DNA of 64,000 nucleotides, from contig CAWGDY010000011.1 in the NCBI GenBank assembly GCA_963821395.1, positions 124,769 to 188,768 of the forward strand, written 5' to 3'. Position numbers and translations under genes: made by a program. Under the pieces are notes generated by a model. That model saw only the letters and a list, made by a program, of their open reading frames with translations. It made no database searches and had not been told where the DNA came from. Positions 1 to 64,000 of this stretch are shown piece after piece. The DNA comes from Vicinamibacterales bacterium. Its GTDB lineage: Bacteria > Acidobacteriota > Vicinamibacteria > Vicinamibacterales > JAMQPK01. The number at the start of each line of letters is the position of its first letter. Position 1 is the stretch's first letter.

Positions 1-1
1 G

Positions 2-766
2 CGCGAGAGCGGCTACGAGCTGAAGCCGCTTCTGAAGCGGATCTTCCTGTCGAAGGACTTCTACAGCCAGCCGTCATACGCCACGCAGATCAAGAGCCCG
101 GTGCACCTGGTCGTCTCCACGTACAAGAAGATGGGCCTCCGCGAGGTGCCGACGATTCCCGACTTCGGAAGGATGACCGGCAGCCTCGGACAGTCGCTCT
201 TCGATCCGCCCAACGTTGCGGGGTGGGCCGGCGGACGCACGTGGATTACCCCGGCGACGCTGCTCCAGCGCGGTAACCTGTTTCGTGAGGTGCTGTTTCC
301 GGACGTCAAAGGCTTCAGGCCGCCCGATCGCGCCATGTCGGCGACCGATGCGAGGGTCGGGGAGCGGCTGGCCAAAGGCATGAACATCACCGAGGCCACG
401 CGGGAAGGCGATGCCGAGTCGAACATGATGGTCGACCGGGAAGAGGACTACAACACGCGCTACGGAGGCTACAAAGGGGCGATCGACGCGTTCGAGCGGA
501 CGAAGTTGATCCCGCGCCGGCAGGCGACGATCGACCTGACGTCGATGGTGCAGGCCGCGCACGCCGACACGGCCGAGAAGGTCGTGGATCACCTGGCGGA
601 CCGGTTTCTGCGTGTAAGGCTCGCCGCAAAAGATCGCGCCGTGCTCGTCGAGTTCTTGCGCGGCAAGCTGGGGACGAACGATGTACGGCCCGGCGAAACG
701 CTGGAGAGCGCGCTGAGAGAGCTGCTGTACCTGGTGCTCAGCACGCCAGAGTATCAACTGGGGTAG
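2..766 (+). CDS. DUF1800 family protein, C-terminal part (5' truncated by window edge)
   Basis: Frame is open from nt 2 (RESGYELKPLLKRIFLSKDFY...IKSPVHLVV). Contains LFDPPNVAGW and ends LVLSTPEYQLG, typical of DUF1800. Lies directly upstream of a DUF1501 gene. Confidence 0.85.
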   Translation, partial: RESGYELKPLLKRIFLSKDFYSQPSYATQIKSPVHLVVSTYKKMGLREVPTIPDFGRMTGSLGQSLFDPPNVAGWAGGRTWITPATLLQRGNLFREVLFPDVKGFRPPDRAMSATDARVGERLAKGMNITEATREGDAESNMMVDREEDYNTRYGGYKGAIDAFERTKLIPRRQATIDLTSMVQAAHADTAEKVVDHLADRFLRVRLAAKDRAVLVEFLRGKLGTNDVRPGETLESALRELLYLVLSTPEYQLG

Positions 767-787
767 CTTTCACCCAAGAGGTGCAAG

Positions 788-2038
788 ATGGCAGGTATCT
801 GCTCCTGTTCGCGCCGTGAATTCCTCATTCGGGGTCTCTACGGGATCGGTGTCGGCGCGTCGCTGCCGATGGTCCTCAACAGGACCTCTGCCGCGCTGGC
901 CGCGCAGGCGCTCGAAGGGACCAGCGTCGAGAAGCACCGCGACCGGATCCTCGTCGTGATCGAGCTGTCCGGCGGCAATGACGGCCTCAACACCGTCATC
1001 CCCTTCGGCGACGCCGCGTACTATCGCGCGCGGCCGAACCTGGCGATCCCGGAGAAGCAGGCCATCACGGTCGCTCCAGGTTTCGGATTCCACCCGTCGA
1101 TGGTTGGCTTCGAACGGCTCTACAAGGACGGCCTGATGGCGGTCGTGCACGGCTGCGGGTACGACCATCCGAGCCTGTCGCACTTTTCATCGATGGGCTT
1201 CTGGCACACAGGCGTGCCCAATGGCGGCGAGCCGCTCGGCTGGCTGGGCCGGTTGGCCGACGCGGGCTACGACCCGGCGGTGCGCAACACGATTGTCAAT
1301 CTGGGGAGCTCTCAATCGCTGGCGGTGCGCAGCCGCAGGCATGCGCCGCTGGTGTTCGACGATCCCGCGCGCTTCCGGCGCGACGGCACCGACACCGAGA
1401 AAGAAGCGCTGGTCGCGTTGAGTCAGTCCCGCACGACGCGCAATGCGACGCTCGAGTTTCTTGCCGCGACCGCGCAGAACGCGACCGAGAGCTCGGACTT
1501 CGTCCGCCAGGCGTCTGCGTCGTATCGCACGCCGGTGGACTACGGGATTGGCGGCGGCCTTGGAGGCAACCTCCAGAGAGTCGCCGCGCTCATCGCCGCG
1601 GGCATGCGCACGCGGCTCTACTACGTGACCTATGCCGGCAATTCGTTCGACACGCACGTGCAGCAGGCCGACCTTCACAGCCGCCTGCTGATGTACACGG
1701 CCGACGGCGTTCGCGGATTCCTCGAGGACATGAAGCGCATCGGCAGGGCAGACGACGTGGCGGTGATGATGTTCACGGAGTTCGGACGCCGGGTCGAAGA
1801 AAACGGCAGCCTGGGTACGGACCATGGCACGGCTACCCCGATGTTCCTCTTCGGCAAGGGTGTGAAGGCAGGCTTGCACGGTCAGCATCCCAGCCTCACC
1901 GATCTGGACGATGGGAACATGAAGATGACCACAGATTTCCGGCGCGTCTACGCGACGGTCATCAAGGAATGGCTCGGTTACGACGACACGCAGGCCGTGC
2001 TCAAGCAGCGTTTCGACACGCTGGGCGTGTTTGCGTAG
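788..2038 (+). CDS. DUF1501 family protein with Tat-like signal
   Basis: SRREFL Tat-like motif; LSGGNDGLNTVIP, FDTH, TEFGRR, GTDHG and TTDFRRVYAT motifs; standard partner of DUF1800. Confidence 0.9.
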   Translation: MAGICSCSRREFLIRGLYGIGVGASLPMVLNRTSAALAAQALEGTSVEKHRDRILVVIELSGGNDGLNTVIPFGDAAYYRARPNLAIPEKQAITVAPGFGFHPSMVGFERLYKDGLMAVVHGCGYDHPSLSHFSSMGFWHTGVPNGGEPLGWLGRLADAGYDPAVRNTIVNLGSSQSLAVRSRRHAPLVFDDPARFRRDGTDTEKEALVALSQSRTTRNATLEFLAATAQNATESSDFVRQASASYRTPVDYGIGGGLGGNLQRVAALIAAGMRTRLYYVTYAGNSFDTHVQQADLHSRLLMYTADGVRGFLEDMKRIGRADDVAVMMFTEFGRRVEENGSLGTDHGTATPMFLFGKGVKAGLHGQHPSLTDLDDGNMKMTTDFRRVYATVIKEWLGYDDTQAVLKQRFDTLGVFA

Positions 2039-2092
2039 TGATCATTCGGCAGCGTGGCACAGCGCTTTAGCGCCATCGTCTGGAGAGCTGAG

Positions 2093-2586
2093 ATGAGAAT
2101 CAGTGTGATCGGCGTGTCTTCGCCGCGCTTGCTTGTGCGCATTCGGACGTATCAGAAAGCGCGGCTCAAGGGGTTCGCCGCATTCAGCCCGCGACCGCAG
2201 CCATTGCGACGGCGGTGTGGCACGGCGACACGCTCTACGTGAGCGGCCAGGTGCCCGATCCGGTGAAGCCGGCCGCGCAAGGATCGCCGGCCGTCTACGC
2301 GCCCGATACGCGGACGCAGTCGGAGAACGTGTTCAGAAAGATAGAGGGCATTCTCAAAGAGCAGGGCCTCGGCATGGCGGATGTCGTCATGATGCACGTC
2401 TACCTCGTGGGCGATCCCGCCATGGGCGGCAAGATGGATTTCGCGGGGATGATGGCGGCCTATACCCAGCATTTCGGATCGGCGGCTCAGCCGAACAAGC
2501 CGGCACGCAGCACCGTGCAGGTGGCGTCGCTGGTCGCCGCAGGCGCGCTGGTCGAGATCGAAGTGATTGCCGTCCGGCCGAAGTGA
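2093..2586 (+). CDS. RidA/YjgF family protein, probably with signal peptide (apparent frameshift near 2115)
   Basis: TLYVSGQ, PARSTVQV and LVEIEVIA motifs in ORF 2215-2586. The frame extends upstream to VFAALACA; the ATG at 2093 is in another frame. Confidence 0.75.
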
Positions 2587-2776
2587 ACCACGTCACGCCA
2601 GCTTGTCGTTGGGACACCGTACGATTCTTGTCGCCGGGTTACAGGATCGTGACACGGCTGGGGTGATTGTCCATCGTGTCATATCGCCTAACGCATTCAT
2701 CATAAAAGAATTAACAGTATTTGGTCGTTTGGCCGAGTCGGCATGGACCATGCTCTCTCGGACGCGCCAATTCGGT

Positions 2777-4518
2777 ATGTCAGATTACAGAAAATTCGAT
2801 CGCGTCGGCCGCCCCGAAGGCAATCTCGTTTCACTTAGTCCGAAGAGCGGCGTTCTCGACGACACGCGTCCCGGCGGGCTCGCGAGCGAGGCCTATTACG
2901 GTCTCCGCGAAAAGCCGTTCGCGCTGGGGTCCGATCCGCGATTCTTCTACCACAGCCAGCCCCACGCCGCGGCGTACGAGGATCTGTTTCAAAGCATCCG
3001 CCGCCACGAAAGCCTCAGCGTGGTGAGCGGAGAGATTGGCACCGGCAAGACGACGCTGTGCCGGGCCGTGCTGCGCAACCTCGATCGCCAGACGTTCAGC
3101 GCCTTCGTGCCCGATCCGTTTGCCTCGCGCGAAGACCTGCTGAAGATGGTGCTCATGGATTTCGGCGTCATCTCGATCGACGATCTCACGGGCAGCCGGT
3201 TGAACGTCGCCACGCGCACCGAGCTCAGCTACCTGCTGTACGAGTTCCTTCGCGGGCTCGCGCCGCTCCAGGCGTTTGCCGTCGTCGTCATCGACGAAGC
3301 ACAGAACCTGTCGCCGTCACTGCTCGAAGAAATCAGGATTCTGTCGGATTGCGACGGTCGGGAGCGTCAGCTCCAGGTCGTGCTCATCGGCCAGCCCGAG
3401 CTGCAGGAGAAGTTGATGCTGCCCGAGCTGCGGCAGGTCGAGCAGCGCATTGCCGTGCGGTGCAAGCTCGAGCCGCTGACGCGAGAAGGGGTTGAGGGAT
3501 ACGTCGCGCACCGCTTGAAGGTCGCCGGCGGCACGCCGGACCGCGTCAGCTTCTCCGCCGATGCGCTGGACGCGCTCTACGATGTGTCGCGCGGCGTGCC
3601 TCGCCTCATCAATCGCATCTGCGATCGCGCGCTGCACCGCGGTCACCTCGAGCGGATGGCGAACATCGACGGACCGACCCTTCGTCAGGCCATCGACGAC
3701 ATCGGGCTGAAGACGAAGCCGATGACGACGGTGGTGACCAAAGTCGAAGAGTCGGCCGGAGTCGAGGAGTCAGCCAGAGTCGAAGAGTCAACCAAAGTCG
3801 AAGAGTCGCGGCCAAAGGCTCAAAGAGCCGGTGCCGCAATCGACGAGCACCTCGACAGAGGCGTCTCATCGATGACTCGCCCGAGACGGTCGATGCGTGG
3901 CTGGACTCCATCCCGAGGCATACGTCCACTCGGAGAAATCCGAATCCCGATGCGATACCGGCTTTACCGCTGCCTCTCGACGAGTTGGGCTTCGACCTTG
4001 ATGATGCCGTCCCCAGAACCTACATGGAACGGCTCGGCCGGCGATGGGCGGTCCGGCTCGGCACGCTCGCATTGTGGATGGGCGCAGTCGCCGCGGTGAT
4101 CGCGTTCATGATGTACGGGTGGGACGTCGCCAGGCGCGAACGGCTCAAGGAGCTCAGGGAGGTTGTCGCGCCGGCACCGCCACCTGCGCCCGTATTCGCA
4201 TTGAAACCGCCGCCGGCACTCCCGGTTCCACCTGTGACGTCGCAGCCGGCGTCGCCACCGCTCGTTCAGCTCGACGGCAGCTACATGATTTACGTCACGC
4301 ATTCGACGATGGAAACGCGGGCGGAGAGTCTCGTCGAGCGGCTTCAGCAGGCGGGTTTTCAGGCGAACCGGATCGCGGTCGTGGCCGGTCGTGTGACCTG
4401 GCATCAGGTCATCGCGGGTCCATATGTCACGCGCGGCAGTGCGGAAGTCGCGCTCCAGAACCTGCACCAGTCTCGGGAATTCCAGGACGCCAGAATCGTC
4501 TTCACTCCACCGCAATAG
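2777..4518 (+). CDS. ExeA-like AAA ATPase with TM segment and C-terminal SPOR domain (frameshifted around 3860-3990)
   Basis: YYGLREKPF, Walker A GEIGTGKT, Walker B IIDEAQ-like (VIDEAQN), GQPEL and GVPRLINRICDRAL in ORF 2567-4099. ORF 3985-4518 has a TM helix and SPOR-like WHQVIAGPY. Confidence 0.8.
3740..3811 (+). repeat. Four 18-nt coding tandem repeats (xVEESx) in the ExeA linker
   Basis: aaagtcgaagagtcggcc / ggagtcgaggagtcagcc / agagtcgaagagtcaacc / aaagtcgaagagtcgcgg. Confidence 0.8.
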
Positions 4519-4540
4519 CGGCGGAGTGGCGCGGCAGCGT

Positions 4541-5513
4541 TCATTTTCCCTCTGCCGCCTTCTCCTGCACGCGGGCGCCACTCAGAAGGTTGACCATGCC
4601 GTAGTTCCCCTCGTGGCAGGCGTACTCGTAGATCTGCTCGTCGGTGTGCTGCATCGGAATCGACGTGGTCCACCGTTTCGTGAACGTGGTGGGGTCGTCG
4701 ATCGTGAACTCGTATCGGACCGTTTCGGCGTTGATGCGCGTGAAGCGCTCGATGAGGTGCAGGCCGTCCGTCGATCCGCGATAGTTGGCCTTGTCGGCGA
4801 AAGTTCGTCGTATCGACGACGAGCGTATCGCCCTCCCATTTCCCCCGCGAATCGCCGAACCACTGGCGGATGTTCTTGCCGATGTGCGGCTGCCTGTCGA
4901 GCGGGATGATTCGCGCGTCGTGAATCATCTCGTGCAGGATCACCACGTAACCGGGTGTCTGCAGAATCTGGTAGTTGTTGTTGTAGGGCCCGGGGATCAT
5001 CGGCAGCCCGCGCGTGATGCACCGCTCCCACAAGCTCCGGTCCTGCCACGAGTCGTACCCGCGGGCCGCGCGCTCCGTTGCGCGCTTCTGGCCCTCCGGC
5101 GTCAGGGCCGGCACCCGCCCGTCGGGTGGGTCGACGACCAGAGACGTCTGCCGGGTGGAGGCCACCTTGGTCCCCCGGTCCCACCAGAAGTCGTTGTAGG
5201 CGAGCGCGACGTCGGCATCGGTACCCGCGCCGTCGCGGCGATCCTGGTTCTGGGTTTTCCGAAAGGTCTCCTCCGCAGCGGCCGCTTCCTGCTCAGTCAA
5301 CTGCGCTTTGTCTGCGAGCGCAACGGGCCTTTCGAACGGCGTAATCGTGGCGATCGACCACACGCCCTGCAGGTCGGGATCGCCCCAGGGCGTGCGCGCC
5401 GCCGTACGCGTTTCCACGTTCCTCGACTGGCCGGCGACCGAGGCCGATGCGAGCGCGGCCAGGGCAAGCGCCGCCGCGAGAACGTTACTTGGTCTTCTTT
5501 CGAAGATGGCCAT
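4541..5513 (-). CDS. Exported 'RTPWGDPDLQGVW' family protein, paralog 1 (frameshift near 4795)
   Basis: Signal peptide, ERC, HEMIHDARIIPLD and GDSRGKWEGDTLVVDT. The +1 frame continues to EYACHEGNY and stops at 4541. Highly similar to 6906-7862. Confidence 0.8.
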
Positions 5514-6312
5514 ACATCAGCTCTTCCACGAATTCGACGCATTTGTATTCGAGCAGCTGCGCGTTCTTCTCGACACGGCGATAGAGCGGCATGCTCATCT
5601 TCCAGGGACGCGTAAACACCTTGGGGTCCTCGATGGTGGCTTCGTACTGCAACACGTCGCGGCTGAGCGGCGTGTAGCGCTCGACGACGTGCAGCGCTTC
5701 GCTGTGAAAATTTCCGGCGCGATCGAACCACGTCTCGCCGTTGAACGCGTTCACATCGACGACGAGCGTGTCGCCTTCCCATCGGCCGAGCGACCAGCCC
5801 ATCCACGTATCGGCCGGGCTTTCATCCTTGCTGTTCATGTAGATCGTGCGGCTTGCGCTGGCGAACTCGTACGCCATCAGGACGTGGGTAGGCGTCTGCA
5901 CGATCTGAAACGGATAGGGCATGTAGGTGGCACGCGGCACGCCCGGCATGTAGCACTTGATCTCCGGATCGAGCTTCAGCCAGTTCGCGGCGTTCTCCTT
6001 CTTCTTCGCCGCGGCCCATGGCTGGTAGGGGATCTCGTCCCCCTCGACCACACCGAGGCCGGCCGGCACGCTGAAGGCGGCGCCGAGCTCGAGAACCGGA
6101 CCCTGCCGCGCGGCGTGTCCCTGAATGTCCCAGTTGGCGGAGTTATTGGCCTGCCAGATGCCGTTGAGGTCGGGCTTGCCGTCCTTGAATGGCGAGCGCG
6201 GCGCCTTGTAGCCCGCGGGCGCCTGTGCTGCCGGCGCCACGGCGAACGAAAGGACCGCAAGCCCGACGGCTGCGCTCGCCGCAACTATCGTGCGTCTGAT
6301 CCTGGTGTGCAT
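5485..6312 (-). CDS. Exported 'DGKPDLNGIWQ' family protein, paralog 2
   Basis: Signal peptide; DPEIKC, GWSLGRWEGDTLVVDV, TIEDPKVFTRPW and EYKCVE motifs. Confidence 0.8.
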   Translation of the reverse strand: MHTRIRRTIVAASAAVGLAVLSFAVAPAAQAPAGYKAPRSPFKDGKPDLNGIWQANNSANWDIQGHAARQGPVLELGAAFSVPAGLGVVEGDEIPYQPWAAAKKKENAANWLKLDPEIKCYMPGVPRATYMPYPFQIVQTPTHVLMAYEFASASRTIYMNSKDESPADTWMGWSLGRWEGDTLVVDVNAFNGETWFDRAGNFHSEALHVVERYTPLSRDVLQYEATIEDPKVFTRPWKMSMPLYRRVEKNAQLLEYKCVEFVEELMYGHLRKKTK

Positions 6313-6333
6313 CGCGGAGATCTCCTGATCACG

Positions 6334-6406
6334 GTCCGGCTGACCACCTTCGCCGAGGCTACGGTGGTCCGCCGGAGCTTTAGCGAAGGCGGAAGCCGGA
6401 CACTAC
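6334..6406 (-). repeat. GTAG-type REP palindrome with a 50-bp double-hairpin insert in its loop
   Basis: gtccggctg [6343-6392: accaccttcgccgaggctacggtggt ccgccggagctttagcgaaggcgg] aagccggacactac. Compare the uninterrupted copy at 60992-61015. Confidence 0.75.
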
Positions 6407-6409
6407 GCT

Positions 6410-6889
6410 TCATGCCATCTGCCATCTGCCATCTGCCATTTGCCATGTGCCATGACAGGTTTCTATTTGACGGTGCTCAGGCGGTTGCTGCGGATCGCCC
6501 GGCGCGCCGGTGCCGGTCGAGCCGATGAACAGCTTGCGGCCGTCCGGCAGCGTGATGTCTCTGCCGTTGGCTTTCAGCGTCCCATCCTTCGCCTGATATC
6601 CATCGACCACGATCGCCGTCCCGGCCGGCAGCGAGTTCTTGTTCACTCCGCGACGGAACAGGGTGTTGGGCGTGCCGCCTTCGATCATCCACTGTTCGGT
6701 GGTCCCGTTCGGCTGCTTGACGTCGATGTGAATCCACGCGTGTGGGTTGATCCACTCGACTTTGGTGACCGTGCCTTCCAGCTTGATCGGCTTCTTGGCG
6801 TCGAACTCTGCCGCGAATGCATGGTGCGCGCGCACGGTCATGGTGGCGCACACGAGACTCACGACAGCCAGGGCAAACAGCGTTCGCAT
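6410..6889 (-). CDS. DUF6152 family exported protein (true stop possibly near 6463)
   Basis: Signal peptide ending VRA, then HHAFAAEFD, GTVTKVEWINPHAWIHIDV, W.IEG and ITLPDGRKL. The C-terminal tail reads through the heptamer array. Confidence 0.85.
   Translation of the reverse strand: MRTLFALAVVSLVCATMTVRAHHAFAAEFDAKKPIKLEGTVTKVEWINPHAWIHIDVKQPNGTTEQWMIEGGTPNTLFRRGVNKNSLPAGTAIVVDGYQAKDGTLKANGRDITLPDGRKLFIGSTGTGAPGDPQQPPEHRQIETCHGTWQMADGRWQMA
6414..6455. repeat. Heptamer tandem array (gccatct)x6, degenerate
   Basis: gccatct gccatct gccatct gccattt gccatgt gccatga. Confidence 0.9.
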
Positions 6890-6905
6890 GAATCCTCCGG
6901 TCGGG

Positions 6906-7862
6906 TTATTTGTCTTCCGCTCGGGCCCCTTTGAGCAGGTTCGTCATGCCGTAATTTCCTTCGTGGCACGCGTACTCGAAGATGGGCCCGTCGGTCTTCG
7001 TCATCGGCACAGCCGCCGTCCACGATCGGGTGAACGACTCGGGATCGTCGATCGTGAACTGGTAGTCGAGTGTATCCGGATCGACGCGCGTGAACCGCTC
7101 GACGATCTTCAGGTTCGCGCTCGAGCCGCGAAAAATGGTCTTGTCGGTGAAATTCGTCGTCGTGACGATGAGCGTATTGCCGTCCCATCGGCCGCGCGAG
7201 TCTCCCATCCACTGGCGGATGGCCTGCGGTGCATGAGGACGGCCGTCGAGTGGAATGATTCGCACGTCGTGGATCATCTCGATGAGAATCGCGACGTAGC
7301 CGGGCGCCTGAAGAATCTGATAGTTGTTGTTGTAGCCGCCGGGAACCATGGGCGGACCGGCCGTCGGCCACAAGATGCACCGTTCGATGAGGCTGCGATC
7401 TTCCGGACCGTCGGCGGGGCTGCGGCGCCGCGCCTCCGCGCGTGCGTCGGCCCGGCTTTGCGCCGCCGGCGTCAGCGCCGGAACCCGGCCATCGGGTGGA
7501 TCCGTCACGAGCGAAGTGCGCCGCGTACCGACGACCTTCGTGCCGCGGTCGTACCAGAACTGGTTGTACGCCCGCCCGAGGTCGGCCTCGGTTCCACCCC
7601 CGCGATTGTCGGCGTCTCGCGCCTGGTTGGTCTGCCTCTCGAACTCGGCGGCTTCTTCCTGGGTGAGGACCGCCTTGCCGGACAGGTTTGCCGGGCGCTC
7701 GAACGGTGTCACGGTCGCGTTGGTCCAGAGTCCCTGCAGATCGGGGTCGCCCCATGGGGTTCGAGGCACGCTGCGCGGCGCAGGGGCCTGGGCGATCGCC
7801 GTGGCCACCGCCAGCGACACACCCGCGACCGTCAGCGTCACGTACCGGAGCCGGTGGTGCAT
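6906..7862 (-). CDS. Exported 'RTPWGDPDLQGLW' family protein, paralog 3
   Basis: Intact ORF with signal peptide; ERC, EMIHD, GDSRGRWDGNTL and EYACHEGNY motifs. Confidence 0.85.
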   Translation of the reverse strand: MHHRLRYVTLTVAGVSLAVATAIAQAPAPRSVPRTPWGDPDLQGLWTNATVTPFERPANLSGKAVLTQEEAAEFERQTNQARDADNRGGGTEADLGRAYNQFWYDRGTKVVGTRRTSLVTDPPDGRVPALTPAAQSRADARAEARRRSPADGPEDRSLIERCILWPTAGPPMVPGGYNNNYQILQAPGYVAILIEMIHDVRIIPLDGRPHAPQAIRQWMGDSRGRWDGNTLIVTTTNFTDKTIFRGSSANLKIVERFTRVDPDTLDYQFTIDDPESFTRSWTAAVPMTKTDGPIFEYACHEGNYGMTNLLKGARAEDK

Positions 7863-7940
7863 GAGGGACCTCGAAGCGCAAGATAGACCCTTCAAATCAA
7901 GGTGTCAATTGATTCGGTAAGGTTTAGACTTCGGGACTCA

Positions 7941-9089
7941 ATGGACCCTCATATGAAGCTTGGCGGTGCCGCCGCGGTCACCCTTACCCTCGCGATGAGC
8001 GTCGCGATTGCCGCGCAGACGGCCGCGCAGACCAACCCCCCGATGTCCGACCAGGTCTTCAAGAACGTCCAGGTGCTCAAAGGCATTCCCGTGGACGATT
8101 TCCTCGACACCATGGGCATCATGTCGGCGGCCCTGGGGTTCGATTGCGTGGAATGTCACGTGAATGCGGGCACCGACAACGTGAACTGGCAGTTCGACAC
8201 CGATAAGAAGCGCACGGCCCGGCGCATGACGTTGATGGTGGCGGCCATCAACAAGACCAACTTCGGCGGACGGCAGATGGTGACCTGCTGGACGTGCCAT
8301 CGCGGCCGGGATATTCCGGTGACGATGCCGCCGATCGACACGGTGTACGGCGAGGCGGTGGTGCTGCCCGACGAGATCGTCTCCGAACCGTTTCCCGGGG
8401 AGCCGTCGGTCGACCAGATTCTCGACAAGTATCTTCAGGCAATCGGCGGCGCCGCGCGGCTGGCAGCGGTGACCAGTTTCACCGCAACCGGCACGAGCCA
8501 GGGCTTCCGGGGTTTCGGCGGCGGAGGTCAGGTGCAGATCTACGCAAAGGCGCCCGATCAGCGTGCGACGATCATCAAGTTTGCCGAGAACATCGGACGG
8601 CAGGATGCCATACGCCTCTTCGACGGCCGGAACGGGTGGGTGTCGGCGCCGCTGTCCGTCGTGCCGCAATATGCCCTGGCTGGCAGCGAGCTCGACGGGG
8701 CACGCATCGACGCGCTGTTGTCGTTTCCGGCCCAGATAAAGACGGCGCTGACCCAGCTGCGCGTGGGTGCACCTGACTACATCGACAGCCGCGAGGTGCA
8801 CGTCATCCAGGGGAACGGTTCGCGCGGGTCCGTGGCCACGTTGTATTTCGACAAAGAGTCGGGTCTGCTCGTGCGGATGGTCCGCTTTGGCTCGTCGCCG
8901 ATTGGCCGGGCGCCCACACAGGTGGACTATTCCGACTATCGCGACGTGCCAGGCGCCGGCATCAAGATGCCGTTCCGCTGGACGTTCGGATGGCTCAATG
9001 GCCGCGACACCATCGAGTTGAAAGAGGTTCGGGTGAACGTGCCTATCGACGCGTGGGTGCTTCAGTCGAAAGCAGTAGCGCAGGGGTAG
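7941..9089 (+). CDS. Diheme c-type cytochrome (photosynthetic RC cytochrome c subunit-like N-domain) fused to a LolA-like beta domain
   Basis: Signal peptide; FKNVQVLKG, CVECH, KRTARRM and CWTCHRG; C-terminal LYFDKESGLLVR...DYSDYRDV...PF. Confidence 0.75.
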   Translation: MDPHMKLGGAAAVTLTLAMSVAIAAQTAAQTNPPMSDQVFKNVQVLKGIPVDDFLDTMGIMSAALGFDCVECHVNAGTDNVNWQFDTDKKRTARRMTLMVAAINKTNFGGRQMVTCWTCHRGRDIPVTMPPIDTVYGEAVVLPDEIVSEPFPGEPSVDQILDKYLQAIGGAARLAAVTSFTATGTSQGFRGFGGGGQVQIYAKAPDQRATIIKFAENIGRQDAIRLFDGRNGWVSAPLSVVPQYALAGSELDGARIDALLSFPAQIKTALTQLRVGAPDYIDSREVHVIQGNGSRGSVATLYFDKESGLLVRMVRFGSSPIGRAPTQVDYSDYRDVPGAGIKMPFRWTFGWLNGRDTIELKEVRVNVPIDAWVLQSKAVAQG

Positions 9090-9112
9090 AGACAGTAGAA
9101 AGCTACGAGACA

Positions 9113-9135
9113 GTAGCGCAGGGCTTTAGCCCTGC
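9113..9135 (+). repeat. GTAG-type REP palindrome
   Basis: gtagcgcagggctttagccctgc. Confidence 0.75.
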
Positions 9136-9183
9136 CGAAGGGGACTGGGCAACTGGAAACTGACTGGAAGGTCGGAGTACGAA

Positions 9184-10219
9184 ATGAAAAGCTTCCTCGC
9201 CGCTTCTATCGCACTATCGATTCTGTTGTTCCCGATTTCCCTCGCGAGTCAGGCGCCGAAGTGGTCGCCGCCGCTGACGCCGGACGGGAAGCCCGACCTG
9301 CAGGGCGTGTGGCTGAACCAGAGCGCGACGCCCCTCGAGAGGCCGAAAGAACTGGCCGGTCGTGAATTCCTGACCGACGAGGAAGTGGCCGAGTTCAAGA
9401 GGCGGGCCGCGCGGCTCTTCGACGTCACCACAGACAGCGATTTTCCGGGCGGAGACAATTTCTTTCTCGCCCTGCTCGCCAACCCCGATAAATACGGCAC
9501 CGGCACGTCGGGGACAAGCAATGCGACGGTGATGATCGAACGGACCATCGACAACCGCACGTCGCTCATCGTTGACCCGCCCGACGGCAGGATCCCTCCG
9601 ATGACGCCGGACGGGTCGGCGAGATTGGCAAGAACGCCGCCGCCTACGGCAGCCGGAGGACCACCTGCAGCTGGACCTGAAGATCTCAGCAACGCGATGC
9701 GTTGCATCACCTATGGCATGCCACGGATTGGCAGGCAGAACATCAACTCCGCAGGGCCGCTGGGCTATTACCAGATCCTGCAAACGCCCGGCTATCTCAC
9801 CATCACGCTCGAGGCCATCCACGAAACGCGCGTGATTCCCCTGGACGGACGCCCGCATCTCCCGCAGGGGCTCACGATGTGGAGCGGCGACTCGCGCGGC
9901 CGGTGGGAAGGGAACACGCTCGTGGTCGATACGACCAACTTCTCGCCGAAGAGCAACTTCATGGGATCGTCGAGCGAGCCTGCACATCGTCGAGCGGTTC
10001 ACTCGCGTGGCCGCCGACATGCTCCAGTACGACGTGACGATCGACGATCAGACGACATGGACGAAGCCGTGGACCGTCTCGATTCGCATGAAGCAATCGC
10101 AGGACAAGCTCTACGAGTACGCCTGCCACGAAGGCAACTACGTGACGATGGAAGGCATTCTTGGTGCGGCGCGCGCGGACGAGCGGGCGATGGAAGACGG
10201 CGCTAACCGGCCGAAATAA
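9184..10219 (+). CDS. Exported 'DGKPDLQGVW' family protein, paralog 4 (frameshift near 9975)
   Basis: Signal peptide; MRC, EAIHETRVIPLD and GDSRGRWEGNTL. The C-terminus (EYACHEGNY) lies in ORF 10007-10219. Confidence 0.8.
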
Positions 10220-11460
10220 TCAGTACGTGAAGTCGATCGTGCTGGTCGTCCCTGCCGCCACGCGCACCGTCTGCGTGGTCGTGCCGAAGCGTTCGTGCCA
10301 CGCCTGCACCGTGTAAGTGCCCTCCGGAACGTTGTCGATGGTGAACGTGCCAGCCGGATTGCTGACGGCGAAGTACGGGTGGCTGACCACTCCGACGAAC
10401 GACGTCATCCACCTGTGCACATCGCAGGTGACGCGCAACATGACCTCAGGTGTTTTCAGGTGCAGCTCCTGGACGAGGCCCGCCTTCGGCTGGCTGATGT
10501 TGAAGCCGTTGTCGCGTGCGGACTGCCCATGAACGTTATGGAGCACTTCGTCGCTGTTTCTGATTTGAATCCGCTGCCCGACGCGCGCCCCGACGACCCT
10601 GGGGACGTACATGCACGCACGCTGATCGATCGTCACCGCTTCAGACGGAATCGGTGAAGACGGGAAGTCGCCCTGCAGGCTGACGAAGACATTGGCCAGA
10701 CTGCCGTCTGAGGTCGCCGTCACGACCTCCTGCACGGGACGCTTGCCGGCGTTGAGCGTCGCGCACACCGGGTCCATTCCCATCCTGATGACCGCGTTGC
10801 CTGGCACAGCGCCCTTCACCCGAACGTGGCCCGTGATGACGCCGCCTTTGGCAGCAACGGGCGCAGGTGTTGCCGCTGCACTCGGGGTGGGGATGGCCGC
10901 CTCCACCTTCCACGCCGCGGCGCTCTCGGGCGGGTACCAGTAATGCCGGTGGCACGCTTCGCACGCGCCCTCGATTTTTTCGCCGGCGTCGAACAGCCCT
11001 TTCGCGCTCCTCGCGTTGGCCGCATTCAGGGCCGGGACGGCGGCATCCTGCAGACCATCGACCAGGCCGCCCCAGGTGGCGGGGTCGTCCGCAATCAGCT
11101 TCTGGATGGTTTCGGGATGGAGCTCGATGCGGGGGTTTTCGGACTTTTCTCCCGGCTTGGCGACGAGGCGGCCGGGAACGCGCAGCAGATTGGTCGCTTC
11201 CACCAGCTGGACGGCGCTCCGCTGAACGGCCAGCCATTCCTCATCGGTTCGCGGCTCCCGCTCTTCGGTGCCCGACAGGCTGACGATCGTCGCGACGGCG
11301 TTCCACAGGACGTCGGCCTCCGGATCGACGATCGAGAGCATGATGTCTTTGACCGTTGCGGTCGGCCTGAACTTGGCTCCGGTTTGGGTTCCTCGCGCGA
11401 GCAGCTGACGGCTGATATCGACGTGATGCCCACGACCAGCACGGACAGTAAGCGACGCAT
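10220..11460 (-). CDS. Lipoprotein: cytochrome c'-like domain + cupredoxin-like domain + carboxypeptidase-regulatory-like domain (frameshift near 11350-11370)
   Basis: Lipobox AVSC in ORF 11095-11460. ORF 10220-11341 has a helical domain ending in CEACH, then HNVH...CDVHRWM and GTFTIDNVPEGTYTVQAWHE. Confidence 0.75.
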
Positions 11461-11499
11461 GTCAGGGGAGTCTCTGCCGCGCGAGCAGAGGATGTCAAG

Positions 11500-11636
11500 T
11501 TAGGTGCGTTAGGTGCGTTGGATGCGAGAGGTGCGAGAGGTGCGAGAGGTGCGAGAGGTGCGAGAGGTGCGAGAACCCGCACCCGTCGCACCTGACGCAC
11601 CCAACGCACCCAACGCACCTAGCGTGTCGCACCTAG
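11500..11636. repeat. Inverted pair of 9-mer tandem arrays ((ag/tt)aggtgcg)n ... (cgcacc-NNN)n
   Basis: Left arm ttaggtgcg x2, ttggatgcg, agaggtgcg x5; right arm cgcacccgt, cgcacctga, cgcacccaa x2, cgcacctag. The right end overlaps the TonB receptor stop codon. Confidence 0.9.
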
Positions 11637-14600
11637 AAGGTGACTCTGGCTCCGATCTGTATGTCGCGCGGCTTCATGACGGTGCTCGAATCGATGTTGT
11701 TGAGTTTCATGAAGTTCGCGTTATTCGGCGTCAACACCATGTTGCCGACACCGAAGAGCGTGTAGTTGGTCGCGTTCAGCGCCTCGATGCGCACCTGCAC
11801 GCGAACCCGGTCGCCCACGGCGAAGTTCTTCGTCACGCCGAGATCGAGGAGGTGGTGTTCCATGAACCGGACGTCCGGCAGCGTCGTCGGGAACTTGCGC
11901 AGGTTCGCCTGGCCGAGCTGGATTTCAGTCGCCGTGAACGTCACCGGCTGCCCGGCTGCGTTGCGGAACGCCTGGCCGTTCATGGTGTAGAAGCAGCTGA
12001 TGTCGATGATCGGAATGTCGACGCCATGGATCTGATTGCCCGAGCCGCCCCACTGCGATTTCAGCTGCTTGGGATCGCCGCATTGCGGGTCATAGTAGGT
12101 GTTCTGGTTGAACACCAGCGGCGAGCCGCTCTGCCATTCGTACTTCGTGCTGAACTGCCACCCGCCGAGGATGGCGTCCGTGACGGCATTCCATCCGTCG
12201 CCGTAGCGGCGTCCGTGCCCGAAGGGCAGCTCGGCCACGCTGGCGAGCGTGATGCGATGCGGCCGGTCGGTCGCACCGATACGATCTTCGAGCTCGTCCC
12301 ACGGATTGAGCGGGGCCACTTGTTCCGTGAGGTGCGACCACGTGTAGGACGTCATCAGCATCAGGCCGTTGGTGAAGCGCTTGTCGAGCCTGAAAATCGC
12401 GCCGTTGTACATGTTCGAGCCGCGCGCCGTTTCCATGCAGAACGTCGTGGCTGTGCCTGTCGCGCAAGGGGCGCCCGACGTCTCGAACTGCGGATAGGCA
12501 TAGAGCAGACGGCGACGCGCGATCGTGGCGCCATTGGTCGCGGGCGAGTCGGGTGTCAGCCCTTGGAATGGATTCGAGACGGTTTGTGTCAGGAATGTTT
12601 CCGCGTCGTTGTCGCGAATCAGGCTCTGCGTGCGGTACTGCTGGGGCACGAAGTTCAGCGGCTCGAGAATCGCCTGATTCGAGCCGTGCTGGCCGATGTA
12701 GGACACCTCGAACAGCATTTCCCAGGGCAGCTGCCGCTCGACGCCGATACTGAATCGCCAGAATTCAGGGTTCACGCGATCGGCATTCCAGATGTTGCCT
12801 GGCGCGTTTCCGAGATTGGTCGAGAGACCCTGTGACGATCCCACCGGTTGTACGAGCTGGCCGCTCGGAACCGGATTGCTCAGGTTGGCCTGGAACGTCA
12901 AGCCCTGGTCGCTCGTCACGGGCACCGGCGTGTTGCGCGAGTACCCGATCTGATTGATGCCTGAGATGAGTCCCGGCACGCCCTGCAGCTGGAAGGGCGC
13001 GATGAATTTGCCGGTGCCACCACGCAGGACGGTCCGGTCGTCGATCTTGAACGAGAAGCCCGCTCGAGGCTGGAAGTTGCTCAAGTCCGCGTTCCATGCG
13101 TGAGACTGATCGCCAGACAGATACGTGTACCCGCCCAGCACGCGGAACTGGCTGGCCGGCCCCGGCACGCCCGCCGGCGGACTGGCCGCGAAGCGCGCCT
13201 GCGCCGCCGCCTCAATCGGATTCGTCGTCGTCAGATCGAACGGCCCGATGTTGCGATTGTCGCTCTCGGTCATGCCGAGCTCGAGGTCGTAGCGCACACC
13301 GAGATTGAGCGTCAGCCGGTCGCTTACGCGCCAGTCGTCGTGCACGAAGAACCCATGGCTGATGACCGTCGTGTCGTATTCGGGACGGAGCTCGATGAAG
13401 GACGTGGTATTGGGCAGGCCGAGCAGGAACGACGCGATCCCCTGACCGTACTGAGCAGTGGCCGCAGCCGTCGCGCGTGTATACGAGCTGTCGAAGGCGT
13501 ACGCGCCGCCGCGCCAGCCCAGGTTGGTCTCCTTCTGCCGCAGGCTCCGCCAGTCGTAGCCGAACTTCATCGTGTGGCCGCCCGTCGTCTTGGTGACGGT
13601 GGCCGCGAACTGCACGTTGTAGAACGGCTGCGTGCGTCCGTTGTTGAAGCCGCTCTGCTGCGCGCCGAGCGTGGCGACGCGGCCCGCGGTCGTCGCGTTC
13701 GACGACTCGATGCTGTAGCGGGGCAGCTGCTCGAAGTCGCCGAACAGCCCGAGCGTGGAAGGGGAGTAGCCGAGGGTGGCGAGGTCGAGATTGTAGAGAG
13801 GGAACAGGTCGTCGTTGAACCGCAGCCAGCTGGCTTTCAGGTCGAGCACCATGCTCTGCGAGAGAACCGCCGTGTGGCCACCTGCCCAATTGTAGTTGAA
13901 GCGGTCAGTCGATCCGCGGGTGATTTCCACGCCGTTCACCGCGCCGGCGAAGTTGAAGCGTTCCTCGCGTCGGAAGTTACGAAGGAATCGCCCGTAGGTC
14001 TTCTGCGACGACTGTCCACTGGTGATCGATCCGCGTCATCGCGAAGTTGTACGCGTATGTCCACGGCTGTTCGATGAAGAAGTTCGACGAGAGGTCTGCT
14101 GCTGGCGTAGCGTTGGGCGCAGGAAAGTAGCTTCAGGATGTTTGCCGCGATCGGGTTGATGCGATTGGCCGGAATGACGTTGCCGGGAAATGGCTGGCGT
14201 GTCACGACGCCGTTGACCAGCTGGGCGGTAGCTGGATCGTAGATCTGTACGCCAAGCGGCAGCAGTTCCCCGAAATCGCCCGACCGCATGCGCGAGGTCG
14301 GAACCGAGGTCGTCAGCGCCTCGACCGTGTCGTCCTGGAGCTTCTCGTACGAGAACATGAAGAACGTCTTGTTCTTGAAGATGGGCCCCGAGACCATACC
14401 GCTGAAGCGGTTGTAGTCGCGCGGCTGCTTGCTCGTGCCCAGGCGATTGGACGCGAAGAGGCTGGCCGATCGCGAGTCGTCACGGTTGTAGAACGACAGG
14501 GCGCCATGGAGCGAGTTGGTGCCGCTCTTGAGCGCCAGGTTCACGCTGCCGGCGCCGGTATGCCCGATCTGGGCGTCGTAGCCGGCGGTCTCGACCTTGA

Positions 14601-15267
14601 ACTCCTCAATGGCGTCGGAGGGCGGCTGGATGCCGACGCGAGCCTGCGAGACGACGTTGCTCGAACCGTCAATCGTGAACTCGCTGTTCAGCGTGCCGGT
14701 GACGGCCGCGCCGCGCAGGTTGTCGTTGTCCATGGGCCGCTGCAGGGCGTACGAGCGCTCGAACGTGGCGCCGGCGACCAGTCGTGTCAGCCCGTAGGCC
14801 GTGCCGTCGCCCAGCGGGATCTCGCTGATGAGCTTGCTGTCGATCACCTGGCCCATCGAGGCCGTGCTCGTCTCGAGCTGCACCGTGTCGGCCACGACCG
14901 ACACCTGCTCTGTCACGCCCGCCGGCTGCAACGTGATGTCGAGCTGCAGACGCTCGCCGACGCGGACCTGCACGGTGGGATGATCCTTGGTCTGAAACCC
15001 GCTGAGCTCCGCCGTCACGCGGTACGACCCGGGCAGCAGGAACAGCGCTGCATATTGACCGGTGTCGTTGGTCACCAGCGACGTGGTGCTGTTGGTGCCG
15101 TTGTTGACGACCGTCACCGTGACGCCGGGCAGGGCGCCGCCGGATGAATCCACGATCAGGCCGGCGATCGATCCGCGCGACTCCTGCGCGATCGCCGTCG
15201 AGCCATACAGAGCCACCGCACAGACGACGCCCGCAATGCCAAGCCAATGCCGGATTGTTCCTGTCAT
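11633..15267 (-). CDS. TonB-dependent receptor with N-terminal carboxypeptidase-regulatory-like domain (Oar-like); frameshifts near 14130 and 14010
   Basis: DSSGGALPGVTVT N-domain, AIEEFKVET plug, DDWRVSDRLTLNLGVRYD, C-terminal PRDIQIGARVTF. Split between ORFs 13936-15267 and 11633-13939. Confidence 0.85.
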
Positions 15268-15283
15268 GTTGGTACCTCCCTAC

Positions 15284-16888
15284 TCATTTGCTCATCGACG
15301 GATCGATCGCGCGAATCAGCACGCTCATGTTCCGAATGAACGCCTCGATGGAAATCCCCGTCAGCGTCTTGTCCGGATACGGCGAGGTATCGGATTCATC
15401 GCCGACGTGTGTCGTTCCGTAGCTGCCCGGCGCCACATTCGTCGAACCGTCGCCCTTGTAGGGGTGGCTGTTGTATCCCAGCGGTGCAAGCCAGTACCCC
15501 TCCTTGTTGAGCGAGGCGATCGAACTGGCCGCTGTGACGCCCGGCGCCGGCATCAGCGCGAAGTACTTCGGCAGCGGCAGCACGCCGTGCCCGGCCACGA
15601 GCGGCGACCCCTTGGTCGCCTGTTCCGGCGTCATCGCGCGGGCGTCGGCGTAGAGCTTTCGCAGCGCCGCGATGTTGATCGGCCGGAAGGAGCTGTAGTG
15701 GCCCAGCGTATCCTTCGGATTGCTGTCCCAGTAGTAGCGGCCGTTGACGACGTTCGAACCTTCACGGTGGATGTACAACGGCTTGTTGGTGCCCACCTCG
15801 ATGAAGGTGGCGTGCGTGCGGCCGGCCGGCGCCACGCCCTGCGGCAGCGCGATCGATTCCAGCCAGTCGATGGCTTCCGGTACGCGCGCCAGAAATTTCG
15901 TGTCGCCCGTGAGCCGGTAGAACTGCACCATCAGCTCGAGGTTGCGCGCGGTGGTGTGCGTCGCCAGCGATCGCGGTTCGTAGGTGCGGGCCTGCACCGG
16001 CTTCAGATCGAGCGTGTACTGCAGCGACCAGCCGGGCTGCGGCGGCCCCTGCTGGGTAACGATGAACGCGTTCATGCCGCGAAGGATCGGATCGAGCAGC
16101 CTCGCATCGCCGAGCGTCTGGTAGCACATCACCAGAAAATCGATGTTCTCGCCCGCGACATCGTCGTTGAACGTCGGATACGCGGTGTAGTCGGGAAGGC
16201 CGCGCGTCGAATGCTCGGCGACGCGTGGATACCGTTGAGGCCACGCGCCGATCGGATACTGGCTGTCGAGCACGAATTGGATGGCCTTGTCGAGAGACGG
16301 CCGGTATTTCGGATCGCGCTTCTCGAGATACAGGCGCAGCAGGAATTTCGCCGACTCGGCGGTGCCGGCATCGTCGAACGTGGCGTTGCCCCAGTAGTGC
16401 TGAAACTCCTCGAGACGCCAGCCGTTTTTTCCGACCGTCTCGTACCACTCCTTGAGCGACCGCTCGCCGGCGAAGTCGGCGACGTAATTCCACCCTCCGG
16501 CTGGATGCTGGGCCCAGATGAGCGCACCGGCGACCTGCTCGGCCGCTTGAAAGTAGAAGTTGTCGCCGGTCGCGTGGTACGCGTCCAGATACAGATGACC
16601 CACGGTGGCGGTGCCCGGCGGCTGGATCCAGATCATCGTCTCGCGGGCTTCCATCTCTCCCCACCGCCGGGACAAGTCCGGCAGGTAGTTCCAGACGTAG
16701 CCACCCTTGTACGCGAGCTTCTCCGTCATGAAGGTGGTGGCGCGCTTCATCGTGGCCATCACTTCGTCGCGCGCCTCGCGGGGTGGCGCCTGCGCCATGG
16801 CACCCGCGCCAGAAAGCGCGAGCGCCGTCAGCACTGCGGCGAGCCGGATCCGTCTGGCGTTCTGATGGATCATCGTTTCTTCCTTCAT
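15284..16888 (-). CDS. pelA: Pectate lyase, polysaccharide lyase family 10
   Basis: Signal peptide; ATFDDAGT, GAWPQRYP, TFNDD, WSLQY and ARTYEP motifs typical of PL10. Confidence 0.8.
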   Translation of the reverse strand: MKEETMIHQNARRIRLAAVLTALALSGAGAMAQAPPREARDEVMATMKRATTFMTEKLAYKGGYVWNYLPDLSRRWGEMEARETMIWIQPPGTATVGHLYLDAYHATGDNFYFQAAEQVAGALIWAQHPAGGWNYVADFAGERSLKEWYETVGKNGWRLEEFQHYWGNATFDDAGTAESAKFLLRLYLEKRDPKYRPSLDKAIQFVLDSQYPIGAWPQRYPRVAEHSTRGLPDYTAYPTFNDDVAGENIDFLVMCYQTLGDARLLDPILRGMNAFIVTQQGPPQPGWSLQYTLDLKPVQARTYEPRSLATHTTARNLELMVQFYRLTGDTKFLARVPEAIDWLESIALPQGVAPAGRTHATFIEVGTNKPLYIHREGSNVVNGRYYWDSNPKDTLGHYSSFRPINIAALRKLYADARAMTPEQATKGSPLVAGHGVLPLPKYFALMPAPGVTAASSIASLNKEGYWLAPLGYNSHPYKGDGSTNVAPGSYGTTHVGDESDTSPYPDKTLTGISIEAFIRNMSVLIRAIDPSMSK

Positions 16889-18098
16889 GCCACTCCGCGC
16901 ACGGCGTACGCCGGGGCCACGACCAGCGCAGCCGCTCCTCGCAAACGCGGAAACTCCGTCGCTGTGACAGGACGCACATCGGTCGCCGCCGCGGACGCCG
17001 TCAGCGCGCGCTCGGCCATCGCGGACCGCACGGTCGTTTCAATCAGGTCCCACGCCCGCGTAATTTCACCGCCGATGTACACGCAGGCGGGATCGAACGT
17101 ATTGACGACCGCCGCGAGCCCGAGCCCGAGATATCGCGCCGTCGATTCAATGGCGCCGACGGCTTTGGCGTCTCTCCCCGCGCGCGCGCGATCAGGTCGT
17201 CGATGGTGAACTGCGGGCCTTCGGCCGACGCGAGCGCATCGTGGCTGAGCGGTTGACCGAAGTAACGGGCGAGCGTCGCACGATTCGAGATGTAGGCTTC
17301 CCAGCAGCCATTCGAGCCGCACGAGCAGCGGGGGCCGTCGAGCGAGAGCGGGACGTGTCCGAACTCGCCGGCCACGTTGTTGCGTCCCCGCAGCAACTCG
17401 CCGTGAATCATGACGCCCACACCCACGCCGTCGGAAACCGAGACGAACACGACGTCGCGCATGGCGCCGGTGGATTCGCGCACGGCCCACGCCTGGGCCA
17501 GAGCACAGGCACGCCCGGAGTTCTCGATCTGCACGGGCAGACCGGTGGCGGCGGCGAGCGGCCCTCGCAGGTCGACGTCCTTCCAGCCCAGCGTCGGCGC
17601 ATGGATCACGCGCATCGTCGAGTGTTCGACCATGCCGGGCACGACGACGCCCACGCCTTCGCAGGCGTCGACCTCGCGATTCTCGACGAGCATCCGCTTG
17701 ATGCGCTCGGCCATGGCCGTCGCCAGCTCGGCCGGATCGCGCAGGGTCGGCATGCGAATCACTTCCGTCGTGGGATTGCCACGCAGATCGGCGAGCATCA
17801 GAAACGTCTCGCTGGCCCTGATGTCGGCGGCGACCACCGCCCGCCGCCGGGAATCGATATAAAGGAAGGTAGGCTTGCGGCCGCGAACCGTCTGTCCCGT
17901 CGCGCCCTCGAAAATCACGCCGTCGGTGATGAGGTCGTTGACGATGCGCGAGATCGCGCCGCGGCGCACGTTCATCATGCGGGCCAGGTCGGCGCGGGAA
18001 ATGGGTTGCTGTGCGCGGACCAGGTTCAGCACAATGCTGCGGTTGATCTCGCGCGAGGTACCCCGCGTGGCGACGCGAAAATGAGCTGCGCCTTTCAT
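16885..18098 (-). CDS. ROK family transcriptional repressor (XylR/NagC-like; frameshift near 17175)
   Basis: N-terminal HTH (ISRADLAR...GRKP), AGEFGH and CSCGSNGCWE; the C-terminus continues in ORF 16885-17490. Confidence 0.85.
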
Positions 18099-18242
18099 TG
18101 AACCATTAAGGGACTAAATCGCCAAAATGAACGGCCCGCAGGAGAGCCAGAACGAAACAAGCCCGTTAATAACGGTGTTTAATTTGTCTCAGTTGAGGAC
18201 TATATACGCCCCTCGAGGCCCAGGTGTCAAGTGAACTCCCGA

Positions 18243-18265
18243 GCGGGGCTGAAGCCCCGCCCTAC
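18243..18265 (-). repeat. GTAG-type REP palindrome
   Basis: Reverse strand reads gtagggcggggcttcagccccgc. Confidence 0.75.
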
Positions 18266-18295
18266 GAGGTGGTGCGCGTATGCTAGGTGAGGTTG

Positions 18296-18472
18296 ATGGA
18301 CGCTGAGCGCTGGGCGCGGGTCAAGGAACTCTTCCACGCCGCGCTCGAGCGCGATCCCACCCAGCGCGATGCCTTCCTGGCCGAGGCCTGCCGTGACGAC
18401 GCCGATCCCCAGGGGCTTCGCACGGAGCTCACCGAAGCCCGCCGCGCCGTGGCGCGCCTTCGAGGGAACTGA
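18296..18472 (+). CDS. 58-aa mini-protein or pseudogene: N-terminal helical module fused to the C-terminal helix of the ECF-associated Ser/Thr kinases
   Basis: [29 protein letters not shown] matches the kinase N-termini (DWARVKEIFHGALERE). [23 protein letters not shown] matches the kinase C-termini ([21 protein letters not shown]). Confidence 0.7.
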
Positions 18473-18485
18473 GAATAGAGATTCG

Positions 18486-20456
18486 ATGTCATCCAATCCA
18501 TTCGACTCAGACGATGCTGCGTTGTTCGAGATCTCCACGCGCGCTCGCGGACCAGCGGGCGTCCTGCCCTTGACGGCCGAAATGCTGCGAGAGCGCCCCT
18601 CGGGCGATTTGTTCGGATGGACGCAGAACGCCGGCATGGGTTGGAATCCCGCCGCGCTCGGCGGCAACGAGTTCCTGATGCTCTCGACCCATGGTGGCAT
18701 CCGTGCTGCCGATGGAACGCCCGTCGCGCTCGGGTATCACACCGGACATTGGGAGGTGGGCCTGCTGCTCGAGGCCGCTGCGGCGGTTTTCAAGAGCGCC
18801 GGGGCGATTCCGTTTGCGGCGGCCTGTACCGATCCATGCGACGGGCGATCGCAGGGCACGACGGCGATGTTCGACAGCTTGCCGTTTCGCAACGACGCCG
18901 CGACGGTGTTTCGGCGCCTCATCCGATCGCTTCCGACTCGGCGCGGTGTGCTCGGCGTGGCGACCTGCGACAAGGGGCTGCCGGCCATGATGATGGCCCT
19001 CGCGGCGACCCACGATCTTCCGGTGGTGCTCGTGCCTGGTGGTGTCACGTTGCTTCCCGAAGAAGGCGAAGACGCCGGCAAGATTCAGACAATCGGCGTC
19101 CGGTTCGTGCACGGATCCATCACGCTCGAAGAAGCGGCCGATCTGGGATGCCGGGCCTGCGCCTCGCCGGGCGGCGGCTGCCAGTTTCTCGGAACCGCGG
19201 CGACCGCGCAGGTGGTGGGAGAGGCGCTCGGATTGTCGCTGGGACACTCGGCGCTTGCGCCGTCCGGTCATCCGATCTGGATCGACATGGCGCGGCGATC
19301 GGCGACGGCGCTCATGAATCTCGAGGCCCGGCATATCACGGCCTCCGACATCGTGTCCGACGCCGCGGTGCGCAACGCGCTCGTCGTGTTTGCCGCGTTC
19401 GGCGGATCGACGAATCTCATTCTGCACCTTCCGGCTATCGCCCACGCGGCCGGCCTTACGCGGCCGACGGCCGAAGACTGGGCCGCCGTGAACAAGCAGG
19501 TGCCGCGACTGGTCGACGCGCTGCCGAACGGCCCACGCAATCACCCGACCGTGCAGGTCTTCATGGCCGGCGGCGTGCCGGAGGTGATGCTGCACCTGCG
19601 CCGCCTGGGATTGCTGGAGACACGCGTCACCACGGCTGGCGGGGACTCGCTCGATGCTCAACTGGATGCGTGGGAATCGTCGGAGAGACGGACGCGTCTG
19701 CGGGACCAGCTCAGAAAGGAAGGCGTCGACCCCGACGACGTGATCGTCTCGCCCGAACACGCACGCACCCGCGGCCTGACGTCCACCGTCTGCTTTCCGA
19801 AAGGCAACATCGGGCCGGACGGCGCCGTCATCAAGAGCACCGCGATCGATGCGTCGGTCGTCGATGGCGACGGCGTGTATCGGATGACCGGTCCGGCGAA
19901 GGTGTTTCTGTCCGAGCGGGCGGCTATGGACGCGATCAAGGCCAAGCGTGTGAAGCCCGGCGACGTGATTGTGTTGATTTGCCGCGGGCCGATGGGCGCC
20001 GGCATGGAAGAGACCTATCAGATTACGAGCGCGCTGCGCCACCTGCCGTTCGGCAAACACGTGGCCGTGATTACCGACGCCAGGTTCAGCGGCGTGTCCA
20101 CCGGTGCGTGCATCGGGCACGTATCGCCGGAGGCGCTGGCGGGCGGCCCGGTCGGCAAGCTGCGCGATGGCGACGTCATCGAGATCGTGATCAACCGGGC
20201 AACGCTCGAAGGTACCGTCAACCTGATCGGCGAGAACTTCGTCGGGCAGAGTGCCTCCGACGGATCGAGAATCCTCGAGGCGCGCGACGTGCGGTCCGAT
20301 CTCGCCGCCGACGCGGCGCTTCCGGACGACACGCGTATCTGGGCCGCGCTTCAGGATGCGAGCGGGGGCACGTGGGGCGGCGCCGTCTACGACGCCGAAT
20401 CGATCGTGCGCACCCTCGCGGCCGGCAAGGCCGCCCTCTCCAAATCCAAAAACTAG
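18486..20456 (+). CDS. yjhG: YjhG/YagF family D-xylonate dehydratase (IlvD/Edd superfamily)
   Basis: [41 protein letters not shown] and [16 protein letters not shown] motifs. Confidence 0.9.
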
Positions 20457-20581
20457 GGACTACTAGGGATTAGGGATTGGGGATTGGCAGAAAATGCCGT
20501 ACAGCCGGCGAACCGACAAAGCAGAAAATTCCCACGCCACGTACCGCTGAACGAAACTGTTCAACTTCGCGTGCATCCAGT

Positions 20582-20597
20582 TGGCATGATGGGTGCT
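20582..20597 (+). promoter_or_regulatory. Putative sigma54 (-24/-12) promoter
   Basis: TGGCAT-GATGG-GTGCT; the ATG at 20609 falls near the expected +1. Confidence 0.5.
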
Positions 20598-20608
20598 CTA
20601 CCTACTGC

Positions 20609-20806
20609 ATGGAAGACAACGAAAAGGAATCTTCAGACAACCTCGACGCACGGTTTGCCGAGATACAGCAACTGATCCTCAGTGAAGGCGAACGGACCCG
20701 CAAGCAGATGGACGCCATCAAACTGGTGCTCACCGAGGTGCGTGGACTAGCGACGAAGGTAGACCGTCTAACGCGACCGCGCGGCCGAGGGCATCCGAAC
20801 CTCTGA
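20609..20806 (+). CDS. Small coiled-coil-like hypothetical protein (65 aa)
   Basis: MEDNEKESSDNLDARFAEIQQLILSEGERTRKQMDAIKLVLTEVRGLATKVDRL... shows a heptad pattern and follows a sigma54-like site. Confidence 0.55.
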   Translation: MEDNEKESSDNLDARFAEIQQLILSEGERTRKQMDAIKLVLTEVRGLATKVDRLTRPRGRGHPNL

Positions 20807-20873
20807 TCAGCGCCCAACCCCTAATCCCTAATCCCTAATCCCTAGTTTTCGTACCGCAATCGACGTGGTGACG

Positions 20874-22385
20874 CTATACCGGCGTCTGCAGCTCGGGCAT
20901 CGGCTTGCCGACGAACAGCCTTCGACAGGGCTTCGCGAGCATTCGTGCCATTCGCTCAGATCTGGCGTGCCGCGCGCTGTCGGTGGCGATACCGGTATTG
21001 GCGTACATCTGCCGATAGAGCTTCGAGCACAGCACGAAGCCGAGGCGATTCTTCAGCGACTTCACTGCTCGCGATCGGCGCCAGATGTGCGACAGGCTGT
21101 AAAACTCGTCCCAGACCCACTGGGTGCGGTCGCGAATGTCCTCTGGCGAAAGCGTGGGATGCGGGGTGTACACCTTCGGCCGGCGTGCCTGCGGGATCAG
21201 CCAGTGGCGCGTGATCGGAATGCCATCCACCGCCTCCGCATCCTTTTTCTTCGTCTGCCCCAGCTCCCACTTGGCAAAATCCACGGTGCCGGGGAACGGC
21301 GTCAGCATGACGAACTGCGCGAAGGTCACGTCCGCTTTCAGCGCGAGCGCAACGGTGGCGCTGAAGGTATCGGCGCGATCGCTGGGCAGACCGAAGATAA
21401 AAGACCCGAGCACGTGGATGCCGTGCTGCTTGAACTGCTGCAGCCTCGTGACGAGGGCGTCGCCATACAGGTTGAAGCCCTTGTACACGTCCTTGAGGCC
21501 TTCAGCCGTCACCGATTCGACGCCGACCAGCGCGCCCTTGATGCGCGCTTTGTGCATCGCATCGAGAAAATCAGAGTCCTCGGCGGCCTCCATCGTGATC
21601 TGGGTGAAGAAATTCATGTCGCTCGGCAGTTTCGCCAGGCGTTCCATCAGCTCGAAGCGCTCGGCGCGCAGTCTCTTGAGCTCGTCGAGGCGGTGATGAT
21701 CGGCACGCCGCGAGGCCTGCTCGAGATCCTCGAGTGTCACGGGGTAGAAGTTGTCGTCCGCGAGCGCGATGAAACGGAATCCGAGACGCCGCAAATCCAC
21801 GATTTCCTCGAGCACGGCATCGACGGTGCGCTGACGCGGCTCCTGCCCGTCGGTTTTCCACACGGAGCAGAACGAGCAGTGCTTCGGGCAGCCGCGCACC
21901 GTCTGCACCGACGCCCACATGTACCGGTCGGGCGGCAGCAGATCCCAGCGGGCCTTCAGAAATTGACCGGCTTCGATCTTCCCGCCTTCGTAGACCTTCG
22001 TGGTGCTGCCGTTGAGGCACCCGTCGATGGCCTGTCCCCACGCGACGTCGCCATCGCCTTTGACGACCGCGTGGCCCGCTCCGAGGTCCATGGCCTCCTC
22101 GGGGTAGAGCGTGGCATGGATGCCGCCGTACACGACCCACGCCCCGCGCGTCCGGGCAAGGTGGCCGACTTCGTATCCGCGCAGCGCGTTGCCCGTATGG
22201 ATGCCGATGCCGACGACGTCGCCCGCGGCGATCGAGTCCGGGTCGAATTGTTCGAGCGTTTCATCGGTGATCACCGGATCGCCGTAGCGCTCAGGGGTGG
22301 CTGCTGCTAACACAAAGAGCCAGCGTGGGGTGATGACGGCAATGCCGAAAGACACGTGGCTCGGGTTGATCAGATGTATGCGCAT
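20874..22385 (-). CDS. B12-binding-domain radical SAM protein
   Basis: N-terminal cobalamin-binding-like region (VVYGGIHATLYPEEA), RGCPKHCSFC (CxxxCxxC), DDNF, GVES and TPFPGT. Confidence 0.88.
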   Translation of the reverse strand: MRIHLINPSHVSFGIAVITPRWLFVLAAATPERYGDPVITDETLEQFDPDSIAAGDVVGIGIHTGNALRGYEVGHLARTRGAWVVYGGIHATLYPEEAMDLGAGHAVVKGDGDVAWGQAIDGCLNGSTTKVYEGGKIEAGQFLKARWDLLPPDRYMWASVQTVRGCPKHCSFCSVWKTDGQEPRQRTVDAVLEEIVDLRRLGFRFIALADDNFYPVTLEDLEQASRRADHHRLDELKRLRAERFELMERLAKLPSDMNFFTQITMEAAEDSDFLDAMHKARIKGALVGVESVTAEGLKDVYKGFNLYGDALVTRLQQFKQHGIHVLGSFIFGLPSDRADTFSATVALALKADVTFAQFVMLTPFPGTVDFAKWELGQTKKKDAEAVDGIPITRHWLIPQARRPKVYTPHPTLSPEDIRDRTQWVWDEFYSLSHIWRRSRAVKSLKNRLGFVLCSKLYRQMYANTGIATDSARHARSERMARMLAKPCRRLFVGKPMPELQTPV

Positions 22386-22417
22386 TGAGACCTATCAGAA
22401 GTGTCGGTGGTAGACCC

Positions 22418-24684
22418 CTAGAACTCCAACGAGAAGCCCGCCGACGGGATGATCGGGAACATCGAGTCGAACAGGCCGAACACCTGGAGCGTGTTGGGGT
22501 TGATGCCCGGCGAAGACGCGCGGACGTTGTCGCGGTCGTAGATATTCAGCGCTTCCGCGAACACCGTGAGGCGCGTGGTGCGCCAGGTGAACGTGCGGTT
22601 CGCGCGAATATCGAGACGGGTGTACACAGGAACGCGTAGATCGTTGCGGGTGCTGCGTCAGGAAGTACCTTTCGTTGCCGCGCGATTCGTAATAGCCGGG
22701 AACGGGAAAGTTGCTCCCGGCCCGGAAACGTGTGCTGAAGCTCATCCGATCGCTCAACCGATACACCCCATACACGTTCAGCGTGTGCTGCTGATCGTAG
22801 TCGGCTGAAAAGTCCTCGCCGGTCAGCGTGTTTCGGTATTTTGTGAATGCCACATTGTACGCGATCCAGCCGGACAATCCGTTTGGAGAATTTCGTTGAA
22901 GCACGATCTCGGCGCCGCGCGACTGACCGTCGAGCGAGTTCTCATACCGTGTTGCGGGTGATGGCAGCACGAGGCGGCCGTTGGAGGCCCGGAACTCGGA
23001 GTTGGGAAGCCATGTGTAGTCCCGGTCCTCACGGTCGTAGACCGAGAACTGCCATTTCGTCGAGCGGCCGAGCGGGGCTTCGACCCCCGCGTCGACGTGA
23101 TACGACCGGAATGCCTTCAGTTCGGCGCCCCGCAGTCCCTTCAGCTCGGCAAAGTCCGGCTCCTGCCGGTAGATGCCGCCGGCGACGCGCGCCGTCAGCG
23201 CATGCGTCAGCGGCCACCGGGTTTGAATCCACGGGGACGCCGATGTGTGGCCCGTGAGCGTGAAATGATCGACGCGGACACCTGGCGCAATCGTCGCGCG
23301 CCCGCGCGACGCCTGCAGGAGCACGTACGACGAAACGGCCGTGGTCGAGGTGCTGTAGTCTTCGCGCACGGCAAACTGCGGTCGAACAAAATCGCGCGCC
23401 TGGGCGAACTGCGATCCACGCGTATGCCGCGCTTCGCCCCCGCCCTCGAACGTGAGGCCGGGCGTGCGCTGAAAGGTCCAGTCGGCGCGGTACATCAGCT
23501 CGCTGTGACGCCCGCGGTGCAGCTCGAGACCTTCGAGATTGTCGTTGCTGAACTTGTTGGCGGTGCCGGCAATCCTCTGCGTCAGCGACAAACCGCGGTG
23601 ACGCGAGAAATCGCCACGTGACGACCGCGACGCCGATGTCGTTCACCCCTTCCTGCACATCGTCGACGTCGATGCGCTCGGCGTCCTGTTCCAGGCGAGA
23701 CCGGCCGGCGGTGATCGCAAACTGGACCTGGTGCCGCGCTTTGACGTCGCGCACCAGCTTCACCTGAAAATCGTGGAACCCGAAGCCGAAGGTGTTTTCG
23801 GGATCGATGCGGTGAATGACCGCGCCCAGGTAGCTCTTTCGCGCCGACAGCAGCCACGACCCGCGCCTGGTCGAGCCCAGCGGGCCCTCGAGGACGACCG
23901 ACGTGTCCGTCATGCTGGGGCGGACGTGGCCCCTGAGTCGATCGCGCGAGCCTTCACGGACCAGAAAGTTCAACTCGGCTCCGGTGTGGTTGCCGTGCCG
24001 CTCGGCGTACGCGCCAGGCGCCAGCGCGATTTCCTCGAGCACGTCGCCGTTGACCATCGCAATCGAGCCGCCGTCCTGTACGCCCTGCACGGTGTGCACC
24101 AGCAGCGGCGTCGAAATGCCTTCGAACGTGAAGTTCATGTTGCGAACCGGAAGACCGCGGACGCTGAACTCGCTGCGCAGGTCGTCGCCGGTCGCGACCC
24201 CCGGCAGCACGTGAATGGCGCGCATCGGATCGTTGGTGATCACGCCGCGAAGCTGCTGCAGCTCGTTGCTGCGGAGCACCTGCCCGCCGCCGGCGGCTCG
24301 CGCGTCAGCTCCGGCCGCCGAGCTCACGTTCACCGTTTCTGTGTACGTGCCCGTTCCCGCGGCGATGGGAATCGTGATCTCCAGCACCTCGCCGGCGGGA
24401 ATCTCGACGCCGCGGCGTGTCAGCACGAAATCGACGGCCGACACATACAGCTCGCGGTGGCCCGAGGGGACGTTCTCGAGCAGGAACCGGCCGTCGCTCG
24501 TCGTAATCGTCACGAGCGGGGTGTCCTGAATGCGCACCGAGACTTTTTCGAGCGGCGTGCCGTCGCGGGCGTCGACGACCGTGCCCTGTAACGTGCCGGT
24601 CGTTTGCGCTCGTGCGACCGCGCCACCAGCAACCGCAATGCACAGGGCGAGCGTGACGACCGATGCTGGGTGAGCTCTGGCCAT
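22418..24684 (-). CDS. TonB-dependent receptor (frameshifts near 23590 and 22655)
   Basis: Carboxypeptidase-like N-domain, DPMRAIHVLPGV plug, GSWLLSARKSY, C-terminal PSAGFSLEF. Split over three ORFs. Confidence 0.8.
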
Positions 24685-24720
24685 GAGGTGATGAACTATG
24701 AACGTCGAGATAGCCGGCTG

Positions 24721-24736
24721 TGCAGAGGATATGCCA
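24721..24736 (-). promoter_or_regulatory. Putative sigma54 promoter of the TonB receptor
   Basis: Minus strand TGGCAT-ATCCT-CTGCA, 36 nt upstream of the ATG at 24684. Confidence 0.5.
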
Positions 24737-24923
24737 GATGGAGGATCGGTGATTGCCTTGGATAGGCGGGGGATGACGGCCGGGATGACCGGTTTATCGG
24801 ACGAGTGTCTCCGGGAATCTGGTCAGCTCATCGACGCCGGTTGATCGAGGAAGGATCGGTGCCGGCACGCGCCGTCTTCGCTGAGAAGAATCGGCGGCAT
24901 GCCGGCGATCTGCAGTGCAGCTG

Positions 24924-26504
24924 CTACTTGGGTAGACTGTCTTTCGCCTTCTTCGCGGCGCCCTCCAGCGCTTCGGCCAGCGACGCGTCGAAAGACGGAC
25001 CCTCTGATGCACCCGACGAGCCGGTGGCCATCGCGTCCATCATGAACATCGCCGCACCGGCGGTCCGATCGAAGGTCCGGCCTGTGCCCATGACTCCCGC
25101 ACCCTGCATTTGCATCAACATGGGATTGCCCACCATGCCCATGCCGCCCATGTTCATCATCGACATCGTGTTCATCGCGGCAAGCGGGCTCGCATAGCGA
25201 AGGTACATCATGGCCGCGGCGCGCGCGAGCCGAAGGCCGGTCTTGAAGCCGATGCCGCCGTCGTTGCCTTCGGTGGTGGTCGTCAGGCGCGGCTTGCCGC
25301 CGCCGACCGGCATGAGCTGCACGTTCAGTTTGGCTTCGGTGACGTCCTTGTCGGTTGATTCGCCGGCAGTCTTCTTCACCAGCCGTCCGATGCGTCCGGG
25401 CTTCGATGCCTTGAGATCGGTAATCTGCGCGACCAGCAGGTAGTCGCACCCCAGCTCTTTCGCGTGCGCGGTCAGCTCGTCCGGCGATGCGGCGGCGAGC
25501 GGGATGCCTTCCATTTTCTGCTCGGCCAGTTCGGCGATGAGCTGCGTCCGCAGGGCGCGCGTGTCGACCTGTTGCGTCGTCTTGTTGACGAGCTCGGGCA
25601 CGGCCACGCGAACCATGCCGGGCTTTTTCGCCGGTGCCGCTGCGGCCGGTGTCGACGCCAGCTTCACTTCGTTCGCATCGCTCACCGCCTTGGCGAGCTC
25701 GCGGCGGTTGGTCGCTTCGGTCAGGCCCGCGGGGATGTCGAACAGCGAATCGTCGAGGTTCGTGATCTCGAACTCGGTCACTTCCATCTTCATCACGGTG
25801 GGCTTGCCGTCGGCGCCGGGCACCGTGGCCGAGTAGCTGATGGGGAAGCCGATCAGCTTGTTGTCACCGGTGATGTTCACCTTGACGGTGTCTTGGCAGG
25901 CGGCGGCACTTGGGGTCGAGAGGACGGTGGGCGGTTGTGCCGCCACCACCTTCGGCGCGTCGATGTACCACGCGTCGGTCTCCATCTTCTGCTTCATCTG
26001 ATCGCAGGCGCCGGCCTGTGGCTGCCGGTCGAGCACCGTCACGACACGGCGCGCTTCCTGTCCGAACATCGTCTTGCGCTCGCCGACGTCGGCAATGGAC
26101 GTCTCGACGACCACGACGCCCGTGCCCGTTGCGGCCTCGGGCGTGGGCTCGGCATCCGGCATGATCAGATAGGTGTTGGAGGACCGACTAATCTGCACGG
26201 AGCGCTTCAGGTCGTGCTGGCGGATGAGGATGTTGTCGGTCATCTCGTACCGTTCGCGATTGCCGCGAATGTACGTGACGCTCTCGGTCACCTGCTCGCC
26301 GGTCGTGTACGTGGCCTTGAATCGAATGTCGGAGGGCGGTGGAGGCGGGGGCGGCACCGGCTTGGTCGCCGGCGCTGGTTTCGTCGTGGGTGCAGGAGGG
26401 GCCGGCTTGCGCGTGGTCGGCGCGGGCTTTTTCCCGGCCTGTGCGAACGCGGCCGTTGGAGAAAGAACAAGGGCCAGTAGCAGGGCGATCGCGGTCTTGC
26501 GCAT
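24924..26504 (-). CDS. Exported hypothetical protein (Pro-rich linker, beta-rich DUF4412-like domain, alpha/beta domain with Met/Gly-rich insert)
   Basis: 526-aa ORF with signal peptide (AFA); LDDSLFDIPAG is a DUF4412-like end motif. Confidence 0.7.
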   Translation of the reverse strand: MRKTAIALLLALVLSPTAAFAQAGKKPAPTTRKPAPPAPTTKPAPATKPVPPPPPPPSDIRFKATYTTGEQVTESVTYIRGNRERYEMTDNILIRQHDLKRSVQISRSSNTYLIMPDAEPTPEAATGTGVVVVETSIADVGERKTMFGQEARRVVTVLDRQPQAGACDQMKQKMETDAWYIDAPKVVAAQPPTVLSTPSAAACQDTVKVNITGDNKLIGFPISYSATVPGADGKPTVMKMEVTEFEITNLDDSLFDIPAGLTEATNRRELAKAVSDANEVKLASTPAAAAPAKKPGMVRVAVPELVNKTTQQVDTRALRTQLIAELAEQKMEGIPLAAASPDELTAHAKELGCDYLLVAQITDLKASKPGRIGRLVKKTAGESTDKDVTEAKLNVQLMPVGGGKPRLTTTTEGNDGGIGFKTGLRLARAAAMMYLRYASPLAAMNTMSMMNMGGMGMVGNPMLMQMQGAGVMGTGRTFDRTAGAAMFMMDAMATGSSGASEGPSFDASLAEALEGAAKKAKDSLPK

Positions 26505-26655
26505 TTCAGCACCTCAAGAAACGAAGGTGGCCAGCGAGTGGCGCCGGGGGTTACAGGGAAATCGGTCCTACTTCTCTACGCGCAGAACGGGCTCGATCGG
26601 GACCATTGGGCCCGGGACGCAGCCATCCTACAGGACAACGAGGGGCGCCGCTACA

Positions 26656-27452
26656 ATGAACGCCGTGTCACAGGAATTGCGCTTGATGTGCGTGCTCGCC
26701 CACCCCGACGACGAATCCCTCGGCACGGGCGGGGTCCTCGCCAGGTATTCGGCCGAGGGGGTGGCTACATACGTGGTGACGGCCACTCGGGGGCAGAGGG
26801 GCCGGTTCGACGACAAAGGAACGAAGCCCGGGACCGAAATCGTCGGGCGGACGCGGGAGGGAGAACTGCGTGCGGCGGCGCGCGAGCTTGGCGTCCGCGA
26901 GGTGGTCCTGCTCGACTACATGGACGCGGAGCTCGACGCGGTGGACCCCGTCGAGGCTTCAGAAGAGATCGCCAGGCAGATTCGCCGGATCAAGCCGCAG
27001 GTCGTCGTCACCTTCGATCCGTTCGGCGCCTACGGCCATCCCGATCACATCGCGATTTCGCAGCTGACCGCGGCCGCCCTGACGCGGGCCGCGGACGAGC
27101 ATCAGGTGTCGAAGTTCTACTATTTCGTCAACGGCGAGCGGAAGTGGGCCGCGTATCAGGCGGCGTTCAAACAACTGACATCGAACGTCGACGGCACCGT
27201 GCGCGTGGCGACGGCATGGCCCGACTGGTCGATTACGACGAAGGTCGACGCGCGGGATATGTGGCAGACGGTGTGGCGGGCGGTCCAATGCCACAAGACC
27301 CAGATGAGCATCTACCGGAACATCGGGAATCTCACCGAAGACGATCAGAAAGTCATCTGGGGAACCGGCGAGTTCTATCGCGTCTTCACCCGCGTCAATG
27401 GCGGAAGGGAATCGAGACCGATCTGTTTCAAGGAATAAGAAATAGGGATTAG
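26656..27452 (+). CDS. PIG-L/MshB family deacetylase (possible GTG start at 26665; frameshift near 27405)
   Basis: AHPDDE, TATRG and GAYGHPDH motifs; the conserved-looking ETDLF tail is in the frame ending at 27452. Confidence 0.85.
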
Positions 27453-27470
27453 GGATTGGGGATAGGGAAT
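27442..27470. repeat. Heptamer array (gggatta)-type
   Basis: atagggattagggattggggatagggaat; same unit as at 20462. Confidence 0.75.
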
Positions 27471-27477
27471 CGAAATC

Positions 27478-28956
27478 ATGGCCCGCAAAGCTCCGCTGAA
27501 GATGACACCCGACGAGTTCCGCGCCGCGGGACATCGGCTCGTCGATCGCATCGCCGAACGCCTCGCGCGCATTCCACAGGGACCGGTGAAGCCCGCGGAG
27601 ACGCCGGAGGACCTTCGGGCGGCGCTGAAGATCGATCGTCCGCTCCCCGAGGGTGGCGCCGATGCGGCGACGCTTCTCGACGAGGCGGTCGAGTTGCTGT
27701 TCGACCATTCGACGCTCAACGGGCATCCCCGATTCATGGGTTACATCACGTCGAGCCCGGCGCCGATCGGCATACTGGGAGATTTCCTGGCCGCCGCCGT
27801 GAACCCGAATATCGGCGGGTACGCGATCGGTCCTGCCGCCACCGAAATCGAGCGGCAGACGGTGCGGTGGATCGCGGAGTTCATCGGGTTTCCATCCGAC
27901 GCCGGCGGCCTGCTGGTGAGCGGCGGCAACATGGCGAACTTCGTGTGCTTCCTCGCCGCGCGCACCGCGAAGGCGGGACTTGACGTACGCAAGACGGGCC
28001 TTGCCGGGCGGGAGCGTGCGACATCGCCGCTGCTTGTGTATGCGTCCGCCGAAACGCACACCTGGATTCAGAAAGCCGCCGATCTGTTCGGCCTCGGCAC
28101 GGATGCGATCCGATGGATTCCGGCCGACGACCATCAGCGAATGAAGACCGCCGATCTTCGGCGGCAAATCGAGCTCGATCGGAAGAACGGCGGATGTCCC
28201 TTCATCGTGGTGGGCACGGCCGGCTCGGTCAGCACCGGCGCGGTCGACCCGCTGCCCGAGATTCGGTCGATCTGCCGCGAGCACGACTTGTGGTTCCACG
28301 TCGATGGTGCATACGGTGCGCTGGCCGCGCGGATTCCGGACGTTCCGGCGGATCTGCGCGCGCTCTCCGAGGCCGATTCGGTCGCGGTCGATCCGCACAA
28401 GTGGCTGTACGCGCCGCTCGAAGCCGGTTGCGTGCTCGTGCGGAATCCGTTGGATCTCCGCAACGCGTTCTCGTATCACCCGCCGTACTACGTGTTCAGG
28501 GACGACGTCGTGAACTTCGTGGATTACGGGTTGCAGAATTCGCGCGGGTTCCGCGCGCTGAAGGTATGGCTGGCGCTGCAGCACATCGGCCGCACGGGCT
28601 ACGAGGCCTCGATCGCCGACGACATCCGGCTGTCGCAAAAGCTTGCGGCCGCGCTGCGGGCCCATGGCGACTTCGAGGTCCTGACACAGAACCTGAGCAT
28701 CACGACGTTCCGTTACGTGCCGAAGGATCTTCGTTCGCGCCTTGGAGAGGCGAGCGTGGAGGAGCGGCTGAACCAGCTGAATCGCGATCTGCTCGCCGAG
28801 GTCGAGAAGAGCGGCGAGGCGTTCTTCTCGAATGCCGTGATCGACGGCAGGTTCGTCCTGCGCGCGTGTATCGTGAACTTCAACACGACCGACGAGGACA
28901 TCGACGCGTTGCCGGCGCTCGTCGCGCGCCTGCAGAAAGAACGAATGGCGTACTGA
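27478..28956 (+). CDS. Group II PLP-dependent (aromatic/diaminobutyrate-type) amino-acid decarboxylase
   Basis: HPRFMGY, SGGNMAN, GTAGSVSTGAVD, HVDGAYG, DPHKW (PLP lysine) and SRGFRALKVW. Confidence 0.9.
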   Translation: MARKAPLKMTPDEFRAAGHRLVDRIAERLARIPQGPVKPAETPEDLRAALKIDRPLPEGGADAATLLDEAVELLFDHSTLNGHPRFMGYITSSPAPIGILGDFLAAAVNPNIGGYAIGPAATEIERQTVRWIAEFIGFPSDAGGLLVSGGNMANFVCFLAARTAKAGLDVRKTGLAGRERATSPLLVYASAETHTWIQKAADLFGLGTDAIRWIPADDHQRMKTADLRRQIELDRKNGGCPFIVVGTAGSVSTGAVDPLPEIRSICREHDLWFHVDGAYGALAARIPDVPADLRALSEADSVAVDPHKWLYAPLEAGCVLVRNPLDLRNAFSYHPPYYVFRDDVVNFVDYGLQNSRGFRALKVWLALQHIGRTGYEASIADDIRLSQKLAAALRAHGDFEVLTQNLSITTFRYVPKDLRSRLGEASVEERLNQLNRDLLAEVEKSGEAFFSNAVIDGRFVLRACIVNFNTTDEDIDALPALVARLQKERMAY

Positions 28957-29026
28957 ATCCATCGCCCACCGCGAACCCGGAACTGGGAACAGGAACCGGG
29001 AACTGCCTGAGCAATCCAGTGGCACC

Positions 29027-29638
29027 CTACCGATCGTTGCGCGTCACGGCCGCCGATCGGATGACGTCGATCTCGCCGGATCGGAACGACCAGTCACGCT
29101 GGGCGTTCTGACGCAGTTCGGCATTCGACCATCCCGCCCGCATCAGCCCGCTCTCGGCATGGCGATTGGTGTCGAGCAGGAGGTGTCCGATCTCGTGGGC
29201 GATCGCGCGGCCGAGCAGCTGCTGGAAGTCGAGATGCGCGTCGCGGGATACCGTCCGGACGAGGTCGGCGTACACCGTCGCCAGAAACGGCACGCCTTCG
29301 GCGATGTTCACGAGCGCAAACCCCATCGACACGTAACGCTTGCCGGGAAGGGGATTGGCCGCCTGGAGCCGCAGGATGACTTCGTTGGCCTTGAGGGGCT
29401 CGCTGCATTGCGCCGAGGTCCCGGCAATTTCCTTGTCCCGATACCAGCAATCCACCCATGACAGCTCGATGCCGGCGTCGTGGAACACCGCCTCGACGTG
29501 CGGGCGGGCGGCGGAGAGGTCCTCGGGTGACACGCCGAAGTTGTTGTAGGTCCTGACCGTCAGGGTGGTCTGTGCCTGCCCGACGAGGGGGGCCGCCAAC
29601 ACCATCGCCGCGACTGCCCCGAATGCTCTCCAGTTCAT
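29027..29638 (-). CDS. Exported protein with zinc-metallopeptidase-like HExxH motif
   Basis: Signal peptide; AIAHEIGHLLLDTNRHAESGLM gives HExxH, a third His and a Met-turn-like GLM. Confidence 0.7.
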   Translation of the reverse strand: MNWRAFGAVAAMVLAAPLVGQAQTTLTVRTYNNFGVSPEDLSAARPHVEAVFHDAGIELSWVDCWYRDKEIAGTSAQCSEPLKANEVILRLQAANPLPGKRYVSMGFALVNIAEGVPFLATVYADLVRTVSRDAHLDFQQLLGRAIAHEIGHLLLDTNRHAESGLMRAGWSNAELRQNAQRDWSFRSGEIDVIRSAAVTRNDR

Positions 29639-29658
29639 ATTCCGCCTCCTGTTCCCTC

Positions 29659-29686
29659 ACGCGGGAAGGGGCGGAAAACTCACTCA
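29659..29686 (-). promoter_or_regulatory. Putative ECF promoter TGAGTGA-N16-CGCGT for the HExxH gene
   Basis: Minus strand TGAGTGA gttttccgccccttcc CGCGT; same boxes and spacing as 29720-29747. Confidence 0.65.
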
Positions 29687-29719
29687 ACTGCCGTCAAATG
29701 TTGGGTTTGAGGGGAGGCG

Positions 29720-29747
29720 TGAGTGAAAACGAGCACGGATTACGCGT
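29720..29747 (+). promoter_or_regulatory. Putative ECF autoregulatory promoter TGAGTGA-N16-CGCGT
   Basis: TGAGTGA aaacgagcacggatta CGCGT, directly upstream of the ECF gene. Confidence 0.65.
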
Positions 29748-29781
29748 TATAGAAGGATGGGCGTATCCTTTTCCCGAATCA

Positions 29782-30351
29782 GTGGACGCTTCTCGGTCTG
29801 AGGTCACCCGGCTACTCAAGGAGTGGAGCGACGGGCGTCAGGACGCCCTGGACATGCTCCTGCCGCAGATCTATGCCGAGCTGCGCCGGCTGGCGGGCAG
29901 CTATCTGAGGCGGGAGCGCTCCGACCACACCTTGCAGGCCACGGCCCTCGTGCACGAAGCCTTCATCAGGCTGGTCGATCAGCGGGCCGTGCGCTGGCAG
30001 AACCGCGCCCACTTTTTCGGCATCGCGGCACAGGCGATGCGGCGGATTCTGGTGGACCATGCGCGCGCGCATGCGGCCGAAAAGCGGGGCTCGGGCGAGC
30101 GCGCCGTGTCGCTCGACGAAGCCGTCGTCATGGTGGGCGCGCCCGATGTGGATCTGCTCGCCCTGGACGAAGTGCTCACCCGGCTGGCCGCGATCGACCC
30201 TCAACAGAGCCGCGTCGTCGAGCTGCGTTTCTTCGGCGGCCTCACGATGGAGGAGACGGCGGAGGTGATGGACATATCGCCGGCGACCGTCGGCAGGGAA
30301 TGGACGCTCGCCAAGGCGTGGTTGTACGCCGAACTGTCGAGGTCGGAGTGA
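29782..30351 (+). CDS. ECF sigma factor, kinase-associated (ECF43-like / Sigma70_ECF)
   Basis: EVTRLLKEW, YAELRRLA, HTLQATALVHEA, AMRRILVDHAR and VELRFFGGLT. GTGA overlap with the kinase gene. Start could be ATG 29757 if one T is an error. Confidence 0.9.
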   Translation: MDASRSEVTRLLKEWSDGRQDALDMLLPQIYAELRRLAGSYLRRERSDHTLQATALVHEAFIRLVDQRAVRWQNRAHFFGIAAQAMRRILVDHARAHAAEKRGSGERAVSLDEAVVMVGAPDVDLLALDEVLTRLAAIDPQQSRVVELRFFGGLTMEETAEVMDISPATVGREWTLAKAWLYAELSRSE

Positions 30352-33300
30352 ACGACTGGGCCCGCGTCAAAGAGATCTTTCACGGCGCGCTCGAGCGCGA
30401 GCCGGTGGATCGCGTGGCCTTTCTGAATGCATCGTGCGGTCACGAGGGCGATGTACGCGCCGAGGTCGAGCGCCTTCTGGCGGCGCACGAACGAGCCGGT
30501 TCGTTCATCGAGGAGTCGCCTGTCGCGATGACGGGACGGGTGATCGGCCACTACCGGATCGATCGCGCGCTTGCCGCCGGCGGCATGGGCCAGGTGTATG
30601 TGGCGCGCGACGTCGAGCTCGACCGGACCGTCGCGATCAAGGTTGCGCTGGGCAACGATGGCGATGCCCATGCGCGCCTGAAGCGCGAGGCGCAGCATGC
30701 CTCGCAGTTGAATCACCCGAACATCTGCACCATCCACGAAATCGGCGCCTTCGACGGCCAGCCGTTCATCGCGATGGAGTATGTCGAAGGGCAACGCCTG
30801 AGCGATGTCGTCGCGACCGGTAGTTTGCCGATCGAAAACGTCGCGCGATATGGAAGTCAGATCGCGAATGCGCTGGCGCATGCGCATCATCACGGCGTGA
30901 TTCATCGCGATCTCAAGAGCGCCAACGTGATGGTCACTTCGGACGAGCGCGTCAAGGTGCTCGATTTCGGACTGGCGCGGCGTCATTCGCCGGATCACCT
31001 CAAAGATCTGTCGATGTCGCGCGAGTCGGTGACCGGGCACGAGCTGGTAGCGGGCACGCTTTCCTGTATGGCGCCCGAACTGTTGCGTGGAGGTACCGCA
31101 GACGCGCGCAGCGATATCTGGGCGCTCGGCTTGCTGTTGTACGAAATGGCCACCGGGAAACGGCCGTTCACCGGTTCGACGGGATTTGAATTGACCGGCG
31201 CGATTCTTCATCAGCCGCCTGCGCCGTTGCCCGCCGACGTGCCTTTGTCTCTCAAGCAGATCATCCTGCGGTGCCTCGAGAAGGAACCCCGGCAGCGCTA
31301 TCAGCAGGCCGGCGATGTCCGTGCTGCGCTCGAGTTGATGAAGCCGCATCGAGAGCCTCAGCCCCATCGCGCGCCATTGCCGTGGCGGCGATCGCGCTGG
31401 TAGTCGCCGCGGTTATCGGCCTTCCGTATGCGTGGCGCAACTCGAGCCCCGCGTCTTCTGCTGCAGCTACCGCGGTGTCGCGTCCGAATGCGATCGCCGT
31501 GATGAATTTCGAGAACGTTGCAGGGACGCCCGACACGGCGTGGCTGTCGAAGGGCGTGCCGCGGATGCTGGTGACCGGACTCGCTCAGACGAACGGCCTG
31601 CATATCGTCAGCGCGCCGCACCTCGAGGAAGCGGCGAGAAAGATGGGCGGGACGAACATCGACGTGCTCAGCAGTGCCCAGTTCGCCGACGTGGCGCGGC
31701 AATCGGGGGCGAGTGCGGTCGTGAGTGGCACCATCATGAGAGCCGGCAATGAGATCCGCGTCGACGTGCAGCTCCACGATTTGGCGAGCGGCCGTGTGAT
31801 CGGTGCAGACACGGCCCGTGGGACCGACGTGTTCGCCATTGCCGACGACCTGACGACTCGCATTCGAATGGCTGCCGGCTTTTCGGATTCGGCCGGCGTA
31901 CGGCGTGTCTCTGATGTGTCTTCCTCATCTCTCGAGGCATACCGCTTGTATTCGGAGGGCGTCGACGCGTGTCTGAACATGCGGTGGGTCGACGCGTTGA
32001 AACTGCTCGACGAGGCGGTCGCCATCGATCCGGGATTCGCCGAAGCGTATGTGCAGCTGGCGTCGGTCAGGACCGCTCATGGATTGCCCGCGACGACCAA
32101 ACGCGAGGAGTATCTGCGGAAGGCGGCGCAGTATTCGGATCGCCTGAGCACACAGCAGCGCCGGTTTCTGGAACTGCAGCTGGCGCGCGGGAATCCGACG
32201 AAGGTGAGACCGCTGCTCGACGCGTTCATCCGGGATTATCCGCTCGTCGAGGAGGCGTACAGCCAAGCGACCAGCCTCTACAATCCGGTGCTCAGCGGTT
32301 ACTTCGACCCGGACAAGCTCGTGTCGTTGACCGAGGCCGGCGTCAGGTCGATGCCGGCTTCCGGTCCGGCGCGTAACTCCTACGGCTACGGGTTGTTGCT
32401 GGCGGGACGTTATGCCTGAGGGCGCTTCGCGAGTTCGAAACATATGCGCGATTGGCGCCACGTGAGCCGAATCCTTACGACAGCATGGGCGAGGCGTACC
32501 TGAACCTGGGAAGACCCGAACGAGCGCTCGAGAGTTATTCGCGTGCCCGTTCGATCGATCCGACATTCGACACGCGCGCAATGGACAGGCGTTGACGGTT
32601 GCGGCATTGGGCCGGTACGATGAGGCGCTCGGTCTGAATGCAGACCTGGTCGTTGAAAGGGCGATCCTGCTTACACGAGTTGGACGGTACCGTGAAGCGG
32701 CGCAGCTACTGGCGACGGGCAACCGTGGAGGTCTCGCGTTGGGCTTCGACGCACTCGCCGATGGAACGTTGCATCTGATGGCAGGGGTCATTGCGCTGGA
32801 GCGCCGCGACGGTGACGGCGCCTCGAGAGAGGTGGGCGTGGCGGAGCGCATCTTTGATGCAGAGCGGCATCAGCGGACGCCACTGTATTTGACGGTGACG
32901 CATCTCTTGGCCGGAGTGGCAGCAATCGCAAACGGCAACATCTCTGAGGCGCGCTCGCGGCTCGACCGGCAGAAGCAATTGTATAGACCAGATTTCGACA
33001 TGGAAGCGTGGTTCGTGAGAGCTCTGGAAGGCGAGCTTGCGCTGGCCTCCGGCGACGCGCAAAAAGCGGCCGTCGCCTTTTCCACCGGCGAACCCAGGCG
33101 CAGACTCTTCGGATTCGATCCGGTTGGCTTCGGTGTGTTTGTCAATCACCTTCCGTCCCGCGACGGTCTCGCGCGCGCCGCGAAAGCCCGCGGCGACCTT
33201 GCCGGAGCGATCGCGGCCTACCGCAAGCTGCTGACACCGAACGCCGATTCGATCTGGGTGAGCGCGCTCGAGCCGCGGTACGTGCTCGAGCTCGCGAGAT

Positions 33301-33437
33301 TACTGGAGAAGACGGGCGACAGGACGGGTGCGTTGAAAGAGTTCGAGCGGTTCCTGGATTTGTGGAAGCAGGCCGACCCCGGGTTGCCCGAGCTCGCCGA
33401 GGCCCGTCGCGCGGTCGCCAGGCTTCATGGCTCATAA
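30348..33437 (+). CDS. Ser/Thr protein kinase 1 with TM, TolB-like/FlgO domain and TPRs (frameshifts near 31380, 32415, 32575)
   Basis: AGGMGQVY, VAIK, HRDLKSAN, DFG, GTLSCMAPE, DIWALG; IAVMNFEN; TPR-like repeats. Split over ORFs 29823-31403, 31271-32419 and 32592-33437. Confidence 0.85.
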
Positions 33438-36400
33438 CCCCGACTGGCCTCGCGTCAAAGAGCTCTTCCACGGCGCGCTCGAGCGCCAGCCGGAGGATCG
33501 CGTGGCGTTTGTGCACACGTCGTGCGACGAGGCCGAGGTGCGTGCGGAAGTGGAGCGCCTGCTCGCGGCGCACCAGCAGGCCGGCGGCTTCATCGAGCAG
33601 TCGCCCGTTGCCATGGCCGGCCGTGTCATCGGCCACTACCAGATCGAACGCGCACTCGGCGCCGGCGGTATGGGGGCGGTCTATCTCGCGCGAGACCTCG
33701 AGCTCGGCCGGCCGGTCGCCATCAAGATTGCGATCGGCAGCGATGAGGACGCGAAGGCGAGGTTGAAGCGCGAAGCGCAATATGCCTCGCAGCTGAATCA
33801 TCCGCACATCTGCACGATTCACGAAGTCGGGACCGCCGACGATCAACCCTTCATCGTGATGGAGTTTGTCGAAGGGCAGCGGCTGTCGGACCTGATTCCC
33901 GCACAGGGACTGCCCGTTGACGATGTGAAGCGGTATGGGATGCAGATCGCGGATGCGCTGGCGCACGCACACCACCATGGCGTGACCCATCGCGATCTGA
34001 AAGCCGCGAACATCGTCGTCACGCCGGAAGGCCGTGCGAAAGTGCTCGATTTCGGGCTGGCGCGCCGGGTTCCGGCCGAGACGCTCAAGGATCTGTCCGA
34101 GTCCCGCCAATCGGTCGCGGACGAGAGCGGGATGATCGCCGGGACGCTGGCGTGCATGGCGCCCGAGCTCTTCCGCGGCGCGACGCCCGACGCACGCAGC
34201 GACATCTGGTCGCTTGGCGTGCTCCTCTACGAAATGGCGACGGGGACGCGACCGTTCTCGGGCGCGACCGGTTTCGAGTTGAGCGGCGCCATTCTGCACG
34301 AGCCGCCCGCACCGTGGCCCGACCGGGTGCCACAGTCGATCCGGACGATCGCCAAGCGGTGTCTCGAAAAAGATCCTGGCGAACGTTACGCGGACGCTGA
34401 AGACGTTCGACGGGCCATCGGTGACGCATCGTTTGCGGGGCCGACTCGTATCGTGCCGCGGCCGGCAGCGGCCGCCGCCAGGCCCTCGCTTCTCTCGCGG
34501 TGCTGGCGATCCCGCATCGCGTGGGCCGTCGCCGCCGCGCTCGTCCTGGGCGGCGTATACCGCATGCAACGCTCGACTCAGGAAGAAGCGCCGGTCGCAT
34601 TGGGCGCGTCCGGCCGTCCGGCGATTGCGGTCTTGAACTTCGAGGCAGCGGGAGGGACCGATGCCGCGTGGCTGTCCCAGGGCATCCCGAGCATGCTGTT
34701 GACCGGCCTCGCGCAGACCCGCGGGCTCGATCTCGTCAGCACGCAGCGCCTGGTTGAGGCCGCACGGCAGCAGGGCGCACCAGATCTCAAAACACTCGAG
34801 TTCGACAGGGCTGTCCAGGTGGCGAAGCACGCCGGCGCCGGCGCGATCGTCACCGGCAGCGTCCACAAGAACGGTGCGGACATTCGGATTGACGCGCGCG
34901 TGGAAGATCTTGCAAGCGGCCGAGTCCTCACCGCGCAGAGCGTGCGAGGCACCGATGCGTTTGCGCTCGTCGATCAGCTTGCCGCGCGCATTCGCGACAG
35001 CGTGGGCATCCTCGCCGCGACGGGCATTCGGCACACCACCGACGTCTCCACATCCTCGCTCGACGCCTTCCGGTTGTATTCCATCGGAGCCGATGCGTTC
35101 GCGAACTTTCGCGGGCCTGAGGCCGCCAGAGCGCTGGAGCAGGCCGTGCAGGTCGACCCTGCCTTCGCCGAGGCGTACCTCGAGCTGGCGTCGGTGGCCG
35201 GGTCCAACGGCGAACCCGCCAAGCGGCGCGAGTATCTGGCCAAGGCCGCCCGGTACGCCGATCGCCTCAGCGAGCGCCGGCGGCTTCTGCTGGATGCCCA
35301 GGTGGCACGGGACAAAGGGAATGTTGCCGCGACTACCCGCGCGTTGGACGAGCTCATAGCGAAGTTTCCGGATACCGAGATCGCGTACACGATTGCGGGG
35401 CTCCACTACGGTGCCGAGCTTCGTGAAACGGACAAACAGCTCCAGATCATGAAAACCGGCATCGCTGCGCTGCCGGCGTCGGGACCGGTGTTGAACAACT
35501 ACGGATATGCGTTGATGGAAGCCGGACGGTATGCGGAGGGCCTCCGCGCGTTCGAGCGGTACGTGGAGCTTGAGCCGCGCGAAGCGAATTCTTATGACAG
35601 TCTTGCCGAGGGGTACTTGAGAGGAGGATCGGCTGAGAAGGCGGTGGAGCTCTACCAGCAAGCGATCGCCGTCGATCCCACCTTCTCCGGTTCGCGGATC
35701 ACCCTCGCGTGGGCGCTCGCCGTCCTGGGACGATACGACGAGGCCATGGCACTCAGGACGCCGCTCAAATCTGAGGAAGCCTTTCTGCTCTCACGGCTGG
35801 GGCGTTATAGGGAAGCGGCAACGGCGCTTGCCGCCGGGAGGCAAGAGGCCGAACGGGACGCGAACCTCGCCGAGCAGTCCGAGTACAGCCTGATCGCGGC
35901 TGTGATTGCGCTGGAACGACAGGATTACGCGCGAGCGTTCGACGAGCTGTCTCTGGCGGAACGTGCGGTCGCCGGCGATACCAGGTTCCGTCAGCGCCGG
36001 CACGGCGTGCTCATCAACTTACTGCGAGGCATCGCCGACCTGGCCACTGGTCAGCGCGATGCCGTGCGTGCGCGTCAGTCTCTTCTCGAATCGTTGCACG
36101 CGCCCGGGATCGCCGAGGAAAGATTCTGGTATCGGACGCTGGAAGGAGAGGTCGCCCTTGCGCGCGGCGACATCCCGCGCGCAAGGGCCGCGTTTGCCGG
36201 CGCTGAACCGACGAAGCCGATTTTTTTCAAGATGCAGCGAGGCTGGCTCCCGACGCTCGTGAACGGTCTTTCGTTCAGGGATGGTGCGGCGCGTGCCGCG
36301 AAAGCACAGGGCAACCTCACCGAGGCGATACAACTCTACCGCCGGCTGCTGGTCTATGGTCCGGAACCGAAATTTGTCTCGGTGGTCGAGCCTCGATATG

Positions 36401-36810
36401 TGCTCGAGCTGGCAAGGCTGCTGGAGAAAACAGGCGACGGCGGCAACGCGTTGAAAGAGTACGATCGCTTTCTGGATTTCTGGAAGCGGGCCGATCCGGG
36501 GTTGCCCGAGCTCGCCGAGGCCCGTCGCGCGGTCGCCAGGCTTCAGGGCTCATCGCCTATCGCCCGTCGCCCAAAGACCATAGCCCATCGCCCAGCAGAA
36601 GGCTGTTATCATCGGATCAATGCGGCTGCTGGTTCCTTTCTTCACGGTCGCCCTCGCAGTGCCGCTGGTTACCGCCGCACAAACCGCGGAGCCGCCACCG
36701 CGATGGACGATCAGCCCGCGCGCCGGCCCTGCGTCGCAGGGTTGGCCTCGGAATCCGCCGCCGCGGTTCACGATTCCCGCGCGCGGAACAAGCGGACTGC
36801 CTCTTCCTGA
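33427..36810 (+). CDS. Ser/Thr protein kinase 2, paralog of kinase 1 (homology ends near 36553; ORF reads through a heptamer array)
   Basis: GAGGMGAVY, HRDLKAAN, DFG, GTLACMAPE, TM segment, IAVLNFE, TPRs. Confidence 0.88.
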   Translation: MAHNPDWPRVKELFHGALERQPEDRVAFVHTSCDEAEVRAEVERLLAAHQQAGGFIEQSPVAMAGRVIGHYQIERALGAGGMGAVYLARDLELGRPVAIKIAIGSDEDAKARLKREAQYASQLNHPHICTIHEVGTADDQPFIVMEFVEGQRLSDLIPAQGLPVDDVKRYGMQIADALAHAHHHGVTHRDLKAANIVVTPEGRAKVLDFGLARRVPAETLKDLSESRQSVADESGMIAGTLACMAPELFRGATPDARSDIWSLGVLLYEMATGTRPFSGATGFELSGAILHEPPAPWPDRVPQSIRTIAKRCLEKDPGERYADAEDVRRAIGDASFAGPTRIVPRPAAAAARPSLLSRCWRSRIAWAVAAALVLGGVYRMQRSTQEEAPVALGASGRPAIAVLNFEAAGGTDAAWLSQGIPSMLLTGLAQTRGLDLVSTQRLVEAARQQGAPDLKTLEFDRAVQVAKHAGAGAIVTGSVHKNGADIRIDARVEDLASGRVLTAQSVRGTDAFALVDQLAARIRDSVGILAATGIRHTTDVSTSSLDAFRLYSIGADAFANFRGPEAARALEQAVQVDPAFAEAYLELASVAGSNGEPAKRREYLAKAARYADRLSERRRLLLDAQVARDKGNVAATTRALDELIAKFPDTEIAYTIAGLHYGAELRETDKQLQIMKTGIAALPASGPVLNNYGYALMEAGRYAEGLRAFERYVELEPREANSYDSLAEGYLRGGSAEKAVELYQQAIAVDPTFSGSRITLAWALAVLGRYDEAMALRTPLKSEEAFLLSRLGRYREAATALAAGRQEAERDANLAEQSEYSLIAAVIALERQDYARAFDELSLAERAVAGDTRFRQRRHGVLINLLRGIADLATGQRDAVRARQSLLESLHAPGIAEERFWYRTLEGEVALARGDIPRARAAFAGAEPTKPIFFKMQRGWLPTLVNGLSFRDGAARAAKAQGNLTEAIQLYRRLLVYGPEPKFVSVVEPRYVLELARLLEKTGDGGNALKEYDRFLDFWKRADPGLPELAEARRAVARLQGSSPIARRPKTIAHRPAEGCYHRINAAAGSFLHGRPRSAAGYRRTNRGAATAMDDQPARRPCVAGLASESAAAVHDSRARNKRTASS
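36551..36592. repeat. Heptamer array (catcgcc)x6, degenerate
   Basis: catcgcc tatcgcc cgtcgcc caaagac catagcc catcgcc. Confidence 0.75.
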
Positions 36811-37363
36811 AATTGGCCTGCAGCTGCCACCGGTTGGACTTCAACCACCGCCGGGCACCGGCGACGGCGGACACGGCCGGAATCACCGGGGCGGAGTGTT
36901 CCCTGTCTGGCCGGTTGCGATCTACTACGCGCCGTTCTACGACCCGTTCGTGCCGCATGCCGAATCGGCTCCCGCGCCGGCGCCTGTTGAACAGCCGCCG
37001 CAAACCGGACGGCTCATCCTTGCCCCGCAGCCCGAGGGCGCCCAGGTTTTCATCGATGGCTACTATGCGGGCGTACCCGAAGATTTCGATCTCGCGCGCG
37101 GTGGTGGAGCTGTCGAGGCGGGACAGCACCGAATCGATCTCAGCGCGCCCGGCTACGAACCGATCGCCGTCGACGTGAGAATCGCCCCCACTCAGACGAT
37201 CACGTACCGCGAGACGTTGAAGAGAACGCCGGCGCCAGCCCTCGCCAGCGGGCCGACGACGTTCTACCTGATTCCCGGGTGCTACATGGGAAACGTTCCG
37301 CCGAAAGATGCACATCTGCCCGCGACCTGCGATTTGGGACGCGCCGTCGAGTTTAAGTATTAA
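36620..37363 (+). CDS. Exported PEGA-domain protein
   Basis: Signal peptide, Pro-rich region, PEGAQVFIDGYYAG...GQHRIDLSAPGY, C-terminal FYLIPGCYMGNVPP. Confidence 0.75.
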   Translation: MRLLVPFFTVALAVPLVTAAQTAEPPPRWTISPRAGPASQGWPRNPPPRFTIPARGTSGLPLPEIGLQLPPVGLQPPPGTGDGGHGRNHRGGVFPVWPVAIYYAPFYDPFVPHAESAPAPAPVEQPPQTGRLILAPQPEGAQVFIDGYYAGVPEDFDLARGGGAVEAGQHRIDLSAPGYEPIAVDVRIAPTQTITYRETLKRTPAPALASGPTTFYLIPGCYMGNVPPKDAHLPATCDLGRAVEFKY

Positions 37364-37390
37364 AATCTCACAATCAGAAGAGATGCCTAC

Positions 37391-39880
37391 GTGCCGGCGC
37401 TGGTGTGTGGCGCGGCGATCGGTCTTTCGATCGCCGCCGCTCCCGTGGTGTCCGGATTCGGCCGTGCCCAGTCCGGCTTCAGACAGACCCAGTCGGCACC
37501 GGCAACCACCTCGCCTGAGCAGGCACTCGTCTCGCGCTACTGCGTAACCTGTCACAACGATCGATCGAAAGCCGGCGGGCTGTCGCTCGAAAAACTGGAC
37601 GTGTCCAACATCGGCGCGCACGCGGAGGTCTGGGAAAAAGTCGTCCAGAAGCTGCATGGCCACCTGATGCCACCGCCCGGGCGTCCGAAGCCGGACGAGA
37701 CGGCGCTCGACGGGTTGACGGCGTATCTCGAAACGTCGCTCGATCGATCGGCCGGCGAGAACCCGAATCCGGGCCGTACCGAGGCGCTTCATCGTCTCAA
37801 TCGCGCGGAGTATCGCAACGCGGTTCGCGATCTCCTCGCGCTCGACATCGACGTCAGCGCGATGCTGCCCGCCGACGACATCAGCTACGGCTTCGACAAC
37901 ATCGCCGGCGTGCAGCGGATGTCGCCGACGCTCATGGAACGGTACCTCGCCGCGGCTCAGAAGATCAGTTCCGTGGCGGTTGGCGCGTCGCCGCGTGCGG
38001 CGACCACCGAGACCGTTCTCGTGCCTTCCGATCTGCGCCAGGACGATCGGGTCGAGGGGCTGCCGTTTGGCACGCGCGGCGGCGCGCTGATCCGGCACAA
38101 TTTTCCGCGCGATGGCACCTATAGCGTCCGCGTACAGTTGACGCGCTACCTGGGTGCCAGCTTTGACGATATTCCCGCGTTCGACCAGTCGCAGCGGCTC
38201 GAGCTGAGCGTGGACGGCACGCCCGTTCACGTGTTCGAGCTCACCACCCCCACCAAAGAAGGCCGCGGATATTCAGGACCGAATCGCCGCGCGCTCGACG
38301 CGGATTGGCAGGTTCGCTTCCAGGCGAAGGCCGGCGGGCGGGACGTCGCGCTCACGTTTCTCAACCGGACGCCGGCGCTGCTCGAAAACCTGCTCGAGCC
38401 GTTCGACAAACCGACGCCTGGTGGACCGAACGGGTACTACACGACGCAGAAGGGCGCGTACCTTCGAAGCATCGAGATCAGCGGGCCGTACGAAGCCACT
38501 GGCGCCGGCGATACGCCCAGCCGTCAGCGGATCTTCGTCTGCCGTCCAAAGAGCGCGCCCTCGTCGGTAGTCCAGCCCTCGTCGGTGGCGCCGTCCCCAT
38601 CGGTAGCGCAGGGCTTCAGCCCTGCCTCCGACGAAACCGCGTGTGCGAAAACCATCCTGCGGACGCTGGCCCGCCGTGCGTTCAGACGTCCGGTCACCGA
38701 CGCCGACATCCAGACCGTCATGGCGTCGTACGAAGAAGGACACGCCGCGCGCGGCTTCGAGCTCGGCATCGAACGTGCTGTAGAAAGCCTGCTGGTCAGT
38801 CCGGAATTCTTGTACCGAATCGAGCGCGAGCCCGCGGATGGCGCGTCGATTTACCGCATCAGCGATCTCGAGCTGGCCTCGCGGCTGTCCTTTTTCCTCT
38901 GGAGCAGCATCCCGGACGACGCGCTGATCGATGCGGCGGCGTCGGGCAAATTGCGGAACCCGGCTGTCCTCGAGGGCCACGTGCGGCGCATGCTCGCCGA
39001 TCCGCGTGCCGACGCGCTCGTCAGGAATTTCGTGGGGCAGTGGCTGTTCCTCCGCAACCTCCCGACGGTGCTGCCCGATCCCAGGCGCGAGCTCGATTTC
39101 GATGAAGATCTGCGCCAGGGCTTCAGGCGCGAGACCGAGCTCTTTGCCGGCAGCATTCTGAAGGAAGATCGCAGCGTGCTCGAGCTGCTGACCGCGAACT
39201 ATACGTTCGTGAACGAGCGGCTCGCGAAGCACTACGGCATCCCGAACATACGGGGCGCGCACTTCCGGCGCGTCGAGCAGACCGACGATCGCCGGCGCGG
39301 CATCCTTGGCCACGGGAGCGTGCTTGCGGTGACCTCGTACCCGCACCGGACCTCGCCGGTCGTACGCGGCAAGTGGATTCTCGAGAATCTGCTCGGCACG
39401 CCGGTGCCGCCTCCGCTGCCGGACGTGCCCGCGTTGGTGGAGAAGCCGAACCCGGCCGACGAAAACCAGACGATGCGGCAGCGGATCGCGCAGCATCGCG
39501 CGAACCCCGCGTGCGCGGGCTGCCACTCGATGATGGATCCGCTGGGGTTGTCGCTGGAGAACTTCGACATGGTGGGGCGCTGGCGCGACGTCGACGAGGC
39601 GCTCGCGCCCATCGACGCCTCCGGTGGGCTGCCCGATGGCCGGACGTTCCAGGGGCCTGCCGGGCTGCGCGGGATCGTGGCCGGCAATCCCGATCAGTTC
39701 GTGAGAACGCTCACCGGGAAACTGATGACCTACGCGCTCGGCCGCGGGCTCGAGTACTACGACATGCCCGCGGTGCGCACGATCGCGCGCGGTTCGGCGA
39801 AGCAGAATTACCGTGCGTCCGCCCTTATCGTGGGCATCGTCAACAGTCGTCCCTTCCAGATGCGGAGGCGGCAGTCATGA
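37391..39880 (+). CDS. Planctomycete-type cytochrome c protein (DUF1587/1595/1592/1588/1585 domains)
   Basis: CVTCH, MPPPG, HRLNRAEYRNAVRDLL, GFDN, ELASRLSFFLWSSIPD, TSPVVRGKW, CAGCH. Confidence 0.9.
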   Translation: MPALVCGAAIGLSIAAAPVVSGFGRAQSGFRQTQSAPATTSPEQALVSRYCVTCHNDRSKAGGLSLEKLDVSNIGAHAEVWEKVVQKLHGHLMPPPGRPKPDETALDGLTAYLETSLDRSAGENPNPGRTEALHRLNRAEYRNAVRDLLALDIDVSAMLPADDISYGFDNIAGVQRMSPTLMERYLAAAQKISSVAVGASPRAATTETVLVPSDLRQDDRVEGLPFGTRGGALIRHNFPRDGTYSVRVQLTRYLGASFDDIPAFDQSQRLELSVDGTPVHVFELTTPTKEGRGYSGPNRRALDADWQVRFQAKAGGRDVALTFLNRTPALLENLLEPFDKPTPGGPNGYYTTQKGAYLRSIEISGPYEATGAGDTPSRQRIFVCRPKSAPSSVVQPSSVAPSPSVAQGFSPASDETACAKTILRTLARRAFRRPVTDADIQTVMASYEEGHAARGFELGIERAVESLLVSPEFLYRIEREPADGASIYRISDLELASRLSFFLWSSIPDDALIDAAASGKLRNPAVLEGHVRRMLADPRADALVRNFVGQWLFLRNLPTVLPDPRRELDFDEDLRQGFRRETELFAGSILKEDRSVLELLTANYTFVNERLAKHYGIPNIRGAHFRRVEQTDDRRRGILGHGSVLAVTSYPHRTSPVVRGKWILENLLGTPVPPPLPDVPALVEKPNPADENQTMRQRIAQHRANPACAGCHSMMDPLGLSLENFDMVGRWRDVDEALAPIDASGGLPDGRTFQGPAGLRGIVAGNPDQFVRTLTGKLMTYALGRGLEYYDMPAVRTIARGSAKQNYRASALIVGIVNSRPFQMRRRQS
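38558..38625 (+). repeat. In-frame GTAG REP plus two decayed 18-nt copies inside the DUF1592 gene
   Basis: gtagcgcagggcttcagccctgc (38603-38625) differs by 1 nt from the intergenic REP at 9113. It encodes PSSVVQ PSSVAP SPSVAQGFSPA. Confidence 0.8.
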
Positions 39881-41256
39881 TCGTCACAAAACTGGCGTTA
39901 CCACGCCGGACGTTTCTTCGCGGGCTGGGCGCAACCGTCGCGCTGCCGCTGCTCGATGCGATGGTGCCGGCATTTTCCGCGACCGTGAAAAGCGCCGCGA
40001 AGCCGATCTGCCGCATGGGATTCATCTACGTGCCAAACGGCGTGGCGATGAACGACAGCTTGAACTACTGGACGCCGAAAGGCTCGGGCGCCGGGTTCGA
40101 CTTCTCGCCGATTCTCACGCCGCTCGTTCCGCACCGCGATCGGCTGACGATCGTCAGCGGCCTGGCGCAGAAGCAGGGAGAGTCGCTGGGCGACGGCAAC
40201 GGCGAGCACACGCGGGCCTGCGCGACCTGGCTTGCAGGCGTGCACCCGAAGAAAACCGAGGGCTCCGACATCAGGCTCACGACGACAGCCGATCAGATTG
40301 CCGCGGCCCACTTGGGCAAGGAAACCGTGCTGCCGTCGATGGAGATGATTGCCTCGGAGATCGATCTCGTGCTCGGTGGCCAGTGCGAGGCGGGGTACAG
40401 CTGCGCCTACATGAACACCGTGTCGTGGCAGTCGCCCACGACGCCGCTGCCGGTCGAGAACAATCCGAGCGTGGTCTTCGATCGGCTGTTCGGCGAGGGC
40501 GGGAGTCCCGACGAGCGGCTCGATCGGATGAAGCGGAAGCGCAGCCTGCTCGATCGCGTCAACAGCGATCTGGCCCGTCTCCAGCGCTCGCTGGGTCCGT
40601 CAGACCGGCTTCGGATCTCGGAGTACCTCGATGCCGTGCGCGAAGTCGAGCGGCGTATTCAAATGGCCGAAGAGCAGAACAGCAACTCGACCTTGCCGGT
40701 GCCAAATCGTCCGATCGGCATCCCCTCGCAGTACGACGATCACCTGAGGCTGCTCTACGACCTGCAGTGGCTGGCCTATCAGGGAGACCTGACGCGCGTA
40801 TTCTCGCTGATGTACGGCCGCGAGCTGAACAGCCGGAGCTATCCGGAGATCGGCATCTCGGAGCCGCATCACGGGTTGTCGCACCACGGCGATCGGCCAG
40901 AGCAGATCGAGAAATTCTCGCGGCTCAACACGTATCAGGTCCAGCTGTTCGCGTACTTCCTCGACAAGCTGCGGTCGACGCCAGACGGAGACGGCAATCT
41001 GCTCGACCACACGATCCTTCTGTATGGCGGCGCGATGAGCAATCCGAACGTCCATCTCCACGTGAATCTCCCGCTCGTGGTCGCGGGCGGAGGCGCCGGG
41101 ACATTGAAAGGCGGGCGCCACCTCACGTTCGATCCGGCGAAGAACGTGCCGATGACCAATCTCCTCGTGTCGCTGCTCGACAAGGCGGGCGTGGCGGTTG
41201 AGCGACTCGGCGACAGCAATGGCCGAATCGATTTGAATGGTTTGACGGGGATTTGA
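39877..41256 (+). CDS. DUF1552 (HXXSHH) family protein
   Basis: PRRTFLRGLG, YVPNG, CEAGYSCAY and HHGLSHH; ATGA overlap with the upstream gene. Confidence 0.9.
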   Translation: MIVTKLALPRRTFLRGLGATVALPLLDAMVPAFSATVKSAAKPICRMGFIYVPNGVAMNDSLNYWTPKGSGAGFDFSPILTPLVPHRDRLTIVSGLAQKQGESLGDGNGEHTRACATWLAGVHPKKTEGSDIRLTTTADQIAAAHLGKETVLPSMEMIASEIDLVLGGQCEAGYSCAYMNTVSWQSPTTPLPVENNPSVVFDRLFGEGGSPDERLDRMKRKRSLLDRVNSDLARLQRSLGPSDRLRISEYLDAVREVERRIQMAEEQNSNSTLPVPNRPIGIPSQYDDHLRLLYDLQWLAYQGDLTRVFSLMYGRELNSRSYPEIGISEPHHGLSHHGDRPEQIEKFSRLNTYQVQLFAYFLDKLRSTPDGDGNLLDHTILLYGGAMSNPNVHLHVNLPLVVAGGGAGTLKGGRHLTFDPAKNVPMTNLLVSLLDKAGVAVERLGDSNGRIDLNGLTGI

Positions 41257-41257
41257 C

Positions 41258-42766
41258 GTGGCCAGAAGCCTGAAGCCAGAAGCCCGCAGCCTGCGGGCGG
41301 CCGCCTTAATCGTCGCCGTCGCGTTCTTCAACATGGGCGCCGCCGCTGCGCCGCCGGTTGTCGAGGCGGTGAAGGGCGGGAACGTCGATGCCGTCCGAAC
41401 GCTGCTCGCGAAGCGAGCCGATCCGAATGCCGCCGAAGCCGACGGCACGACAGCCCTGCATTGGGCGGCGCATTTCGACAATCTCGCGGCGGCCGATCTG
41501 CTGATCACGTCTGGCGCCAACGCGCGCGCCGCGAACCGGTATGGCGCCACGCCGCTCTGGCTGGCGTGCATCAACGGCAGCGCGCCGATGATCGAGCGGC
41601 TGCTCAACGCGGGTGCCGATCCGAACACGACGATGCCCGAGGGAGACACGGCGCTGATGACGGCGGCGCGCACCGGCAACGTCGCGGCCGTGCGCGCGCT
41701 GCTGACGCGTGGGGCGCGCGTGGATACGGCAGAGCAGTGGAAGGGACAGACGGCGCTCATGTGGGCGGCGGCCTCGAACAACGCGGCTGTCGTGGAGGCG
41801 CTCATCGAGGCAGGCGCCGACGTCCATGCGCGCACGAAGTATCAGACCGTGCCGCTCTTCCAGACCGGCGGCTTCGGACGCCGGGCGGAAAGGAATTCGG
41901 ACGTCACCAAGCAGTCCGGGTTCATGGCGCTGCACTTCGCCGTCCGCGCCGGCGCACTCGACGCCATCAAGGCGCTGTTGAAGTCGGGCGCAACCGTGCA
42001 CGACACCACCTCGGACGGCACCGGCGTCCTGGTGATGGCCATTGCGAGCACGCACTACGAACTGGCTGAATGGCTGCTCGAACAGGGAGCCGATCCGAAT
42101 GCCGCTGCCCAGGGATGGACGCCGCTCCATCAAATCGCATACACGCGGCGTCCCAACACGGGGGTCAACAATCCCGGCATGGTTTCAAGGAGCCGGCTCG
42201 ACAGCCTGACTTTGGCGCGCCGGCTGATCGCGCGGGGCGCCGATCCGAACAAAGCGGCGACGAAAAATCCCGACGTGACCAGCGTGGGGCGGAAGCGTCT
42301 GACCGAAGAAGGCGCAACGCCGTTCTGGGTGGCAGCGCAGACGCTCGACCTTCCGTATATGGAGCTGCTCGCCGCGCACGGCGCCGATGTGCTGCGCGCC
42401 AATGCCACCGGCGACACACCGCTCCTCGCGGCATCGGGGCTCGTCATCGAGAAGCCTGGCGAGAGTCCGGGTTCGCCCGAAGAAGCCGCGGCGGCGATTA
42501 AGTTCTGTCTCGATCGGGGTGCCGATGCGACCACGGTCGATCAGGACGGCAATACCGCCCTCCACGGCGTCGCGGTCTGGGGATCGAATGAGGCCGTCGA
42601 GATGCTGGTGGCCAAAGGGGCGCGGCTCGACGTGAAGAACAAGAAGGGGCAGACACCCTGGCGGATCGCCGAAGGTGCGGTGTTCGAAGACGCGGTGCTC
42701 GCTCAGCCTGAAACCGCCGCGCTCCTCAGGAAACTGATGGAATCGCGGGGTCTCAGAGTAGAGTGA
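41258..42766 (+). CDS. Exported ankyrin-repeat protein
   Basis: Multiple G.TALH/TPL repeats. The N-terminal ARSLKPEARS is encoded by a heptamer array (41261-41291). Confidence 0.9.
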   Translation: MARSLKPEARSLRAAALIVAVAFFNMGAAAAPPVVEAVKGGNVDAVRTLLAKRADPNAAEADGTTALHWAAHFDNLAAADLLITSGANARAANRYGATPLWLACINGSAPMIERLLNAGADPNTTMPEGDTALMTAARTGNVAAVRALLTRGARVDTAEQWKGQTALMWAAASNNAAVVEALIEAGADVHARTKYQTVPLFQTGGFGRRAERNSDVTKQSGFMALHFAVRAGALDAIKALLKSGATVHDTTSDGTGVLVMAIASTHYELAEWLLEQGADPNAAAQGWTPLHQIAYTRRPNTGVNNPGMVSRSRLDSLTLARRLIARGADPNKAATKNPDVTSVGRKRLTEEGATPFWVAAQTLDLPYMELLAAHGADVLRANATGDTPLLAASGLVIEKPGESPGSPEEAAAAIKFCLDRGADATTVDQDGNTALHGVAVWGSNEAVEMLVAKGARLDVKNKKGQTPWRIAEGAVFEDAVLAQPETAALLRKLMESRGLRVE

Positions 42767-42770
42767 ATCC

Positions 42771-42862
42771 GAATTCGCAGATTCGCAGATTCGCAGATTG
42801 TGGGATTGATTGGCAGATTCAATTCAATCTGCGAATCTGGCAATCTGCGAATCTGCGAATTC
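42771..42862. mobile_element. MITE-like 92-bp element with 21-bp perfect terminal inverted repeats built from octamers (copy 1)
   Basis: gaattcgcagattcgcagatt ... aatctgcgaatctgcgaattc; near-identical copy at 48906-48998. Mobility is inferred, not shown. Confidence 0.65.
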
Positions 42863-42865
42863 AAG

Positions 42866-43795
42866 TCATTTGATGAACGTTCCGGCGCGCAGCTCAGCGT
42901 AAGCCTGCTGCAATTCCCAGTTCGTGTTCATGACGATCGGGCCGCGCCAGGCCACGGGTTCTTCCAGTGGCTTGCCCGACACGAGCAGAAAGCGGATCCC
43001 TTCGTCGCCCGAGCGGACGACGATCTCGTCGCCACGGTCGAAGAGCACGAGCGATCGGTTGCTCACCACGTCGAATTCGCCGGCTTCTATCAATCCGGGG
43101 GCCCCTGCCCCCCGGTGCGCCCCGCCAACAACTTCGGTCGCCACCGCTTGCGGAGCCGAGGCGTCGCGGAACGTGCCCGACCCCGCGAACACATACGCGA
43201 ACGCATTGTTCGCACGATCGACCGCCAGCCGCTTTTGCTTGCCCGGCGGGACCGAGACGTCGAGATAGCGCGGGTCCGCCGCCACGCCTTCAACAGGACC
43301 CGCCTTCCCCCAGAAAGAACCGATCACGACGCGCACGCGCGTGCCGTCGTCGTCGGTCACTTCTGGAATATCGGCCGCCGAGATGTCCTGATAGCGCGGC
43401 TTCGTCATCTTCAACGAGGAAGGCAGGTTCGACCACAACTGGAACCCATGCATGCGGCCCTGGCCGTCGCCTTTGGGCATTTCCTGATGCAGGATGCCGC
43501 TGCCCGCCGTCATCCACTGCACGTCACCGGGACCCATGCGTCCGCGATTGCCGAGGCTGTCGCCATGCTCGACCGTGCCGGCCAGCACATAGGTAATCGT
43601 CTCGATGCCACGATGCGGATGCCACGGGAACCCGGCAAGGTACGCGTCGGGATTGTCGTTTCTGAAATCGTCGAACAGGAGAAACGGATCGAAGTCGGAC
43701 GTGTTGCCGAATCCGAACGCGCGGCGCAGAGCGACTCCCGCACCTTCCATGGTAGCGACCGATTGACGGACGTCTTTGACTGGCCGAAGAGACAT
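42866..43795 (-). CDS. Pirin family protein
   Basis: DPFLLFD, GFPWHPHRGIETITY, QWMTAGSGILHQE and GPIVMNT. Confidence 0.93.
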   Translation of the reverse strand: MSLRPVKDVRQSVATMEGAGVALRRAFGFGNTSDFDPFLLFDDFRNDNPDAYLAGFPWHPHRGIETITYVLAGTVEHGDSLGNRGRMGPGDVQWMTAGSGILHQEMPKGDGQGRMHGFQLWSNLPSSLKMTKPRYQDISAADIPEVTDDDGTRVRVVIGSFWGKAGPVEGVAADPRYLDVSVPPGKQKRLAVDRANNAFAYVFAGSGTFRDASAPQAVATEVVGGAHRGAGAPGLIEAGEFDVVSNRSLVLFDRGDEIVVRSGDEGIRFLLVSGKPLEEPVAWRGPIVMNTNWELQQAYAELRAGTFIK

Positions 43796-43803
43796 GCGAC
43801 CTC

Positions 43804-44184
43804 CTACTTGCTTGCCTTATGACGCGTCGGCCGCCGCGATCGGTTCGCCGGCCGTTTCGGCCTGCCCGATGCCGCAACGGCTACCGCTCGTTCGGCCCAG
43901 ACCGCAAGATCTCGCGGGTTTTCGAGTACCGCTAGCGGCACTTCGTAATACCCCATCGTCATGGGCCGTCCCGCGTAGGGTTTGAACGGTTTCATGCCTG
44001 CCCGTTGAAATACCGCACGCGTATCGTCGTTCACCTTCAGATAGAAAACATCCCGGTGGATGATGCCGAAGAACAGGTCGTTGCGGTAAAGGCCCGTTCC
44101 TCCGAACATCGCCTGCGCGTGTACGCCAGTGATTCCGCTCAGCTGATCGAGCACGAATTCGACGAACGCAGTCTTCTTAGACAC
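43804..44184 (-). CDS. TfoX/Sxy N-terminal domain protein
   Basis: AMFGGTGLY, FYLKV, MGYYEVP; GTG start at 44184. Confidence 0.8.
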   Translation of the reverse strand: MSKKTAFVEFVLDQLSGITGVHAQAMFGGTGLYRNDLFFGIIHRDVFYLKVNDDTRAVFQRAGMKPFKPYAGRPMTMGYYEVPLAVLENPRDLAVWAERAVAVAASGRPKRPANRSRRPTRHKASK

Positions 44185-44863
44185 GATTGATCCACTCGAC
44201 GATCGTGTCCTGAACCTCCGTATAGACGACGGCCTGCCTCGCCTTCTGATCCCGTCCCGCAATCTTGAACGAATGATCGCCGCCATCCACCGTGTGAAGC
44301 GTCGGCAGCGGAGCGAGGCTCGACAGGATCGGCTTCAGCTCGGAGGGCGTGCCGAACGTATCGCGCGTACCCTGCACGAACAGCATCGGACGCTGCACGC
44401 CTGCCAGATGCGCGTCGCGCGTCTGATCGGGACGTCCCGGGGGATGCAGCGGATAGCCCAGCAGCACGATCCCGTTGATAGAGAGGTCGTGGTCTTCCGC
44501 GGCGACGTGCGTCGACGCGCGACCGCCCATCGATTTTCCGCCGATGAACAGACGCTCGCGCGCGCTGGCGACTTCGGAACGGGCAACACCAACGACGGCG
44601 CGAAAGCAGGCCACGAGCTGCGGCATCCGATCGGGCACCTTCCGCCCTTGTTCCGTGTAGAGGAAATTGAACGTGAGGGCGTCGACGCCACGTTCGCTCA
44701 ACCCGCGCGCGAAGCCGACCATGAATGGATGTCGTTGAGGCGCACCGGCGCCGTGCGCGAGGATGATGGCGGCGCGACGACTGGAGGAACCCGCCGCAGG
44801 ATAGAGCAGCGCCGTCGTCCGTTGGCCGCGTTCCAGATCGACAACCAGCGATCGCGGGTCCAC
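44177..44863 (-). CDS. Alpha/beta hydrolase (KANL3/Tex30-like)
   Basis: LAHGAGA, GGKSMGGR, GYPLHPPG, QGTRDTFG and GGDHS. Confidence 0.88.
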   Translation of the reverse strand: MDPRSLVVDLERGQRTTALLYPAAGSSSRRAAIILAHGAGAPQRHPFMVGFARGLSERGVDALTFNFLYTEQGRKVPDRMPQLVACFRAVVGVARSEVASARERLFIGGKSMGGRASTHVAAEDHDLSINGIVLLGYPLHPPGRPDQTRDAHLAGVQRPMLFVQGTRDTFGTPSELKPILSSLAPLPTLHTVDGGDHSFKIAGRDQKARQAVVYTEVQDTIVEWINRV

Positions 44864-44901
44864 ACCGCGATTCTAGGCCATGACTGACAGCGCCACCAGC
44901 G

Positions 44902-45312
44902 TCAGCCGCTGTGATCGCGCCCGGTGAGCTGATCGAGAAAATGCACGATCGTTGAAAACCCTTCGGGCTTGAAAAATACGAAGCCCTTCTGCTTGGTGAT
45001 GGCCAGCCGTTCGGCTTCGGTCAATATGCTGCCGGTGACGATCAGAACGGGGATCTCGCGAAATTCGGGAACCGTACGCAGATCGGTGAGAACGTCGAGT
45101 CCCGTGCGTCCGTCGGGCAGACGCATGTCCAGCATGGCGGCGATCACCGGCGTCGTTCGCAGCAGCTCGATGGCGGCGTCAACCGTTTCCGCCTCGACGC
45201 AGCCGTACCCCGATCCCTTGAGAAAGCGCCGCGCTGCGTGCCGGACGAACGGTTCATCGTCGAGGACGAGGACGGTCGGAAGTGCGGGTTCCGGCTTCGA
45301 ATCAGAGTGCAC
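44902..45312 (-). CDS. Single-domain response regulator (receiver)
   Basis: VLVLDDE, LDMRLPDG.TG, VTG and FKP. Confidence 0.85.
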   Translation of the reverse strand: MHSDSKPEPALPTVLVLDDEPFVRHAARRFLKGSGYGCVEAETVDAAIELLRTTPVIAAMLDMRLPDGRTGLDVLTDLRTVPEFREIPVLIVTGSILTEAERLAITKQKGFVFFKPEGFSTIVHFLDQLTGRDHSG

Positions 45313-45414
45313 GTAGCTGCATACCTAAAGTAACACCGGAGCGGCGCGACGAATTCGTAAGCCGATAACGGAAATTGCTGTCCGGAAGTCCTGCGACGCA
45401 GATACTAGCAGATA

Positions 45415-45430
45415 CGGCACGCCCGTCGCA
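45415..45430 (+). promoter_or_regulatory. Putative sigma54 promoter
   Basis: CGGCAC-GCCCG-TCGCA upstream of the 34-aa ORF. Confidence 0.45.
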
Positions 45431-45533
45431 GACGATAAGTGACGGGTCTGCATGCAGTTATGTCTTGTGACCGATCGGCCCTTTTTCGGCCCCTCCCTTG
45501 CTCACCTCACGGCGCCCCCCCATTGGAGGAAGA

Positions 45534-45638
45534 ATGTTTATCTGGATACTGATCGTGGGCATGGCTATCGTCGGCGGCGTCTGGGTGAAGACCCGCAGGC
45601 AGCGCAAGGCCAAGGCGGCGCCGTATGTCGGCAACTAG
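45534..45638 (+). CDS. 34-aa single-TM small protein (absent from the ORF track)
   Basis: GGAGG at 45525-45529, then MFIWILIVGMAIVGGVWVKTRRQRKAKAAPYVGN*: hydrophobic helix followed by a basic stop-transfer segment. Confidence 0.6.
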   Translation: MFIWILIVGMAIVGGVWVKTRRQRKAKAAPYVGN

Positions 45639-45906
45639 GTCGAAGCGTGCGGTAGAGCGCGCGCGCCGGGATGGCCCGCGGCGCGCGCGGCCTGCCACGA
45701 GAGTTCCCGCGTGGGCGATGCTCTCCATGGCACTCTCACACGAGAACCGTGTGCAATCGGGACGACCGGATGTTGATGCGGCAGTTCAACTTGCCGCCGA
45801 GATTGCGCTCTCCGATTACCGCAAGTTCCGGTACAATCTCGACTAGTTTCCCTCGGCGGCGTCCGCGTGGCGGACGCCGCGGTTTCCTGCGCCTGACTTG
45901 ATCACG

Positions 45907-46968
45907 ATGAGACGGATTGTTGCCGTCACGGCAGCCGTGGTGTTTTTCGCCAGCGCGCCCGCGCGTGCGCAGGACTTCGTCTACGAAGTCTTCGGTGCCT
46001 ACCTCGAATCCCTTCGCGACCAGGCTGGCATCCCCGGTCTCGCGGCCGCCATCGTCGACGTCAACGGCATCGTCTGGGAAGGGGCATATGGGCGGCAGGA
46101 TATCGGCCGCGCCATGGCGACCCGCACCGACACTCCGTTCCGTGCCGACGGGCTGACGCAGATGATGACGGCGGTCATGATCCTCCGTTGTGCCGAAGAA
46201 GGACGGCTGGATCTGGACGCGCGGGTCGGATCGTTACGCAACGACACACCCGAGCCCGACGCGACCCTCCGTCAGCTCATGACGCACACATCGGGAACGC
46301 CGGAGAACCTGACCTACGCGTACCGGCCCGAGCGGCTCGCGCCCCTCTGGCCGATTCTGCGGACGTGCACCCTCGACTCCTATCGCGAGAACTTCGCGAA
46401 CCTGCTCGGGCGCCTGGGTATGTCCGACTCGATCCCGGGAGTGAACATCGTGTCGCTGGTGCCGCCGGCCGAAGGTATGCCCGACCCGTTCGACGTGGAG
46501 CGCTACAACGCGCTGCTCCAGCGTCAGGCCACCCCCTACGCGGTGGACGATCGCGGACGCGCCACGCAGTCGTTCTACCCGGAATCAGCCCAGTCTCTGA
46601 CGCCGTCGATGGGACTCGTGACAACCGTGCGCGATCTTGCGAAATTCGACCTCGCGCTCAAGCAGGGGTTGCTGATTTTGCCCGGAACCCTCGCGCAGGC
46701 CTGGAGTCCACCAGGAAATGCGGCCGGCGTCGCGCTGCCCCATGGTGCGGGTTGGTTCGTTCAGTACGACAATGGCGAACAGGTCGTCTGGCAGTTCGGC
46801 ATGACGGAAAACGCCTCGTCATCGCTCATGATCACGTTGCCGGCCCGTGGACTGACGCTGATTCTCATGGCGAACAGCGACGGCCTGGTCAGGCTGTATT
46901 CGCCGACAGGCGGCGATGTGTCGGTGTCACCGTTTGCAAAGCTGTTTCTGAACCTCTTCGTCCGATAG
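45907..46968 (+). CDS. Beta-lactamase/serine-hydrolase fold protein lacking the SxxK motif
   Basis: IPGLAAAIV, TLRQLMTHTSG and TTVRDLAKFD are present, but the catalytic site reads FRADGLTQ. Confidence 0.8.
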   Translation: MRRIVAVTAAVVFFASAPARAQDFVYEVFGAYLESLRDQAGIPGLAAAIVDVNGIVWEGAYGRQDIGRAMATRTDTPFRADGLTQMMTAVMILRCAEEGRLDLDARVGSLRNDTPEPDATLRQLMTHTSGTPENLTYAYRPERLAPLWPILRTCTLDSYRENFANLLGRLGMSDSIPGVNIVSLVPPAEGMPDPFDVERYNALLQRQATPYAVDDRGRATQSFYPESAQSLTPSMGLVTTVRDLAKFDLALKQGLLILPGTLAQAWSPPGNAAGVALPHGAGWFVQYDNGEQVVWQFGMTENASSSLMITLPARGLTLILMANSDGLVRLYSPTGGDVSVSPFAKLFLNLFVR

Positions 46969-47562
46969 ATGAGGACAGGATGCCTGATTATTCCGTTGCT
47001 GCTGCTGATGCCGGTTACGGCGAGGGCTGAGTGGCAGGTTCGGCCGTTCATCGGGTTTACGTTCGGGGGGGAGACCAGTTTCATCGACCCGGAGAACGCC
47101 ATCATCGATAAGAATCTGGTGATCGGAGCGTCGGGCGGTTGGCTGGGTGAAATCTTCGGCCTGGAGGCCGACTGGGGCCGGGCGCCAGGGTTTTTTCAGA
47201 CCGATTCGGTCGCCGAACCGCTGGTGACACAAAGTGCCGTGACGACGCTGACGGGCAACGTTGTGATTGCATGGCCGCGGCGGATGGCCGGATATGGATT
47301 GCGGCCGTATTTTTCGGGTGGTGCGGGACTGATGCACGTGGATCTTCTGGGAAGGATCACGGCGGTGCGTCACAACCGTACCCTTCCGGCGCTCAGTCTT
47401 GGCGGCGGGGTGACAGGATTTCTCAGCGAGCGCGTCGGTTTGAATTGGGACATTCGGCGTTTGAGCACGATGCGGGGCGAGGGCGAGACCCTGGGGAACA
47501 GTCTTGGCGACGAGCAACTCTCCCTGTGGCGCGCGACGATGGCAGTCGCGCTGAGGTATTAG
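46969..47562 (+). CDS. Small outer-membrane beta-barrel protein
   Basis: Signal peptide, LRPYFSGGAG, alternating beta pattern, terminal Tyr. Confidence 0.75.
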   Translation: MRTGCLIIPLLLLMPVTARAEWQVRPFIGFTFGGETSFIDPENAIIDKNLVIGASGGWLGEIFGLEADWGRAPGFFQTDSVAEPLVTQSAVTTLTGNVVIAWPRRMAGYGLRPYFSGGAGLMHVDLLGRITAVRHNRTLPALSLGGGVTGFLSERVGLNWDIRRLSTMRGEGETLGNSLGDEQLSLWRATMAVALRY

Positions 47563-48141
47563 GTGACATCAAGAATCTGGAAACTGAAAACTAGAATCTG
47601 GAATCTGGAACGCAAGCTGTCGGTGCTGACGTTTGTGCTTGGCGTGATGCTGCTGAGCGCGGTCACCTACGCCGACGGGATCCTGCGAATCGTGCCGCTG
47701 GTGCGCGACGATCAGGTGATCGTGTCGGTTGACCTCGACAACGGATACACCGAGGAAGTCCGGCAGGTCATCAACGGCGGCGTCCGCACGACGTTCACCT
47801 ACGATGTCGATTTGAAGATGATTGTGCCCGCCTGGGTGGACCGGACGATTGCGTCGCTCGTGGTGACGAGCATCGATCACTACGACACGCTGACACGAAA
47901 GCACACGTTGTCGCGCATGGTGGATGGCCGCGTCATCGACGCGAGCGTCACCGAGAGCGAAGCCGTTGCGAAGAAGTGGCTGACCTCGCTCGAAAATCTG
48001 CCGCTGTGCCGCATATCGCGGCTCGATGCTCACCGCGAGTACTACGTGCGCATCAGCGCTCACGTCCGCCCGCCGGGGGCCACGCTGCTGGGGTGGGCAA
48101 ACGGCGTGACGAACCTCGCGAAGTTTACGTTTGTTCCGTAG
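47563..48141 (+). CDS. DUF4390 family protein
   Basis: TTFTYDVDL..VPAWVDRTI, YDTLTRK and YYVRI. The N-terminus overlaps a heptamer array (47571-47610). Confidence 0.65.
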   Translation: MTSRIWKLKTRIWNLERKLSVLTFVLGVMLLSAVTYADGILRIVPLVRDDQVIVSVDLDNGYTEEVRQVINGGVRTTFTYDVDLKMIVPAWVDRTIASLVVTSIDHYDTLTRKHTLSRMVDGRVIDASVTESEAVAKKWLTSLENLPLCRISRLDAHREYYVRISAHVRPPGATLLGWANGVTNLAKFTFVP

Positions 48142-48175
48142 GATACAAGAAGTGCACGGCAAGCCACGGAAACCA

Positions 48176-48267
48176 AAACAGGAGATTAAGAGTTCAGGAG
48201 GTTAGAAAGGATTTCTTTCTTCAGAAAAAGATTCTCGTGTTTCTCCTAATCTCCTGATCTCCTGTTT
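48176..48267. repeat. Inverted octamer arrays (caggagat)-type with AT-rich spacer, between convergent genes
   Basis: aaacaggagat ... atctcctgttt; a related element lies at 52621-52690. Confidence 0.75.
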
Positions 48268-48279
48268 GTATTTCTTCCG

Positions 48280-48885
48280 TCACTGCACGTCCAGCAACTC
48301 CATCTCAAACAGTAACGTCGAATCCGGCGGGATGATGCCGTCGCCCGCGCCGTCGCGGCCGTACGCGAGATTGGACGGAATGATGAGACGCCGCCTGCCG
48401 CCCACTTTCATGCCGTCGAAACCCTGATCCCAGCCGGGAATCACCTGGCCCGCGCCAAGCACGAAGTCGAACGGTCCTCGCTCCTTCGACGAGTCGAACA
48501 TCCGGCCCTTCATGCCGGGCTTCGCGGGGTCATACAGCCAGCCGGTGTAATGCACTTGGAGGCGTGCGCCTTTTTGAGCTGCGCGGCCCGTGCCCGGCTG
48601 CAAGTCGGTTCTCGTAAACGCCGGTCGCGCCGGCGCGGCGGGCTTTGGCGCTTTGGCCGCCGCAGTCGGACTCGGAGTCGCCGCCTGGCTGCTGCTACTG
48701 GGCTGCTGGGCTGGCGTTTCCGCCGGTTTCGCTGACTCCGGTGCGGGAGTGGCCGGTGGTGGAACCGGCTCTGGAGCTGAGGCCGGCGGCGGTGTCGTGG
48801 ACGGTTGTTCCGCTGGCTGACCGCCGCCACAACTGACGATTAGGGGAAGTAGGAGGACACTCGCGATGAAGGCGTATTTCTGCAT
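48280..48885 (-). CDS. FKBP-type peptidyl-prolyl isomerase lipoprotein 1
   Basis: Lipobox IVSC, Pro/Ala linker, VHYTGWL, FDSS, VIPGWDQG, LAYG and IPPDSTLLFEMEL. Confidence 0.92.
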   Translation of the reverse strand: MQKYAFIASVLLLPLIVSCGGGQPAEQPSTTPPPASAPEPVPPPATPAPESAKPAETPAQQPSSSSQAATPSPTAAAKAPKPAAPARPAFTRTDLQPGTGRAAQKGARLQVHYTGWLYDPAKPGMKGRMFDSSKERGPFDFVLGAGQVIPGWDQGFDGMKVGGRRRLIIPSNLAYGRDGAGDGIIPPDSTLLFEMELLDVQ

Positions 48886-48905
48886 GCGTTGGAGTATAGC
48901 AACCC

Positions 48906-48998
48906 GAATTCGCAGATTCGCAGATTCGCAGATTGTGGGATTGATTGGGAGATTCAAACGTAATCTTCGAATCTGGCAATCTGCGAATCTGCGAATTC
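48906..48998. mobile_element. MITE-like 93-bp element (copy 2)
   Basis: Same terminal repeats and nearly the same interior as 42771-42862. Its end overlaps the stop codon of FKBP 2. Confidence 0.65.
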
Positions 48999-49454
48999 AC
49001 TGTACCAGGTTGATCAGTTCGAGTTCGAATACCAGCGCGGCATTCGGCGGAATCGTGCCGTCTGATGTGCCAGACGGGCCGTAGCCGAGGTTCGCCGGCA
49101 CGTACGCGCGCCGTTTGCCACCCAGTCGCATGCCGACGATCGCCTGTTCGACACCGGGCAGCGTTTGCCTGCGGCCAATCGCGACCACCAGCGGTGCGCC
49201 CGTCTGTGCCGACGAGATGAACTGCCGGCCCTTGCTTTCGGTGCCGCTGCCATTGAAGAGCCAGCCCGTGTAGTTGATCGTCGCCACATTCCCGACAGCG
49301 GCCGGATCGCCGGTACCGACCACAAGATCCGTGAGCGTGTACCGATGTCGACGTCCGAAGGATCGATCGGAGTGTCGTTGGCGGTGTCGCAGCCAGATGC
49401 GATCAGGGCTATCGCGACGACGAGGAGACGGGCGAAAAGGAACAAGGCCCTCAT
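48997..49454 (-). CDS. FKBP-type PPIase lipoprotein 2 (frameshift near 49340)
   Basis: Lipobox ASGC in ORF 49014-49454; NYTGWL, GMRLGGKRR and IPPNAALVFELEL in ORF 48997-49869. Confidence 0.8.
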
Positions 49455-49879
49455 TGCAGGTCCAGCAGCTCGATTTCAAAGACGAGCGCGGCATTTGGTG
49501 GGATGCCGCTTGTTCCAGCCGATCCATAGGCGAGGGTGGAGGGCACATAGATGCGCCGCTTGCCACCAACACGCATGCCCGCGACACCCTGATCGAAACC
49601 GGGAATGACCTGCCCCGACCCGAGCCTGAACGAGAACGTCCCGGCGTCGCGCTGCGTCCCCTTGTTGTCGGTGCCTGCCGGATTGTAGAGCCACAGGGTG
49701 TAACGGACGTTGGCCGTGTTTCCGGCTGCAGCGACGGTTGCGCCGGTGCCTGTGACGAGTTCCACAGTGCTGAATTGAATATTGACCTGCGACGGGTCGT
49801 TGGGATTGCCGCCGCCACTGTCGCCGCCACATGCGCTTGCGACGAGCGCGATGATGAGTGCCAGAACAAACTGCGTCAA
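49451..49879 (-). CDS. FKBP-type PPIase lipoprotein 3
   Basis: TTG start at 49879 with GGAGG; lipobox ASAC; VIPGFDQG, LAYG and IPPNAALVFEIEL. Confidence 0.85.
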   Translation of the reverse strand: MTQFVLALIIALVASACGGDSGGGNPNDPSQVNIQFSTVELVTGTGATVAAAGNTANVRYTLWLYNPAGTDNKGTQRDAGTFSFRLGSGQVIPGFDQGVAGMRVGGKRRIYVPSTLAYGSAGTSGIPPNAALVFEIELLDLQ

Positions 49880-50238
49880 GAACCGCCTCCAGAGTTGAGA
49901 GCTTTCTGTACCATTCCACGAATCTTCGTAATGTTGTCCGTCCGGACGGGACACGTCATGTCGGTGGCGACGCACTGCGCGAGCGTCATTCCGCAGCCGC
50001 AGGTGCAGCGCGCGCCGTTTGCTTCGACGAGAGCCGAATGCTTCTGATCGCTCGTCAGGGAGCTGAAGTCGATAGCCGTCAGCTGCCGCTCGCCGTAGGC
50101 GATGCTCGATGTGTTGGCCAGGCCATAAAAAATGCCGCCAATGGCGGCAACGACACCCAGCCAGATAGCCACACTTCTGGCGCGCCGGGCCAGCCTGCTG
50201 CGAGCGCCGAGTTTGGAACGGGGCTTGGCCCTGGCCAC
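49876..50238 (-). CDS. Single-TM protein with CxCxC-x6-C-x6-C motif
   Basis: TM helix, then RCTCGCGMTLAQCVATDMTCP; its stop overlaps the FKBP 3 start. Confidence 0.7.
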   Translation of the reverse strand: MARAKPRSKLGARSRLARRARSVAIWLGVVAAIGGIFYGLANTSSIAYGERQLTAIDFSSLTSDQKHSALVEANGARCTCGCGMTLAQCVATDMTCPVRTDNITKIRGMVQKALNSGGGS

Positions 50239-50292
50239 CGCTCTCCATTGTAAGTCGGAACCCCGAACACCTTTGCGGCAGAATGTTCAGCT

Positions 50293-51081
50293 ATGGGCAA
50301 ACGGCTTCTGTTTATCTACGCGCACCCAGACGATGAGAGCTTCGGCGTGGCGGGACTCTCGCGGATGTGCGCCGATGAGGGGGCCGATATCGGGATCGTG
50401 ACGGCCACGCGCGGCGATGCCGGACGCGCCGGCGAGCCCGCCTTGTGCAGCAGGGAAGAGCTGCCAGCACGACGCGAAGCCGAGCTGCGCGAAGCCGCGC
50501 GGATTCTCGGTATCAACTACGTAAGGGTGCTCGACTATCGCGACCAGCACCTGGCAAGCGCGCCACCCGGGCAGATTCGGGCGGAGCTCGTCGAGGTGAT
50601 CCGGCGGCATCGCCCGCATGTCGTCGTCACCTTCGATCCGAACGGCGCGAACCTGCACCCCGACCATGTGGCGATTTCACGATTTGCGGGTGATGCGGTT
50701 GCGGCGGCTGATGATTCGCGATGGCATCCCGAGGCCGGTCCTGCCCATCGCGTGCAGCGCCTGCTCTGGATCCCTCCGGTGCTGCCGTGGGACGCGCCGA
50801 AATCACCAGACCTTGGCGCCGAGCCGGGTATCGACTTTCTCATCGATACGTCGAAGTACCGCGACGCGAAAGCGGCCGCGCTCCGGGCACACCGGACGCA
50901 GCATGTCTCCATCAACCGGCATTTCTTCGACCAGCCGAACGTCGACCAGATCCTGAGCGTCGAGGCGTTCCGTCAGGCGTTCGGGCCGCCGCTCTCGAGG
51001 AGGCCATCTGCCGACATCTTCGAGTCGGTTGTTACCGACATATACTCGGATTCATGCGAAAGCTCGGCATCGTCGTCCTGA
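50293..51081 (+). CDS. PIG-L family deacetylase 2
   Basis: AHPDDE, TATRGDAG, HPDH and AHRTQ. Confidence 0.88.
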   Translation: MGKRLLFIYAHPDDESFGVAGLSRMCADEGADIGIVTATRGDAGRAGEPALCSREELPARREAELREAARILGINYVRVLDYRDQHLASAPPGQIRAELVEVIRRHRPHVVVTFDPNGANLHPDHVAISRFAGDAVAAADDSRWHPEAGPAHRVQRLLWIPPVLPWDAPKSPDLGAEPGIDFLIDTSKYRDAKAAALRAHRTQHVSINRHFFDQPNVDQILSVEAFRQAFGPPLSRRPSADIFESVVTDIYSDSCESSASSS

Positions 51082-52583
51082 GTCTGATGCTCGTGGTCGC
51101 CGGCCTCGCGGCCGCGGGATTTCGTCTGCAGCGTGGCGGAAACGGTTGGCCCCGGTTCATCGTACGCTCGCAGCAGGAAGCGCTGGAGGCCGACCGCGCC
51201 CGTCAGCGCGAAACGTCCGCCTTCGCTCGGACGAATCCAGACGAGCTACGGCGCGACAAGCCCAGCGCATCGACGCCGCCTCGCAGGCTTCGCCCATCGC
51301 ACCGGCGGCAGGCCTAGTGCATCCGCCTCCGCTCAGACGAATTCAGATGAGCTTCGGCGCGACAGGCCCAACGCATCCGCCTTCGCGCAGACTTCGCCTA
51401 TCGCTTCGGCGGACAAGCCCAGCAGTAGTTGGACCGACTTTCGCGGGCCGAATCGCGACGGGCGCTACACCGCGACACCGATACGCACCACCTGGCCGCG
51501 CGAAGGGCTGCGGCGGTTGTGGAAGCAGCCGGTTGGCGGCGGGTATGCCTCGTTCGTCGTCGCCGACGGCCGTGCGTTCACGATCGAACAGCGCCGGAAC
51601 GAGGAGGTCGTTGCGGCCTACGACATCCAGACCGGCCGGGAACTGTGGACCAACAGCTGGACTGCGAACTTCGAGGAGTCGATGGGCGGCGACGGTCCGC
51701 GCGCGACGCCGACCTGGCACGAAGGGCGCCTCTACGCGCTCGGCGCCGAAGGCGAGCTGCGCGTGCTCGACGCCTCGAAGGGCACGCTGGTGTGGCGTCG
51801 CAACATTCTCACCGACAACCGCGCCGACAATCTGAGCTGGGGCATGTCCGCGTCACCCCTCATCGTCGATGACAAGGTCATCGTCCTGCCCGGTGGCACG
51901 CGCGGCAGTTCCGTCGTGGCGTACAACAAACTGACCGGCGCTCCGATCTGGAAAGCGCTGAACGACGAGGCGTCGTACACCTCGCCAATGCTCGCGACCA
52001 TCGCCGGCGTGCGACAGATGCTCGTCGTCACGGCGGCACGCGCGACCGGCCTTACGGTCGAGAACGGGACGCTGCTGTGGGAATACCCTGGAGCACGTTC
52101 AGCGGCATCAACGTGTCGCAGCCGATTCCGTTCACGCACGAGGGGCGCAATCTGCTGTTCATTTCGGCAGGGTACGGTCATGGCGCCGCGGTGTTTGAGC
52201 TGGTGAAGACCGGCGATCGTTTCCAGACGAAGACGGTCTGGGAAAACCAGCGGATGAACAACAAGTTCACCAGCTCGGTGCTGCACAACGGGCACATCTA
52301 CGGCCTCGACGAATCGATCCTCGCGAGCGTGAACGCCGTGACCGGTGAGCAGAACTGGAAAGGCGGCCGCTACGGCTACGGCCAGGTGATGCTGGCCGGC
52401 GATCATTTGATTGTGCTGACCGAAGACGGCGACGTGGTGCTCGTGAACGCGACGCCGGCGCGGCACGAGGAGCTCGCGCGGTTCCCGGCGCTGGAAGGAA
52501 AGACGTGGAATCACCCGGTCATCGCCGACGGCAAGCTGCTCGTCCGGAACCTCCAGGAAATGGCCGCTTTCGATATCCGGTGA
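51054..52583 (+). CDS. PQQ-like beta-propeller (BamB-like) protein (frameshifts near 51280 and 52088)
   Basis: N-terminal TM, WTDFRGPNRDG, GGGYAS, GPRATP, ASPL and TWNHPVIADGKLLVRN. Confidence 0.8.
51216..51420 (+). repeat. Tandem palindromic units (tccgccttcgc...agcttcggcg.gacaagccc) inside the coding linker
   Basis: Three clear units encoding SAFARTNPDELRRDKP, SASAQTNSDELRRDRP and SAFAQTSPIASADKP, plus one decayed unit. Confidence 0.75.
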
Positions 52584-52589
52584 ACATTC

Positions 52590-52690
52590 GACGCAGAGAC
52601 GCAGAGACGCAGAGAAATACAAACAGATCAGGAGATCAGAAGAACTCTTTTCTTTTGAAATAGGACTTCTGGTCTTCTGATCTTCTGTTT
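52590..52690. repeat. (gacgcaga)x3 followed by inverted (caggagat/cagaagat)-type arms, between convergent genes
   Basis: gacgcagagacgcagagacgcagag; gatcaggagatcagaaga ... tcttctgatcttctg. Confidence 0.7.
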
Positions 52691-52710
52691 TCTTTTCGGT
52701 TTCGGCCTGG

Positions 52711-53451
52711 TTATTTTTTCGGGGCCGCGATGAACTTGTAGCCGACGCTTCTGACGGTCGTCAGATGGCGTGGGCGTGAGGGTTCTTTCTCGATGTACTT
52801 CCGCAGGCGGGCGATGAAGTGGTCGATGGCGCGCGTGTCCGTGTCCTCGCGCAGGTTCCACACCTCTTCGAGCATGTTCTTGCGCGACACGGCCTTTCCC
52901 TCGTGCTGCACGAGGTAGCGCAGGAGGTTCGCCTCCATCAGCGTCAACGGGTAGGTCCGGCCCGCCGCCACCAACTCCTGGGCGTCGAAGTCCACCACCT
53001 TGTCGGCGAACTTGAACACGTCTCGCGATGCGACTGCCGGGGCTGCGGCTGAGTGGTTGAGGCCGCGCATGGTGGCGTGCCACGTGTGTCGGCGCAGCAG
53101 CGCGTTGATGCGGGCCACGAGAATCGACAGCTCGAAGGGCTTGGGGAGGTAGTCGTCGGCTCCGGCCTCGAATCCCCGAAGCACGTCCTCGGCCCGGCCG
53201 CGGGCGGTGAGCATGAGAATCGGCGTCAGCCATCCTTTCGCGCGCATGCGCGAGGCGACGGCAAAGCCGTCCATGCCGGGCAGCATCACGTCGAGCACCA
53301 CGAGATCGACGCGCGACGGATCCGACTCGAGCTCCGCCAGCGCGGCTTCGCCGTTGTCTCGCAGCGTCACCTGATGGCCGTCGGCTTCGAGGTTGAAGCA
53401 CAGCCCCGAGGCGATGTGCGCTTCGTCTTCGACGATGAGCAGTCTCGACAT
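52711..53451 (-). CDS. OmpR/PhoB family response regulator
   Basis: LLIVEDE, LDVMLPGMDG, GADDYLPKPF, wHTH with RLRKYIE and TVRSVGYKF. Confidence 0.92.
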   Translation of the reverse strand: MSRLLIVEDEAHIASGLCFNLEADGHQVTLRDNGEAALAELESDPSRVDLVVLDVMLPGMDGFAVASRMRAKGWLTPILMLTARGRAEDVLRGFEAGADDYLPKPFELSILVARINALLRRHTWHATMRGLNHSAAAPAVASRDVFKFADKVVDFDAQELVAAGRTYPLTLMEANLLRYLVQHEGKAVSRKNMLEEVWNLREDTDTRAIDHFIARLRKYIEKEPSRPRHLTTVRSVGYKFIAAPKK

Positions 53452-53453
53452 CG

Positions 53454-54377
53454 TCAGAGGGACAACGAGCGTCCGGCGGGTGCCGACGGCAGTTCCAGCG
53501 TGAAGGTGGCGCCGCGGCCCACGCCCTCGCTCTGGGCGAAGGCGCGGCCCCCGTGCTGTTTCGCGGTTTGCGCCACGATGAAGAGGCCAAGGCCCGTGCC
53601 CTTCACGCGCTGAGTCAGCGCCCACGGCGTCCGGTAAAAGCGGCCGAAGATCCGCTTGGTTTCGTTCGGCGGAATGCCGATCCCCTGATCGCGCACGCGG
53701 ACGACCGCGAGGTCTTCGTCACCCTTGCCGACCTCGACCTCCACGCGGACGTGATCGCGGGAATACTTGACGGCGTTGTCCAGCAGGTTGAGGATGGCGC
53801 CCCGCAGATGGTCGGGATCGCCGAAGACCTCGATCGGTTCGTGCGCGGCGCCAACCATCTGCAGTGCCTCCCGGGGCAGGTGCCGCTGAGATTTCGTTAC
53901 CTCGATGCACTCCTCCGCAAGCGCCTGCAAGTCGACGCGCACCTGCTGGAAGGGTCCGCGTCCCTTCTGGCCGGCCGAAAGGACCTGCTCGATCAGGTGC
54001 AGCAGGCGGTCGCTGTCCTGCAGCATCACATCGTAAAACTCGCGCCGCTTGCTCTCGTCCACGGCCTGGCCGCGCGACTTGAGCGTCTCGAGATGCAGGC
54101 GGATGGACGTCACCGGCGTTTTCAGTTCGTGGGTCACGGAGTTCACGAACGCGTCGTGCTGTTCGCTGCGCCGGATTTCGCGCACGAGAAACGTGGTGTT
54201 GAGAATGAGTCCGGTGATGATGGCCGCAAAGACGAGACTTCCGACCAGAAGCGGGACGATTTCGCGTAGGGTGAGGACGACCCATCCCACGTTCAGGGCG
54301 ACGGCCAGGGCAACCAGGCAGACGCAGAACGTGACGAAAAAGGCGATGACGCCCTGGCGCCCGGGGGCGACGGACAT
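53454..54377 (-). CDS. Sensor histidine kinase with two TMs and almost no extracytoplasmic loop
   Basis: H-box THELKTP, NLLDNAVKYS, DQGIGI and GTGLGL. Confidence 0.92.
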   Translation of the reverse strand: MSVAPGRQGVIAFFVTFCVCLVALAVALNVGWVVLTLREIVPLLVGSLVFAAIITGLILNTTFLVREIRRSEQHDAFVNSVTHELKTPVTSIRLHLETLKSRGQAVDESKRREFYDVMLQDSDRLLHLIEQVLSAGQKGRGPFQQVRVDLQALAEECIEVTKSQRHLPREALQMVGAAHEPIEVFGDPDHLRGAILNLLDNAVKYSRDHVRVEVEVGKGDEDLAVVRVRDQGIGIPPNETKRIFGRFYRTPWALTQRVKGTGLGLFIVAQTAKQHGGRAFAQSEGVGRGATFTLELPSAPAGRSLSL

Positions 54378-54403
54378 AGGCGGTACTATAGAACTTGACG
54401 ATG

Positions 54404-54498
54404 AAAACTAGAAACTAGAATCTAAAAACTAGAATCTAAAACAGGCTCGTAGATTCCAGATTTGAGATCTCAGATTCTAGATTTTAGTTTCTAGATTC
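54404..54498. repeat. Inverted heptamer arrays (tagaatc/aaaacta)n ... (tagattt/tagtttc)n
   Basis: aaaactagaaactagaatctaaaaactagaatctaaaac ... ctagattttagtttctagattc; same unit at 47571, 57816-57963 and 58581-58632. Confidence 0.85.
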
Positions 54499-54508
54499 GA
54501 GGCTCCAG

Positions 54509-55357
54509 CTAGGCGGCTTCTTCGAGGCTGGCGTCGATCGCGGCGCGCCGCACCTGCGTGGCCAACCCGAGCGCCTGGAAGAGGCGGATGTGCCAGTAGG
54601 TGATGTCGATCTCGTACCACGCGAGGCCGTGTGCGGCCGAGGTGGGATGGGCGTGGTGGTTGTTGTGCCAGCCCTCGCCAAAGCTCAACGCGGCCACCCA
54701 CCAGAGGTTGCGCGAGTCGTCTCGGGTCGCGAAGCGGCGCGATCCCCACATGTGCGTGGCCGAGTTCACCAGCCAGGTCACGTGCAGACCGACCGTGGTC
54801 CGCAGGAAGATGCCCCACAGCACCCAGTTCCATCCACCGAGGGCCAGCAGGAGAAAGCCGAGCACGGTGAGCGGAATCCAGTGGTACTTGCTGATCCAGA
54901 CGTGGAAGGGATCCTTGCCGAGATCGGGCGCGTACTTCGCGGTGATCTTGTTGTCGTTGTGCAGCGCATCGCCGAAGAGGATCCAGCCCATGTGCGCCCA
55001 CCAGCCGCCGTGCAGTGGTGTGTGCGGGTCGTGGTCGGTATCCGAGTGCTGGTGATGCTGGCGATGCGTGGCGACCCAGAAGAGCGGTCCGCCTTCGAGC
55101 GCGAGGGTCGCGCAGATGGTCAGGAAATATTCCACAGGCTTCGACGTCTTGTACGACCGGTGCGTGAGCAGCCGGTGATACGCCATGCCGATGCCGAGCG
55201 ATAACGAAATGTAGTACGTGACGAGAAAGACCGCGAGTCCTTCCCACGTGAACTGGAAGAGTGCCCACACCGCGCCAATGTGGAAGAGCGTCATGAAAAA
55301 CGCAGTGGTCCACGACAACTTGCTATAGCGCGCGGACAGGGCAGCAACGGATGCCAA
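54509..55357 (-). CDS. Delta-9-type fatty acid desaturase
   Basis: His boxes HRLLTH, HRQHH and GEGWHNNHH; TTG start at 55357 with AGGAG. Confidence 0.92.
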   Translation of the reverse strand: MASVAALSARYSKLSWTTAFFMTLFHIGAVWALFQFTWEGLAVFLVTYYISLSLGIGMAYHRLLTHRSYKTSKPVEYFLTICATLALEGGPLFWVATHRQHHQHSDTDHDPHTPLHGGWWAHMGWILFGDALHNDNKITAKYAPDLGKDPFHVWISKYHWIPLTVLGFLLLALGGWNWVLWGIFLRTTVGLHVTWLVNSATHMWGSRRFATRDDSRNLWWVAALSFGEGWHNNHHAHPTSAAHGLAWYEIDITYWHIRLFQALGLATQVRRAAIDASLEEAA

Positions 55358-55425
55358 TGTTTTCAACTCCTGTTGTTTGTCGGAAGAACGGCCCCATGAC
55401 GATAGCAAGCCGGGGCGATGACGTT

Positions 55426-55442
55426 TGTAAGACTTCTGTAAG
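55426..55442 (-). promoter_or_regulatory. Direct repeat CTTACA-N5-CTTACA (11-bp period), OmpR/PhoB-type box
   Basis: Plus strand tgtaag acttc tgtaag, about 70 nt upstream of the desaturase. Confidence 0.55.
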
Positions 55443-55462
55443 CGACCTAATAGGCTGGTAAA

Positions 55463-57334
55463 TCAGCTAGTTACGGCTGAATATCCGCGCGCTTGCAGAT
55501 TGAACAGGGTGGCGTACATCCCATGCAGGGCGAGCAAATCGGCGTGCGAACCGGCTTCGACGACCTTGCCGTCGTGCAGCACGATGATGTGCTCGGCCAT
55601 GCGCACCGTCGAGAAGCGATGTGAAATGAGCAACGTGATGCGCTCCGTTCCATGCTCGCGCAGGCGATCGATCATCGCCGCTTCGGCGATGGCGTCGAGC
55701 GCCGCCGTCGGCTCGTCGAAGATCTGAACCGACGCGGGACGGAAGTACAGGCGACCGAGCGCGAGCCTCTGCCATTGTCCGCCCGACAACTGGCGCCCTC
55801 CCGGAAACAACCGTCCGAGCATCGTCTCGTAGCGCTCAGGCAGTTCGTTGACCACGTCGACCGCTCCGGACTTTTCACCAGCCCGGTGAATCGACGCATC
55901 TTCCTGCATCCGGTCGGTGCGGCTGAGACCGATGTTCTCGCGCGCCGTCATCTGATACTGCCCGTAGTCCTGGAAGATGATGCTCATCTCGCGCTGCACG
56001 CTGCGCGGACTGAAGCGCGACGCGTCGAGGCCGTTCAGGAAGATGCGGCCCGCCGTGGGCTCGAACAATCGGGTGACGAGCTTGACGACGGTGGTCTTGC
56101 CCGCGCCGTTTTCGCCGACCAGCGCGAGTGCATGTCCTCTGCCGATCTTGAACGAAACCTCCGACAGCACGTCGCGGTCGGTCAGCGGATAGCGGAAGCT
56201 GACGCGTTCGAATTCGATGGACTCGATCGGCCCCCGCCATTCTTCGCCTTCGTCGAGGTTGCGAGACGGCAGCTCGAGAAACTCGAAAAGGTTTCGCATG
56301 TAGAGCAGGCTTTCGTAGATGCCGGTCACGCTGTTGAGGAGCGACGTGAACTGGCTCTGGATCTGCACGATCCCGCCGACGAAGAGGGCGAAATCGCCGA
56401 CCGTGATCGTGGCGTTGGCCGCCCGCCGCAAGACCGAGAGGGTGGCGAACGCGATCAGCAGGGCCGACCCGAGCGTCGCGGCGAGTCCCCACGCGCTGCG
56501 CCGTCCGAGCAGATTGACGAATTGCGCGCGGAACTTCAGATAGTAGTCCTGCCAGCCCTCGAGCAGGTATCGCTCGAACCCGAACAGCCGCACTTCCTTG
56601 ACGAGCGCGTCGGAGGTGAGGATCGAGCCGAGATAGTTCTGGTGGCGAGCGTCGGTCGCGCGCCGCCGCATCTGCCGGTATCCTTCGGCGCCAAAGCGGC
56701 TCGAGACGACGACGCCGGGAATGCTCGCGAGGAGAATCAGCGGCAGCACCTGCCATCCAAGACGCGACATCAGGCCGCCGATCGAGGTCAGGGTAATCAG
56801 CGCCTGGCCGATCCCGATGATCTGGAACATGACGCCGAGCGGGCGCGAGCCGACCTCGTTGTAGGCATTGCGAAGCGCATCGTAGGTTTCGGCGTTCTCG
56901 AAGCTCTCCACATCGAGCGCCGCGGCTTTGTGCAGGATGCGCAGGCTGATGCGGTTCTGCAGCGTGTCCCCCAGCAGCTCGCGCGAGGTGCTGTAGACCG
57001 TCTGCACGAGCGACGAGACGATCGCGATGCCGACCTGCAGCGCCAGCAGCATCGCCAGCCGCCGGTACGCCTCGTCCGGGCTCGGCATCGTTCCGGAGAT
57101 GGCGCGGGCGACTTCGTCCACGAGCAGTTTGCCGACCCACAAGGTTGCCGCCGGGACGAGCGCGAGCAGCGTGCTGAGGCCGAGAATCAGCGAGAACAGA
57201 CGCGGGCTGGCGGACCACACGAGGCGCGCCGTCGCCGCGAGATCGGCGAGCATCTGCCGCGTGCGCACGCCGAGCGGAAGTGCGGGCTCGGGCTTTGGCT
57301 GACGGGCTCCGGAGTGGTCTCTAGGCGGCACCAT
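55463..57334 (-). CDS. ABC exporter, fused permease/ATPase
   Basis: TMD; KEVRLFG; GENGAGKT, LSGGQWQR, DEPT and ISHRFSTV. Confidence 0.92.
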   Translation of the reverse strand: MVPPRDHSGARQPKPEPALPLGVRTRQMLADLAATARLVWSASPRLFSLILGLSTLLALVPAATLWVGKLLVDEVARAISGTMPSPDEAYRRLAMLLALQVGIAIVSSLVQTVYSTSRELLGDTLQNRISLRILHKAAALDVESFENAETYDALRNAYNEVGSRPLGVMFQIIGIGQALITLTSIGGLMSRLGWQVLPLILLASIPGVVVSSRFGAEGYRQMRRRATDARHQNYLGSILTSDALVKEVRLFGFERYLLEGWQDYYLKFRAQFVNLLGRRSAWGLAATLGSALLIAFATLSVLRRAANATITVGDFALFVGGIVQIQSQFTSLLNSVTGIYESLLYMRNLFEFLELPSRNLDEGEEWRGPIESIEFERVSFRYPLTDRDVLSEVSFKIGRGHALALVGENGAGKTTVVKLVTRLFEPTAGRIFLNGLDASRFSPRSVQREMSIIFQDYGQYQMTARENIGLSRTDRMQEDASIHRAGEKSGAVDVVNELPERYETMLGRLFPGGRQLSGGQWQRLALGRLYFRPASVQIFDEPTAALDAIAEAAMIDRLREHGTERITLLISHRFSTVRMAEHIIVLHDGKVVEAGSHADLLALHGMYATLFNLQARGYSAVTS

Positions 57335-57417
57335 CGCAATCGTACTAGACCGTCCGGAACTGGCAACAGCGGGCGCCGAAAAACCGCGAATTTGCTGGCA
57401 ATTTCACGCACGGGATG

Positions 57418-57433
57418 CGGCACGCGGGTTGCT
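57418..57433 (+). promoter_or_regulatory. Putative sigma54 promoter
   Basis: CGGCAC-GCGGG-TTGCT, near consensus; followed by AGGAGG and ATG 57462. Confidence 0.6.
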
Positions 57434-57461
57434 CCGCCGAAAAGGAGGTCAGGAGGCTCTC

Positions 57462-57782
57462 ATGTGGTTGCGCGCCCGATCCAAGACGGCGCTGTGCTTG
57501 AGCGTGGTGTCGTTTCTCTTTACGCCCGCGATCGCGAAGCACCAGGAAACGACCGCCGTAAGGCTGCCCGCGCATCGCGTCGCGGTGGAGCACCTCACGT
57601 GCGATCGGAGCGTCATCGATCCCGGGGAAACGGGCGTGGTGAAATTCCTGGCCGAGCGGAATCCCGACTTCGATCCGGAGTGGGATGATGAGACCGACGC
57701 GGGACTACAACCGCCGAGTGTGCGACCTGATTGTGCGCTTCGCCGAGCCGGCCGCCCACATCAAGCGCACGTCGACCGGTAA
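57462..57782 (+). CDS. Small exported hypothetical protein (106 aa)
   Basis: Strong RBS, signal peptide ending AIA, acidic patch DFDPEWDDETD. Confidence 0.6.
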   Translation: MWLRARSKTALCLSVVSFLFTPAIAKHQETTAVRLPAHRVAVEHLTCDRSVIDPGETGVVKFLAERNPDFDPEWDDETDAGLQPPSVRPDCALRRAGRPHQAHVDR

Positions 57783-57815
57783 GGGCGCCGGGTGGTGACG
57801 CGGAATCGGAAGCTC

Positions 57816-57963
57816 GAATCTAAAAACTAAAATCTAAAAACTAGAATCTTGTGTTGGATTGTACGCAGTGTCCGCCTTCAGGGACCGCTCAAAGTCCGGC
57901 TAAAGCCGGACACCACATACTCCAAAGTCAGATTTTAGTTTCTAGAATCTAGTTTCTAGATTC
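57816..57963. repeat. Inverted heptamer arms enclosing an inverted REP doublet (REPIN-like)
   Basis: Arms at 57816-57849 and 57929-57963; centre gcagtgtccgccttcagggacc ... gtccggctaaagccggacaccac. Confidence 0.75.
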
Positions 57964-57970
57964 CCACGCC

Positions 57971-58543
57971 CTATTTGGCCCCGGCTCCGCGACCACGCAT
58001 CCCGCGCTCTGTCGAAGGCGGAACCATTCCCTTGGTTCGGATGTAAACCGTCAGGATTCCGTATTCCTCGTTGCCGTGCACGACGAGGTTGGCGAGAACC
58101 GATCCGCGCGCAACTTCGTTCTGACCCTGCTTCACCAGCTCGACCGCGCTCTGGTCGGTCAGCTTCTCAAAGGCCGGATCGCAGAACGCAAACGAATCGG
58201 CGAGCGCCTTGATGATCTCGTCGCGCGTTTTCAACGTCTGTTCGAGGTTCTGCCCCTGGTTCGGGTTCGCCTCGCCTCTGGCGGCCGCGCACGAGTTGAA
58301 CTGCGAGTTGGCCACGTGCGCGAGCTGCCCGCCGTACGGCCGGATTTCGGGAGACGGGCGATAACCGTAGTCGGCCTCGCCAAATTTCTGCGCGCTTTCG
58401 GTGAGATTCATCTTCAAGGTGTTGTACGACCGCCGGAGGCCTTCGCTGAGGGGAACCTTCTGCCCACCCGCGGCCGGCGCCTGCGCCTGGACCGTGGCTG
58501 CCACGAGCGCGCACGCGAACATCAGACAAACCACTGCTTTCAT
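57971..58543 (-). CDS. Exported DinB family protein
   Basis: Signal peptide; YRPSPEIRPYGGQLAHVA and HGNEEYG.LTVYIRTKGMVPPS. Confidence 0.85.
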   Translation of the reverse strand: MKAVVCLMFACALVAATVQAQAPAAGGQKVPLSEGLRRSYNTLKMNLTESAQKFGEADYGYRPSPEIRPYGGQLAHVANSQFNSCAAARGEANPNQGQNLEQTLKTRDEIIKALADSFAFCDPAFEKLTDQSAVELVKQGQNEVARGSVLANLVVHGNEEYGILTVYIRTKGMVPPSTERGMRGRGAGAK

Positions 58544-58580
58544 AGACGCTCCTTCTGGAGTTACCGAATGAGGAACATTA

Positions 58581-58632
58581 TTCCAGATTTTGGTTTCCAG
58601 ATTTTAGTTTCTAGATTTTAGATTGTAGATTC
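58581..58632. repeat. Heptamer array (agatttt/agtttct)
   Basis: ttccagattttggtttccagattttagtttctagattttagattgtagattc. Confidence 0.75.
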
Positions 58633-58659
58633 GGTACAGTGACGGCTCCCGGAGGACAT

Positions 58660-59283
58660 ATGACGATGCCGCCCGCGGTTTCCCGTCGCGAGCTCCTGAG
58701 ACGGCTGGGGTTGGCCGGTGTGGGCGTGCTGGCGCTTCCCGAGTTCAGCCGCGTGCTGTCGTTCAGGCAGCAGGTGCTGGCGCAGACAAGCGTGCTGAGC
58801 CAGTCCGAGGCCGCCACGCTGGCGGCGATCTGCGCGCGCATCATCCCGACCGACGACAACGGGCCGGGTGCCGCCGAGGCTCACGCCGCCACCTACATCG
58901 AACGGTCCCTTGGCGGATGGTTGGCGTCATCCCGCGAGACCTATACAGCGGGCCTGGCCGCCATCGACGAAGCGGCGCGCGCGAACGGCGGCCGGCGTTT
59001 CGTCGAGCTCGCGGCTGCCCAGCAGGATCGCGTGCTGGCCTCCATGGAAGAGACGCCGTTCTTCGCGCTCGTGCGCACGCACACGATCCAGGGCACGTTC
59101 TGCGATCCGGCATATGGCGGCAACCAGAATTTCGTGGGCTGGGATCTCATCGGCTATCCAGGCGTGCGGCTGAACGTGACGGCCGCGGACCAGCGCATGA
59201 GCGAATACGCGAAGCCGATTCGCAGGTCGGCCTACGACTATGCGATGTTCGCGAACACGATGGGGGCGTCCGATGCCCACTAA
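58660..59283 (+). CDS. Gluconate 2-dehydrogenase subunit 3 family protein (Tat signal)
   Basis: SRRELL, RIIPTD..PGA and GTFCDPAYGGN...GWDLIGYPG. Confidence 0.9.
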   Translation: MTMPPAVSRRELLRRLGLAGVGVLALPEFSRVLSFRQQVLAQTSVLSQSEAATLAAICARIIPTDDNGPGAAEAHAATYIERSLGGWLASSRETYTAGLAAIDEAARANGGRRFVELAAAQQDRVLASMEETPFFALVRTHTIQGTFCDPAYGGNQNFVGWDLIGYPGVRLNVTAADQRMSEYAKPIRRSAYDYAMFANTMGASDAH

Positions 59284-60982
59284 TCTGAAAGCGACCGATG
59301 TCGTCGTCGTGGGCATGGGCGCCGCGGGCGGCGTTGCAGCACTGCCGCTGGCGCAGGCGGGCCTCGGTGTAGTCGGCCTCGAAGCTGGACGATGGTTGAC
59401 GCCGAAAGACTTCGCACCAGACGAGCTGCGCAACAACTATCGCGCGTGGCCGCACTCGGTGCAGAAAGCCAATCGCGAGGTGCCGACGCACCGGCCGAAT
59501 GCATCGGCCCCGTACTCCGCGCGGCCGTCCTTTCACCCGATGATGAACGGTGTCGGCGGCACGTCGCTCCACTACTGGGCCCAGAGCTGGCGCCTCAGCC
59601 CGTGGGACTTCAAGGTCGCCAGCGAGACGACACGCCGCTATGGCGCGTCGCGCATTCCGTCAGGCTCCACCGTCGAAGACTGGCCGTTCGCCGTCGAGGA
59701 ACTGGAGCGCTATTACGACATCGTCGAGCGCGAACTGGGCGTGTCGGGAAAGGCCGGGAACATCAACGGCAAGATCGACCGCCGCGGAAACATCTTCGAA
59801 GCGCCGCGCCGGAACGAATATCCGATGCCGCCGCTGCGATGGACCGACTGGCACGAGAAGATGGCTTCGGCCGCGCGGGGGCTCGGATGGAATCCCTTTC
59901 CGGGGCCCGCGGCGATCAACACCCGCACCTATGAGGGGCGTCCGGGATGCGCCTATCACGGCTTCTGCGCGCGCGGCGGGTGTCACGTCAACGCAAAAGG
60001 CTCGACGGCGGTCACGACGATCCCCAAGGCGCAGAAGACAGGCCACCTCGACGTGGTGACCGACGCGCACGTCACCGAAATCAACGTCGATGGCAACGGC
60101 CGTGTGACCGGCGTAACCTACGTGAAAGGGACGGAGGTGTTTTTCCAGCCGGCGAGCGTGGTGCTGCTGGCGATGTACACCTACGAAAACGTTCGGACGC
60201 TGTTGCTCTCCACGTCGAAGGCGTTTCCCAACGGCCTGGCGAACAACCACCGGCAGGTGGGCAGGCACTACATCACGCATGCCACCGGCGGCAGCGTGCA
60301 GGCGCTGTTCCCGGTGAATCTGAACAACTGGTACGGATTGCCTGCGCAAGGTGTCGCCGTTGACGACTTCGCCGACGACAACTTCGATCATTCGAAGCTC
60401 GACTTCATCGGCGGCGGAAACCTGTTCGTCTTTTCCGATCGCCGGCCGATCGGCGCCGCCAGCATGAATACGTTCGGCAAATCTCCGCAGTGGGGTTCGA
60501 AGTGGAAGGCGTTCGTCAAGCAGAATGCCGATCGCGCGCACGGCGCATACATCCAGAAGTCGACGCTCCCGTACGAGGACAACTATCTCGACCTCGACCC
60601 GACGGTGAAGGATCCCCTGGGTCTCCCCGTCTGCCGTATCACGGCCGACTTCAAAGAGAACGAGCGGAAGGCCGCGGCCTTCGTCGCCGACAAGATGGAG
60701 CAGTGGTATCGAGCGGCAGGCGCCACGGATGTGATTCGCAACCCGCTGGGTACGATGGGACCCTCCACGCACGCGTACGGTGGCACACGGATGGGGGACA
60801 ACGCCGAGACGAACGTCGTCAATCGATGGGGATTTGCCCACGAAGCGCCGAATCTCGGCGTGCTCGGCGCGTCGGTCATGGGGACGAGCGGCGCCCACAA
60901 TCCTACGCTGACCGTCCAGGCTCTCGCGTGGCGCACTGCCGAGTACCTGATCAAGAACTGGAAGTCCGTCGCGTCCGTTTGA
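59273..60982 (+). CDS. GMC family flavoprotein oxidoreductase (gluconate 2-dehydrogenase alpha-like)
   Basis: GMGAAG FAD-binding loop, GVGGTS, LDLDPTVKD, HAYGGTRMG and NPTLT. Confidence 0.92.
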   Translation: MPTNLKATDVVVVGMGAAGGVAALPLAQAGLGVVGLEAGRWLTPKDFAPDELRNNYRAWPHSVQKANREVPTHRPNASAPYSARPSFHPMMNGVGGTSLHYWAQSWRLSPWDFKVASETTRRYGASRIPSGSTVEDWPFAVEELERYYDIVERELGVSGKAGNINGKIDRRGNIFEAPRRNEYPMPPLRWTDWHEKMASAARGLGWNPFPGPAAINTRTYEGRPGCAYHGFCARGGCHVNAKGSTAVTTIPKAQKTGHLDVVTDAHVTEINVDGNGRVTGVTYVKGTEVFFQPASVVLLAMYTYENVRTLLLSTSKAFPNGLANNHRQVGRHYITHATGGSVQALFPVNLNNWYGLPAQGVAVDDFADDNFDHSKLDFIGGGNLFVFSDRRPIGAASMNTFGKSPQWGSKWKAFVKQNADRAHGAYIQKSTLPYEDNYLDLDPTVKDPLGLPVCRITADFKENERKAAAFVADKMEQWYRAAGATDVIRNPLGTMGPSTHAYGGTRMGDNAETNVVNRWGFAHEAPNLGVLGASVMGTSGAHNPTLTVQALAWRTAEYLIKNWKSVASV

Positions 60983-60991
60983 AGGCCGAAC

Positions 60992-61015
60992 GGTCCGCCT
61001 GAAGGCGGACACTAC
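60992..61015 (-). repeat. GTAG-type REP palindrome between convergent genes
   Basis: ggtccgcctgaaggcggacactac. Confidence 0.8.
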
Positions 61016-61021
61016 GTACGG

Positions 61022-61222
61022 CTACTTCTGCGGCGGAATCTCCAGCACGAAGATGTCAGGTTCGGGGCCAGAGTCGATCCTGCCCGGCAGGTCTACCGTG
61101 GATTCGAACTCCTCGATCGACTTGTGCGGGTTCCTCTTGCGGCTGTCCTCTGCCTTGACGTTCTCGCGCGATCCTTCCGCTGGCTCTTTCACCGACGCCG
61201 GGTTCGGTTCGTCATCTCGCAT
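61022..61222 (-). CDS. Small acidic hypothetical protein (66 aa)
   Basis: AAGGAG RBS then MRDDEPNPASVKEPAEGSRENV...; fills the gap between genes. Confidence 0.5.
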   Translation of the reverse strand: MRDDEPNPASVKEPAEGSRENVKAEDSRKRNPHKSIEEFESTVDLPGRIDSGPEPDIFVLEIPPQK

Positions 61223-61321
61223 GGGCGTGTCTCCTTCTGGCGCCGTCTCGTCACGCGGCGCACGACCAGAAAGTTCTGTCTCTGCAACGGAGGTACCAAC
61301 CTGTTGGTCTATAGTCGAGGC

Positions 61322-62563
61322 GTGCGGGTCTTTTCCCTTTCGATTCTGATCGTTACGCTGGCGCGCGCGGCTTCTGCTCAGTCCCCGGCGCCGTATGCAG
61401 TTGTGTTCGATCAATACATGACGCCCTTGGCGGGCGCCGAAGATCTCGTCACCACCCAGAACCTGCTGGCGACGCTCGAAGATCGATGGATCCCGCTCAA
61501 ACTCGGCACCGAGCGTACGCGTCTGTCGGTTGCGCGCGGCGCGCTGTACAGGGCAGGGAAGTTCATCGCGATCGACGTGCCTCAGGAGCACATGCTCATG
61601 GTCGTCGCCCACGAGGTCTTCGGCCATGGCGCGCGATTTCGTGAGCTCGGCGACGGTCGCATCGGATACGGTTTCGACGCGCCCATTCCATACGGCTCCG
61701 GTGACGCCTACACGAGCTTCAGCGGCCAGTTTCCCGTCTCTCCGCTCGCACACCTGAGCGTGTCGGCATCGGGCATCGAAGCGCAGCATTCGCTGGCCGA
61801 CGCCATTACCGACCGCGCGGTCGCGCGGGGCCGCATCCACTATCGCGAAGCATGGCTGTACTTCGAATCGCGCCTCACCGGCATGACCTACATCCTGACG
61901 GCGTCGGAGAACTCGCACGAAGGCCACGACGTCGCCGACTTCCTCAAGATATTCGAAGACGCGTGCAAGGCGCCGTGCTCGCCGCTCACACGGCGTTACG
62001 TGCAGGACCGCGCCCTCCTCGCGCTTGCCGATCCGCTCCTGTTCTATGCCCTGTACGGCGTGGCAGGGTCGTACATCGGGGATGGAAACCCCACGGGCCC
62101 CATGCCACTCATCCCAGTGGGCCGCGGAGTTCAGATGCTGCCGTCGCTTGGTTATGCGCTGGCGCCGTACGGGGCGGAGTGGACGGTCCGCACGTCGTGG
62201 TCGACGCCGCGCGCCGACAGGCGCAGGCTGACGCACCTCGTGCTTCGCATCGGGAACACCGGAGCGAGCACGACGTGGGGGCTGACGGCTCGTGTGGCCG
62301 ACGTGTGGCGCATCAAGGGCCTGCAAATCGACACCGCCGTCAACGTGTGGCGTCAGCCCGACGTGTTTGGCGATGAAACATCAGCGCCGCTGGGCATGGG
62401 CGCCGGTGCGACGGGCACCGTCCTGGTGCCGCTGCCCGCCTTCCTGCGCTCGCGCTGGTCTGACGCGCTGCACCTGACCGCCGGCTACAAGGCGCGGGGC
62501 TACATTCCAGGCGAGCAACTCTCGCGAGGCGCGCTCCTGCGGGCGGGCGTCACGCTGCGGTGA
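61322..62563 (+). CDS. Exported/outer-membrane hypothetical protein with HExxGH motif
   Basis: Signal peptide, AHEVFGHG, downstream GIEAQ and GHDVADF, beta-strand-rich C-terminus. Confidence 0.65.
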   Translation: MRVFSLSILIVTLARAASAQSPAPYAVVFDQYMTPLAGAEDLVTTQNLLATLEDRWIPLKLGTERTRLSVARGALYRAGKFIAIDVPQEHMLMVVAHEVFGHGARFRELGDGRIGYGFDAPIPYGSGDAYTSFSGQFPVSPLAHLSVSASGIEAQHSLADAITDRAVARGRIHYREAWLYFESRLTGMTYILTASENSHEGHDVADFLKIFEDACKAPCSPLTRRYVQDRALLALADPLLFYALYGVAGSYIGDGNPTGPMPLIPVGRGVQMLPSLGYALAPYGAEWTVRTSWSTPRADRRRLTHLVLRIGNTGASTTWGLTARVADVWRIKGLQIDTAVNVWRQPDVFGDETSAPLGMGAGATGTVLVPLPAFLRSRWSDALHLTAGYKARGYIPGEQLSRGALLRAGVTLR

Positions 62564-62579
62564 CATAAAATGTCGCACG

Positions 62580-63401
62580 ATGAGCGAGCCCGTCCTCGAG
62601 CTGATAAATGCCAGCGTCAAGAAAGGCGACCGAACCGTGCTGCATGGGCTGACGCTGAGAATCGGCGTCGGCGAACATACGGCAATACTGGGACCGAACG
62701 GCGCCGGTAAGTCCGTCCTCGTGCGACTCCTGACCCACGAAGAGCGCCCGCTTCCGCTGCCGGGCGACCTGTCGCCCGTCCGCGTGTTCGGCGATGACAA
62801 CTGGAACGTGTTCGAGCTGCGTCCGCAGCTCGGCATCGTCTCGGCAGACCTCCACCATCGTTTCGTCGCGGGCAACAGCGAGGGCCGCATCACCGGGCTC
62901 GCGGCGGTGCTTTCGGGTTTTGTCGCCACCCAGGGCATCCTGCGCTACAGCGCGGTGTCCGACGATATGCGGCGCCGTGCGGTCGAGGCACTGGACCGGA
63001 TGGCGGCAGGGCACCTCGCACGCAGGCTGATGAACGAAATGTCGAGCGGCGAGGCGCGGCGGGTGCTGCTGGCGAGGGCGCTGGTCACCAATCCGCGCGC
63101 GCTCGTGCTCGACGAGCCGACGACCGGGCTGGACGTCGTCGGGCGCCATCGCTTCATGGAGCGCGTCAGGCATATCGCGAAAGACGGCACCACGCTGATT
63201 CTGATTACTCACCACGTCGAAGAGATCATCCCGGAGATTGGCCGGGTCATCCTGTTGCGGAACGGGCACATCGCGGCCGATGGCGCCAAGCGCGACATGC
63301 TCACCGATGGGCATCTCAGCGATGCCTTCGACGGCCCAATGAGTGTGGAGGAAAGCGACGGGTACTTCTTCGCGCGCCACGCGCAGGCTCGCAGTACGTA
63401 G
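62580..63401 (+). CDS. ABC transporter ATP-binding protein (ModF-like, orphan)
   Basis: GPNGAGKS, MSSGEARR, LDEPT and THHVEEI. Confidence 0.9.
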   Translation: MSEPVLELINASVKKGDRTVLHGLTLRIGVGEHTAILGPNGAGKSVLVRLLTHEERPLPLPGDLSPVRVFGDDNWNVFELRPQLGIVSADLHHRFVAGNSEGRITGLAAVLSGFVATQGILRYSAVSDDMRRRAVEALDRMAAGHLARRLMNEMSSGEARRVLLARALVTNPRALVLDEPTTGLDVVGRHRFMERVRHIAKDGTTLILITHHVEEIIPEIGRVILLRNGHIAADGAKRDMLTDGHLSDAFDGPMSVEESDGYFFARHAQARST

Positions 63402-63421
63402 TGTCCGGCTTTAGTCGGACC
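63398..63421 (+). repeat. GTAG-type REP whose GTAG supplies the upstream gene's TAG stop
   Basis: gtagtgtccggctttagtcggacc; TAG at 63399-63401. Confidence 0.75.
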
Positions 63422-63454
63422 CGTCTCTCAGTACAATGAGGCGACGGAGGAATC

Positions 63455-63985
63455 ATGTTCAAGCTCTCTTTACTCCCGCTTACCGTGGCTGCCGTGATCG
63501 CGTCGGCCGGTCTGGCCGCCGCTCAGGCGTTTCCTGATGGGCCGGGCAAGGAAATTCTCGAGAAGAAATGCAGCGTCTGTCATGCCCCGGAACAGGTGAC
63601 GACGTTCGGCCGCAGCGCCGAGGAGTGGCACGAGGTGGTCGTGAACATGATCGACCTCGGGGCCGAATTGAACGAAGAAGAAGCCAAAGTGCTCGTCGAG
63701 TACCTGGCCAAGAACTGGCCGCTGAAGGGCTCGACACCGTCGGGGGACAAGCCCGCCGACAAGCCGGCCGAGCCGCAGGGCGATAAACCGGCGGAAAAAC
63801 CGGCGGAAAAATCCGTTCCACCGGTTGCAGGGCAGGTACATGAAGAAGCCCGACTCCCGCCCATGCGTCTACAACCCGTCTCATCACATGCAGGCCGTAG
63901 CGTTTGCGGAAGGCAGGGCCGGCACGATTCCGGCCCTCCCGAGCCCTTAGCGCTCGCCCGTTATCGCTTTTTTTGGTACAGTTAG
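63455..63985 (+). CDS. Small monoheme cytochrome c with DKPA/EKPA-repeat tail (3' end uncertain)
   Basis: Signal peptide, PDGPGKEI, CSVCH, W..VV.NM (Met ligand) and YLAKN. Confidence 0.8.
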   Translation: MFKLSLLPLTVAAVIASAGLAAAQAFPDGPGKEILEKKCSVCHAPEQVTTFGRSAEEWHEVVVNMIDLGAELNEEEAKVLVEYLAKNWPLKGSTPSGDKPADKPAEPQGDKPAEKPAEKSVPPVAGQVHEEARLPPMRLQPVSSHAGRSVCGRQGRHDSGPPEPLALARYRFFWYS

Positions 63986-64000
63986 CGCATGCCCGCTCCC

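Follow-up and report, generated by a model that had tools for sequence, protein, structure and literature searches.

Conserved pairing of short and long calycin-like proteins with a DUF6152 protein in a soil bacterium: a possible periplasmic metal-centred redox or binding module

The window analyzed here is a whole stretch of 64,000 nucleotides from a soil bacterium, and all gene coordinates are positions in it. The open reading frame list and translations bore out an earlier sequence-only reading of a run of seven adjacent genes at 4541-11460 that encode exported proteins (Table 1). All seven translations begin with a signal-peptide-like N-terminus, which in g7 is lipoprotein-like (...AVSC). 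The true start of g4 is likely Met12 at 7862, since its database homologs have 318 aa. A single promoter-like site was found by g4 (7908-7880), a count not above chance. Contigs of the soil metatranscriptome X18 map to g2-g6, and one of 378 letters spans g3-g4.

Table 1. Genes of the locus, in window positions
Gene	Position	Strand	Product
g1	4541-5513	minus	long paralog, calycin-like exported protein; frameshifted near 4799
g2	5485-6312	minus	short paralog, 275 aa
g3	6410-6889	minus	DUF6152 protein
g4	6906-7895	minus	intact long paralog, 329 aa as listed
g5	7902-9089	plus	exported dihaem c-type cytochrome with a C-terminal domain of about 245 aa
g6	9184-10219	plus	long paralog; frameshifted near 9976-9979
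g7	10220-11460	minus	three-part lipoprotein; frame change near 11370

Direct reading of the translations confirmed the motif set attributed to g1, g2, g4 and g6. PDLxGxW appears as PDLQGVW, PDLNGIW, PDLQGLW and PDLQGVW, the xC motif as ERC, IKC, ERC and MRC, and GxSxGxWxGxTL as GDSRGKWEGDTL, GWSLGRWEGDTL, GDSRGRWDGNTL and GDSRGRWEGNTL. The C-terminal motif is EYACHEGNY in g1, g4 and g6, and ExxH[D/E] occurs as EMIHD, EMIHD and EAIHE. In g2, which has PDLNGIW, IKC and EYKC and lacks ExxH[D/E], WFDRAGNFHS replaces the EMIHD/CHEGN motifs. The paralogy of the four proteins was verified by HMMER with g4 as query, which matched g1 (E 5.6e-83 and 9.2e-30), g6 (E 1.5e-55 and 2.3e-16) and g2 (E 4.1e-18 and 9.4e-4). 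The genes and shared motifs described earlier are thus real, but that description was confirmed only in part. It did not mention the frameshifts, and the LolA-like and cupredoxin domains that it named are plausible but backed by no profile.

The assignment of g3 to DUF6152 was upheld by Pfam (PF19649, E 3.1e-36). The predicted signal-peptide cut falls between VRA and HH, giving a mature N-terminus of His-His. Among 30 DUF6152 sequences H22, H23, P49 and H50 were invariant and D30 was present in at least 90%; a small residue stands at position -1, directly before HH, and the C-terminal tail past about residue 135 is unconserved. Motif counts on the set of 80 loci used below would be circular, because that set was chosen by DUF6152 motif patterns. 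With an invariant His-His, a conserved Asp and a third invariant His, DUF6152 resembles a metal site, and judged from sequence this conserved set looks like a candidate one. CopC and LPMOs have N-terminal-His metal sites, and by analogy the metal in DUF6152 may be copper. The DUF6152 model (pLDDT 84.8) has a predicted OB fold, with 4dam as match (Z 8.8, rmsd 2.7 over 82 residues); for this model and that of g4, a Z of 8-9 is middling by the search tool's own note.

Profile searches with Pfam and NCBIfam models, calycin families included, gave no match to the paralog family, and no PDB sequence matched the paralogs at E up to 10. The family comprises 18,885 clusters at 50% identity and reaches at least 100 matches in some genomes. 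The confident AF2 model of g4 (pLDDT 86.0, pTM 0.81) shows a predicted calycin (FABP/lipocalin-like) barrel with PDLxGxW as first strand, a helix-containing insertion of some 130 residues between this strand and the remaining barrel, and a C-terminal helix. Its best fold matches were all calycins, namely nanoKAZ (5b0u, Z 8.7, rmsd 3.2 over 117 residues), CRBP4 (Z 8.2) and nitrobindin (3ia8, Z 6.8), with a best Foldseek E-value of 1.7e-3. The proposal that the paralogs are substrate-binding proteins is therefore supported at the level of a predicted ligand-binding fold. In the alignment of the long subfamily a Cys pair and E206, E266, E307 and E312 were invariant, and H311, R172 and R212 occurred in at least 90%; the short subfamily has invariant C120, C258, E211, R212 and H203. 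Both subtypes lie within 3 kb in 57 of the 80 DUF6152 loci, most commonly in the order short-long-DUF6152. The paralogs thus form two fixed subtypes, and the earlier suggestion that they are interchangeable gains no support.

The proposed pairing of the paralogs with DUF6152 was supported by both neighbourhood and co-occurrence counts. The comparison across Acidobacteriota suggested earlier revealed a paralog match in 27 of 28 DUF6152 loci (1.5-kb flanks), and among 201 Acidobacteriota genomes DUF6152 was found in 18, the paralog family in 18 and both in 17. The 80-locus set spans Vicinamibacterales, Bryobacterales, Terriglobia, Holophagales, Gemmatimonadota and proteobacterial MAGs, and 79 of its loci hold a paralog; in 76 it lies no more than 400 nt away, and in 73 the strand is shared. 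Two genomes (G002 and G185) have just two paralog matches, one on each side of their only DUF6152 gene. Neighbours are otherwise varied and include sulfatases, peptidases and beta-lactamase-like genes. A fold of three chains with DUF6152 as partner scored 0.50 against 0.00 for the best of three controls, with contact agreement between runs of at least 56% and partner pLDDT of at least 72. Of 80 solved complexes 58 pass the mark, as do 2 of 110 mismatched pairs, and passing scores of 0.60 or below came from just 7 of the 80 solved complexes and both passing mismatches; the predicted binding of paralogs to DUF6152 thus passed weakly. These results indicate that the core of the module is three genes, a short paralog, a long paralog and DUF6152, and that it is widely conserved and unnamed; we found no description of a three-protein module of this kind in the literature.

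The neighbouring g5 and g7 were analyzed as possible redox partners. The g5 protein contains two CxxCH motifs and matches a PufC-type cytochrome at profile positions 32-140 of 310 (PF02276, E 3.1e-13) and PDB 7c52_C (E 1.3e-10). Against NF033196 the protein scored 62.1 bits, under the cut-off of 70. The cytochrome part of the diheme cytochrome c/LolA-like fusion claimed for g5 is supported, at about residues 33-140, and the LolA-like part is plausible, with no confirming profile; a lead from the Atlas, "outer membrane lipoprotein-sorting protein family", scored 0.90. In g7 a helical domain resembling cytochrome c', with a single CEACH motif, is joined to a cupredoxin-like His...Cys-x2-His-x2-Met domain and to CarboxypepD_reg (Pfam matches PF13620, E 2.4e-9, and PF01322, E 0.024). 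H124, H127, C162, H165 and M168 are invariant in its family, and many of its 2510 homologs are labelled "plastocyanin" by JGI; the match to the PDB blue-copper protein 5fc9 reached just E 0.24. Of the heme-c/cupredoxin fusion read in g7, the haem motif is present and the cupredoxin part is plausible, again with no profile confirming it.

Redox proteins recur beside DUF6152. A g5-type cytochrome was found in 5 of the 80 loci and a g7-like protein in 11, and seven of the eight full-length g5 homologs of the order abut a DUF6152 gene; none of 20 larger contexts held a g5-type cytochrome. Cytochromes c'-like, resembling the N-domain of g7, occur in loci L065, L070 and L071, PQQ-type propellers account for about 20 genes across the 80 loci, and 27 of these loci contain DUF6644, a family of four-helix membrane proteins that occur as pairs and share one invariant His. 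In P0398 a cytochrome c and a short paralog form one fused protein. In this genome DUF6644 adjoins DUF6152 on contigs C57 and C7, the latter with no paralog match nearby. We considered DUF6644 as a detectable CopD and rejected it, as the CopD model matches nothing in this genome. The cytochromes are recurrent but optional partners of the module, so that electron flow through this cytochrome and cupredoxin, as had been envisaged, gains partial support from the recurrence of redox partners but not as an obligatory feature.

The closest known systems resemble the module in part. Like the calycins (lipocalins, FABP/CRBP, nitrobindin, YceI and ZinT), the paralogs have a predicted closed antiparallel beta-barrel; they are exported, as are bacterial lipocalins, YceI and ZinT, and their N-terminal PDLxGxW first strand recalls the G-x-W signature carried by lipocalins. 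On the other hand, they differ from known calycins in the lack of calycin profile and PDB sequence matches noted above, in the helical insertion, C-terminal helix, invariant Cys pair and invariant Glu residues, and in the constant pairing of a short with a long protein beside an OB-fold partner. DUF6152 resembles CopC/CopD, PCuAC, CusF and YcnI, small exported beta-proteins in which a conserved His lies at the mature N-terminus or close to it; CopC and YcnI have an N-terminal His "brace", CusF is a small OB-like barrel, and CopC beside CopD is comparable to DUF6152 beside small multi-helix membrane proteins. However, the predicted DUF6152 fold is SSB-like OB and not the CopC sandwich, and DUF6152 has no Met-rich motif and is always tied to calycin-like proteins. 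In enterobacteria YceI is encoded with cytochrome b561 (YceJ), likewise a periplasmic calycin-like binder whose neighbour is a four-helix membrane protein with conserved His, and this likeness may point to a lipid or quinone ligand linked to electron transfer. The comparison is one of layout, and there are differences: DUF6644 has one invariant His per chain, the module has two barrel proteins and an OB protein, and its cytochromes are c-type and periplasmic. The DUF1501/DUF1800 and DUF1552 with DUF1592/1588/1585/1587 systems of Planctomycetota and Acidobacteriota are also lineage-specific, multicopy, exported fixed pairs, although their folds and families are unrelated and two of the three module parts here have no Pfam model. 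Both kinds of pair also lie in the window and in related loci.

In broad terms, the locus probably deals with a metal or a redox reaction beyond the cell membrane. Our more specific best guess, which is tentative, is that the trio forms a module for metal-centred redox chemistry or binding in the periplasm. A doubtful but serious alternative is metal trafficking or buffering in which no catalysis takes place, DUF6152 being a periplasmic metallochaperone or sink like CusF, CopC or ZraP. In this role it would deliver Cu, Zn or Ni to the DUF6644 membrane proteins or shield targets from the metal, the calycins would be accessory binders like ZinT, and the cytochromes and cupredoxin would merely set the metal redox state. 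The mature His-His with its conserved Asp and further His agrees with this, as do the DUF6644 neighbours, a PepSY_TM protein within the L065 cluster and the fusion of Metal_resist (PF13801) to 15 of 67 longer DUF6152 proteins (confirmed on P0410, E 2.9e-9). However, a relationship of DUF6152 to CusF was rejected (hhalign against the genome's own CusF, probability 2.7%), the CopD model does not match DUF6644, no Rfam match at E up to 0.1, no riboswitch and no metal-responsive regulator were seen in window 1-20000, and the retention of two distinct barrel proteins with DUF6152 would be left unexplained.

It is unlikely, though conceivable, that the module serves instead to bind or shuttle a hydrophobic small molecule (a quinone, isoprenoid, lipid or soil aromatic) in the calycin barrels, as YceI or lipocalins do, with DUF6152 as a structural lid or docking subunit and redox proteins that act on the ligand or merely adjoin. 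The top fold matches are all calycins that bind lipids, retinoids, bile acids or haem, the great expansion of the family, often in tandem arrays, is a trait of ligand-binding families, and the LolA-like lead for g5 points the same way. In P0195 a Lipocalin_5 domain is joined to a paralog, and Lipocalin_5 genes are present in loci L057 and L121. Such conservation of Glu, His and Arg residues as in the long subfamily would nevertheless be unusual for a plain lipid carrier, and the invariant His-His of DUF6152 would have no explanation.

A separate question, compatible with any reading of function, is the state of this copy, since frameshifts break three of its seven genes. In g1 an extra base near 4799 places the N part (4801-5513) and the C part (4541-4798) in different frames, another near 9976-9979 divides g6 into 9184-9978 and 9980-10219, and the g7 frame changes near 11370, where similarity to contig C39 stops. 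This contig belongs to the same bin, matches window 3732-20887 at 95-96% identity and carries g1, g6 and g7 intact. Contigs from three soil metagenome runs (X1, X2 and X3) lack a single letter at each of 4799 and 9976, and RNA run X18 also lacks the letter at 9976; in the g3 region (6408-6476) relatives show several small deletions. Since C39 is intact and the soil runs, which cover the g1 and g6 sites, are in frame there, the lesions are assembly errors or peculiar to the strain. That they are true mutations in a decaying non-functional duplicate, as the number of broken genes and the intact copy on C39 could suggest, is improbable: a TonB-dependent-like outer-membrane protein gene (11633-15267) is also split into two ORFs, which points to assembly indel errors, and C39 may be a second strain and not a second copy, because bin contamination is 3.24%.

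Chance juxtaposition of abundant paralogs and unrelated exported proteins is very improbable, because, although about 128 matches in 3.9 Mb imply by estimate a paralog in roughly 1 in 7 random stretches of 3-4 kb, the link holds in 27 of 28 and 79 of 80 loci and in 17 of 18 genomes, with conserved order and strand, and persists where only two or three paralog matches exist (G002, G185 and G055). For the paralog-DUF6152 link chance is already contradicted; single neighbours, for example the pectate-lyase-like or ROK genes, may still lie there by chance.

The earlier interpretation is thus partly supported, in its pairing and ligand-binding fold and to some extent in electron flow, but not in the interchangeability of paralogs. 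Under a metal-centred redox or binding function, the conserved periplasmic trio of g2, g4 and g3 would be joined here by the long paralogs g1 and g6 and by the haem and copper carriers g5 and g7. After signal-peptide cleavage, DUF6152 would hold a metal ion, most likely copper, through its free N-terminal His, the second His, Asp9 and His29 (mature numbering), and the long calycin protein would be its docking partner. The barrels would bind a small molecule, substrate or cofactor, that is probably hydrophobic, and electrons would enter or leave via c-type cytochromes or the cupredoxin-like domain, and in other genomes via PQQ-type dehydrogenases or DUF6644 membrane proteins. Since most paralogs occur apart from DUF6152, as in G044, where about 128 paralog matches stand against 16 of DUF6152, the barrel family must also work alone.

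The seven consecutive genes g1 to g7 encode exported proteins, and the motifs that a sequence-only reading had listed for four of them (PDLxGxW, xC, GxSxGxWxGxTL and a terminal EYxC) were found in the translations, with EYACHEGNY and ExxH[D/E] in three of the four, as listed. Their paralogy was upheld by HMMER with g4 as query, which matched g1 (E 5.6e-83 and 9.2e-30), g6 (E 1.5e-55 and 2.3e-16) and g2 (E 4.1e-18 and 9.4e-4).

Genes of the cluster, with positions in the window
Gene	Product	Position	Strand	Location	Basis
g1	long paralog	4541-5513	-	exported	translation
g2	short paralog	5485-6312	-	exported	translation
g3	DUF6152 protein	6410-6889	-	exported	PF19649
g4	long paralog	6906-7895	-	exported	translation
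g5	PufC-like dihaem cytochrome + C-domain	7902-9089	+	exported	PF02276
g6	long paralog	9184-10219	+	exported	translation
g7	c'-like / cupredoxin-like / CarboxypepD_reg protein	10220-11460	-	exported	translation

The reading frame is broken in three of these genes in the present assembly, a feature absent from the earlier reading: g1 has one surplus base near 4799, g6 has one near 9976-9979, and g7 switches frame near 11370. The adjoining TonB-dependent-like outer-membrane gene is likewise split into two ORFs. All three genes are unbroken in C39, a 16.4-kb contig of the same bin showing 95-96% identity to window positions 3732-20887, and the g7 frame switch lies at the point where similarity to C39 stops. 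Contigs of three soil metagenome runs have one letter fewer at 4799 and one fewer at 9976. From these comparisons we read the lesions as assembly errors or strain-specific changes. That the present copy of the cluster is decaying, as broken frames might suggest, seems distinctly unlikely; this is a separate question, compatible with any functional reading.

Compared with the same part of the window, C39 is missing the TonB-dependent-like gene and some downstream genes. It probably represents another strain that fell into the same bin (contamination 3.24%), and not a true duplication. In the window the TonB-dependent-like protein (11633-15267, minus strand) carries CarboxypepD_reg and OMP_b-brl_4 domains, and its two ORFs meet at 13936-13939, likely at another assembly indel. 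Between it and g7 (11500-11620) the frames give runs of VREVREV, LAPLAPLAP or NAPNAP; since the repeated runs appear in different frames, this stretch is a short tandem DNA repeat. On the plus strand at 2567-4518, an AAA_22/AAA_16 ATPase ORF (2567-4099) overlaps an out-of-frame SPOR-domain ORF (3985-4518), and the pair may be one further frameshifted gene. The 3' end of g3 (6408-6476) shows several deletions of 1-3 bases in soil-metagenome relatives, and its product ends in PPAK in C39 and in a 24-residue tail in the window, where this end may also be mis-assembled. In one soil metatranscriptome run, contigs of at least 90% likeness were found on g2, g3, g4, g5 and g6, one of 378 letters (6663-7041) spanning the g3/g4 junction, with little or no cover at 10325-11500; these contigs are only a hint of expression, DNA carry-over being possible. 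A scan of window positions 1-20000 against Rfam found no riboswitch or other family at E up to 0.1, and a promoter/terminator scan returned no more sites than in shuffled sequences.

The association of the paralogs with DUF6152 was analyzed in other genomes. Among 201 Acidobacteriota genomes, DUF6152 was found in 18 and the paralog family in 18, with both in 17, although these genomes span about six families and are therefore not independent; the exceptions were G146, with a weak DUF6152 match only, and G164, with paralogs only. A paralog match lay in the 1.5-kb flanks of 27 of 28 DUF6152 loci, the exception (L041) being that weak match, and in two genomes (G002 and G185) the sole two paralog matches flank the sole DUF6152 gene. 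A wider scan, with one genome per species, gave 605 DUF6152-encoding stretches, the best 80 of which were analyzed. These 80 loci come from Vicinamibacterales, Bryobacterales, Terriglobia, Holophagales and Gemmatimonadota and from proteobacterial MAGs (Steroidobacter, Pseudomonadales, Burkholderiaceae and Rhodospirillaceae). A paralog was present in 79 of them, within 400 nt in 76 and on the same strand in 73; a short-type and a long-type paralog both lay within 3 kb in 57, and the commonest gene order was short-long-DUF6152 (24 loci). This adjacency and order indicate that the core of the system is a three-gene module of short paralog, long paralog and DUF6152. The pairing of paralogs with DUF6152 proposed in the sequence-only reading was thus supported at the level of gene neighbourhood, but the paralogs are not interchangeable as that reading had it; instead they form two fixed subtypes, represented in the window by one short (g2) and three long (g1, g4 and g6) members.

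A predicted interface between a paralog and DUF6152 had been named as a check, and a three-chain fold of long paralog, short paralog and DUF6152 as scored partner gave a score of 0.50 (runs of 0.47, 0.63 and 0.50), whereas the best of three controls, one of which had the long paralog replaced, gave 0.00. Contact agreement between runs was at least 56% and the DUF6152 partner had a pLDDT of at least 72. Of 80 solved complexes 58 reach the mark set for such folds, as do 2 of 110 mismatched pairs, a calibration that is rough here since our own alignments were used, and those reaching it at 0.60 or under comprise only 7 of the 80 solved complexes and both passing mismatches. The check returned the verdict 'weak support'; because gene order gives a strong prior, the score lends mild support to the view that DUF6152 would bind one or more of the paralogs.

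The paralogs are predicted to fold as calycins, a superfamily built on a closed antiparallel beta-barrel of 8-10 strands. In the AF2 model of g4 (pLDDT 86.0, pTM 0.81) the strand after PDLQG (55-58) is separated by a helix-containing insertion of about 130 residues from eight further strands (191-300), which a C-terminal helix follows. Foldseek placed SAHS and retinol-binding proteins at the top (E 1.7e-3 and above), and the Foldseek-independent (VIA) search gave nanoKAZ 5b0u first (Z 8.7, rmsd 3.2 over 117 residues), followed by CRBP4 (Z 8.2), a bile-acid-binding protein (Z 7.9) and nitrobindin (Z 6.8). According to the tool's note, Z values of this size are middling; all top rows are calycins. 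The barrel alignments begin at residues 42-52 of the model, i.e. at the PDLxGxW strand. G-x-W is the first-strand signature of lipocalins. PDLxGxW is present in all four paralogs, and strand 55-58 is the first of the g4 model, so that the PDLxGxW strand would correspond to the lipocalin first strand.

At the level of sequence models, on the other hand, the paralogs are unlike the lipocalin/FABP families: no curated lipocalin/FABP match was found for g1, g2, g4 or g6 in Pfam or NCBIfam. For g2, g4 and the parts of g1 and g6, no family of either collection matched at E up to 0.1, except for a sub-threshold DUF2961 match to the C part of g1 (E 0.066). With g4, no PDB sequence matched at E up to 10, and the 30 nearest Atlas clusters are unnamed, none with a common Pfam family. 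In an alignment of 88 sequences of the family, G136, C173, E206, G231, E266, E307, C310 and E312 are invariant, and G55, R172, R212 and H311 are conserved in at least 90%; we take C173 and C310 to form a putative disulfide.

The family is large. It comprises at least 8000 proteins in a 90%-identity collection, where every scored candidate passed E 0.001, and an exhaustive search of 50%-identity representatives gave 18,885 proteins at E up to 0.001, 8,602 at 1e-10 and 1,857 at 1e-30. Counted as whole-genome matches at E up to 1e-10, which are not exact gene counts, single genomes held at least 128 (G044, 3.9 Mb; 150 of 205 candidates scored), at least 122 (G110; 150 of 245 scored), 72 (G073), 33 (G186) and 32 (G196). 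Three Vicinamibacterales genomes of 3.9-6.5 Mb (G044, G110 and G122) have about 100 or more matches to the paralog family, frequently arranged in tandem, along with 14-23 matches to DUF6152. Further expanded exported families with no assigned function occur at window positions 2-2038 and 37391-39880: a DUF1800/DUF1501 pair and a DUF1592/1588/1587/1585/1595 protein with a cytochrome c domain.

The g3 product belongs to DUF6152 (PF19649; E 3.1e-36, 123.8 bits where the gathering cut-off is 27), and its model (pLDDT 84.8) has an OB fold, with SSB 4dam as top match (Z 8.8, rmsd 2.7 over 82 residues) and OB domains of LysRS and SSB retrieved by Foldseek. Across 30 DUF6152 sequences selected with the Pfam model, four positions (H22, H23, P49 and H50) do not vary, and at least 90% of the sequences have D30. 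In every case a signal peptide immediately precedes the HH pair and ends in a small residue at -1 (of 96 ORFs from the 80 wider loci, 90 have Ala and 4 have Gly there, a count that is circular for HH itself since these loci were selected with HH-containing patterns); mature DUF6152 therefore begins with His-His. CopC and LPMOs have an N-terminal His 'brace', and by analogy with it the His-His of mature DUF6152, together with Asp9 and His29, looks like a putative metal site.

A C-terminal fusion to PF13801 (Metal_resist, CpxP/Spy/ZraP-like) was found in 15 of 67 longer DUF6152 proteins (P0410-P0432, about 290 aa); in P0410 the match has E 2.9e-9, and HH again stands right behind the signal peptide. 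A relationship of DUF6152 to CusF (PF11604) was rejected, hhalign against the genome's own CusF giving a probability of 2.7%. Apparent DUF6152-paralog fusions were long frames produced by high-GC read-through, every DUF6152 having its own signal peptide; the DUF6152-DUF6644 fusion P0439 has garbled stretches and resembles a frameshifted gene call, and in P0398 (cytochrome c, short paralog and DUF6152) the DUF6152 part comes after a garbled stretch. The only fusions accepted as real were those to PF13801 and, within P0398, the join of cytochrome c to the short paralog.

The two remaining genes encode candidate redox proteins. The g5 product has two CxxCH motifs and matches PF02276 (E 3.1e-13) over profile positions 32-140 of 310 only, as well as PDB 7c52_C (E 1.3e-10), and it scores 56.1 bits against NF040706 (cut-off 150) and 62.1 against NF033196 c_type_nonphoto (cut-off 70). 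With a partial match, two CxxCH motifs and NCBIfam scores below cut-off, a four-haem PufC over the full profile was rejected; judged by its motifs and profiles, the N-terminal domain is a PufC-like dihaem domain and not PufC. Its C-domain has no Pfam match. The Atlas clusters closest to it carry the automatic name 'outer membrane lipoprotein-sorting protein family' (score 0.90), which serves only as a lead towards a possible LolA-like fold, an open beta-barrel with a lid. The N-domain of the g7 lipoprotein is helical and weakly c'-like (PF01322, 16.0 bits against a cut-off of 26.5, E 0.024; E 0.001 for a homolog at locus L071), with a single CEACH at residues 127-131 of the 373-aa ORF. The middle domain contains LHNVH ... 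CDVHRWM, and the His ... Cys-x2-His-x2-Met ligand pattern of type-1 copper cupredoxins is kept, H124, H127, C162, H165 and M168 being invariant in 22 homologs. No cupredoxin Pfam family matched g7 at E up to 0.1, and a profile of its C part gave no significant cupredoxin in the PDB, where 5fc9, a 'blue (type 1) copper domain protein', appeared at E 0.24; the C part has 2,510 homologs, many named 'plastocyanin' by JGI. The CarboxypepD_reg domain matched at E 2.4e-9.

Several kinds of neighbour recur near DUF6152 elsewhere. The counts for DUF6644, PQQ and c'-like proteins are rough lower bounds because the GC3-based gene caller misses genes at lower-GC loci (e.g. L156, L158, L159 and L168) and single-linkage clustering put c'-like cytochromes and PQQ propellers into one group. 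DUF6644 four-helix membrane proteins, usually paired, account for at least 51 genes in at least 27 of the best 80 loci; their alignment shows a DLRLLG motif along with a single His and a single Lys that never vary, and they adjoin DUF6152 at two other places in the bin's own genome. DUF6644 genes were noted at L020 9538-10513 and L023 6332-6817. They match DUF2214 weakly (E 0.035). CopD (PF05425) was rejected as an identity for them: at a limit of E 0.01 the model matched nothing in the bin's own whole genome, where at least three DUF6644-type genes lie, and in the control it was found in 6 of 14 known genomes. Small c'-like cytochromes resembling the g7 N-domain occur in at least 11 of the best 80 loci (also seen in L065, L070 and L071), and PQQ-type beta-propellers, some with a cytochrome c domain, number at least about 20 genes in the 80 loci. 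In the 20 larger contexts that were also surveyed, 137 of 142 gene calls, all but the five largest, were scanned. L065 also has a PepSY_TM protein, and the remaining neighbours vary (sulfatases, peptidases and beta-lactamase-like proteins). The g5-type cytochrome is rarer, being present in 5 of the best 80 loci and matched in 27 of 81 genomes of the order at E up to 1e-10; in eight loci with full-length homologs (L074-L081, four families), DUF6152 lies within 1.5 kb in seven and the eighth has paralogs only.

We tentatively favour the reading that the cluster is a periplasmic metal-centred redox or binding module. The N-terminal His-His site of DUF6152 would hold a metal, probably copper, and DUF6152 would dock onto the long barrel protein; the paralog barrels would hold a small substrate or cofactor, and electrons would be moved by the cytochromes, the cupredoxin-like domain, PQQ enzymes or DUF6644 proteins. 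A non-catalytic role in metal trafficking or buffering, which might sit well with the Metal_resist fusions, is a somewhat doubtful alternative. Carriage of hydrophobic ligands, with DUF6152 as a structural partner, would suit the retinol- and bile-acid-binding proteins among the fold matches, and the invariant histidines of DUF6152 would then have to be explained otherwise; we consider it rather unlikely. Chance juxtaposition is highly improbable given the neighbourhood counts.

A bolder reading is that short paralog, long paralog and DUF6152 constitute a new class of periplasmic metalloenzyme, with copper or another metal held by the His-His of the OB subunit over the mouth of a substrate-selecting calycin barrel. 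This is an unlikely proposal as it stands; if true, the 100 or more barrel matches per genome in soil Acidobacteriota would reflect a toolbox in which each oxidative enzyme or binder is specific to its own organic compound of the soil.

A full-text search (supplements outside its scope) found no literature record for DUF6152 or DUF6644, nor, within the same scope, for a 'histidine brace' with an OB fold or for gene family expansion in Vicinamibacter. We know of no described system with the short/long calycin and DUF6152 architecture and, since two of the three core parts are without a curated model, we regard it as a new kind of module built from known folds. What is new here is the tie between the paralog family and DUF6152 in a fixed three-gene module across several phyla, the predicted folds of both, and a testable candidate metal site in the mature N-terminal His-His. 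Neither Pfam nor NCBIfam nor the literature searched has a record of this paralog family, despite its 18,885 clusters at 50% identity and about 70-130 matches in individual Vicinamibacterales genomes, and such unnamed families conceal much of the extracytoplasmic activity of abundant soil bacteria. Should the metal/redox reading fail, the module would still be a clean target for structural work and ligand screening; if it is true, it would provide a new architecture in periplasmic metallobiology and a handle on the unexplained gene expansion of Acidobacteriota.

Follow-up and report, generated by a model that had tools for sequence, protein, structure and literature searches.

Short tandem-repeat arrays at gene ends in a Vicinamibacterales acidobacterium: probable slippage products, with paired arrays as candidate mRNA 3'-end hairpins

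How does one bacterial locus come to carry many short tandem-repeat arrays that share an architecture and differ in unit sequence, and what might they do at the ends of genes? An earlier note had described a set of such arrays in the 64,000-nucleotide stretch of DNA analysed here (the window); all of those it listed are present, at or a few bases from the coordinates it gave, along with a further one at 52590-52615 (Table 1). They are best explained as simple-sequence repeats typical of the lineage, with units of 7-9 nt that are mostly heptamers, between the genes of a soil acidobacterium of the Vicinamibacterales; the best protein matches of the window fall in that order and not in cyanobacteria. 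They belong to a known bacterial repeat kind that is unusually rich and fast-changing here, with class precedents in the heptamer repeats of Xanthomonas and Nostoc and in cyanobacterial STRR, of which the Vicinamibacterales arrays are a variant. Because of the host, the STRR parallel drawn previously holds as a resemblance rather than as membership. Judged from sequence, we think it probable that replication slippage gave rise to the repeats and that those with an inverted partner serve as hairpins at 3' ends, in the manner of terminators or REP elements.

Abundance, pairing and placement of the arrays

Using TRF (period 6-10, at least 3 copies, score at least 30), we found 22 non-overlapping arrays (763 nt) in the window, against a chance expectation with a mean of 1.4, an sd of 1.1 and a maximum of 4 in 50 dinucleotide-preserving shuffles of it. 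Twenty lie between genes or at ORF ends; the other two, 3742-3808 and 55047-55074, fall within genes with Pfam support and were rejected as family members. A total of 26 related loci, short-read assemblies among them, hold 176 arrays in 521 kb (3.4 per 10 kb), compared with 70 arrays in 831 kb for 51 other loci. Of 198 arrays, 115 have a period of 7 nt, 39 one of 8 nt, 29 one of 9 nt, 14 one of 6 nt and one a period of 10 nt. Only 29 of the 198 lie well inside called ORFs, the called coding share of the DNA being 82% by a rough GC3 heuristic, which overlooks some genes and mislocates others.

Table 1. Repeat arrays and the enclosed small gene in the window, with site letters, gene context and predicted folding.
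Position	Site	Feature	Context	Fold
6413-6453		Single-arm TGCCATC x5.9	3' end of DUF6152 ORF 6410-6889, minus strand; adjoins GC-rich REP-like hairpin 6334-6401	z -1.0, array alone unfolded
11496-11636		Paired 9-mer hairpin, AGGTGCGnn arms; TRF 11499-11619, TGCGAGAGG x5.8 opposing CGCACCCAA x4.7	Directly past stop of outer-membrane barrel gene 11633-13939, minus strand	-86.5 kcal/mol, z -9.9
20462-20487		Left arm, GGGATTA type (TRF GGGATTG, 20466-20487), G-rich on + strand	5 nt past ilvD-like gene stop, upstream of 65-aa gene	
20609-20806		65-aa gene, conserved, + strand	Enclosed by two GGGATTA arms	
20814-20846		Right arm, CCCTAAT x3.7 (TRF 20819-20844)	65-aa gene stop to convergent radical-SAM gene stop 20874	
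27443-27468		Single-arm TAGGGAT x3.9, four G-tracts	39-nt spacer, PIG-L gene stop to decarboxylase ATG 27478	z -0.7
28979-29005		Single-arm GGAACTG x4.0, weak (76% matches)	Between convergent stops 28956 and 29027	
36551-36594		Single-arm CATCGCC x6.3, degenerate (72% matches)	Where kinase ORF coding-frame signal fades, 23 nt before convergent minus-strand stop 36617; ambiguous because kinase ORF is open to 36810	
41261-41291		Short array, GCCAGAA x3.4	Just past DUF1552 gene stop; at or in ankyrin-repeat ORF start	
42771-42862		Paired octamer hairpin ATTCGCAG / CTGCGAAT (TRF 42773-42860, ATTCGCAG / AATCTGCG)	Fills gap between convergent stops 42766 and 42866	-58.1 kcal/mol, z -7.2
47573-47610	A	Single-arm GAATCTG	Spacer between co-directional genes 46969-47562 and DUF4390	z -0.7
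48169-48274	B	Paired octamer hairpin CAGGAGAT / ATCTCCTG, AT-rich loop, T-rich tails in both directions	Between convergent stops 48141 and 48280	z -5.3
48906-48998	C	Second ATTCGCAG hairpin copy (TRF 48908-48996, ATTCGCAG / AATCTGCG)	Between two co-directional FKBP genes, minus strand	z -7.7
52590-52615		Single-arm octamer GACGCAGA x3.2	7 nt past stop 52583	
52620-52690	D	Paired CAGGAGAT/CAGAAGAT-type hairpin, T-rich tails	Between convergent stops 52583 and 52711	z -5.4
54405-54501	E	Paired AT-rich heptamer hairpin, GAATCTA type	Desaturase stop 54509 to histidine-kinase start 54377, minus strand; abuts conserved -10-like TATAGT	z -4.1
57809-57963	F	Paired GAATCTA-type arms around GC-rich REP-like hairpin (about 57855-57925)	Between convergent stops 57782 and 57971	z -6.5
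58580-58632	G	Single-arm AT-rich AGATTTT/AGTTTCT	Divergent interval 58543/58639, beside -10-like box	z +0.3

The arrays fall into two classes, paired and single. An inverted partner lies within 250 nt of 79 of the 198 arrays (2 and 8 in controls), and inverted pairing was confirmed in the window at 11496-11626, 20462-20846, 42771-42862, 48169-48274, 48906-48998, 54405-54501 and 57809-57956. The predicted folds of the seven paired hairpins in Table 1 have z-scores of -4.1 to -9.9, with none of 200 shuffles folding equally well. The first-read arm of paired arrays has more G than C in 59 cases and the opposite in 10; single arrays 3' of stops are purine-rich in the mRNA sense by 35 to 10. A U-rich tail is the defining trait of intrinsic terminators, and a T-rich tail (at least 5 T in the 12 nt past the right arm) follows 6 of 35 hairpins, as against 9% of background 12-mers, most clearly in the CAGGAGAT family. 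A simple terminator scan, built for loops of 3-8 nt and so blind to the repeat hairpins, flagged none of them.

Placement likewise agrees with the suggestion that the arrays sit where RNA hairpins or terminators would. Paired arrays start 0-40 nt past stop codons, and across all sources intergenic ones occupy divergent intervals in only 4 of 74 cases, compared with 119 of 576 for the baseline (p=4.5e-4; counts over orthologous sites are non-independent), whereas single arrays show no avoidance (23 of 88) and lie in short operon spacers or beside promoters. By a manual gene map, seven of the nine convergent junctions in the window carry an array, and 58543/58639 is its sole divergent interval that does. 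That arrays abut or supply stop codons was confirmed: the TAG of the barrel gene ending at 11633 sits within the last 9-mer unit, and the arm end GAATTC at site C overlaps the upstream stop TGA at 48997. The start codon thought to be supplied at 47563 is probably an ORF-extension artefact, the site A spacer differing in length by non-multiples of 3 in 10 cases among 14 relatives, and the array at 41261-41291, a site outside the coverage of relatives, may encode the N-terminus of the ankyrin-repeat ORF.

The proposal that arms delimit cargo cassettes applies to one case, the 65-aa gene, whose left arm is 96% complementary to 20823-20846; in the MFE fold of 20450-20860 both arms pair (-143.3 kcal/mol, z -4.05). 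The gene has 31 homologues with E<=1e-3 and a C-terminal motif that is invariant in an alignment of 16 of them; no Pfam family scored above cutoff and no atlas lead reached 0.9. Its homologues occupy 1-2 contigs per cluster in the search table and so give no sign of a multi-copy or mobile nature. The second supposed cargo is a nested REP-like hairpin; the one within the arms of site F has copies elsewhere.

Turnover at orthologous sites

At orthologous sites the flanking genes can be aligned and the arrays cannot: in genus-level relatives the place is taken by another unit or by an ordinary GC-rich hairpin, or is empty. The array of site A is absent from L014 and L022, and L022 has a GGGGCAA hairpin in place of that at 42771-42862. 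Site C is empty in L002 and holds a CAGGAGAT-type hairpin in L001 and L004; among 19 sequences of site D, seven are filled, nine empty and three contain other inserts, the arms being split by about 190 nt in L015. Relatives have other unit families at site F, and at site G the array is absent from 5 of 15 sequences, the segment being inverted relative to L005 and L007. Empty sites include tight ATGA or TGAnnnnATG gene junctions, such as the ATGA stop/start overlap at junction 27438/27478 in L012 and L013. Comparison of filled and empty sites thus revealed presence/absence variation rather than fixation.

At site B, 17 of 17 sequences have an array or hairpin of some sort, which in L014 is only a GC-rich GTAG...CTAC hairpin. 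Among 11 of the 17, picked for alignable octamer arms, 85.3% of cells are paired compared with 35-58% for slid partners, and two-sided changes affect 22 cells, where shuffles give 11.9 +/- 2.9 and 0 of 500 reach 22. Structure is kept here while sequence changes, which we count as support for a hairpin role, as we do the apparent interchangeability of repeat hairpins with ordinary ones at sites B and E; at site E, L002 and L003 have instead a GC-rich stem with a U run behind it (-51.7 and -41.3 kcal/mol).

The one architecture across many unit sequences is borne out; the claim that the units are all unrelated is not: four unit families turn up repeatedly in the window, and relatives carry them too. 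The GAATCTA type was detected by TRF at 47573-47610, 54405-54497, 57817-57963 and 58580-58631, the AGGTGCGnn family is found elsewhere in L004, L008, L017 and L018, and the GACGCAGA unit of 52590-52615 builds the site B hairpin of L003.

Origin and role of the arrays

Differences between close relatives come in whole units, such as one 14-nt double unit at site G, and at site E the unit mimics the adjoining -10-like box, with GATCTATA arrays beside TCTATAGT and GCTACnG arrays beside GCTATC. These unit-step changes in copy number and the copying of a neighbouring box point to slippage in place, so that the dedicated generating or mobilising enzyme proposed earlier is unneeded for most of the data. 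We infer that replication slippage was the main origin of the arrays and that whole elements were occasionally copied from one gene end to another. The transcript of a paired array is predicted to fold into a long imperfect hairpin starting 0-40 nt past the stop, which probably makes or shields the 3' end of the mRNA, for either strand where genes converge, much as intrinsic terminators and REP/BIME elements do. Repeat arms allow pairing in several registers and keep their complementarity as the unit sequence drifts. The hairpins at sites C and E stop 22-27 nt short of the next start codon, and complete termination at either would shut off the gene beyond; only at 54377 might a leaderless -10 offer an escape.

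Alternatively, the paired arrays could be small mobile elements of a non-autonomous kind, MITE- or REPIN-like except for their tandem-repeat arms, that insert just past stops and replace one another, in which case the terminator-like effect would be a by-product of where insertions survive. Some whole elements do appear to have been copied between sites: 42771-42862 and 48906-48998 are near-copies of about 94 nt with 6 differing positions, loop included, sharp ends and unrelated flanks, and the site B and site F hairpins of L004 share about 85% identity over 66 nt, again including the loop; of these two, the site F hairpin alone has a counterpart in L002 and L003. The same unit families at different sites in different species, the filled and empty states of sites C, D, G and junction 27438/27478, and the nesting seen at site F and in L015 at site D also fit. 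Gene conversion between similar arrays would yield the same copies, however, and local -10 box mimicry and whole-unit differences are unexpected under insertion. Inspection of the filled/empty comparisons revealed no target-site duplication or clean insertion boundary, and, as noted previously, no cognate enzyme is visible, with no transposase-like, RAYT or integrase domain among 58 scanned window ORFs. We regard mobile elements as a serious but unlikely explanation.

We judge it improbable that the arrays are functionless, with replication or repair that is prone to slippage expanding short seeds wherever the DNA tolerates it. In many bacteria heptanucleotide repeats are described as more common than any other long simple repeat, and they are ascribed to polymerase slippage (Mrazek 2007, as cited in PMC4679880), empty sites are viable even at tight junctions, and the array-poor relatives L021, L023 and L035 have 1-2 arrays per 22 kb each; inverted pairs would arise because terminator palindromes are the commonest seeds. 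Against this stand the avoidance of divergent intervals by paired and not by single arrays, arm complementarity that survives unit changes, the consistent G/purine-first orientation and the retention of an array or hairpin in every site B sequence.

Other signals, namely G-quadruplexes (GGGATTA), iterated sites for RNA- or DNA-binding proteins, or translation control before starts, seem quite improbable. The four G-tracts of 27443-27468, on the mRNA strand 10 nt before the ATG, and the four C-tracts of 20819-20844 match the four-unit G-rich heptamers of Xanthomonas and Nostoc for which G4 formation in vitro is described in PMC4692102, and the single arrays at 27443, 41261 and 47573, just upstream of start codons, are similar to the Beggiatoaceae TAACTGA repeats as described in PMC4679880. 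The G-tract type nevertheless makes up only 3 of 20 intergenic window arrays, dozens of different units speak against one binding protein, and mutual pairing explains the paired arrays better. Many related loci apparently come from long-read MAGs and some short-read contigs are array-poor (L013 3, L023 1, L035 2), but an assembly or sequencing artefact can be dismissed with near certainty, given arrays in contigs from short-read assemblers (L016 5, L018 9, L019 2 in 4.3 kb), recurrence at the same orthologous sites in independent assemblies, and arm complementarity, which sequencing errors would not produce.

Returning to slippage in place, the single-arm arrays, which fall outside the hairpin model (unfolded, with z about 0 in the window fold tests), may be slippage-grown spacers that are tolerated or mildly used at operon junctions and beside promoters.

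Repeat arrays in the window and its relatives

Using TRF (period 6-10, at least 3 copies, score at least 30, non-overlapping), we found 22 arrays totalling 763 nt in the window, as compared with 1.4 +/- 1.1 (maximum 4) in 50 dinucleotide-preserving shuffles, an excess that places them within the definition of Mrazek-type long simple sequence repeats (LSSRs), tandem units of 5-11 nt that are longer or more numerous than chance. These calls recovered every array listed in the earlier note and added one at 52590-52615. A strict purpose-built repeat detector was dropped in favour of TRF with shuffles, having returned only 8 arrays because the units are degenerate; likewise, single-linkage clustering of units at one mismatch merged all heptamers into one uninformative group, and exact canonical units were used instead. 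Two of the 22 arrays lie inside Pfam-supported genes as ordinary coding repeats, and the remaining 20 are found between genes or at ORF ends (see the table). The window has a GC content of 64% and a Pfam content (DUF1501/DUF1800, PSD/PSCyt, DUF1552, CarboxypepD_reg and OMP_b-brl_4 barrels) typical of Acidobacteria and Planctomycetes; scans of the window for tRNA/tmRNA, and for Rfam families at gathering thresholds, gave no matches.

Relatives were gathered by searching genome contigs with the ABC transporter encoded at 55463-57334 as the query. This yielded 77 loci, none 100% identical, which are numbered from L001 here; the best 26 of the 77 are Vicinamibacterales-type MAG contigs with 78-98% amino-acid identity, and the other loci are mostly from Deinococcota, at ~60%. 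Over the 26 related loci we counted 176 arrays in 521 kb, or 3.4 per 10 kb, the same density as in the window, as against 70 arrays in 831 kb for the 51 other loci; for periods 7 and 8 alone, the densities are 2.6 per 10 kb (related loci) versus 0.33 (other loci). The arrays are a trait of the lineage rather than of the window alone, with L021, L023 and L035 being array-poor among the Vicinamibacterales loci. A long-read artefact is excluded because contigs with short-read assembler names carry arrays as well (L016 5, L018 9, L019 2, L013 3, L023 1, L035 2; L012 has none), so that the absence from short-read assemblies by which the earlier note would have dismissed the family is not what we see.

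The 198 arrays of the window and the 26 related loci are made up of 115 with a period of 7 nt, 39 of 8 nt, 29 of 9 nt, 14 of 6 nt and 1 of 10 nt, which gives them the heptanucleotide predominance of LSSRs. Some in the relatives are far longer than those of the window: 27.9 copies of GGAGTCCA (L008, from 16261), 16.2 of GGTTCC (L005, from 766) and 14.3 of GAATCTA (L004, from 12824). As a separate matter, L018 is labelled Bifidobacteriaceae, yet is colinear with the Vicinamibacterales loci at ~80% nucleotide identity, and is probably a mis-binned contig.

Gene ends and hairpins

On a manual gene map of the window, 7/9 convergent junctions hold an array, four of them in the form of a compact hairpin, and the single-arm array at 58580-58632 is the only one in a divergent interval. 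The proposal of the earlier note that arrays contribute stop codons is borne out by the TAG of the gene ending at 11633, which lies within the last 9-mer, and by the TGA at 48997, which overlaps an arm end. For the wider set, gene calls for every source came from a crude caller based on GC3, which missed some genes. Only 29/198 arrays fall well inside called ORFs, though 82% of the DNA was called coding, and 17 of these 29 have a period of 6 or 9. Among the intergenic arrays, 4/74 paired ones occupy divergent intervals, as compared with a baseline of 119/576 (p=4.5e-4), and single arrays, at 23/88, have no such bias (p=0.23), both counts including orthologous sites and hence not being independent; of the 74 paired ones, 70 lie next to the 3' end of a gene.

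Repeat arrays, hairpins and associated features of the window (positions in nt; letters A-G mark the intergenic sites compared with relatives)
Position	Feature	Setting
3742-3808	array	inside a Pfam-supported gene
6334-6401	REP-like hairpin	gene end
6413	single-arm array	
11496-11636	compact hairpin	between co-directional genes, directly past the upstream stop
20462-20487	GGGATTA-type arm	
20609-20806 (+)	65-aa ORF	between the two GGGATTA-type arms
20814-20846	GGGATTA-type arm	
27443-27468	single-arm array	just 5' of a start codon
41261	single-arm array	just 5' of a start codon
42771-42862	compact hairpin	fills the gap between convergent stops
47573	single-arm array, site A	just 5' of a start codon
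48169-48274	compact hairpin, site B	fills the gap between convergent stops
48906-48998	compact hairpin, site C	between co-directional genes, directly past the upstream stop
52590-52615	array	
52620-52690	compact hairpin, site D	fills the gap between convergent stops
54405-54501	compact hairpin, site E	between co-directional genes, directly past the upstream stop
55047-55074	array	inside a Pfam-supported gene
57809-57963	compact hairpin, site F	fills the gap between convergent stops
57855-57925	REP-like hairpin	gene end, inside the site F hairpin
58580-58632	single-arm array, site G	divergent interval
60988-61019	REP-like hairpin	gene end
63393-63420	REP-like hairpin	gene end

An inverted partner lies within 250 nt of 79/198 arrays in the window and the 26 loci, while the count is 2 in a reversed and 8 in a complemented control, both matched in composition and repeat structure. 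In RNA folding, the window's seven compact paired elements have z values of -9.9, -7.2, -5.3, -7.7, -5.4, -4.1 and -6.5, with 0/200 shuffles as good in any of them, and the single-arm arrays at 6413, 20462, 27443, 47573 and 58580 fold no better than shuffles. The GGGATTA arms at 20462 and 20814, although 337 nt apart, nevertheless pair with one another in the MFE fold of 20450-20860 (z -4.05). The arms are also oriented: in the window and the 26 loci the first-read arm, which is identical whichever strand is read, shows G>C in 59 arrays versus 10 and is purine-rich in 60 versus 19, and purine-richness on the mRNA strand prevails by 35 to 10 among single arrays within 60 nt past a called stop, none of these counts being independent.

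Covariation was assessed at site B on 11/17 sequences, chosen since their octamer arms align. RNAalifold recovered the hairpin, and over 21 arm pairs 85.3% of cells are standard pairs, as compared with 35-58% after shifting the partners by 1-3 columns and, for shuffles, 80.9 +/- 1.2% (0/500 as high). Cells changed on both sides number 22 versus 11.9 +/- 2.9 in shuffles (0/500). These figures carry the tool's warning about related sequences. The predicted structure at site B is kept while its sequence changes.

Turnover at orthologous sites

The genes at 45-64 kb of the window are colinear in ~20 relatives, with a nucleotide identity of 92-95% for L001-L004 and 70-82% for others, and blastn alignments with these relatives are interrupted exactly at the array sites. 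At site B (48141/48280, convergent), an array or hairpin is present in 17/17 sequences, taking the form of a paired repeat hairpin in 13, and the unit differs even among the closest relatives: CAGGAGAT in the window, a related octamer in L001, GACGCAGA in L003 and the heptamer GGCAGAT in L004. L002 combines one GACGCAGA arm with a GC-rich hairpin, L014 has only a GC-rich GTAG...CTAC hairpin, and L017 and L022 have single arms. Site D (52583/52711) carries a CAGGAGAT/CAGAAGAT-type hairpin in 7/19 sequences, its arms split by ~190 nt in L015; of the others, 9/19 have just 20-41 nt between the stops and 3/19 have other inserts. Site E (54377/54509) has a GAATCTA hairpin in 5/24 sequences. L002 and L003 have a GC-rich stem of the classical kind there, with UUUAUAGUU behind it (L002 -51.7 kcal/mol, z -7.7; L003 -41.3 kcal/mol, z -6.3); arrays of GATCTATA or GCTACnG type are found in other relatives, and the site is almost empty in L015.

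Of the remaining sites, C has hairpins of two families in the window, L001 and L004, and in L003 one of the CAGGAGAT type that is shorter and partial; in L002, where the FKBP genes are 4 nt apart, there is none. The array of site A is absent in L014 and L022 and that of site G in 5/15 sequences, and at the junction 27438/27478 both L012 and L013 have an ATGA stop/start overlap without an array. The site comparisons therefore reveal presence/absence variation together with wholesale replacement, at two sites by an ordinary terminator-like hairpin; filled and empty states, which the earlier note had proposed comparing at orthologous loci, both occur (sites C, D and G, and the junction 27438/27478).

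Three further observations concern these sites. At 48280-50248 (minus strand), three tandem genes for FKBP-type prolyl isomerases are separated by a repeat hairpin in this genome. At site G, a segment of ~85 nt that includes the array and a -10-like box has, in the window and apparently also in L001-L004, the opposite orientation to that in L005 and L007 (local alignment score 52-53 reverse versus 18 forward), so that the promoter-like box faces a DinB-family gene in the window and a gluconate-dehydrogenase subunit gene in L005/L007. At site F, the plus-strand gene at 57429-57782, which has the ABC transporter on one side and the DinB-family gene on the other, is ~550 nt shorter than in L001-L005 (extracts of 391 nt versus 645-1014 nt, with an alignment jump at 57623) and is probably a deletion remnant.

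As to how such repeats might arise, close relatives differ by whole units, for example by one 14-nt double unit at site G (L002, L003). A -10-like box (TATAGT, TATCAT or TATCCT) stands 6-8 nt 5' of the histidine-kinase start at site E in nearly all relatives (window 54377-54400 and 23 loci), and its conservation suggests a leaderless transcript or promoter. The site E array mimics the adjoining box, with GATCTATA units beside TCTATAGT and GCTACnG units beside GCTATC. Read from the whole-unit differences and the box-mimicking units, slippage in place would generate the arrays. Alongside it, whole elements may be copied between sites: the hairpins at 42771-42862 and 48906-48998 are copies of one element of ~94 nt that differ at 6 positions, the loop being part of the match, and their flanks are unrelated; the site B hairpin of L004 is ~85% identical to its own site F hairpin over 66 nt, again including the loop. 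Certain units also recur across sites and species (AATCTGG in 8 arrays, AGATGGC in 7, AATCTAG in 6 and AACGCACCT in 6).

The loops of paired arrays accept other small elements. The site F hairpin encloses a GC-rich REP-like hairpin, with relatives at 60988-61019 and 63393-63420 and in several loci, and a nested fragment is found in L015. Between the GGGATTA arms lies the 65-aa ORF, whose GC3 is not raised; its predicted protein has no Pfam family above the cutoff and no match at 0.9 or above in the protein atlas. Its homologues number 31, range from 60 to 113 aa and are as little as 36% identical; in an alignment of 16 of them, the C-terminal motif K.VLTEVRGLATKVDRLTR.R.R is invariant. Judged from its sequence, this is a real small gene. 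The 325-nt stretch between these arms has no second copy in the window or the 77 loci (blastn, tblastn), which rules it out as a dispersed element.

Copying, displacement and nesting could be taken together to mean that paired arrays are copy-and-paste palindromic cassettes with tandem 7-9-mer arms, which would home just past stops, displace each other and ordinary terminators within genus-level time, take up nested elements, be able to enclose a small gene in a long-range stem, and spread by an undescribed mechanism, be it template switching between hairpins that needs no enzyme or an unknown transposase specific to hairpins. We regard this as unlikely. No transposase-like domain was found by Pfam in the 58 window ORFs scanned, in keeping with the remark in the earlier note that the window holds no cognate enzyme, and no target-site duplications were seen by inspection in the filled/empty comparisons. 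The idea of cargo cassettes, put forward in that note, is borne out insofar as loops take other small elements, a cassette mechanism being hypothetical; the small gene has no second copy in the window or the 77 loci. If paired arrays were such cassettes, the paired heptamer hairpins of Deinococcus loci (L053, L026, L060) and those of Xanthomonas, as far as the latter are described in PMC4692102, would be one cross-phylum phenomenon. The same architecture, with two facing arrays of 7-8-nt units and a short loop, is seen in Deinococcus/Deinococcales at L053:18120-18230, L053:21470-21600, L026:10190-10310 and L060:13120-13230.

Relation to known elements

We favour the reading that paired arrays are 3'-end hairpins which would work like terminators or REP elements while being members of neither family, a function that we infer from their anatomy and from the comparison of relatives. 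Like intrinsic terminators, they are stable stem-loops within tens of nt past the stop (z -4.1 to -9.9 at a distance of 0-36 nt in the window), would be bidirectional between convergent genes, and are swapped in sister species for a textbook GC-rich stem and U run at the same site. Unlike intrinsic terminators, they have imperfect, repeat-built stems of 25-45 bp, loops often of ~25 nt, and a U tract in a subset only. A U-rich tail (at least 5 T in 12 nt) follows 6/35 hairpins versus 9% of background, a weak excess measured from stem ends that local alignment places imprecisely; the tract is clear in the CAGGAGAT family (48169-48274, 52620-52690), whose leaders are A-rich as well, and is lacking at 11496-11636 and 42771-42862. 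A consensus promoter/terminator scan of 41000-60999 gave 24 terminator-like sites versus 15.1 expected, none being a repeat hairpin and few lying at gene ends. Two hairpins end 22-27 nt 5' of the next start codon, so complete termination would not occur there unless the downstream gene has its own promoter; at 48906 we identified nothing comparable to the -10-like box of site E. Because of the subset-only U tail, the failure of the terminator scan to flag the repeat hairpins and the 22-27-nt spacing, we do not file the paired arrays as terminators.

In E. coli, REP elements protect 3' ends or cause partial termination, and REP stems have a unique GC-rich sequence with an end of GTAG type, a RAYT transposase being their cognate enzyme. 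The paired arrays resemble REP/BIME/REPIN elements in being palindromes outside genes, placed at gene ends and between the genes of an operon, in forming RNA hairpins, and in their dispersed families and nesting. They differ in having arms built of tandem repeats, frequently AT-rich, and a RAYT was not found among the 58 window ORFs; nor are they REPs or REPINs by the usual description of a short GC-rich GTAG palindrome in many near-identical copies, their arms being tandem repeats of many families. A separate REP-like family, GC-rich with GTAG/CTAC-type ends, is found at gene ends in the window (see the table), at L014:17487-17580 and at L002:18066-18194, and its member at 57855-57925 is the only one within a tandem-repeat hairpin. 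With MITEs the paired arrays share small size, terminal inverted repeats, presence/absence at orthologous sites and a multi-copy element. They are unlike them in having internally repetitive arms, and we know of no related autonomous element; on inspection we saw no target-site duplication, though filled sites also differ in the bases next to them.

Cyanobacterial STRR sequences are intergenic tandem heptamers with several sequence families in one genome; to our knowledge, paired hairpins at stop codons do not form part of their definition. The parallel drawn by the earlier note holds for intergenic tandem heptamers in several families, which we liken by description rather than by unit consensus, and fails for the host: since this is a member of Vicinamibacterales (best matches 78-98% amino-acid identity, genome 64% GC) and not a cyanobacterium, STRR is a resemblance only. 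Overall, what that note observed is confirmed, and its interpretation is supported in part.

The closest description that we found is that of the Xanthomonas and Nostoc heptamers GGGAATC and GGGGA(C/T)T, which the passages of Rehm et al. 2015 (PMC4692102) on this subject present as genome-wide tandem repeats with a non-coding bias and unresolved function. According to the same passages, they lie near stop codons, are under-represented between divergent ORFs, form 70-75 facing inverted array pairs per genome in Xanthomonas, and keep their site and type (single or paired) between related species while length and sequence vary. The arrays studied here share the non-coding bias, stop proximity, divergent avoidance, inverted pairs and variable sequence, and the GGGATTA/GGGGATT arrays of the window nearly equal the Nostoc unit given there. 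However, that source, in the part concerned, treats one G-rich motif per organism, taken as a quadruplex former, whereas the window has at least 7 unit families in 64 kb, of 7, 8 and 9 nt and mostly without G-tracts. A tract of at least 3 G in every unit over four units is found at 27443-27468 (four G-tracts) and 20819-20844 (four C-tracts), nearly so at 20464-20487, and not in the other 17 intergenic arrays. Here, moreover, the unit is replaced outright between genus-level relatives, and the phylum is Acidobacteriota.

The TAACTGA direct repeats of marine Beggiatoaceae, in the account of MacGregor 2015 (PMC4679880) as excerpted, come in 2-6 copies, are intergenic and often lie a few nt 5' of a start, with a single unit and one indirect repeat among 169 sets. 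The single-arm arrays at 27443, 41261 and 47573 are reminiscent of these; many units and pairing in 40% of arrays set the present arrays apart from that account. Its summary of earlier work also holds that heptanucleotides dominate long simple repeats in bacteria and that units which are not a multiple of 3 are excluded from coding DNA. A Nostoc preprint (10.1101/2022.06.06.494920), in the portion on heptamers, places arrays near promoters and start codons, with regulatory effects unresolved, and the available passages of 'Satellites in the prokaryote world' (PMC6749651) include none on hairpins, inverted repeats or terminators. Our literature search found nothing on repeats of this kind in Vicinamibacterales/Acidobacteriota. 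What is new here is the lineage, how many unit families occur together, the 8- and 9-nt units of equal architecture, and the series of replacements at orthologous sites, swaps for classical hairpins included.

Two other candidates fell away. Phase-variation (contingency) repeats are situated within an ORF or separate the promoter elements of a variable surface gene, so that their copy number turns expression on or off, a description that does not apply because most arrays follow stop codons and their neighbours are mixed housekeeping and regulatory genes, 58580-58632 being the only promoter-adjacent array in the window. Selection of units for stops in all frames left no clear signal, 61/154 units having a stop triplet as against 48.9 for random intergenic k-mers and 73.3 for letter-shuffled units.

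If paired arrays are indeed 3'-end hairpins, then many gene-end hairpins of a large soil lineage that has received little study are made of fast-evolving tandem repeats, and the filled, empty, swapped and classical states at one site would form a natural series on the origin, drift and replacement of terminators and mRNA-stabilising hairpins. In practice, ORFs extend into arrays and gain false starts and tails during annotation; the hairpins flag where operons end in genomes that yield next to nothing in consensus terminator scans; and for assembly and strain typing the arrays act like VNTR loci. Many unit families in one genome also provide comparable material on the part that bacterial heptamer repeats play.

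Two gene anomalies were noted in the window. At 11633-13939 and 13936-15267 (minus strand), a TonB-dependent-type outer-membrane barrel seems to be split into two ORFs with a 4-nt overlap, one matching OMP_b-brl_4 positions 2-134 and the other 196-838, which could reflect a frameshift, a pseudogene or a sequencing error. At 51133-52583, a PQQ/BamB-like gene shows up in the form of two ORFs that overlap (51133-52206, 52077-52583), with a 106-nt tandem duplication at 51216-51412.

Follow-up and report, generated by a model that had tools for sequence, protein, structure and literature searches.

Does an open reading frame of 58 codons that begins and ends like a large membrane kinase represent the scar of a lost gene, or a small regulator in its own right? 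The question is raised by a locus directly upstream of a xylonate dehydratase gene of the yjhG/yagF family, where an open reading frame (the mini ORF) combines the N-terminal and C-terminal ends of two kinases, K1 and K2, that are encoded elsewhere in the same window (the entire stretch of 64,000 nucleotides that was analyzed). In the preliminary description, it had been proposed that the mini ORF is either the clean internal-deletion scar of a third kinase paralog or a retained, kinase-less decoy. Our analysis speaks for the scar. The origin of the mini ORF by deletion is close to certain, and it most probably represents the ordinary scar of a gene and not a new regulator. We put the probability at about 0.7 that the mini ORF is what a single in-place deletion of 2,970 nt has left of a third paralog, K3, and that it is a neutral, fairly recent and functionless scar. 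The features that bear on this conclusion are collected in Table 1.

Table 1. Features of the window that are discussed in the text, with positions counted from its first nucleotide.
Feature	Position	Strand	Remarks
CarboxypepD_reg + OMP_b-brl_4 outer-membrane receptor	11633-15267	-	Two ORFs, split at 13936-13939
ROK-family regulator, divergent, upstream of the mini ORF	16888..18098	-	Pfam ROK; two frames versus single 404-aa homologs
ROK frame change	near 17175	-	Coincides with a run of G
GC-rich palindrome, 18 nt, GCRGGGCTNNAGCCCYGC	18243..18260	+	36 nt upstream of the mini ORF ATG; context, not part of the gene
Shine-Dalgarno-like purine-rich stretch AGGTGAGG	18285..18292	+	Putative, read directly in the sequence; 3 nt before the mini ORF ATG
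Mini ORF	18296..18472	+	ATG start, 58 codons, TGA stop; read as in-frame deletion allele of kinase paralog K3
Head part of the mini ORF, codons 1-44	18296..18427	+	Helices 1 and 2 and start of helix 3 of the pre-kinase module
Tail part of the mini ORF, codons 45-58	18428..18469	+	Last 14 kinase codons, C-terminal helix after the TPR region
yjhG/yagF-family xylonate dehydratase	18486..20456	+	TIGR03432, 1138.7 bits; Pfam ILVD_EDD_N and ILV_EDD_C
CarboxypepD_reg-containing gene	22421-24606	-	Three frames versus one 790-aa ORF in locus L001
Kinase-associated ECF sigma factor	29698..30351	+	PF07638, 198.7 bits; TIGR02999, 226 bits versus cut-off 126; start codon uncertain
Kinase K1	30345..33437	+	Head, Pkinase, TM, TolB_N/FlgO-like, TPR, tail; frames 3, 2, 1, 3
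K1 frameshifts	near 31334-31490, 32413-32419, 32568-32571	+	Frames 3, 2, 1, 3 relative to K2 and P0005
Kinase K2	33427..36810	+	Intact 1127-aa frame; same architecture as K1

Both ends of the mini ORF resemble K1 and K2 well beyond chance. When the 1159 peptides of a six-frame translation of the window were searched with a head profile that had been built without the mini ORF, the matches were just K1, K2 and the mini ORF itself (E 3.3e-22 for the latter). A tail profile made from six kinase C-termini picked out the same three sequences, the mini ORF with an E-value of 3.9e-7. In pairwise comparisons with K2, 17 of 27 head residues (E 5e-10) and, with two gaps, 17 of 23 tail residues (E 6e-5) are identical. 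The earlier statement that the N-terminal part is similar to the pre-kinase module of both kinases therefore holds. At the DNA level, the identity to K1 and K2 amounts to about 82% in the head and to about 75-80%, with small gaps, in the tail, so that the relationship of the mini ORF to these two kinases must be old. The head HMM covers the mini ORF at profile positions 1-42 of about 66 only. According to Pfam scans, a Pkinase domain is present in K1, K2 and the full-length homolog P0004 (see below) and absent from the 58-aa product, for which the sole match (DUF6862, E 0.008) lies below the cut-off. The membrane segment, the extracytoplasmic sensor and the TPR region are missing as well, and the last 14 residues of the C-terminal region remain. 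The mini ORF is not adjacent to the ECF sigma gene, its neighbors being the divergent ROK gene and yjhG. The sigma gene, the only one with a PF07638 match in the window, follows about 11.2 kb downstream, in agreement with the distance of roughly 12 kb given in the preliminary description.

The parent of the mini ORF can be named more precisely. A search of longer proteins with the mini ORF gave 37 matches at E <= 0.01 among 321 candidates. The best three, P0004 (1048 aa), P0005 (1047 aa) and the 461-aa partial P0006, are 93% identical to mini ORF residues 1-45. The source of P0006 is named Vicinamibacterales bacterium, and P0004 and P0005 probably come from close relatives, also Vicinamibacterales. 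Both P0004 and P0005 have the full kinase architecture, in P0004 with a Pkinase domain at residues 77-327 and TPRs. The first 44 residues of P0004 and P0005 (from MDAERW onwards) each share 42 of 44 residues with the mini ORF, and their last 14 residues share 13 of 14 (BLASTP; head, E 2e-28; tail, E 4e-6). Relative to P0004, the mini ORF consists of codons 1-44 and 1035-1048, joined in frame, and lacks 990 codons or 2,970 nt, close to the 3 kb that had been estimated at the outset. The two ends are thus collinear with intact orthologs of 1047-1048 aa, which strongly supports the clean internal-deletion scar of a third paralog that had been suggested, and all catalytic and sensor parts are gone. 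P0004 and P0005 are 92.8% identical to each other and about 50-51% identical to K2. On this comparison, K3 is to be regarded as a paralog distinct from K1 and K2.

The junction itself has to be moved. It had been placed at ADP (residues 36-38), and the last 23 or so residues had accordingly been assigned to the kinase C-terminus. This assignment is correct for the last 14 residues; the others are native head sequence, and the real join comes after residue 44, seven residues later. In P0004 and P0005, ADPQGLRTE belongs to the head and is followed by IDRLLAAH, which leads into the kinase domain. A join at ADP was rejected, as the subsequent QGLRTE is identical at six of six positions to the ortholog heads, and the ortholog tails read D-L-[AP]-E-L. 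From K1 and K2 alone, the ADP placement was reasonable, because their tail reads ADPGLPEL; the native head end and the true tail look alike because both contain ADP..L..E. The join lies between T43 and L45, with E44 common to both sides and a visible overlap of about one codon (GAG). There are no informative repeats around it, the best direct repeat in the mini ORF region being 17 nt long at 76% identity.

The tail also tells from which gene it came. It ends in ARLRGN like the tails of P0004 and P0005, and not in HGS like K1 or QGS like K2. This shared ending indicates K3 itself as the source of the tail and speaks against gene conversion. A tail copied from K1 or K2 was considered and rejected on the same grounds, and also because the identity to these kinases is 11 of 14 residues, compared with 13 of 14 for the K3 orthologs. 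The deleted part of K3 was not found elsewhere in the 64-kb window, where tblastn with P0005 detected only K1, K2 and the 45-residue head. Compared over its 58 residues, the mini ORF departs from either ortholog, P0004 or P0005, at 3 positions, and the two orthologs depart from each other at 4. At most two of the 58 residues (positions 22 and 46, both variable) are changed specifically in the mini ORF. The comparison gives no indication of accelerated change, which would fit a recent deletion and would fit retained constraint too.

As initially described, the mini ORF is intact, and 13 nt separate its stop codon from the yjhG start codon. An alternative GTG start three codons upstream would extend the product to 61 aa. 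Because the deletion is in frame and has spared the start and stop codons as well as the distance to the following gene, the remnant continues to be an intact ORF and is predicted by gene callers; it is present as P0001 in the protein collection that we searched. A promoter scan around the mini ORF detected none, terminator-like matches there were weak, and an Rfam scan of positions 17900-18700 returned nothing relevant. The 96-nt region upstream of the mini ORF, including the palindrome, is predicted to fold no better than shuffled sequence (z 0.15).

The palindrome is a separate matter. Its 18 nt occur three times in the window (9118-9135, 18243-18260 and 38608-38625), compared with zero expected occurrences, and once across 80 related loci. 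The copy at 38608 lies within a 23-codon in-frame insertion of the gene at 37391..39880, relative to the ortholog in locus L001. In these respects, the palindrome resembles a small element of the REP or MITE type, able to reside within coding sequence.

Together, the data suggest the following model for the origin of the mini ORF. The transmembrane Ser/Thr kinases of the PknS type that are found with the ECF sigma factor in this genome had a third paralog, K3. A single deletion would have removed codons 45-1034, and with them the end of helix 3, the Hanks kinase, the membrane segment, the TolB-like/FlgO-like periplasmic region and the TPR array, and would have joined codon 44 in frame to the last 14 codons. 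Left over would be the ribosome-binding region and start codon of K3, 44 codons of the head and 14 of the tail, the stop codon of K3 and the spacer of 13 nt to yjhG. If made at all, the product would be a soluble helical peptide of 58 aa. As such a peptide could neither phosphorylate nor sense, K3 signaling would be lost, and the peptide likely has no function. The in-frame join was perhaps better tolerated, since this is the sole frame that retains the native stop: according to our computation of the out-of-frame joins, one fuses the head to YjhG and the other ends about 85 nt inside yjhG. The intact state of the ORF should not be overrated. The prior for an in-frame join is one in three, and an ORF of 174 nt stays open for a long time by default; together with the small size, this makes the intact ORF uninformative on function.

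The head-plus-tail form appears to be confined to this genome. In the range of 31-102 aa, three of four candidates passed, namely the mini ORF itself, P0002 (in which a frameshift comes after the head) and P0003 (a truncated kinase), so that the combination of head and tail was found in no other protein. Among 188 retrieved proteins, only four full-length kinases and the mini ORF carry the kinase tail motif at the C-terminus, and none of the other 117 retrieved proteins of at most 200 aa has a head plus a tail. The mini ORF resembles pseudogenes formed by a single internal deletion in that its ends are collinear with an intact ortholog, its interior is absent and its form occurs in one genome. 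It differs from them in that the deletion is in frame and the start, stop and spacing to the next gene have been kept.

P0002, a 61-aa protein from a contig of 1,725 nt, deserves a comment of its own. Its residues 1-40 correspond to the head and are followed by 13 residues that would fit the +1 frame of the ortholog sequence LRTEIDRLLAAHA; beyond these, the sequence jumps to a kinase-domain motif at about residue 131 of P0004. We consider P0002 another damaged K3-like copy, which may reflect either independent decay of this paralog or the poor quality of a short contig.

Whether the deletion occurred in place was addressed by comparison with sequences from relatives. P0189, the best homolog of the ROK regulator, is identical in tblastn at 305 of 318 positions in frame -3 and at 96 of 97 in frame -2 (96-99% per segment). 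The longest contig of the P0189 cluster measures 17,970 nt, which is exactly the size of the single contig that carries P0004. This suggests that the ROK gene and full-length K3 are probably linked in a close relative, and the coincidence in size provides indirect evidence that the mini ORF and full-length K3 occupy the same locus. We infer that the deletion took place at this site, and recently.

The neighborhood of yjhG was scanned in genome contigs as well. The 80 loci obtained include none with a YjhG identity of 100%, the best identity being 86%. A K3 ortholog beside yjhG was found in none of them; 12 loci contain a kinase match, with a best kinase-domain identity to P0005 of 41%. In the closest loci, L001 and L002 (84-86% YjhG identity), an outer-membrane-like gene on the opposite strand lies upstream of yjhG, and there is no reading frame similar to the mini ORF upstream of yjhG. 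The gene order of L001 is scrambled relative to the window; for L002, which spans 11 kb, the matching blocks of the window are too few for a judgment. For the window span compared (18.5-42.3 kb), the blocks of L001 follow each other in the order 26.7-28.9k, yjhG, 22.4-24.6k, 20.9-22.4k and 37.5-42.3k; L001 has neither the ECF-K1-K2 block nor the ROK-K3 region. Of 70 loci in which the sequence upstream extends over 3 kb or more, five (L009, L010, L015, L016 and L058) have a Ser/Thr kinase gene directly before yjhG and on the same strand. These kinases have other architectures and no head module; the one in L010 overlaps the yjhG start by 4 nt, and the one in L058 ends about 300 nt upstream. With this frequency, a kinase gene next to yjhG is not an unusual arrangement in Acidobacteriota, where the linkage of kinases and xylonate dehydratase genes recurs.

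The relatives of K3 within the window are K1 and K2. The C-terminus of K2 that is homologous to the other kinases ends at aa 1042 (ARLQGS) and is followed by 85 extra codons (36553-36810). Where K1 reads TCA TAA, K2 reads TCA TCG, so that the stop seen in K1 is absent from K2; either the stop has been lost or the low-complexity extension is real. The sigma factor encoded next to K1 has no match in the PDB at E <= 0.001 (phmmer). In its sequence (LQATALVHEAF), a by-eye alignment puts QATA in the place of the DAED of canonical ECFs and the STTA of EcfP. According to a review, ECF43 sigma factors have no DAED motif in region 2.2, and EcfP carries STTA, the second threonine of which is phosphorylated. 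The Hanks-type kinases PknS of Xanthomonas citri and PknT of Vibrio parahaemolyticus are described as phosphorylating ECF43 sigma factors (PMC13147305, PMC8999054). The parallel with these systems lies in the adjacency of K1 and K2 to an ECF sigma gene and in the match of the head-module profile to PknS residues 7-56. The mini ORF, in contrast, has no kinase domain, membrane segment or sensor and lies 11 kb from the sigma gene; as judged by its similarities, it is a fragment of a PknS/PknT-like kinase and not a member of the group.

The ECF-kinase locus is also adjoined by a gene (29027-29638, minus strand) for a secreted-looking protein of roughly 200 aa with an HExxH motif and no Pfam match. 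A similar HExxH protein is encoded next to a head-bearing kinase in locus L050 (21187-21789, minus strand), and this type of protein may be a conserved partner of head-bearing kinases.

The N-terminal module that K3 shared with K1 and K2 is itself widespread. It comprises roughly 55 aa with the pattern W..V.ELFhaALE..P..R.AFL..AC..D..LR.EVE.LL and is encoded at 30354-30530 in K1 and at 33427-33621 in K2. In an exhaustive HMMER search, its profile matched 1535 representative proteins at E <= 0.001. The module occurs in one to eight tandem copies before kinase domains; several proteins have two stretches, and P0041 has eight, followed by a Pkinase domain at residues 520-783. No Pfam or NCBIfam model reached its cut-off on the module in any of 22 members, two of which gave weak TPR_14 matches. 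A stretch of the module aligns with the consensus TPR stretch EYYQKALELDPRSAEAW, as would a TPR helix-turn-helix, but the module stays below the Pfam and NCBIfam cut-offs, and the PDB matches of this kind are short (17 positions), with each repeat individually insignificant. The module thus appears, from these searches, to be an undescribed domain family. Against the PDB, the profile matched chain 9eed_A at residues 7-56 (E 7.1e-6), and the K2 head alone gave an E-value of 0.16. Entry 9EED is PknS(1-364) of Xanthomonas citri, which, according to the paper, phosphorylates the ECF43 sigma factor EcfK; the paper also states that residues 1-81 cannot be seen in the crystal and are predicted to form three to four helices on a flexible linker (PMC13147305). 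We found no function assigned to the module in the literature, and the passages of the PknS paper that are available contain no functional test of the N-terminus. A role of the module in docking the sigma factor is possible, and the interpretation of the mini ORF as a decoy inherits the same uncertainty.

Several explanations other than a neutral scar have to be weighed. One is that the dominant genome carries a full-length K3, and that the contig represents a collapsed consensus or a minority deletion variant. The quality of the consensus gives some reason for concern. At least seven single-base frameshifts are spread over four genes other than the mini ORF (K1, the ROK gene, the CarboxypepD_reg-containing gene and the split receptor gene), and one of the sites is a G-run. 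Either the consensus is indel-prone or the genome is accumulating broken genes, and the assembly quality is doubtful. K1 may likewise be either a pseudogene or the victim of consensus errors, and because the frameshifts could be consensus errors, we have not used the state of K1 as evidence for a decay of the kinase family. However, noise in the form of single-base indels does not produce a loss of 2,970 nt with an exact in-frame join. Nor is there a long repeat between head and tail on which an assembly could have collapsed: the best one is the imperfect 17-nt repeat already mentioned, and the similarity of head to tail is limited to ADP..L..E. We therefore regard an artefact of assembly or population structure as unlikely.

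Alternatively, the peptide might be functionless and yet translation from its start to its stop might be under selection, so that transcription and translation reach yjhG. A retained leader ORF of this kind would make sense of the short spacing to yjhG and of the fate of the two alternative frames, which would run into the dehydratase gene. It would also agree with the result that no terminator-like site was found between the mini ORF and yjhG, and with the kinase genes that abut yjhG in other Acidobacteriota, up to the overlap in L010. Against this idea, yjhG of L001 and L002 manages without such an upstream ORF, and with one sequence at hand the idea makes the same prediction as neutrality. 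Selection for a leader ORF is improbable in our view.

[quoted passage not shown] In the plant literature, microProteins are small dominant-negative proteins that arise from larger regulators by loss of a functional domain. The mini ORF is similar to them in keeping an interaction-like module without the catalytic part, as a decoy would need, and it is different in that it is not conserved, has no known partner and has had part of the module replaced. In favor of a decoy, the reading frame is uninterrupted across the join and keeps the native start, preceded by a Shine-Dalgarno-like stretch; of about 55 module residues, 44 are native, and no excess of amino-acid changes is visible. The module also behaves like an independent unit, judging by the one to eight tandem copies that precede kinase domains, and has a homolog in the flexible N-terminal region of PknS, a kinase that phosphorylates EcfK. 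These points are outweighed by others. Among all proteins retrieved, the head-plus-tail form is limited to this contig. The second half of module helix 3, with the consensus LRxEVESLL, has been replaced: of this stretch, LRTE is retained in the mini ORF and is directly followed by the tail. The module has no known partner, and the available passages of the PknS paper test none. Head-bearing kinases occur also without a PF07638 sigma gene alongside (L050), and no motif of at least 7 nt is shared between the upstream regions of the mini ORF and the ECF gene. A decoy is thus very unlikely. The more specific proposal, an accidental microprotein of 58 aa with native helices 1 and 2 and a chimeric helix 3 that would act as a dominant-negative brake on the phosphorylation of the ECF sigma factor by K1 and K2, deserves very little credence either.

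Finally, it is extremely improbable that the mini ORF has always encoded a stand-alone head-module protein, outside any long gene, since the many short module proteins of 50-200 aa in the representative library that might have spoken for it look, where inspected, like fragments or broken genes (their ends consist of unrelated or frameshifted sequence, or they stop where a kinase domain begins, and none has the kinase C-terminal tail), and since the mini ORF tail is nearly identical to the C-terminus of the very orthologs that match its head.

We thus return to the neutral scar as the best explanation of the locus. The mini ORF documents a case of an in-frame deletion that leaves behind an intact-looking ORF, which can easily be annotated as a hypothetical protein. 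The analysis fixes the true junction and names the parent gene. If the dominant-negative microprotein were real after all, it would be a bacterial case of a regulator born from a gene scar. In any event, the mini ORF draws attention to the widespread N-terminal module of its parent, and the function of this module is the real question behind the idea of a decoy.
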